From NCBI GenBank assembly GCA_048213135.1, contig PS015210.1, forward strand, positions 1 to 32,677: 32,677 nt of DNA, read 5' to 3'. Each line of letters begins with the position of its first letter. The first letter of the stretch is position 1. Below, in pieces: positions 1-32,677 of the stretch. The DNA is from Reclinomonas americana ATCC 50394 (taxonomy: Eukaryota). Below the pieces are notes generated by a model, which saw nothing but the letters and a program-made list of their open reading frames with translations, had not been told where the DNA came from and searched no databases. The translations under genes and the position numbers were made by a program.

Positions 1-62
1 CCCCCTCTCCCCCTCTCCCCTCTCCCTTCACTCACTTCCTCCCTCACGCCACCCCCGATCAG

Positions 63-1048
63 CGGAGAGCTTGAGCGCCACAAGATTGGCGAGCAGGCGA
101 AAATCGTGGAGAGGCGAGCACACCACTTGGCGCGTCGCGTGGCCGAAAAGACGCGGGAGAACGCTGCGCGACGGCCCTCGGATCGCGACTACAGCTCCGG
201 CCTGCTGACTTCGTATGATCGAGGCCTGCGACAGTCGGAGGAGATGCGTCGCTGGTACGATAAGAATGTGGCGCCTTCGGAGGAGACGAGCACTGGTGCG
301 CAGCCGGCGTGGATGACCATGAGTGGCGTCAAGTCGCCGACAGTGTCGCAGCCGGAGCTGGGAGAACGGCAATGTTGCGCGCGCACACACTTGGGAGGGG
401 AAAGATGATGCGCATGCTTGGGCGCTCACATGGTGTTTAAGCAGACATGGCATCGGCGGCAGTCACCGAGGCAGCGACTCGTGTGGCACGACCCGTGCGC
501 GACTTGCTCGAGAGACCACGTGCAGTGCCACCGTTGCGTTGTTGATACGTATCGGAAAATCCCTTCTCGCGCACAGACGACTCACGAACACGTGACAGAC
601 GAGTCCACGCCGGTCGCCAGGCAGCACGAGTGTTGCGCGAGTCATGCGCTCCTGAACTGGAGGAGGAACCCAACATTCTCAAGCGCGAAAGCATTCTCAA
701 GCTGTCTCAGGCGCGCACGCAGACCCTCCGCGATCACGGTACTTGCTGTGCCCCATCAATCCTTTGTTCGCACTGCTGCTCACACTGCGGCTCATTTACA
801 GGTCTCGCCGACTACCGCCCCAATCCACCATTCGACATTGCGCCACCGGGCGATCAGCCGCCACGACGCCGAGTACAAGGTTGGTCGCCAAGCGCAGTTG
901 TCATTCTCGCAGACCATAGCGACTAATCTCTCAGTTTCTCCATTCATCAGCGCCTGCAGATCCGCAGCACGTGTACCGTCCACCGCCTCCACCATGGGGA
1001 CTCACGGATCCGTGGGAGGCGAATGCAGGTCGACTGGGATCCAAATAA
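63..1048 (+). CDS. Hypothetical protein, 5'-partial, at least 5 exons
   Basis: Phase-consistent GT-AG exon chain: GELERHKIGEQAKIVERRAHH...GERQ|YMASAAVTEAA...AVP|PRVHAGRQ...LRDH|GLADYRPNPPFD...RVQ|APADPQHVYRPPPPPWGLTDPWEANAGRLGSK* (TAA 1046-1048). No family recognised. Confidence 0.6.
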
Positions 1049-1411
1049 AGTGATGGACGACGGCATTTGGTATCTTCCGGACAACCTTGCACGTTACACG
1101 GCTTTGTTGCCAACGCCACTAACTATCTTTCTGCATTCCGTTGTTGAATTCGGCGTCAAATCCATGCCGCAGTCTTGTAGAAACGCCAGCTGAGGTTCTG
1201 GTGCTCACTCAAGAGGGTGATGCAGCTGTTTGGAAAAGTTGTTGTTGTTATTGCAGCAACCAATTGATGGCAGTGATGGACGACAGCGACACATGCACCA
1301 GCTCCTTCTCTTTGTTTTCCCGCGCGCGCAACACACACACGCACACGCTCCACTGTGCCTCCGCGTCTGCTCCGCACACCCTTTTGCCGCTTTCAGTGGG
1401 TTGAGAGGCAT

Positions 1412-2167
1412 ATGAGTCGCCAGCACCAACGTCCACCCGCTCGTCGCCTCCTCGACGACACAGACGAGGCCGCTGAAGACGACGACGATGCGTACGTGGC
1501 CTCACTGCCCGGCGCTGTGCATGCGTCGGACTTGACAGGCGGCGACTATGACGACGACGACAGCAGCGGAGATGAGGTGGAAGACGAGGAGGTGCGCAGG
1601 AGGAGCCGACCATTTCGCGACCCGCACAACAGCAGCAGCACACCGCGTTTGCCGGCGGCGGAGCGCACGAGGCGGCAAGAGGCAGTGGTGAGTGCGCGCA
1701 CACTGTCTGTCTCTTGCGCACAGTCTCTCATGTGAGGGGCTGTAGGCGAAAGCGGCCAAGGAGTTTTCGATTGCGCCGGCGGTGGATCACGAGGATGGGC
1801 CTGCGCAGCTGTCGCAGCAGGCACTGCGCAGGAAGCGCATTGATACGCTCATGCAGCAGCAAGCGTTGCGTTTGAGAGTTGTGGGAAGAGGGGAAGAGGG
1901 GGGGGAGGTAATATCGAGATATCGAACGGGAATTGGAGAGGGAGAGAGAGAGAGAGAGAGAGAGAGAAGAGAAGAGAACCATGCGGCATGTACAGTGCAG
2001 TGAGGAATATCCACTTGCTGCACGTGAACACCGCGCCACCAAGGCTCTGCTTCCATCATTGTCTTGTGTGTGTGTTTCTCTGTGACTCGTCGCTTTTCCG
2101 CTTTCCTTTTCCTGTGTGCACAGTAGACTCGCGTTGTCTCTCTGCATGACTGCCTTCCTCGTTCGTC
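1412..2167 (+). CDS. Hypothetical protein with acidic N-terminus, possibly membrane-associated; 3' part lost in gap 2168-2632
   Basis: ATG 1412 MSRQHQRPPARRLLDDTDE...RQEAV|AKAAKEFSIAP...MQQQ|AEEYPLAAREHRATKALLPS|FRLALSLCMTAFLVR runs into Ns. Intron phases are consistent and a hydrophobic stretch begins just before the gap. Confidence 0.55.
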
Positions 2168-3025
2168 NNNNNNNNNNNNNNNNNNNNNNNNNNNNNNNNN
2201 NNNNNNNNNNNNNNNNNNNNNNNNNNNNNNNNNNNNNNNNNNNNNNNNNNNNNNNNNNNNNNNNNNNNNNNNNNNNNNNNNNNNNNNNNNNNNNNNNNNN
2301 NNNNNNNNNNNNNNNNNNNNNNNNNNNNNNNNNNNNNNNNNNNNNNNNNNNNNNNNNNNNNNNNNNNNNNNNNNNNNNNNNNNNNNNNNNNNNNNNNNNN
2401 NNNNNNNNNNNNNNNNNNNNNNNNNNNNNNNNNNNNNNNNNNNNNNNNNNNNNNNNNNNNNNNNNNNNNNNNNNNNNNNNNNNNNNNNNNNNNNNNNNNN
2501 NNNNNNNNNNNNNNNNNNNNNNNNNNNNNNNNNNNNNNNNNNNNNNNNNNNNNNNNNNNNNNNNNNNNNNNNNNNNNNNNNNNNNNNNNNNNNNNNNNNN
2601 NNNNNNNNNNNNNNNNNNNNNNNNNNNNNNNNCTCTCTCTAGGTGTGCTCTCCTGGCCTCTCTGCTCTGCTCTTCGTTCTTCCCCTTTGTCCATCCCTCC
2701 ACATGCCTTCCCTTTCTCTTTACGATGCGCTCCATCCTGTGTTTTCTGTGGTGCTGTCGCCATCATCGTGTTACTCTCACACATCACTTCGTTCTCCCTC
2801 TTCATCCGCATTCATCTCCTCAGCCCCTCAACTTGTTGTTTTCTGGCGTGTTGCTCTCTCCTGGCCTCTCAGCTTCGCGCTCTCTCCTCCTTCACCTCGT
2901 CTTTCGTTTTCTCGCCGACTGTGTGTTGGCTGCTCTTTTCTCCCCTTTCGTTGATTTCTCCTGTAGATGAAGGAAGAACTTTCCTTTCCTCGCAATTGTC
3001 AATCCAATCACCGTGCCGACCACCG

Positions 3026-5499
3026 ATGGCGACGCCATCGCCGCCTCCACCGAGGCCGCCTCCCGAGTCGGCGCGTGAGTCGGCGTTTGTGCGACGCGGC
3101 ACTGCGCAGGCACTGTGGGAGGAGACGCGACGATTGCGCAAGGCCTCGGCGGAGACGGAGACACCCTTCACGCGACGCACACGCACTGCACTGATTAGCA
3201 GAGTGTCGCACATTCGCGAGAGGCTAGACTTTGAGAAGAGCAACAGAGATCAGGCGCAGATTCGGCGGAAACGCCTCACTGTCTCCGCACGCTCTGTGAT
3301 GGACATGATGGTGGTCGTCGGTACCGATGAAGATGGCAACACGGCGTTGCGTGCACTTAGAGGGAGAGAGCAAGAGAGAAGGGGGGGTTGGTTTGATACA
3401 GCGAGTGATGATGATGATGATGATGCTGATGATGGAAGAATGTCCGACGTTGATGGTTGTTTCTCACACCCGTGATGGTCTCACTCGCGCAGGTTCAACA
3501 AGCCCCCTGAAAACGAGTACTTTGAAACCAAGGGTGAGGCCACATGCGGCGCGGGTTGATGCTGTTGGTTTTGTTACTCATATCACATCATTCATTTTTT
3601 CGTACAGACATGGCATTCAGATCGTTGAGCTTCAAGAAGATGCCACCGCGTTTTGTGGAGCTCGTCGAATCCGGTTCGTCTCGCCCTCTGATTTGCCTCC
3701 ATACCCATGTTTCTGACTCCCGTCACTGCAGAGCTGTTTGACGAGTTTGTGCTGCAGCTCATTCGCTACTTTTTCGCACTCTTTACGCTGGAAAAGTACA
3801 TTGCCGAGGACACGGAAGCGTTGCGTGCATAGAGTGCGTACTTTCAGTCGAAAAGTGTGAGCTCAAAGATCCTCGTCACCTGCGCAGGCGACGCTGGCTG
3901 CCACCGCAGCGAGTGCTGGACATGGCGCCGGAATCGTGCGAGACCACGATGAATGACGCCTTTGCGATTGCCTCGCGCAAGTACTCGGCGATTTTGCTCA
4001 ACTTTTCCACACCCGCTGCTCGCTACTCTGACGAGTTGCTTTTCGAGGTGCGTTGGGTGGCCAGGGAGAGAGGCACGATATGTAGATTGTGTGGGCACTG
4101 TTTTTCTTGTTCATTAGTGTGTGAGTCGTGGCCCGCCGCTTTCTCATCGCTATCTCTGTTGCTTGTATGTGGGGTGTGGGTGTGGTGGGTGTGTACAGAA
4201 CTTCCATCGCCTCGACCCCGATCCCCGAGAGAACCTCTGCACATTCCGCGCCTTTCACCGTTTCACTGAGCAGAAAAATGTGGGTTATTTGTGTTCAGTT
4301 CGCCCTCCTCTTTTTTTCTGATCCTCTGTTCCTCGGCTTGCACAGCATCTGTACGATATTGTCAAGTTCATCCTCAAACGCACCTTCCGCGAAGAGAAGC
4401 TGTGGCCGGCCTTGGAGGTCGAGCTCGGCGGATTCTTCCGCACCCGCATGTTCAATCTCGACCAGCGACGTCATCAGTCCCAGCAGGTCACCTTTGAGGA
4501 TTTGCCGTACTCGTTCCGCTTTGCACTGCGCCAGTCCGGTGTGGCTGTGCCGACACTCAAGCTCACGCGCTCCAAACTGCGCGACATTATCACGGCCGCA
4601 TCGCCGTTTGTCGTGCAGATGAACGCCTGCAATCGCAAGCTCGATGTGCGTACACTGTGCTCGTGTCTCCCTCTCTCCTTCTTGTGTTGCTCACACACGC
4701 TGCGCGTAACAGCCTCAAGCGCGACCGCCGTCTGCTTCACTGACTCGCCACGATGCGCTGCATGTGGAAGCACGGCAGGTGGGCTCCGCCCTGGAGAACG
4801 CCACGTATCTCGCGCGTCCGCTGTCGGCCTCGAATGTCATCCCGCGTGTCCTCTCGTGTGGTACGCTTCGCGTTTCGCTCTCCTCCCTCTTGCGTGTCTC
4901 TTATTTGTGTGGTGGCCGAGCAGAAATGGACACGGACGTGCTGCGCCGCGTGGAGGAGATGCGCACGGCGTTGCGGCCGTTCCCGCGGGTCGTCAGCAAC
5001 GCAGCGCAGCACCGGCAAGATCTCGCCGCTCGCCAGTCGTCCTCCTCATCGCCCGCGCCACCGCCGCCTCCACCATCGTCAGGTCTCGACGATGGCACCG
5101 ACCTGGAGCGGCCACGGCGCGGCTTTTGCCTGCAAATGTTTTACGGTTGCGTCGCGCGCGCGACCATCCTCTCATTCCTTGCCAACGTGAGGCACTCATC
5201 TTGCTTGCTTGCTTGCTCGTGCAGCCTACCGTGCCGGTCTCAAACGCAAGGCCACCAGTCGCCCCGCCTCCAAGGACAGCCACCACCGTCCTCACCACCG
5301 CACAGCATCCTCCACCGCCACCGGCACCGACGCCCCTCAGCCTCCGAGCGCAGGCCAAGGAGCACCGACGAGCCCACCGGCCAAACCCGCCTCCAAAGCT
5401 CGCAAAGCCGGCAGTCTCCGCTGGCAGTCCAGCGCCGCCTCTGCCTCCCCACCAAGCGGCAGCAAGTCCATCAATGTGCAATCGGGATCACCCGCGTGA
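3026..5499 (+). CDS. PPP1R36-like (protein phosphatase 1 regulatory subunit 36 / PPPI_inhib family) protein, about 8-9 exons
   Basis: Spliced product contains LFDEFVLQLIRYFFALF, KYSAILLNFS...DELLFE|HLYDIVKFILKRTFREEKLWPALEVELGGFFRTRMFNLDQRR, which resembles the PPP1R36 pattern D-x-x-FFE-x-x-Y...IEEE-x-GRLFRT-x-MFN (from memory). Stop TGA 5497-5499. Confidence 0.55.
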
Positions 5500-5560
5500 A
5501 TGTACCATTACAATGCAATCGACGAACCAACCACCTAATCAACACTGTATTGTGATCCAC

Positions 5561-6391
5561 ATGCGCACGCTTACTCACCTTCTCCTCGCGCTCATTGTGT
5601 CGCTGGTGGTGGCCAGCAGCCTCACTGTGTCGGCGTTCAAGCTGCCAGTGAGCATCGACGAGGCCAAGGTGCACGAGATGATGCACAAGGTGCACGACAG
5701 CGTCACCAGTGGCGTGCACAAGCTGATGGAGTCGCTGCATCAGCATCAGCAGCATGAGCCCAAGGCCGCGGAGACTCTCAAGGGCGACATTGAGTGTGAT
5801 GGGTGCCAGATGATGATTGGCTTCCTTGAGGCGTTGCGTGCACTGGAGGAGGAATCACACGCACACGTGTGTCATGACTCTCTCTCTCTCTTACAGGTGG
5901 GTGACGGAGAACACCACTGAGGCAGAGATCTTCGAGTTTGTGGATAAGCTGTGCCCATACATTCCCAAGGAGTATCAGGTGTGTGTGTGTGAGAGAGAGA
6001 GAGAGAGTGCGTGTGTGCATTGATTGATCATTCTCATTTCGCTCGTCTACAGGCGGTGTGCCCGTACATGATCCAACAGGTTGACTGTCTCACTCACATG
6101 CTCACTGTCACCTCGCTCATCTCACTGACTCTTGTGTGTTGCGTGCGCGCAGATGGGCCCCATTGTGCTGTGGTCGATTACTCAGCGCGCCAACCCCAAG
6201 GTCTCGCCCTCTCTCTCTCTTTCGTTGGTGCCTTGTTGTGCTCACTCACCAGTGCGTGCGTGCAGGTGGTGTGCGAGGTGATGCGCCTGTGCCCGGCTCC
6301 GGTGGTCGGCGGCGCCCTGACCATCTCTGTGCCTGTGCCGGAGGATCGCAAGCTGGTGGAGAACAACAATCCGCGTCTGCGTGGCAACTAA
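5561..6391 (+). CDS. Secreted saposin-like protein (SAPLIP, single saposin B domain), 5 exons
   Basis: Signal peptide MRTLTHLLLALIVSLVVASSLTVSA, His-rich pro-region, then the spliced six-cysteine fold IECDGCQMMIGFLEAWVTENTTEAEIFEFVDKLCPYIPKEYQ|AVCPYMIQQ|MGPIVLWSITQRANPK|VVCEVMRLC. TAA 6389-6391. Confidence 0.9.
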
Positions 6392-6518
6392 CGCCTCCCC
6401 CCCGCACTCCCTTCTTCCCTGCCCTCTCCATCTTTGCTTCTGAATTGAATCCCTTACCCCCCGAGTTACACTCGCTGACGAGCCCATTGTCGTTTTCATT
6501 CATAACATGTCGCTCTGC

Positions 6519-9500
6519 TCATCGCGGCACGGCTTTCCTTCTCATGGCGCGGATCTTGGTGACCACGCCGGCGGCCACGGTCTGCGAGCCCTGGCGCAAG
6601 GTGACGCGGCCGAGCGCGCGGAAGTCGGCGTACAGCTCCAAGCAGATGCGGCGATCGCACTGCAGCTCAATCAGCGCCGCCGTGTTCTTTGGTATGCAGC
6701 GCGGCCGTTTCTGGCTCTTGGCCTGGCCCTGCTTGTCCAGAATGGAGACGAGCTTGCGCACCACGGCACTCACGCTAATCGCCTGTGCAAAAAAAGGGAA
6801 AGGGGGATGGATGTTGAGATTGTGGTCGTCGTCGCATCATCAGGGAAAGTGCCGCACCTGTGTGTGCACCATGACTTGCGATCCTTGCAGCAGCGGCACC
6901 GGCAGGTCAAAGGTGAGAATACGGCAGTAGAACTTGCGGCACAACTTGACCGGCTGCAGCACGTCGCACAAGATCTGGCCCACGCGCAATCGCTCCACAT
7001 CAATGCCGGTCAGCGACACCTCCACATTGTCGCCGGCAATGGCCACTCTCGACTGCTGATTTTGCCGTTCAATGTTCTTCACCACGCAGAATTCGCTCGG
7101 CGGCATCACCATTAGCTGGGAAAAAGGGGAACGGGGTGGGGGGATAAGCCACGCAGAGACGGCAAGAGATAAACAGCTGCCGCGACTTACCCGGTGTCCC
7201 ACACGCAAAGTGCCGGCCTCGATCTTTCCGGCCACCAACACCTGTCCAAAGGTCTTGAACACATCCGACACCACCACGCGCGTCGGCATGCGCACCGGGC
7301 GCTCGGGAGGGCGGAAGACGTCTGCCCATATTAACGCAAGGGGTGTGAGACCTTGTACGCCTCCCTCTTTCACACTCAAGCACATGCGCACTCTGTCTCG
7401 CTCTCGTCCTCTGTGTCTTGCTCCTCTCAATCTCACATCATTGACTCGCTCAGTCTTGACTCCTTGATCTCATTCACTACCTCTCCCATCAAGTGCACAC
7501 ACACACTGCCTCACCCAATCAATCAGATTTCTTCAGTTTCTCTCTCTCTCTCTATCTCTTACACACAGACACACTCTCACTCTATTTCTCTATATCTTGC
7601 CCTTCCTCTCTCTATTTCTCTCTCAGTCTAATATTTTTGCCTCACTCACTCTTGACTCCGTGTTCACGCTTTGTCCGTCTATCACACACACTCCATCTCC
7701 ATCACTTTCTCCTTCGCACACTCCCTTCTGACTTTCCCCCTCCTATCCACTATTCTCTTTCTCTCCCTCCGCCTCTCCCTCTTTGCCCTTTCCCCTCTCT
7801 CCCTTTCCCCTCCCTCCCTTCCCGCGCACCAATCTGCTCCAACATCGTCGGACCATCGTACCACGCATCGAGTGCGGGAATGGCACCACGCACGACCAGA
7901 TTCTCGCCAGTGAGACCGCTGACCGGCACAAAGTGGACCATTCGCGCGTCAAAGCCAATACCACTCAAGTACTGCGTGAGCGCGTCGCGAATTTCCGCAA
8001 AACGACCGGGGTTCCAGTCAATGGCGTCCATCTTGTTCACCGCCACAATCAACTCGGAGACGCCGAGCGATCGGATGAGGATCGCGTGCTCCCGGGTTTG
8101 TCCGTTCGTGAAGCCCGCCTCAAATTCACCAGGTGTGGAGTCCACCACCAACACGGCCACATCGGCCTGAACACAGTAAAGCGTAAGGACAAGGGGGAAT
8201 GGGGGGTATTTCCTCAGTCGCAGATGACTTTCACCTGTGCAGCGCCGGTGATCATGTTGGGAATGAAATCGCGATGGCCAGGGGCGTCCAGGAGCGTCAC
8301 TGCGCGGTGCGCGGTCTCGAAATGCCTCACAGCCACGTCGACCGTCACACCACGCTCTCGCTCGGCGTCGTTCTCGTCGAGCACCCATGCGTACGCAAAC
8401 GATTCCTTGCCCATCTGTCCACGAAAAAAATATGGTGAGAAACCAAGCTGGCCTCAGACTGAAGTTAATGATCCCGACGCACCTCCTTGCTCTCCTTTCG
8501 GAACTTGTGCATTGTCTTCTGGTCCACATGACCGAGATCGGCGAGCAAATGGCCCATCATCGTGGACTTGCCGGCATCCACATGCCCGACCACCACCATG
8601 TTCAGCCGTTGCTTGCCCGACGCCAGCGAGTCGATCAGCTGCTGCACATCGTCGCTGGTGGCTGGCGATGGAGGGGCTGTGCAATCGCAGCGGTAAGACA
8701 CTCCACAAGGAGAGAAAGGCACATAATCACAACGCACCTGGCAACTCTTCACCCACGGCTCCACGCACTCCCGACCCGCTGGCAAAGCCACCATCGTCGT
8801 CATCACGAGCCGCCGCACTGCGGGTTGATACTCACTCGTCATCACCACAGCATATATGATACCGCAACTGTCACAAACCAACCTTCCCGTTGTCCCGGAG
8901 CCACTTGCACCACCGAGGCCCATCCCCTCCAGTGCCTCCTCCAAACCAGCTGTGCGCGAGAGACAAGAGCAAGTCAGACGACTGCACCAGTCGACAAACA
9001 ACATGGGTGATGGCGAAGCAACTCCTGGCAGGTGCAACAGGCGTGGCGGGCGCCGCTGCGGTCGGCGCCTTCTTGCCACTCTTGCCGCCAGCATCTGCGG
9101 CTACACACGGCGAGGTCATCGACCCGACGATGTGGACGAAATTGTGCACACTCACTCACTCACTCACCGCGCCCTTGAGTTGACGGCGGCGCCGGAGAGG
9201 CACCCTGGAAGCGACTGCGATCTGTGACACAACGTGCATCAAAATGAGCGCCATGCGCATCAGCTACCAGCTGTCCTTCCCCTCTATCTCCCTCTCTATC
9301 GCTCTCTCCGAAATCACACCAGCGTCAATGGTGCGCAGTGTGTGCGCCGACCACATGCTGAGAGCGTGCGCGGTGATTGGGAGCGACGGCGAACAGTGGG
9401 CGGCGTAGACGGTGGAGAGCGGAAGATTGTCTTCGCACAGGGCAGGACGTAGCGCCCGCACACGAGCGGCCGCCACCATGGAGGCGGGCGGGCGCGATCG

Positions 9501-10493
9501 GGCGGCAGCCGGCGATCGCGCACTACTCTCGTCGCACAGCGGACGCGCCAACAACTCCGTCTCGTGGCAGAGGGCGCGCAGATCGCGGTCACGCGCCGGC
9601 AGCTGCCACACATCGTCGGCATCGTCGGAGGGCGGCGGCGGCTGACCGATAACGCGAGCGGCGGTCGCCTCGAGCATGAGGCGGACGGCGTCCGACAGGG
9701 TGTTGCCGTCGGGCAAACGACGAGCCGACGGCACCGCACGCACACGGTGCTTGTACAGCGGAGCTCCTACGTGTCGCTTCTTCGTACCGGCCGCCGTCGG
9801 TGTGGGCAGCTGCGCGCGCGCCATCGCAGACAACTCGGCCGGCTCGGCCACACGAATGGTGCGACGGCGTGACGCAAACTGGGAAACCGGTGGCACATAC
9901 GCCACCGACTCGTCAATGTCGTCGAGCAGTGGTGCGGGTGCAGAGGGCGACACGACAGCTGCCGGCTCGGCAACCGGTGGCTTCGGTGCGATTCCAGCCA
10001 GCGGACCGGCGGTGCCGCGACCACCGGCCACCAGACCGCGACCGCGCCCACGCCCACGTCCTTCCCCAGCAGAGGAGGAGGAAGAAGAAGAAGGCGGATC
10101 GGCGGGTGTCGGGCGAGGAGGCGGCACAAACGAATCGTGATCCGCATCAGTGTCTTCGTCGCTGCTGTCGCCTGCCGCCACTGCGGCACCGCCGGCCGGC
10201 ACTCGAGGCGCCAACTCAGGAATCAAGCCGCCACCACCAATACCGCTAGCGCCTCGTCCACCCGCCAGCAGACCACGCCCTCGGCCACGGCCAATGGCCA
10301 CGACTGGGACGGCGGCGGATTGCGATGTGGGCGGCGCCGAAGGAGCTACTGTGGTCGCCGGTGCACGCTTGCCACCACTCGCGCCACCAAGTCCCGCTGG
10401 CTCGCCACTGGCCGCCAGCAGACTGTCAAGCAAGGCGGTGCCGTCATCGTCATCATCCTCGCCGCCGACAGTCGACCGCACACTCCCAGCCAC
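6519..10493 (-). CDS. HBS1L: HBS1-like translational GTPase (eEF1A/eRF3/HBS1 family) with a long low-complexity N-terminal region; probably continues upstream into the FHA exons
   Basis: G1 [45 protein letters not shown]3 [44 protein letters not shown]4 [15 protein letters not shown], and the domain III end [19 protein letters not shown]. These match HBS1 better than eEF1A or eRF3. Exons chain in phase up to the Pro/Gly/Ala-rich exon 9320-10493. Confidence 0.88.
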
Positions 10494-10638
10494 NNNNNNN
10501 NNNNNNNNNNNNNNNNNNNNNNNNNNNNNNNNNNNNNNNNNNNNNNNNNNNNNNNNNNNNNNNNNNNNNNNNNNNNNNNNNNNNNNNNNNNNNNNNNNNN
10601 NNNNNNNNNNNNNNNNNNNNNNNNNNNNNNNNNNNNNN

Positions 10639-11484
10639 TCACCGCCACCCAATTCCCGATCGCGCTTTCTCGCAGCACGAGGTGCGGGCTCTGCAAACGC
10701 GATTGATAGTGAGTGTCAACAAAGAAGGGAGACAAGAGCGACACACAAATGGCAACCGACCCCGAAACACGCCCGACGGCTGCGACACCATGTCGACAGT
10801 GGCACACTGTGGTGGACGACCACCTGCACTGGCCCGGATGAGCACACACGTACAGTCACTGTGATCCACAGCAACGTAACTCATCGAGTCCGCCGTGCCC
10901 ACATCGAACCGAAACACAAACTCAGCCGCCCGCGAGTCCTCCCACAGCTCTCCGACAGGCGTGTGCACCGCACCACCAATGGTCACAATGTCGCCATTGC
11001 TGCATGCACAACAACAGTCATGCAAGGAAGGGCGGCAAAGGAGGCAGCACACAGTGGGCACACGCAACCACAGCACTTGCTCCTTCACTCGTCGGTCGTT
11101 GACAAACACACCGTTGGTGGAGTCGTTGTCGCGCACCATCCACATGCCGGTGGCGGGCACCAGAGCAAAGGTGGCATGCAATCGGGAAATCATCCGTGGA
11201 CTATACACCGAATCGAATGTTCTGTGACACCGCAGCGAGTAATAAGACACATGCATACGCAAAAGCGTGTCTTGTGTGCCTGTGCGTGTGTGTATGTCAT
11301 GCACGCGCAACAGATCGGCATTGACGCGTCCAATGGTGAATCCATCGCGCAAGACCACCGAGTCGGGAATGCGCGGTGCCGGAGGAGCTGGCGAGGGTGC
11401 TGCTGCTGCGGCTGCAGACGACCCTGCACCATTGGTGCGCTTGCCGACCTTGGGGCGGCCGATGAAGATCAGCCGAGGAGGCAT
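10639..11484 (-). CDS. FHA (forkhead-associated) domain exons; likely the N-terminus of the HBS1-like gene
   Basis: ATG 11484 MPPRLIFIGRPK...FTIGRVNAD|LTFDSVYSPRMISRLHATF...WMVRDNDSTNGVFVNDRRVKEQVL|CNGDIVTIGG shows the FHA signatures GR, SRxHA and STNGxFVN. The last exon (EPAPRAARKRDRELGGG) is open into the gap. Confidence 0.85.
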   Translation of the reverse strand: MPPRLIFIGRPKVGKRTNGAGSSAAAAAAPSPAPPAPRIPDSVVLRDGFTIGRVNADLLRVHDIHTRTGTQDTLLRMHVSYYSLRCHRTFDSVYSPRMISRLHATFALVPATGMWMVRDNDSTNGVFVNDRRVKEQVLWLRVPTVCCLLCRPSLHDCCCACSNGDIVTIGGAVHTPVGELWEDSRAAEFVFRFDVGTADSMSYVAVDHSDCTCVLIRASAGGRPPQCATVDMVSQPSGVFRGRLPFVCRSCLPSLLTLTINRVCRARTSCCEKARSGIGWR

Positions 11485-11711
11485 GTCGCCGCAAGAAAGG
11501 ACACAGAGACACGGAGACACGCGCGTATGTGTGGGACCACGAAGGAAGTGGGAAGGGGAGAGGAGAGCGCGGAGTGGGCGCCGTTGCGTGGCTCTCTCTC
11601 CGCGTTCGTTGCTTGTGTGTGTGTGATGACGTGTTCCCGCCACGGACATACGTTTCTGCATGGACAACTCCCTTTCCCGCACAATTCAACAGCAGCAGGC
11701 TGTACATGCCT

Positions 11712-14700
11712 TCATTCATCATCATCAGTAGCAGCAGCAGGAGGAGGAGGTGGAGGAGAGGAAGGCAAAGGAAGAGGCTGTGCTTGCGCTAGCGCGTCCA
11801 CTGCAGCAGCTTGCGGATTCGCCAGTTCTTCTGCTTTCTGCTCCCACGCAGCGCGCAGTTCGGCAGCGCGACGGAGCACCTGCTTGAAGACTTGGTGGCC
11901 GCCCTCGGCACTCTTGATACCCACGCAGCTAATTTTGGTTCGGGTGTGCAGCGGTCGAGGCCGATGTCGACTCTTGGGCGTTGACGACGACGCCGCATCG
12001 CCACCACCGTCGTCCTCGTCCCCCGGTGGCTTCTCTTCCGTCAGCATGGCTCGGGTGAGCTGGTTGCGCGACAGGGCGAACACCACGGGAATGCGGTTTT
12101 TCTCGCAGCTGGCGAAAATCGTCGTCAGAATGTCGTCCAGGCCACCGGGTGCGGCGACCTTCTGCATGTTGGGCGCCATGATCACACACTTGACAGAGCT
12201 GGCACGGCAGCCGCGGGCAATCTCTCGCAAACCACACACGTAGCGACGTGACATGCGCGCCTGCGATCACGACCACGCTGGCGTGAGCCTCAACGACTGC
12301 TGGCACGCACACAGTCACACGCAACACTCCCCGAGTACCTTGACAGAATTGCGCTCGCGATTGCGCAGTTCATACTTGCGCAGCGTCTGCAGCAACTCCC
12401 ACACCATGCTGTCGAGATCGGCGGCCAGCTCCTGTCGCACAAATCTACCACGCGCACGTGAATATGCGTTTTGTCGGCGACAGCTCGTTCGCAAGCGGCA
12501 AAGCACGCAACTCTCGCACCACCATATTGTGGTACAGCCGGCAGTCGGCATCGAGTGGCAACGGCGGGAGCTCCGACGCCTTGAATGGCACTGCCTTTTC
12601 TTGCATCTTTCGCACGCCTACATCATCACCACTGGCACTGCTCTTCTCGCCACCTGCGTCGTCATCGGCATCATCACCGCCGCTGCCGCCGCTGCTGCTG
12701 CTGCTGTCGGCATCCGGAGGCAGCAGTCCAGCCGCCACAGCTCGTTCACGCAGCATTCTGTGTTTTTTCCGATTCAGTCAACGCGCATCCCCTCTGTGAG
12801 GTGTTGGGTCACTCACCGAGCTCGCTCCGCGCGGATAATCTTTTTCAGCGGCGTCGGTCGCTTCTTCTTGGTCTTCTCGATCACCACTTGCGCGTCGGTC
12901 AGGAAGCGACGGTACTTGCGCTGCAGGGCCAACAATACATGTTATTTTGAGGCAACAGTGGAGATGACAAAAGGAGCGGCACACCATCTTGTCCTGTCGC
13001 GAGACGGCCTCCTCGGTGTCGGAGAACGCCGATCGGCCACCCGTGGGAGCCGGTCGTCGAATACGCAACACTGTGACTGGTGTGGCACTTGAAGATGATC
13101 CTCCCCCAGCAGCCGCAGTTGCCGCAGTTGCCGCGGTTGTCATGGTGGTGGTGGTGGTTGTCGTCGACGTGGTGACGGCTGGTCGCTTGAGGCCCCACGC
13201 GTTGACAGGTGGCGCTCGTCCGGCCGTGACAGAGGGCACTGGAGAGGAGGCTGAGGCTGCCGGCTGCACCGCCCGTCGCGGCACTGATCGCGCCCGAGCA
13301 GCAGGAGGAGGCGTGGGTGGTGGTGTGCGTGAGGACGAGTCGCGTCGCTTGCCAATCACCATGACGTCGAAGAGTGTGAGGGCCTCGTTGTACTTTTTGA
13401 CGGGGGCCACCACCTGCGAAAAAAACAATGGTGAGTGAGCTGCACAGTGTGCTGGTGCACGCCACGCAAGAGCCACGTAACCTTGGGTGCTGCTGCTGCT
13501 GCCGCGGGTGGCGGTGGCGGCAGCGGCTGCGATTGTGGCGCCTCAGCGACGACCTCGCCCACTTGCTGCTGCTTCTGCTTCTTCTTCCGCTTCGCAGCGC
13601 CACCATGCAGCTTGTTGAACTGCTCGGCCTCGCGCTGCGCTCGCTTCATCTCCTCTCGCTGCTGCTCCAGGCGCTTCCGCTGCTCCTCGTAGTGTCGCGC
13701 TTGCTCCGACAGCAACAGATTGGTAACGGGAGCTGCAGTAGCAGCAGTGGCGGCGGTGGCGGCGGTGGCAGCTGTGCGTGGCCGACCCGGCGACGACGCG
13801 CCCTTGCCTGCCAACAGAGCGTCGCTGTACGAAGGTGGCCGAGTGGCCGACGAGGGCCGTGGCGGCGGTGGTNNNNNNNNNNNNNNNNNNNNNNNNNNNN
13901 NNNNNNNNNNNNNNNNNNNNNNNNNNNNNNNNNNNNNNNNNNNNNNNNNNNNNNNNNNNNNNNNNNNNNNNNNNNNNNNNNNNNNNNNNNNNNNNNNNNN
14001 NNNNNNNNNNNNNNNNNNNNNNNNNNNNNNNNNNNNNNNNNNNNNNNNNNNNNNNNNNNNNNNNNNNNNNNNNNNNNNNNNNNNNNNNNNNNNNNNNNNN
14101 NNNNNNNNNNNNNNNNNNNNNNNNNNNNNNNNNNNNNNNNNNNNNNNNNNNNNNNNNNNNNNNNNNNNNNNNNNNNNNNNNNNNNNNNNNNNNNNNNNNN
14201 NNNNNNNNNNNNNNNNNNNNNNNNNNNNNNNNNNNNNNNNNNNNNNNNNNNNNNNNNNNNNNNNNNNNNNNNNNNNNNNNNNNNNNNNNNNNNNNNNGGA
14301 GCGACAATCGATGGCACGACAGGTGGTGCAGGAGCAGGCGCGGGAACAGGCGACGGCTTGGCGGATGCCGTGCCGGCCAGCACCGCGGCGAACAGCGGCC
14401 GGGCGGGTTTCGGCGCCTCCTGAACAGTCACTGGAGCGGTGGCGGCAGCAGTAGCAGGCGGAGCGGGTGTGTTCTCCGTCTTGCTGTTCTTCTTCTTCTT
14501 CTTCTTGTTCCTGTTCTTGATCTCTGGTGGCGGTGGCGGTGGCGGCGGTGGCGGAGGAGGATGCAACGGGGCCGATCGCGGTCGAAACTCAACCACCGAC
14601 GCCACATCCAACGAGGCCAGCGATCGCGACACCGGTCTCGGATTGCGTCGCAACCAGTCGCCGACGGCCTCGTCCAGCGACAACGCCGTGGCCAGCAACG

Positions 14701-15851
14701 CCGAATCCGTGCGACACTCGGCCTGCACGATGAGCACAAGTCACACACACAAAAAAGGCGATCACTGACTGATGAGGAGGACAGGAGACGCAACAGCAAG
14801 AGCTGTCAGCGCACGAATGCCATCGGCGGTCAATCGACGAGCTCGCCACTCCGACAACGACGCATCGACNNNNNNNNNNNNNNNNNNNNNNNNNNNNNNN
14901 NNNNNNNNNNNNNNNNNNNNNNNNNNNNNNNNNNNNNNNNNNNNNNNNNNNNNNNNNNNNNNNNNNNNNNNNNNNNNNNNNNNNNNNNNNNNNNNNNNNN
15001 NNNNNNNNNNNNNNNNNNNNNNNNNNNNNNNNNNNNNNNNNNNNNNNNNNNNNNNNNNNNNNNNNNNNNNNNNNNNNNNNNNNNNNNNNNNNNNNNNNNN
15101 NNNNNNNNNNNNNNNNNNNNNNNNNNNNNNNNNNNNNNNNNNNNNNNNNNNNNNNNNNNNNNNNNNNNNNNNNNNNNNNNNNNNNNNNNNNNNNNNNNNN
15201 NNNNNNNNNNNNNNNNNNNNNNNNNNNNNNNNNNNNNNNNNNNNNNNNNNNNNNNNNNNNNNNNNNNNNNNNNNNNNNNNNNNNNNNNNNNNNNNNNNNN
15301 NNNNNNNNNNNNNNNNNNNNNNNNNNNNNNNNNNNNNNNNNNNNNNNNNNNNNNNNNNNNNNNNNNNNNNNNNNNNNNNNNNNNNNNNNNNNNNNNNNNN
15401 NNNNNNNNNNNNNNNNNNNNNNNNNNNNNNNGCTGTCGCCACTGTTCTTTGTTAATTGGTTGTGTGTGTGTGTGAGTGAGTAAGGGGAGAGCCTCTCTCA
15501 CAGGCGCATACAAACGCAACTCGGCGTCCAGCTGATCGACGACGCGAGGAAGGCGATCACACAGCTCCGCAAAGCACAGACATGCAGCGCGTGAGACGTT
15601 TCCGTGCTGATCGGACCATCTTTTTAAGAGAGAGAGTGAGTGAGTGAGAGAGAAGGGGAGGAGCGGTGCATGCGCAACTCCGGAGGGAACAGGCGACGAG
15701 TGACAGTCACTGTGTGAACGTGCGAAGTTAGTGTGGGAAGGAGTGGAGTGTGAGAGCGAGAGAGTGCGTGAGCGAAACAGAGAGCAGTGTGCGTCTCGTC
15801 TGCTGGTAGCGGACGGTTGCACAGGCTGTACACTTGCGCGACAGTGAGCAT
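11712..15851 (-). CDS. SECISBP2: SECIS-binding protein 2 (SBP2/SBP2L family), L7Ae domain; N-terminal extent inferred across two gaps
   Basis: K-rich KTKKKRPTPLKKIIRAER, then YHNMVVRE|FVRQELAADLDSMVWELLQTLRKYELR...VK|ARMSRRYVCGLREIARGCRASSVKCVIMAPNMQKVAAPGGLDDILTTIFASCEKNRIPVVFALSRNQLTRAM...ISCVGIKSAEGGHQVF, which follows the SBP2 C-terminal order. TGA 11712-11714. The start at 15851 is tentative. Confidence 0.85.
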
Positions 15852-16389
15852 GATGATCTGAGGAGTGCGACGTTTGGTGCAGGACACCGACTTCGTTCTC
15901 TCTTCTGCGCAAGAGCAAGGTGCGCGTCTGGGGAATGATCGCGCATGCACGCATACAGACAGAGCATGCTCGTTTCTCCACTGCCACTGCTCCACGCAAC
16001 AAACACGCACACTGTTAGTCTTGCTGACAACACAAACACACTTCTCTCCTTCTTCTCTTCTCCTCTCCTTCTCCTCTCCTTCTTCGTCTCTGCTCATCTG
16101 TGCTCTGTCGTGACACACCTGCACTTCTATACACACGCACGCACACACACTCAACACGACTGTTGTCGCACACTGACGAAAAAAACGGAAAAAGATGCAC
16201 CTCTCTCTCTCTCACACACACACACACTCTCACACACACACACTCATGACCTTACACACACGCACATGCCACACACGACACACGAGAGATTCTCTTGTCT
16301 CTTGTGCGCCTGTGACGTCACGCTGACGCACATCGATTACGTCATCATCACTCGTCTCTCACACTCGCCCTCACAGCAGCAAGGTTATC

Positions 16390-17606
16390 ATGGACAGCTT
16401 CTTCCGCGACCCATTCTTCAACTCGCCCTTTGCCAATGACCCGTTCTTCAGTGGCGGAGGAGGAGGTACTGCCTGGATTTGACAACTCTCTTTATTTGTT
16501 GTTTTGCTGACTTGTCTTCGTCACAGCACATCGCGCACACGCCTCCTCGCGCAGTGGACCTGTGGTAGAGGAGGTGGAGGAGGAAGAGGAGGATGATCGT
16601 CGCCACCATCATCATCACGCACAGCAGCAGCAGCAGCATCGGCATCATCACCATCACGCGCGACCAGTGGTCGAGGAACCCGACGATGATGACGATGCAG
16701 GAGGAGCAGCAGCAGCGCGGGATGATCAAGGTCGGCAACAGCAGAGACATGGCAGCCAGCGGGGTTTGTGCTTGTGAAGAGGAGGATCGCGATCGTTGCG
16801 ACTGACACTCTGTTCTTCTTCTGGATCAGATGGGTATGAACAGCAGCACCACTCGCATCGTCATCAGCACCGGCATCATCAGCATCATCACCATGGAGCG
16901 GATGCAGGTGCGGCTCTCTCGTGGGGGTCGGTGAAGGGGGTCATCTTGATATTGAATCGTCGCACGTGCAGGTGGTCCGTTCCGACAGGGACCGATGGTG
17001 CCGGGCGGCTTCTTTGGTGGTGGACTGCTCGGCGGTGGCGGCGGTGGTAGCCTCTTTGGTAGCATGCATGCGATGATGGACTCGATGATGGGCAACGCTT
17101 TCCGAGGTGAGTTTGTCAGATGAGCACCGTCTTTAATGGTCGCGCCTCAACATGTGCTCACGGAGGTTAGGCGCAGCCTTTGACGACGAGATGGTGTCGC
17201 CGCACGCGGCGTCGACACCCACCTCGCGCGTCATCTTCTCCAGCTCCACGCGCACCGTCAGTCACGGTGGCCCCGGCGGTGTCACCAGCGAGACGCAGAC
17301 AGTGTATCGCGACGGCCGCACGGGCACCGAGCAGGTGCGCATCAAGCGCACGATTGGCGACAAGAGCGTCACGCGTGAAGTGAAACGCGACGCTCTCACC
17401 GGCCAGCAGGAGCAAATTGATCGCATGGAGAACGTCCGCGAAGGTTTGTATCTTGAAAAATGGGAAAAAGGTGTGCACTGGCTGAAGCGTGCGCTCATGC
17501 AGAGGAGGCCGATCTGTTCGAGGAGGAGTTCCGTCAGCGTGTGGGTCGTCCGCGTCCATCAGTCGCCGGTCGCGCTATTGCAGGTGGCAGCAGTGGACGT
17601 CGATGA
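16390..17606 (+). CDS. Myeloid leukemia factor (MLF/Mlf1IP) family protein
   Basis: MDSFFRDPFFNSPFANDPFF start, GPVVEE and RPVVEEPDD motifs, and core FSSSTRTVSHGGPGGVTSETQTVYRDGRTGTEQVRIKRTIGDKSVTREVKRDALTGQQEQIDRMENVRE|EEADLFEEEF. TGA 17604-17606. Confidence 0.8.
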
Positions 17607-17691
17607 AAGAAGACTGACAGGACGGAAGAATGAACGAATCGCCCTGTGACTCTTGTGCTTGAAGAGAAGAGAGTGAGATAGAGAAAGCAAG

Positions 17692-20393
17692 ATGGTCTCT
17701 CGTCGCCTTCTGTGCCTCGTGGCAATGTGCGTGCTGCTGGTGGCACTCTCCACCTCGGCCACTCGTGTCCAAATCAATGACTCGGAGGCCATGCAGACGC
17801 GCGCCTCCTCAGTGAACACTGCCAATCTGCAGCTGCGCCAGGTGCAAGGTGAGCACCAAACAGAAAGAGAGAAAGCAAGAGACTGTGTGCGGAGAAAAGC
17901 GCACAAAAAATGCTCACTCTCTCTCACTCTCACTCGTGCATGTCAGTGGTTGTGCGACACGGTGATCGCACTCCCACCATGCCCATCAAGGCCCATCCCG
18001 TTGATGTTGCGCGCACTCACATCATCATTCATCTTTGTGATCATATTTGACCCCCATATGTAGTGGTTCTGTGATGAATCGCGCGTGCTGGCCGAGGACG
18101 ATCAGGGCGCAGCTGGAGTCACTCTGCACCCCGATCGTCTCTTCCGTCTGGCGTACTTGGAGGGCATTGATCATTTGCACGGGAACTGCAGCACGGGCCA
18201 GCTCACCAGTCTCGGCTACTCGCAGCATGTGACGCTCGGGCAGCGCATGGCGCGACAGTATGTGCAGACGGGATTCCTGTCGCCGTCGCTGTCGATGAGT
18301 GAGGTGTATGTGCGGAGCACGTCGATTCCGCGTACGCAGGCCAGCGCGCAGGGCTTCCTGCAGGGCATGTATCCGCCGACGACCCCCGCCGGTGGAGCCA
18401 TTCCGCTCATTCCGATTCACTTGGTCGACGATGATGTGGATGTTGCGTGATGCGGCAAGAGAGAGAGAGAGAGAGGGTGGTGTGAGACTAGGTGCTCACT
18501 CGCGATCCTGCAGCCGATGCACATTAACCAGAATGTGTGCCCGCGTGTCTACGAGGCCTATGTTGGTGGGTGGGGAGGAAGAGAGAGGAAGAGGGAGGGA
18601 AGGACGAAGAGTGACATGTGTGCCGGAGAAGCAGTGTGGGGGCGTGCTTTTGTATGGTCTCTTGTGGCTCGTGAGTGACATGTTGCAAACACTCTGACCT
18701 ATGCTCGTGCTTCTCTCTGTTCCTGCTGGTTAGTTGTGCCTCAATTATTCTTGCGGTTTGCATGACCTTGCTGCTCAGTTGTGAGTATTTCCGTGCCCCT
18801 CTCGACTTTGTGGGGAAGAACGTGCCTTCCTTCAGTCCTCTACTGACACCACCACCCGCAGAAATGTTCCTGCACAGCTCGCCAGCGCGCACCCGCCTGC
18901 TTGAGTTGATTGCGCCTTACACTTTCGAGATCATGAAGATCTTCCAGACTGGTGAGTGCCTCTCATCGATTCGTGGTCTCCCTTGGCAGTTTCTCACCCT
19001 GCGCTCCCCATCTGCAGACGATCCGTTCGAGGTAGACACCCCGCTCTCCTCCACAACTCTCTTTGTGTGTTGCTGCTGACCCAGTCAACTTCCCGCCAGG
19101 GCATCATCGCGTACGACAACCTCAAGTGCCGCACCTGCCACAACTTGCCGTACCCACCGGGCGTGACGCAGAACATGTACAACGCGCTGGAGAAGGCCTT
19201 CAACGAATTCACTGTGCTCGAGTTCAACTCCACCTCCTTCTCGCTGTCGCCGTTCTACACCGAGCTCCTGCAGAACATGCAGGCCGTCATGCGCGGCGAT
19301 CCGAAGCAGTTCAAGTTCCGCCTGTATTCGGTGAGCAGTGAACGGGGAGAGTAGTAGTAGTTGGTCTGGTGGTCGCTGTGCGGCGACTCACCTACGACGC
19401 CTGCAGGGACACGACACTTCGGTCGGCCCGCTGCTCGTGGCTCTCGGTGCGTACGACGGTATCTGGCCGCCGTACGCGTCGGATGTGACCATGGAGCTGT
19501 TGCAGGACCCAGCTGGTGAGGAAGAAGAGAGGGGGAAGAGGAAGAGAGGGAGAGAGGATGCCGCTTGTCGCATCTCAGCGGCTCTGCCCTGCTCGTTGTG
19601 CCAGTTCTTGTTGTTTCAGTCATTTCTCTTCTTGCTGTTCGTGTTCTCTGTTCCTTGTTTCGCTGCATTCTACCTGTTGCTCTTTCTAATTTTCCGCTTT
19701 TCTCTTCCTGCTTTCTGCTTTTCCTCGTTGCCTCAATGCATTCTGTCTGCTTCTTCCACTCCGCCATTCGCGCTCTTTCTCCTGTGCTTACTCTTCTTTC
19801 CTGCGCTCCTCTCTTCGTGCTCTGTCTTAATTGCCTCCGATGCGTACAGCGTGTCTCTCCTCTATTCCTCATGCGCTCTTCTTTTCTCGTCTTTCACTCT
19901 GCCGTTCGTGCTCTCTCCTGTTGCCTGTATGTGTGCTGCTTTTGTTGCTTTCTCTTAAGCTTGCACTCTGCACTTTGTGCTCCACCTTGTTTGCCCCCGC
20001 TGTGAACTGCGTGCTCTTTCATTGGTGTTCTCTCTAAACTTTGCCTCGCAGTATTCTGCATCTTGCCCTTCTTTTCTCATCTTCCACTCCGCCCTTTGTG
20101 TTGCCTCCCCCTTGCTTCCATGCTCTCTTTCTCCGCCCTTCTTCTCAATCTGTGCATCCACAGACTCGCAATTCTACGTGCACGTGACGTACCGCGGCAG
20201 CGACCTGCCACTGCCGGCGTGCGGCAACTCGGCCCTGTGCACCTTTGCTGCCTTCCAAAAGGCCCTCACTCGCGTGATCCCCGCCGACTTTGCGCAGGCA
20301 TGCAAGCTGAAGAACCCGCTGCTGCTCGACTGGGAGCACTACCGACCGGCACCGGCTGGCTCGCCCGTGCTGCACCGCGTGCGCCGCCCATAG
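17692..20393 (+). CDS. Secreted/lysosomal histidine acid phosphatase (His_Phos_2 branch), about 9 exons
   Basis: Signal peptide, VQ|VVVRHGDRTP catalytic motif, GQLTSLG, VYVRSTSIPRTQASA, FRLYS|GHDTS (HD motif), WPPYAS and C-terminal cysteines. TAG 20391-20393. Confidence 0.92.
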
Positions 20394-20538
20394 AGACAGC
20401 GTCAGCAATTACGCCCCTTCTTTTGTTTTGCGCGAGAAAGTGAAACCGCCACTGCATCATCACAACAACAGTGTGCTCGTGTTCACTCTGGATGAGCAAC
20501 GGGAGAGCCTTAAAATCACACACGCACACTCTCTTTTC

Positions 20539-22722
20539 TCACTTCTTCGAGCACACGTAGATGTAGTGCATGTTGGGGAAGTCCTTCTCTTCCGGCAGCA
20601 CGGTGCCAATCGACGGCTTCGCCACGGAGAAGTTCTCCACCGTCCACCCGTACTCGGGCTTGTCGACGTACGGCAAGCGCGAATCCGGCTGCCCGTACGT
20701 GATCATGATGAACACGCCGCCTGGCTTGAGCACGCGTGTGATCTCCGCCAGCATGCGCTCTGACTTGGAGTTGGAGCTCTCGCCGCACTAGAGGACACAA
20801 AAGGTGAGGGCGGAAAAGGGAGGGAAGGCAGGGAGGGAGGAGAGACGCACCAGCACGGCGTCGAGTGTGCCCTTGTCGACCACCACATCGTAGGCCTCGT
20901 GCACAATCGACGACATGTCGGTGCAGTCGAGCACCTCCCATGTCAGCTCCGGTCGCTTCGAGTACTTTTCTTGCATGGCCCGGATGCACACTGATGAAAT
21001 GTCCACATTGTGAATGCGCTTGTAGCCGTCGTCGTACATGTCCTCGGTCATGCGCGAGTTGCCGCAGCCCACCATCAAAATCTGGCAACAACAAATGGGA
21101 TGAGTGTGAGGACAAGGGAAAGGGAAAGGGAAGGGGAGAGGAGAAACTATACCTTGTGCGCCGGCTTGAGGTACGGTTGGAGGTACTCGCGCAGCGCGCT
21201 CCACTTCTGGTACCAGTCTGCAAAAAAGGGCATGAGAACGAAAGCCGATAAGGGGAGATAAAGGCGGAGAGGGACAGTGAGAAGAGAGAAGTGAAGGGAG
21301 AAGAGCAGAGGGAGAGAGGTAGAGGAGGCGAGATGAATCGATTGAAAGACGAGATGGTGAAGGAAGAGGATGAAGTGAGGAGAGAGCAACAAGGGAGAGA
21401 TGCGGAGGGGACAGAGAGCAGAAAAGAGAGAAGAGAGAAAGGCGGAGAGAACGTGAGAGGGAGAGGAAAGAGGAGGAAGGAAGATAGGATGGAAGAGGCA
21501 AGAAGAACTTGTGAGAGAAACGAGTGCCGATGGAGGAAGAGGGGGGAATAGAGCAAAGGGAGAAGGAGATAAGAAAGATGGAAAGGCGGAGTGAAAGTAT
21601 GGAGTGCGCACAGAGAACACTGGATAATGCAGAGGGGCAAAGAGAGCAGGAAGGGAGAGAGAGCAAGGCGGAGAGACAGAGACAAGAAGAATGGAAGGAG
21701 AGGCGGAGAAGAACTTGAGAGAAAGAGAGAAGGAGAAAAGAAATGGATGGAAGGCGGAGTGCAAGAATGGGAAGAACAACGGAGAGAATGCAGAGGGGCA
21801 AAGAGAGCAGGAAAGAGAGAGAGAGCAAGGCGGAGAGACAGAGACAAGAAGAACGGAAGGAAAGGCGGAGAAGAACTTGTGAGAGAAACGAGTGGAGTGA
21901 AGAGGGGGAAGCACAAGGGAGAAGGAGACAAGAATGGATGGAAAGTATGGAGTGCGCACAGAGAACAACGGAAAGAAGGCAGCGAGAGAGAGAGAGAGAA
22001 AGCAAGGCGGAGAGACAGACGAGAAGATGGAAAGGCGGAGAAGACCTAGTGAGAGAACTGAGTGTGGAGAGAGATAACGGAGTGAACGAAGAGAGAGAAT
22101 GAAGAGAAGAGCAAGGGAGACAGCACAAACGATGGAGAAGAGAGCAAAAAGTCCGCGCAGATTACAACAGTACGGAATTGCATGTAAAACGGCCCTCCTC
22201 TCCCTTGCCCCCCTCTCCCTTCCCCCCCTCCCTTGTCCCTCCTCCCCTCTCTTCTCTCACTCAGAGTGTGTTCTATTCTTGCAGTCTCCCGCGCACACAC
22301 ACACTCGCACTCACCAAAGGGCTCCGGGTCCCTCCTGTACCGATCTTGCCAGTACTCTGCGTCGCCGTATCTACAAACACAAACACACACGAAAAACACA
22401 ACCAAACACACACGAAAAGGCGACAGACAGCAAGAGCAGTCAGTGATACAAGAAGTTGACAGTTGGGCCAAACAAACATATCATGTCGCACATCAAACTG
22501 TGCGCGCGCGCGCGTGTTCTCTCTTTGTCTCTCACGCTTGCACACACGCACGCACACACAGAGCGACGTGACAACAACAAGAGAGAGCGGTGAGAGAGAT
22601 GACGCGATCACACACACAAACAAACACCCCCACACTTGAACACGCATGCAGCTGCTCTCTCTTTCTTTCTTTCTCTTTCTCCGTGTGTGTGCGTAATGAG
22701 CAGGCGCACGCAACTTCGCCAT
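20539..22722 (-). CDS. Class I SAM-dependent methyltransferase, EEF1AKMT4/ECE2-N/METTL13-N type, 5 exons
   Basis: MAK|YGDAEYWQDRYRRDPEPF|DWYQKWSAL...|ILMVGCGNSRMTEDMYDDGY...NVDISSVCI...YDVVVDKGTLDAVL|CGE...RVLKPGGVFIMITYGQP...HYIYVCSKK*. The first coding exon is only 8 nt (22715-22722). Confidence 0.9.
21490..22075. repeat. Degenerate purine-rich repeat array inside the 1.1-kb methyltransferase intron
   Basis: Recurring blocks: AGCAAGGCGGAGAGACAGA (~21662, ~21823, ~22001), AGAAGAACTTGTGAGAGAAACGAGTG (~21501, ~21869), GAAAGTATGGAGTGCGCACAGAGAACA (~21593, ~21941) and AATGCAGAGGGGCAAAGAGAGCAGGAA (~21626, ~21787). Confidence 0.85.
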
Positions 22723-23306
22723 TGCGTGTGTCTGTGCAAAAAAACAGCGGGTGTGTTTCCACGGTCTGTTTGGTTCGACTGACGGCTTCCCGCAACGGTC
22801 TTGTCGAACAAAAACTTTTCTCTTTTCCTGCGACAAGGTTTGCCCCCCTGCCCTTCACTTCCTCTCTCCCGTTCTGTGTGTGTCTGTGTGTGCTCTTCCT
22901 TGTCTCTCTATTTGTTTGGGCGATCTCTCTCTGTCACTGTTGAAGCAATCGTGAGAGTCTTGTTGAGTGTGCGCGTGCCTCTTGCTCTTCCTCGTCTTGT
23001 CGACTGCCCACTCTCTCTCTCTCTCACACACACACATACACACACTCTCTCTCTCTCTTTCTCTGTGTGTGCGTGTGTGTTCATTTTCTGCCCCTCGGTC
23101 GACATCGATCTTTCTCTCTTGTGTTCGTTTGCCTCCTCTCGCCACCGCACCATTCCCTCTTCAGCGCGCGCGCTTCCCTTCCTCCGTCTCACTCTCTCCA
23201 TCACACACACCCCTTGATCTCTCGCACGCTGCCCCAATTCCCAACGGATGACTCATTTCACCTTATCTCTCTCTCAACACAACAGATCACGAAACAAGAA
23301 CACGCC

Positions 23307-25172
<1,866 letters not shown>

Positions 25173-26326
25173 GGTGTTGGCCGTGGTGGTGGTGGTGGCG
25201 GCGGCGGTGGTGGNNNNNNNNNNNNNNNNNNNNNNNNNNNNNNNNNNNNNNNNNNNNNNNNNNNNNNNNNNNNNNNNNNNNNNNNNNNNNNNNNNNNNNN
25301 NNNNNNNNNNNNNNNNNNNNNNNNNNNNNNNNNNNNNNNNNNNNNNNNNNNNNNNNNNNNNNNNNNNNNNNNNNNNNNNNNNNNNNNNNNNNNNNNNNNN
25401 NNNNNNNNNNNNNNNNNNNNNNNNNNNNNNNNNNNNNNNNNNNNNNNNNNNNNNNNNNNNNNNNNNNNNNNNNNNNNNNNNNNNNNNNNNNNNNNNNNNN
25501 NNNNNNNNNNNNNNNNNNNNNNNNNNNNNNNNNNNNNNNNNNNNNNNNNNNNNNCGGTGTGGTGTATAATCCAGATTGCGGAGGATGGAGGCACACTGCC
25601 ACACATTAGTGTGTCGCGACCGGCCAATCGCATTCTCGTGGTGCCGCAGACACGACATGCGACCGTGTGCTGATGTTCAAATGGAAATGTAACAGCAGTG
25701 GCGTCTCGTTACACTGATGTCTGGATCATGCATAAACAAGCAGGTGGGAGAGGGACGGGGAAGGGGGAGAGGAGGCAAAACAGGATGAGAAAAAACGTGC
25801 AAAACAAGGGAGAGGGAACATTAGGATTGAGGGTGATTAGTGGTGGGTGGTGAGGAGCCGCGTCGGATGAACGGGCCTCAGATCAGAGAGTGCGAAAGAT
25901 GTGTGAGTTTAAAATCTTTCGGATTTAGTCCCTCCGCCGGCAGCGGTGAGGACAAGTATCGCGGTCAGCAGGTTGTAAACAACCGCCGACACGCGACACT
26001 CCACAAAGATTCACGTGCAAGTTGTGTGGTGAAAGTGCGCGTGCGTGTGTGTGTGTGTGTTGGTGCGTGTGAGAATGAGTGTGCGTGCGTGTGAAAAAAG
26101 CAAGAGGACAGGCTGCGGACATCAGGGTGAACGAGAGGAAAATATGGAAAGAGAGACAGAGGTAGTAGTAGTGCACACGGATCGTCAGAGTATTCTGCAA
26201 TCGGCAGACACATCGAGGTGCCGCCAATAACACACAAGATAGGGAGGGGAGAGGAGAGGGATGGGATGGGAGGGGAGGGTACGGGGGGGAAGGAGGAAGG
26301 GGGAGGGGGAGGGGGCAAGAGATGAC

Positions 26327-29300
26327 AATCGGCAGTACACAGAGGTCAAAACTTTTGCAAAGTCGACCCTGCGCCGCGGCAACACCAAAGAAAGACCAGC
26401 ACAAAATGACGCCCACACACTTGAGCGTCCCCGTGCAAGCCGGTGTTGCCGGGTCTGTGTGCCAATCATCATTCGCCGCCACCACCACCACCGCCACCGN
26501 NNNNNNNNNNNNNNNNNNNNNNNNNNNNNNNNNNNNNNNNNNNNNNNNNNNNNNNNNNNNNNNNNNNNNNNNNNNNNNNNNNNNNNNNNNNNNNNNNNNN
26601 NNNNNNNNNNNNNNNNNNNNNNNNNNNNNNNNNNNNNNNNNNNNNNNNNNNNNNNNNNNNNNNNNNNNNNNNNNNNNNNNNNNNNNNNNNNNNNNNNNNN
26701 NNNNNNNNNNNNNNNNNNNNNNNNNNNNNNNNNNNNNNNNNNNNNNNNNNNNNNNNNNNNNNNNNNNNNNNNNNNNNNNNNNNNNNNNNNNNNNNNNNNN
26801 NNNNNNNNNNNNNNNNNNNNNNNNNNNNNNNNNNNNNNNNNNNNNNNNNNNNNNNNNNNNNNNNNNNNNNNNNNNNNNNNNNNNNNNNNNNNNNNNNNNN
26901 NNNNNNNNNNCACGCGTCAGTCGTCCAATGGCAACAAACGTCTCTCTAGCTCCGTCAGACTCACCAAGTGCACAGTGGGTGCGCTAATGTATCCATCAAT
27001 CGTCGGCAGCAGCGTGCACTCCCACGACGTCTCCTGCTCACGCAGCACTCTGGTGGTCACACCGCACACCACCCAGCATGAGGTGTCGAACACCACACGG
27101 GCTCGGACCGCACCGTGACGCATGCGTCGCAGGGTTTGCTCGCGAGCCGCTGCACAGGCAGAGTGAGTGACGCAAGGGCTCTCTTCCACTCCCTCATCCC
27201 CTGCCCCCAATTCTCCGCACCAGCCACTGCGTTCTTGCTGACAGTCGACAACAAGTCGCCCGAGTTGCCTCGTCCTCGCCCGGATGGTGGCTGCCGATCG
27301 GGTCCATCGCCCTCGCCGAGAACGACTCCTGGGGGGAGAGCCACTCGGATGCGCATCAACAGCGGTGAGCTTACTCGTCCGCGCACCGGGAAACTGAGCT
27401 CGGCCGTACACAGGGCCTGTGCGTGTCATGTAGATGGTGATGGTGAGAGGCTGCAAACGCAATCAAACAAAAAGAACAGGATCAGCGCAACTGGCAGCAC
27501 AGTCGCCAGATCGATGGGATAATCAAAGTGATAGAGCCGAGTGTCGTCCGGCCGCCTGAGAGCCACATGCAGAACCGCACGAGAAGGCGAATGTAGTATG
27601 GGTTCGTCATTCGGCGACACGAATTGCAGATGGTGACACGCCGAGATCACATCGTGCCGTCTCAAAAGCTGTGCGCAAACACGATGGTCGGCACCCAGCA
27701 CACGCACACCGCATCGACCACCACACCCAATACCTGTCCAACAGCGGCCTCGGCCGCCTGAGAGGACTCGGCTCGCACATGCGGCGAGTCCACCTCCAGG
27801 TGCATCGACGCCACTTGCATCGGCAGGCGGCTGTCGAAAGTGAGTTTCGATTGCAACATGGTACCACTGTGCGCAGAGAAGAGAGTCAGTGTTGGTGGCT
27901 GGGAGGGGAGAGGGAGAAGAAAAGAAAGAAAGAAAAAGACTCACGCTTGGTGGGCGTAGTAGCCGCGCACGGCGAAATCAAAGGGCTCCACAAAGGTGAA
28001 TCGCACACTGGTCTGCGTCGTGTCAATCACGTGGCCGACGGACGAGTAGCGACACACTCGAATGATTAACTGGTGGAGGAGATGTGGAGGGTAAGGCATT
28101 TTCTCTTCCTAGCATGCACAAACAGGCACGATCGGGGCGCAACAGTATTGACAGGAGCCTTTGGTCGTCGTCGCTTGCTCACTGGGGCGGCAGCAGTTGC
28201 GGCAGCCGACGTCGGTGTGGTGATGGCAATCGAAGGCAGCGCAGGCTTTTGTGATGCACGACTTGCGCCGCCAACCACAGCGTCGCTCGACTGTGCGTGT
28301 GTTTACACACAAGGGTGAGTCAAAAGATGCTCGTCTCGCCCATTAAACAATTCGTAGCGCACCCTGTGAAGCGCCGTCGAGCTCGGCAGCATGCCTTCGT
28401 CTGCGCCGGCAACCCCCGCGGGTGCCTCTGTCGAGGAATGCGCTGAACTGCCGACCGGGTTCGCCGACGCAAACAACTGGCCGGACAGGGCACGCATCAC
28501 GGCCGGTGCTGCACACACGTGAAACAGAGAGACTGGGTAAGGGATCATCACAAATGGTATGGGTGGCGGTGATGATAAACACTCAACGGTGCGTCAGCGA
28601 GCCCCCAGCACCACCGCCTGCACCGCTACCGCTGGCGCCACTGCCGCCAGCACCACCACCACCGCCACCGCCAGCAGCAGCGCTACTGCCACTCATGCCG
28701 CTGCTGTTCGGACCGCCGGACCCACTGCTGCTGCGACCCGCGGTGACCTTTCGCGCTGCGCCACCGCCTGCAACAGAACCACCGGCAACGGCCGCGGCCG
28801 ACGACAGGGACTCATCTGAGGCGTCGACCTTGAGCGAAAAGCGCAAGCAAGCACCCCGTTCCAGGGCACCGAGGTGCACAGAGAGCAGTGTGCTGGGCGG
28901 ACTGCGAATGGTGGAGCGCACACTCGACAGAATGGTGCTCGGACCGCCGCCCTCCAGAATCGTCAGGTCCCCCATTTCGGAGCCTTCCGACGCGGAGACC
29001 AGCAGGCGCGAACCAGCCTCCAGATCCTCCTGCAAGTGCAGCACAAACTGCACGAACCCCGAGTGGCCGGCAAAGAACGTGTCTGTGGTGAGGACGCCAA
29101 CAAAGGGTAAGAACCATAAGAATGAGAGAGAGAAACAGATATATGAGATAGCGCTCAGGACGCACGTTTGTCGCACGGCAGCTCGAGCACGTAGGGTGGC
29201 GTGGCCGGTGCAATGACAAAGTGCACGGTTTGCGGCTGGCTCAGAATCTGCACAAAGTGCAGCATGCCGAACTCGAGAGCCACACGCTTGGCGGCGTACG

Positions 29301-31702
29301 AGCCCACCAGCGTGCCACCACCCTTGATGCACACCACAGTGATGGCGTGTGGCTGCAACACCACATTCTGCGCCACCAGCTCCTGATCGTACGGGACGGT
29401 CGAGGAGGTGTGTTGGGGCGAGAAATCGACCGGCAAGGCACGCAGTTCGCGCTCGTCCAGCATGTTTTCCGTCAGTCGCACCACGCTGACGCGCACGTTA
29501 TCGATTGGAACGGGCTGTGTGCGGGAAGAAAAGCGTGAGCATAATATTCTGGCGCGCTAGTGCAGGAGATGCACTGGATAGTTGGTGACGCAACGCAGGG
29601 GAAGCTGGAATAAATGTGCAGGTGCATCTCAAACTCCTCCTTGGCCTGCGTGTGGAAAAACGACTTGCCGTCCTCACCGGTGATGGCGTGCAGTGCCAAG
29701 TTCGGCTGCAAATCGCGCACCACAGCTGCAGTGGTGGAGAAAGGCGTGAGAGATGCAAGAAAGGAATGCATGCATGTAGAGACACAATATAGAAATGGAC
29801 GCAACGACGAGTGAGCACGTCGTGTGCCACACGTGACATCTCGCTAAAGTACTCCTGTCGCTGCCGATCCTCGGCCGCCAGCGAGTGCAGCAGACTGATG
29901 CACGTCAGCACGTACCTGATTGACACACGTCGGAATGAGTGACAAAACTGCGTTCATGAGATGGTGTGCACGTGATGGCACGCAACTCGGCATGGTGATC
30001 GAGTCGGTACTCGCACAGGGCCAACTTGATTTGCGTCGAGTGCACCAGTTCGGTCCAACCATTGTGCGCATAAATGGCGCACGTGGACTTGTACAGATGC
30101 TCGGCGTCCTCGTATCGCCGTTGTTTGCTGTGCACACAAGAGAGAAGAGAGATGAATACACACCACATGACGTCACGAAGGAAAACAGCACGTACACATG
30201 CATGTCGGCAATGTCGACACTGAGCATCGCACTGAAGCGGTGTCTGCCAGCTTGTGTGAACTCCACCTCTGCCGCCTTGGTTAGCAGCTGCGCAGTGCAT
30301 CCGCATGAGTGAGGAGGAAAGATAGCCTCTATTGCACGTAGAACACACGCACCATTGCCTGCTCGTCAACAAATGCAAGATCGGTAAGGTGTGGCGTCAC
30401 GTCCAACACAATCTCCGCCGGCGGCGCAGCTGCAGAGGCAGCCAGAGCTGTACGACAGACAGTGAGAAGAAAGGCATAACGTATCGCCACTGGTGACGTG
30501 AGGAGACGCACATCGCGGACTCGCACTGGTGGACGAGAGCAAATCAGTGAGACTGTCCTGTCGCAGCTGCGCCAGCCTCGGTGGAAGGCCACGACTCGGA
30601 CTGAACGACTGCGCCGCGTCGCTGGCGGCACTCTCGCTCTCTGTGGGACTCGTGCGCGCGCCACTCGACGCTCGTGAGGTGCTGTCGACCGTGGCACCGG
30701 CTGCGGACATTTCGTCGGCCAATTCGTACAGCTACGCAGTGCGAATGAGGAGGTTGACAACGCATGGTGCATTACACCCACTGCACCTTGTTGCGTGCGA
30801 GTAAGTATGCGTGTCCACACACGGCGGCCACACGCTGCATCCTGGTGTACGGCTTCAGTCGCTGCACCAGACTGATACACGCACGGTACGTCCACAGCGT
30901 CGCTGTCTGGTCGCCCTGCAAGTATCACCCCCGTTCAGGGCACACGCACGGTCACAACCGAACTGGATACTGCAACGCACCACTTTGTTCATGATTCGCT
31001 GCCGGAACGAGTGAATAAACTCCATGCCCATGACGGCTGCATCGTTCACCAGGCCCATGTGTAGTTGCAGCTGTGTGTATGCGATTGAGCGGCGGGCATG
31101 AAAAGAGAAAGCAAATGGCAGGCACACACACAAACCTCAAAGATGCACGCCCGAATGTATTGAAAGAACTCGGCCTCGGCAATCACACGCGCATAAATGC
31201 GTGCGTGGTAATCAATGTCATGAGTGCGCGGATCCGAGAAGAGGATCATCGGCGACTGAATGCACGCCGAGTCACCACCGAACGTAGGAAAACCTGCACT
31301 CTGCACGTGAGGAGAGTGTGTCGGAGAGGAAATGACAATCGCAATTATTGTCGCACCCGCCGATTCCGCCGCCGCCACTGTCTCCATGTACAGCCGCAGC
31401 GCCGTATCAAACGCACCCACCATCCAGTACGCATTGGCCATGCATTCCTGCATGTCCGTGAATGAGTGCGAGAGAAAGAGGAGGAGGAGAAAGAGCGAGA
31501 GAGAAACGGAACATTGAGCGCATAGTAGCGCGACCACATGCGTCCCGACTCCAACCGCGAGTCCTGCAACACCGTGGCAATGCTGGCCGCAATACGGTCG
31601 CACCGCTGCGACAACGACGCCGCCACACGCTCATAAATGTACTCGGAGAGCAGCGACGGCCACCCCGCTGCCTCGGGCGCACTCGGCGAGATGCGGAACA
31701 CG
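26327..31702 (-). CDS. TRAPPC10: TRAPPC10/Trs130 (TRAPP II subunit), middle and C-terminal exons; exact 3' end uncertain (gap 26500-26910)
   Basis: About 20 phase-consistent exons, including RLESGRMWSRYYALN|ECMANAYWMVGAFDTALRLYME, EAEFFQYIRAC, FTQAGRHRFSAMLSVDIADMH...YEDAEHLY...YAHNGW and the C-terminal WVVCG...LLPTIDGYISAPTVHL. Secure down to 26965; a further LCVLP exon near 26327-26370 is tentative. Confidence 0.75.
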
Positions 31703-31975
31703 CTGCACCAGCCGTGAGCCATGCACAATGACAGCAAAGGAGACAAGAANNNNNNNNNNNNNNNNNNNNNNNNNNNNNNNNNNNNNNNNNNNNNNNNNNN
31801 NNNNNNNNNNNNNNNNNNNNNNNNNNNNNNNNNNNNNNNNNNNNNNNNNNNNNNNNNNNNNNNNNNNNNNNNNNNNNNNNNNNNNNNNNNNGAGAGACCT
31901 GTGTATTCTCATCGAGTGTGGTGTGTGCAAAACAGAGACAATGCGCTCGCTCTTTCTCACTCTCTTTCTCGCACA

Positions 31976-32665
31976 ATGCTGGCCAGTGCAGCGCCCAACT
32001 CACTGGTGGTTCCACTGAGACCACATGTGGGAGGTATGCACGCGCGTGCGTGCGTCTGTCTGTGCCTTGCCTGTCTCTCACACTCTCTCTCACACAGTGA
32101 TTGATGACTCGCACTTGTGGGAGCTCGTGGAACCAATGGTGAAGCGCGGTCTGCCGCTCTTGTCGCGCAAGTTTGTGCTGCAGAATGGCGCTGAGCATGT
32201 CACAGAAGGAGTTGCGCGTGTGTGTGTCTGAGAGAGAGTGTGTGCATTGTGTGATTGATTGATTGTTGTGTCACGCAGGTGAGCTTTGACTTTGTGCAAG
32301 TCGCCGAGCTCGACTATATGCTGTACACGGACCCGGCGCGTGACAGTGACGACAAGTACTTTCGCATGCCGCTCTGCTATCTCTACGTGCTGCAGTGTGA
32401 GGTGCGCGCGCACAATTCTCCTTCCTTGTCCATCTCTCTGTCTCTCGCGGCCTCATGCGCGCTCGTTCCCGCAGTCGCCGCAAGTGTTCAAGGCCGAGAC
32501 CAATACCAAGCTGAAGAACTGGGTCGCCAACATCTCCGCTTTCACCGAGTACATTATCTTGTATGTGACGCTGGGGCAGACGACGGAGGCGTCGTCGTCG
32601 CAGGAGAAGGGCTATCGCAAGGTGTTTGACAGTCTGAAGAAGGATTTCAGCAGCAAGAAGGAGCG
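31976..32665 (+). CDS. TRAPPC10: TRAPPC10/Trs130 N-terminal exons (4), on the opposite strand to the rest of the gene
   Basis: MLASAAPN...HVG|VIDDSHLWELVEPMVKRGLPL...EG|VSFDFVQ...YFRMPLCYLYVLQCE|SPQVFKAETNTKLKNWV...EYIILYV...KVFDSLKKDFSSKKER matches the Trs130 N-terminal layout. It ends at a phase-2 GT donor at 32666. Confidence 0.78.
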
Positions 32666-32677
32666 GTGCGCGTGCTT

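Follow-up and report, generated by a model that had tools for sequence, protein, structure and literature searches.

A probable class of GTTGCG(T/C) 5′ splice sites with a one-base-displaced consensus in a 32-kb window of Reclinomonas americana DNA

Noncanonical registers between U1 and the 5′ splice site in human have reportedly been described by Roca and Krainer (2009) and Roca et al. (2012). Experiments in human cells have validated both the shifted register and the +2/+3-bulge register of U1; 68 human sites were predicted for the bulge +2/+3 register and 51 for the +3 register, and the validated noncanonical registers together made up 1.5% of 201,541 sites (Tan et al. 2016, PMC4856993). 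In two lineages a transformed 5′ splice site goes with a co-evolved U1. In the outline given by the source, Entamoeba has GUUUGU(U) donors with a U1 reading AACAAAC, in which the change to ACAAAC fits GUUUGU; Mastigamoeba balamuthi (GC 60.7%, 3.4 introns per gene) has GUGCGC donors with a U1 reading ACGUAC (10.1101/2022.06.08.495308).

The window analysed here is the whole stretch of 32,677 nucleotides of R. americana DNA, a single 32-kb window of about 14 genes with a GC content of 58.2% (N excluded) and some 5–6 introns per gene. Its GTTGCG(T/C) donors, written GTTGCGY below, resemble the human bulge and shift registers, as these are described in the available text, in reading like the consensus with one nucleotide added after GU, so that the downstream G and U would pair one position late. 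As in the human +2/+3 bulge, +2 and +3 are both U, which makes the bulged base ambiguous, and cleavage is predicted to stay at GU. Unlike the rare human registers, GTTGCGY accounts for 14–35% of the donors in the window. It differs further from the human registers, which are backed by suppressor U1, in being one fixed sequence that avoids G at the exon end and in having an equally strong ordinary class alongside it.

Compared with these two systems as far as the source describes them, the window resembles Entamoeba in the large proportion of donors that have U at +3, and three AAG|GTTTGT donors also occur in it. However, Entamoeba has a single near-universal consensus (88–90% of introns) in an intron-poor genome, whereas two register classes were found here in intron-rich DNA, GTTGCGY making up between 11 of 76 and 23 of 66 donors. 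The GCG core of the window donors recalls the +4 C preference of Mastigamoeba, Thecamonas and Mamiellales; unlike the Mastigamoeba GUGCGC, the window donors end the motif more often in T than in C. The strong GYGCGY/GTGCGY donors of Mamiellales and Thecamonas have the same core, with +4 C, as the ordinary class in the window, and the descriptions used for this comparison mention no GTT-inserted class. A literature search turned up no account of a GTTGCGY donor class.

A preliminary description of this DNA had placed donors at 23 copies of GTTGCG(T/C), and the motif was recovered at all 23 positions on the strands assigned to it. The five variants proposed at the same time were likewise located: GTTACGT at 10880 and 13481, GTTTCGC at 15778, GTTCCGT at 31512 and GTTGAGT at 28587. 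In total, 34 copies of GTTGCGY were present in the window for an expectation of 14.72 (sd 3.65), and none of 100 dinucleotide shuffles reached this number. GTTGCG followed by a purine occurred only seven times. With respect to gene orientation, 28 copies lay on the transcribed strand (among 1984 GT sites) and six on the antisense strand (among 1637). The 21 sites that could be phased were distributed over all three codon phases (11 in phase 2, seven in phase 0 and three in phase 1), which rules out a coding motif. Beyond position 7, the motif extends weakly, with G at +8 in 13 and C at +9 in 11 of the 23 sites.

Use of the motif as a donor was analysed with a dynamic-programming gene finder in which codon usage, acceptor and branch motif were scored and the donor was scored as GT alone. 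In this donor-blind mode, 11 of the 76 introns on the right strand started with GTTGCGY (binomial tail 1e-8), and GTTGCG was the commonest donor hexamer (11 uses, against six for GTGCGT and four for GTGAGT). The controls, 16 further classes of GT heptamer that each had 12 or more copies in the sense orientation, were used 0–2 times apiece. When a bonus of +3 nats was given, GTTGCGY was used at 18 of 28 copies, and control heptamers at 4 of 21 at most. The share of the class, put at 23 of about 80 donors in the preliminary description, was found to depend on the donor set: 11/76 in the donor-blind run, 15/79 after self-training and 23/66 in a hand-curated subset. Eight of the 23 sites (533, 18006, 32211, 15520, 15678, 22714, 27491 and 28143) were not picked even after training.

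GT is present at all 23 sites, and the 18 introns that are fully resolved, 58–147 nt long, end in AG with an open frame at the junction. Multi-exon models covering 16 sites have an open frame throughout and conform to the GT/AG rule; the sites at 1865, 15520, 15678 and 27491 are weak or incomplete, the introns at 1865 and 15520 entering N gaps. Introns of the curated multi-exon models measure 58–151 nt, except for those of 344 and 1097 nt in the methyltransferase gene. CTCAC-like motifs were seen in most 3′ ends of the resolved GTTGCGY introns, and a crude branch-plus-acceptor tail pattern followed 13 of 27 GTTGCGY versus 594 of 1863 other GT sites, a difference that is at most suggestive (P 0.09).

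On the plus strand, unknown gene A contains GTTGCGC at 374–380 (intron 374–444, 71 nt), which the donor-blind finder picked with a different acceptor and for which the frame of the 71-nt model is open, and GTTGCGT at 533–539 (intron 533–598, 66 nt), a weak site with an open frame and GT/AG borders in the curated model. Four GTTGCGT donors of gene B were donor-blind picks: 1865–1871, whose acceptor is lost in the N gap at 2168–2632; 3346–3352 (147 nt, in an open 10-exon model); 3820–3826 (68 nt, picked in passes 1 and 2, model open); and 5146–5152 (79 nt, G at −1, model open to the stop codon). The histidine acid phosphatase gene has GTTGCGC at 18006–18012 (58 nt), an ambiguous site with an open model where the finder preferred an in-phase GTTGAT 6 nt upstream (18000), and GTTGCGT at 18442–18448 (72 nt), a donor-blind pick whose upstream exon matches His_Phos_2. 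The GTTGCGC of unknown gene Z at 32211–32217 (68 nt) also has an open model and is ambiguous, the finder having preferred an in-phase GTCACA 12 nt upstream (32199).

On the minus strand, the FHA-domain gene contains GTTGCGT at 11062–11068 (69 nt, G at −1), a donor-blind pick with an in-phase GT 3 nt upstream (11071) and an upstream exon covering FHA positions 14–53 of 67, and GTTGCGC at 11305–11311 (90 nt, model open), which was picked only after donor self-training. In the SBP2 gene, the GTTGCGT at 12505–12511 (67 nt) was a donor-blind pick, and the stretch between 14 nt upstream and 29 nt downstream holds no second in-phase GT; the variant GTTACGT at 13475–13481 (68 nt, exon end AAG) belongs to a hand-placed open model. 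Unknown gene X has a donor-blind pick at 14788–14794 (GTTGCGT, 72 nt) and two candidate donors where the motif is present: GTTGCGT at 15514–15520, with an intron that enters the N gap at 14870–15431, and the weak GTTGCGC at 15672–15678, for which AAG is the sole available acceptor. In the methyltransferase gene, GTTGCGT at 22708–22714 follows an 8-nt first coding exon (ATGGCGAA) and opens the 344-nt intron; the frame MAKYGDAEYW... is complete and open, and the exon is too short for a homology test.

The TRAPPC11-like gene, on the same strand, carries five of the sites and two variants. GTTGCGC at 27485–27491 (about 85 nt, with a CTCAC...CAG tail) and at 28137–28143 (74 nt) are candidate donors; the latter is frame-consistent and ambiguous, an in-phase GTGAGC 39 nt upstream (28182) being preferred by the trained finder. 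GTTGCGT at 29588–29594 (80 nt, model open) was a donor-blind pick, and those at 29799–29805 (80 nt, model open, in-phase alternative 29832) and 29980–29986 (71 nt, in-phase alternative 29971) were picked after self-training, the exon upstream of the last giving a weak Foie-gras_1 match (202–242 of 257). The variants GTTGAGT at 28581–28587 (79 nt) and GTTCCGT at 31506–31512 (65 nt) were both donor-blind picks.

Five of the junctions had been presented as fixed by conserved protein context, and this held for two of them. In the importin-alpha gene (plus strand, GTTGCGT at 24661–24667, intron 73 nt, a donor-blind pick), residues 437 and 438 of the homologue P0010 adjoin at 24658 and 24732; the 15 nt upstream contain no further GT. 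In the saposin-like gene (plus strand, GTTGCGT at 5833–5839, intron 64 nt, full model open), the downstream exon matches SapB_1 positions 17–38 of 38 (E 8.6e-6), and 5833 is the sole in-frame GT after the CxxC; an in-phase GT at 5794 is excluded by homology. At SBP2, FHA and methyltransferase, the frame is preserved across the junction but there is no independent pin. The identity of the SBP2 gene was established by a match to 7zjw_B (E 1e-13). A 35-aa SBP2 exon, the two flanking FHA exons and a 36-aa TRAPPC11-like exon were each searched singly and matched no family; word-based protein searches with a TRAPPC11-like exon and with a histidine phosphatase exon gave no match, and phmmer with a 116-aa TRAPPC11-like exon returned four repeat-like matches and no orthologue. 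The importin exon had a best protein match of 79% identity, its best named relatives being pelagophytes. A metagenome scan with this exon gave 54 loci, with a top identity of 70% and no close relative.

On this evidence, GTTGCG(T/C) very probably marks a genuine set of 5′ splice sites of the ordinary GT-AG (U2-type) kind, one that is abundant in the window. The 5′ splice sites of U12-type introns have the consensus (A/G)TATCCTT; minor introns were rejected, all 23 sites reading GTTGCGY. The GT at +6/+7 of GTTGCGT was also rejected as the true donor: it lies 5 nt out of phase, and no acceptor placed by the self-trained finder is followed by AG.

The preliminary description likened the class to an ordinary GTGCGY donor into which a T has been inserted, and among the hand-curated donors the displacement of the conserved G from +5 to +6 was confirmed. 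Where +3 is G or A, 27 of 33 donors have this G at +5; where +3 is T (31 of the 66 curated donors), 26 of 31 have it at +6. This is the coupling between +3 T and +6 G whose test the preliminary description had proposed, found here within the window. The base after the conserved G is T rather than C at about 2:1 in both groups, 17:8 at +6 and 20:8 at +7. A downstream consensus displaced by one, as in the bulged (+2/+3) register, is thus a feature of GTTGCGY. Coexisting donors in the window are of the GTG[CA]G type (22 curated, of which the ordinary GTGCGT/GTGCGC class accounts for 11) and the AAG|GT type. The description as an ordinary donor plus T did not stand entirely, the new class being stricter: GTTGAG and GTTGCG occur at 1:23, versus 11:11 for GTGAG and GTGCG (Fisher 5e-4), a difference that is not significant with the most conservative count, 5:11.

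The exon end of the class is also distinct. As previously noted, it is not G in 21 of 23 cases; G is found at −1 in 2/23 GTTGCGY versus 18/22 GTG[CA]G donors (Fisher 7e-7), and in the fully unsupervised donor set in 2/11 GTTGCGY versus 31/65 other donors (P 0.10). The preliminary description cited the anti-correlation between exon-strong and intron-strong donors. In its simple form this does not account for the non-G exon end: the GTG[CA]G donors are just as strong on the intron side and retain G at −1. The −1 base of the 23 donors is A in eight, C in seven, T in six and G in two, and the −2 base is G in 11, C in six, A in four and T in two. The number of −1 G is below the codon-position expectation (2 vs 6.0 of 21 sites, P 0.035). 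In phase 0, where the last exon base is a third codon position, it is A or T in six of seven sites, while third codon positions are 24% A+T (P 0.001).

In the GTTGCGY donors, a single additional U displaces the intron-side consensus, GT-GCG(T/C), and brings G to +6 and T or C to +7, in introns that seem otherwise to be built like their neighbours, short and with a CTCAC-like branch region followed by CAG. Which RNA or protein reads GTTGCGY is a point that we wholly infer. The likeliest possibility would be that standard U1, and then U6, reads the sequence one position out of register, the intron G at +1 occupying the slot normally held by the last exon G; alternatively to a shift, one of the two U's might be looped out. 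Under either arrangement, the exon end would be freed from the need for G. Taken together, a real GTTGCGY class and its out-of-register reading by standard U1/U6 are proposed tentatively; granted that the class is real, such reading by ordinary snRNAs is plausible, a little short of being favoured outright, and a dedicated variant reader is a somewhat doubtful possibility.

Between the two arrangements, a plain bulge leaves exon-side pairing unchanged and is expected to keep G at −1, which was not observed (2/23 vs 18/22); this loss, with A as the commonest −1 base, would favour a shift. The shifted (+1) register predicts A at −1 and C or A at −2. With A at −1 in 8/23 and G at −2 in 11/23 the likelihood is about that of background, and the exon positions do not fit this register well. 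The avoidance of −1 G and the A/T excess in phase 0 are predicted by neither register and count against both. Furthermore, standard U1 should pair better with GTTGAGT than with GTTGCGT, yet the 1:23 ratio runs the other way. An Rfam search of the window gave nothing at the gathering score; up to an E of 1, five weak miRNA-like matches and no snRNA were found.

A second explanation, which we regard as rather unlikely, accepts the class as real and assigns its reading to a dedicated component, not to slippage on ordinary U1. Candidates would be a second U1 snRNA whose 5′ arm, with an extra A and a G opposite +5, is complementary to GUUGCGU, or a lineage-specific change in a protein or in U6; two 5′ splice-site codes would then exist side by side in the genome. 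The strict consensus, in which the base preceding the conserved G is almost always C, would suit such a reader, and so would an exon-end G that is lost and even avoided, as though the exon-pairing part of the reader differed, as well as the high frequency of donors starting with GTT. Precedent exists in the changed U1 of Entamoeba and of Mastigamoeba, although lineages with +4 C (Thecamonas, Mamiellales) retain a standard U1, as far as the source describes them (10.1101/2022.06.08.495308). Moreover, some of the strictness follows from defining the class by its motif, and the conservative count removes its significance. In its most explicit form, with (A/C)AG|GTG(C/A)G(T/C) and N|GTTGCG(T/C) as parallel codes and the second read by a U1 paralogue with a 5′ arm one nucleotide longer, this explanation is unlikely.

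Improbable, in our estimation, is that the donors were misplaced, the true introns starting at nearby GT or GC dinucleotides and GTTGCGY being enriched near exon ends as an intronic splicing enhancer or an intron-start bias. At least seven of the 23 sites (18006, 32211, 28143, 29986, 29805, 11068 and 5833) do have an in-phase GT within 40 nt, sometimes preferred by the donor-blind finder, and among these alternatives homology excludes only the one facing 5833. The eight sites never picked by the finder point the same way. In addition, a sense GTTGCGT at 12325 sits 13 nt inside an intron with a GTACTC donor and an AAG exon end, so the motif can occur just downstream of another donor. However, the alternative GTs have no motif in common, while the heptamer is found time and again exactly where splicing would preserve the frame; at importin and saposin there is no other in-frame GT; the 11 sites picked without donor information contrast with the 0–2 of each control class; and seven sites read GTTGCGC, with no second GT inside the motif. 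Very improbable, finally, is descent of the GTTGCG introns, as copies or old remnants, from a mobile introner family with its own donor, as opposed to a class kept by selection: pelagophytes are a group with reported introners, and the weak extension of the motif to +8 and +9 would fit, but an all-against-all comparison of the interiors of the 18 resolved introns found only 9–10-nt low-complexity matches (best E 0.011) and no similarity along the intron length, which rejects a recent family, the lengths vary, the 3′ ends are ordinary and diverse, and by eye the resolved introns have no terminal inverted repeats or target duplications.

For annotation, gene finders trained on GTR donors would be expected to assign a large fraction of exons wrongly here; our own donor-blind finder offers an example, having misplaced at least 10 donors that were repositioned by hand in the curated models. 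The ways in which U1 and U6 accommodate the great diversity of 5′ splice sites, and the question whether snRNAs evolve together with these sites, have been explored for the most part with human minigenes and in parasites that have few introns. An intron-rich, free-living organism in which roughly one-seventh to one-third of donors are displaced by one base and follow their own exon-end rule would, if this is true, be a natural experiment on both. At stake is the choice between register slippage that carries a large share of splicing and an evolved second U1. If the second-U1 reading were true, a one-base insertion in U1 would be matched by a one-base insertion in at least a quarter of donors, and the genome would in effect possess, through the U1 paralogue, another "major" U1 system.

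The heptamer GTTGCG(T/C), hereafter GTTGCGY, had been described in a preliminary description as a 5' splice-site class used at 23 coordinates of the window. It was present at all 23 of them, on the strand assigned to each, and the five variants attached to the class (GTTACGT at 10880 and 13481, GTTTCGC at 15778, GTTCCGT at 31512 and GTTGAGT at 28587) were all found in place. In the window, which has a GC content of 58.2% (N excluded) and eight N runs totalling 2,511 N, several of them inside introns, the heptamer occurred 34 times for 14.7 copies expected from dinucleotide shuffles, a count not attained in any of 100 shuffles; just 7 copies of GTTGCG preceded a purine. With respect to gene orientation, 28 copies were sense and 6 antisense, an asymmetry without equivalent for GTGCGT (28:21) or GTGAGT (19:22).

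Use of the motif as a donor was examined with a dynamic-programming gene finder, which took into account the length of each intron, its acceptor and branch motifs, and codon usage learned by self-training on five seed exons supplied as coordinates, and treated all GT dinucleotides as equal. This donor-blind finder placed 76 introns on the correct strand, 11 of which began with GTTGCGY, and the commonest donor hexamer was GTTGCG of this class (11), followed by GTGCGT (6) and GTGAGT (4). GTTGCGY represents 28 of the 1,984 sense GT sites, and the binomial tail for its use in 11 of 76 introns is about 1e-8; the 16 other GT-heptamer classes having at least 12 sense copies each, which served as controls, were chosen 0 to 2 times each. 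When a bonus of 3 nats was given, use of GTTGCGY increased to 18 of 28 sites and that of the controls reached at most 4 of 21, and with a self-trained donor model GTTGCGY opened 15 of 79 introns. All three codon phases were occupied by the heptamer (21 phased sites: 7 in phase 0 and 3 in phase 1, with phase 2 over-represented at 11), so that it is not a coding motif. Curation revealed that the donor-blind finder often cuts exons short by a few codons, choosing an in-phase GT (7202 for a curated donor at 7190, cgg|GTAAGT; 6869 for 6857, cag|GTGCGG; 1592 for 1688), so that it reports too many odd donors.

Both strands of the window carry eukaryotic genes, about 14 in total, interrupted by many short introns; among them are genes for an HBS1/eRF3-like GTPase, an MLF-like protein and a histidine acid phosphatase. 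Multi-exon models curated by hand for nine genes or gene parts were all open, and their introns measured 58-151 nt, except for two of 344 and 1097 nt in a class-I methyltransferase gene. The longer of these (21218-22314, minus strand; 1,097 nt) far exceeds the usual 58-150 nt, is CT-rich and consists of imperfectly repeated units, each roughly 200 nt in length. Long (CT)n/(GA)n microsatellites were also observed at 23799-24113 (plus strand) and elsewhere.

Protein context had been proposed to pin several of the GTTGCGY junctions, and in two genes homology bore this out. In the importin-alpha gene (plus strand, aligned part 24116-25157, identified by homology and modelled without its 5' exons, which were not reconstructable), residues 258-437 of the importin homologue P0010 aligned with 24116-24658 and residues 438-562 with 24732-25157. 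Since residues 437 and 438 abut across the intron, the junction is seamless, and no competing GT lies within 15 nt upstream of the donor. In the saposin-like gene, the exon following the intron matched SapB_1 positions 17-38 of 38 (E 8.6e-6), so that the preceding 16 positions come from the upstream exon, which bears the CxxC; the donor at 5833 is the sole in-frame GT after the CxxC codons. A 27-nt mini-exon of this gene (6053-6079, plus strand; AVCPYMIQQ), missed by the gene finder, supplies a conserved saposin cysteine and ends at CAG|GTTGAC. For the donors at 12511 (SBP2, SECIS-binding protein 2), 11068 and 11311 (FHA-domain protein) and 22714 (methyltransferase), the models were open and GT/AG-correct, but single-exon searches pinned none of them, and 11068 has an in-phase alternative GT 3 nt upstream (11071). 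Five other sites are ambiguous in the same way, each having a competing in-phase GT nearby: 18006 (18000), 32211 (32199), 28143 (28182), 29986 (29971) and 29805 (29832).

The SBP2 gene (11848-13824, minus strand; 7zjw_B, E 1e-13) indicates that the organism probably makes selenoproteins. Within its intron starting at AAG|GTACTC (12338), another GTTGCGT (12319-12325, minus strand), outside the 23, lies 13 nt downstream of the donor; either it serves as an alternative donor that shifts the frame, or the motif can also occur a short way inside an intron that begins elsewhere. A further sense copy outside the 23 (15994-16000, minus strand), upstream of a minus-strand gene without named family, has ...CTTGCGCAG about 90 nt further on and may mark a 5'-UTR intron. 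The large gene at 26917-31722 (minus strand) is probably TRAPPC11-like, as suggested by a weak Foie-gras_1 match (E 0.014); its 116-aa exon had no orthologue-like match among 1.84 billion representatives. In a collection of 5.8 billion proteins, from which the organism's own proteins are absent, the importin exon found its best match at 79% identity, and pelagophyte and diatom stramenopiles (about 70%) ranked first among named relatives. The proteome seems to be either very divergent or poorly sampled.

Three other readings of the motif were rejected. The GT at +6/+7 of GTTGCGT would be a donor 5 nt out of phase, no AG follows any acceptor tabulated with the self-trained finder, and seven sites are GTTGCGC, which has no second GT; 18 intron interiors had only simple 9-10-nt matches in common, contrary to a recent introner family; and the site has no likeness to a U12-type donor.

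The composition of donors was followed in a set of 66, made up of the 23 sites, 30 kept of the 65 other donor-blind predictions (35 being left out as doubtful) and 13 placed by hand. The most frequent +3 base was T (31 donors), followed by G (26), A (7) and C (2). A conserved G was found at +5 in 27 of 33 donors with G or A at +3 and at +6 in 26 of 31 with T at +3, and the T:C ratio of the following base was similar (17:8 and 20:8, respectively). The class thus fits an ordinary donor with an extra T, as first described, although part of this agreement is built in, 23 of the 31 sites being defined by the motif. Independently of that definition, GTT[ACT]CG[CT] occurred 10 times in sense and once in antisense, and GTTGAGT (28587) and GTTCCGT (31512) were picked as donors by the donor-blind finder.

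As had been noted, the exon rarely ends in G at GTTGCGY donors: G was counted at -1 in 2 of 23, versus 18 of 22 GTG[CA]G donors, the ordinary class of the window (Fisher 7e-7), 23 of the 30 donor-blind predictions retained as they stood (9e-7) and 35 of 43 of all other curated donors. Among the predictions made wholly without supervision, a set diluted by the finder's errors, the figures were 2 of 11 versus 31 of 65 (P 0.10). Under a neutral expectation by codon position, 6.0 of 21 were expected and 2 observed (P 0.035), and six of the seven phase-0 sites had A or T as their last exon base, though third positions are 24% A+T (P 0.001). The anti-correlation of exon-strong and intron-strong donors, initially invoked, fails as a general explanation of this, because GTG[CA]G donors, which are just as strong on the intron side, retain the exon G. 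The same loss of the exon G disfavours a reading in which a single U simply bulges out of the pairing with the same U1.

Besides this disfavoured bulge, two readings of the mechanism remain, a shifted register and a dedicated reader, the latter for example a U1 paralogue with a 5' arm one base longer. No snRNA genes were found within the 32,677-base window. That G at -1 is actively avoided argues for a dedicated reader, as does the strictness of the class: GTTGAG:GTTGCG is 1:23 and GTGAG:GTGCG 11:11 (Fisher 5e-4), the most conservative count (5:11) not being significant. Co-evolved U1 snRNAs offer a precedent: according to a preprint (10.1101/2022.06.08.495308), the U1 ACAAAC of Entamoeba pairs with GUUUGU donors and Mastigamoeba has a U1 ACGUAC, whereas Thecamonas and Mamiellales, likewise preferring C at +4, retain a standard U1. 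GTTTGT, the near-universal donor hexamer of Entamoeba, was also observed here at three (A/G)AG|GTTTGT donors (17444 and 24966, plus strand; 31135, minus strand); it occurs 28 times in sense and twice in antisense, an asymmetry that may partly mirror T/G-rich introns.

In a shifted register, U1 would pair one position downstream and the intron G+1 would sit in the slot of the last exon G, which would for that reason become dispensable. Such pairing predicts A at -1 and C or A at -2, and agreement was weak (-1: A 8, C 7, T 6, G 2; G at -2 in 11 of 23). The shifted register has experimental precedent in human cells, and so has a one-base bulge at +2/+3, according to Tan et al. 2016 (PMC4856993). 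Among the matches listed from titles and abstracts, which were primer or unrelated matches, there was no splice-site description of GTTGCG or GUUGCG; logos or supplements of genome papers may already display such donors. By the account of Tan et al., noncanonical registers concern 1.5% of human donors, the +2/+3 bulge a few dozen sites; in R. americana, by contrast, one fixed displaced sequence makes up 14-35% of the donors of this single window, beside an ordinary class.
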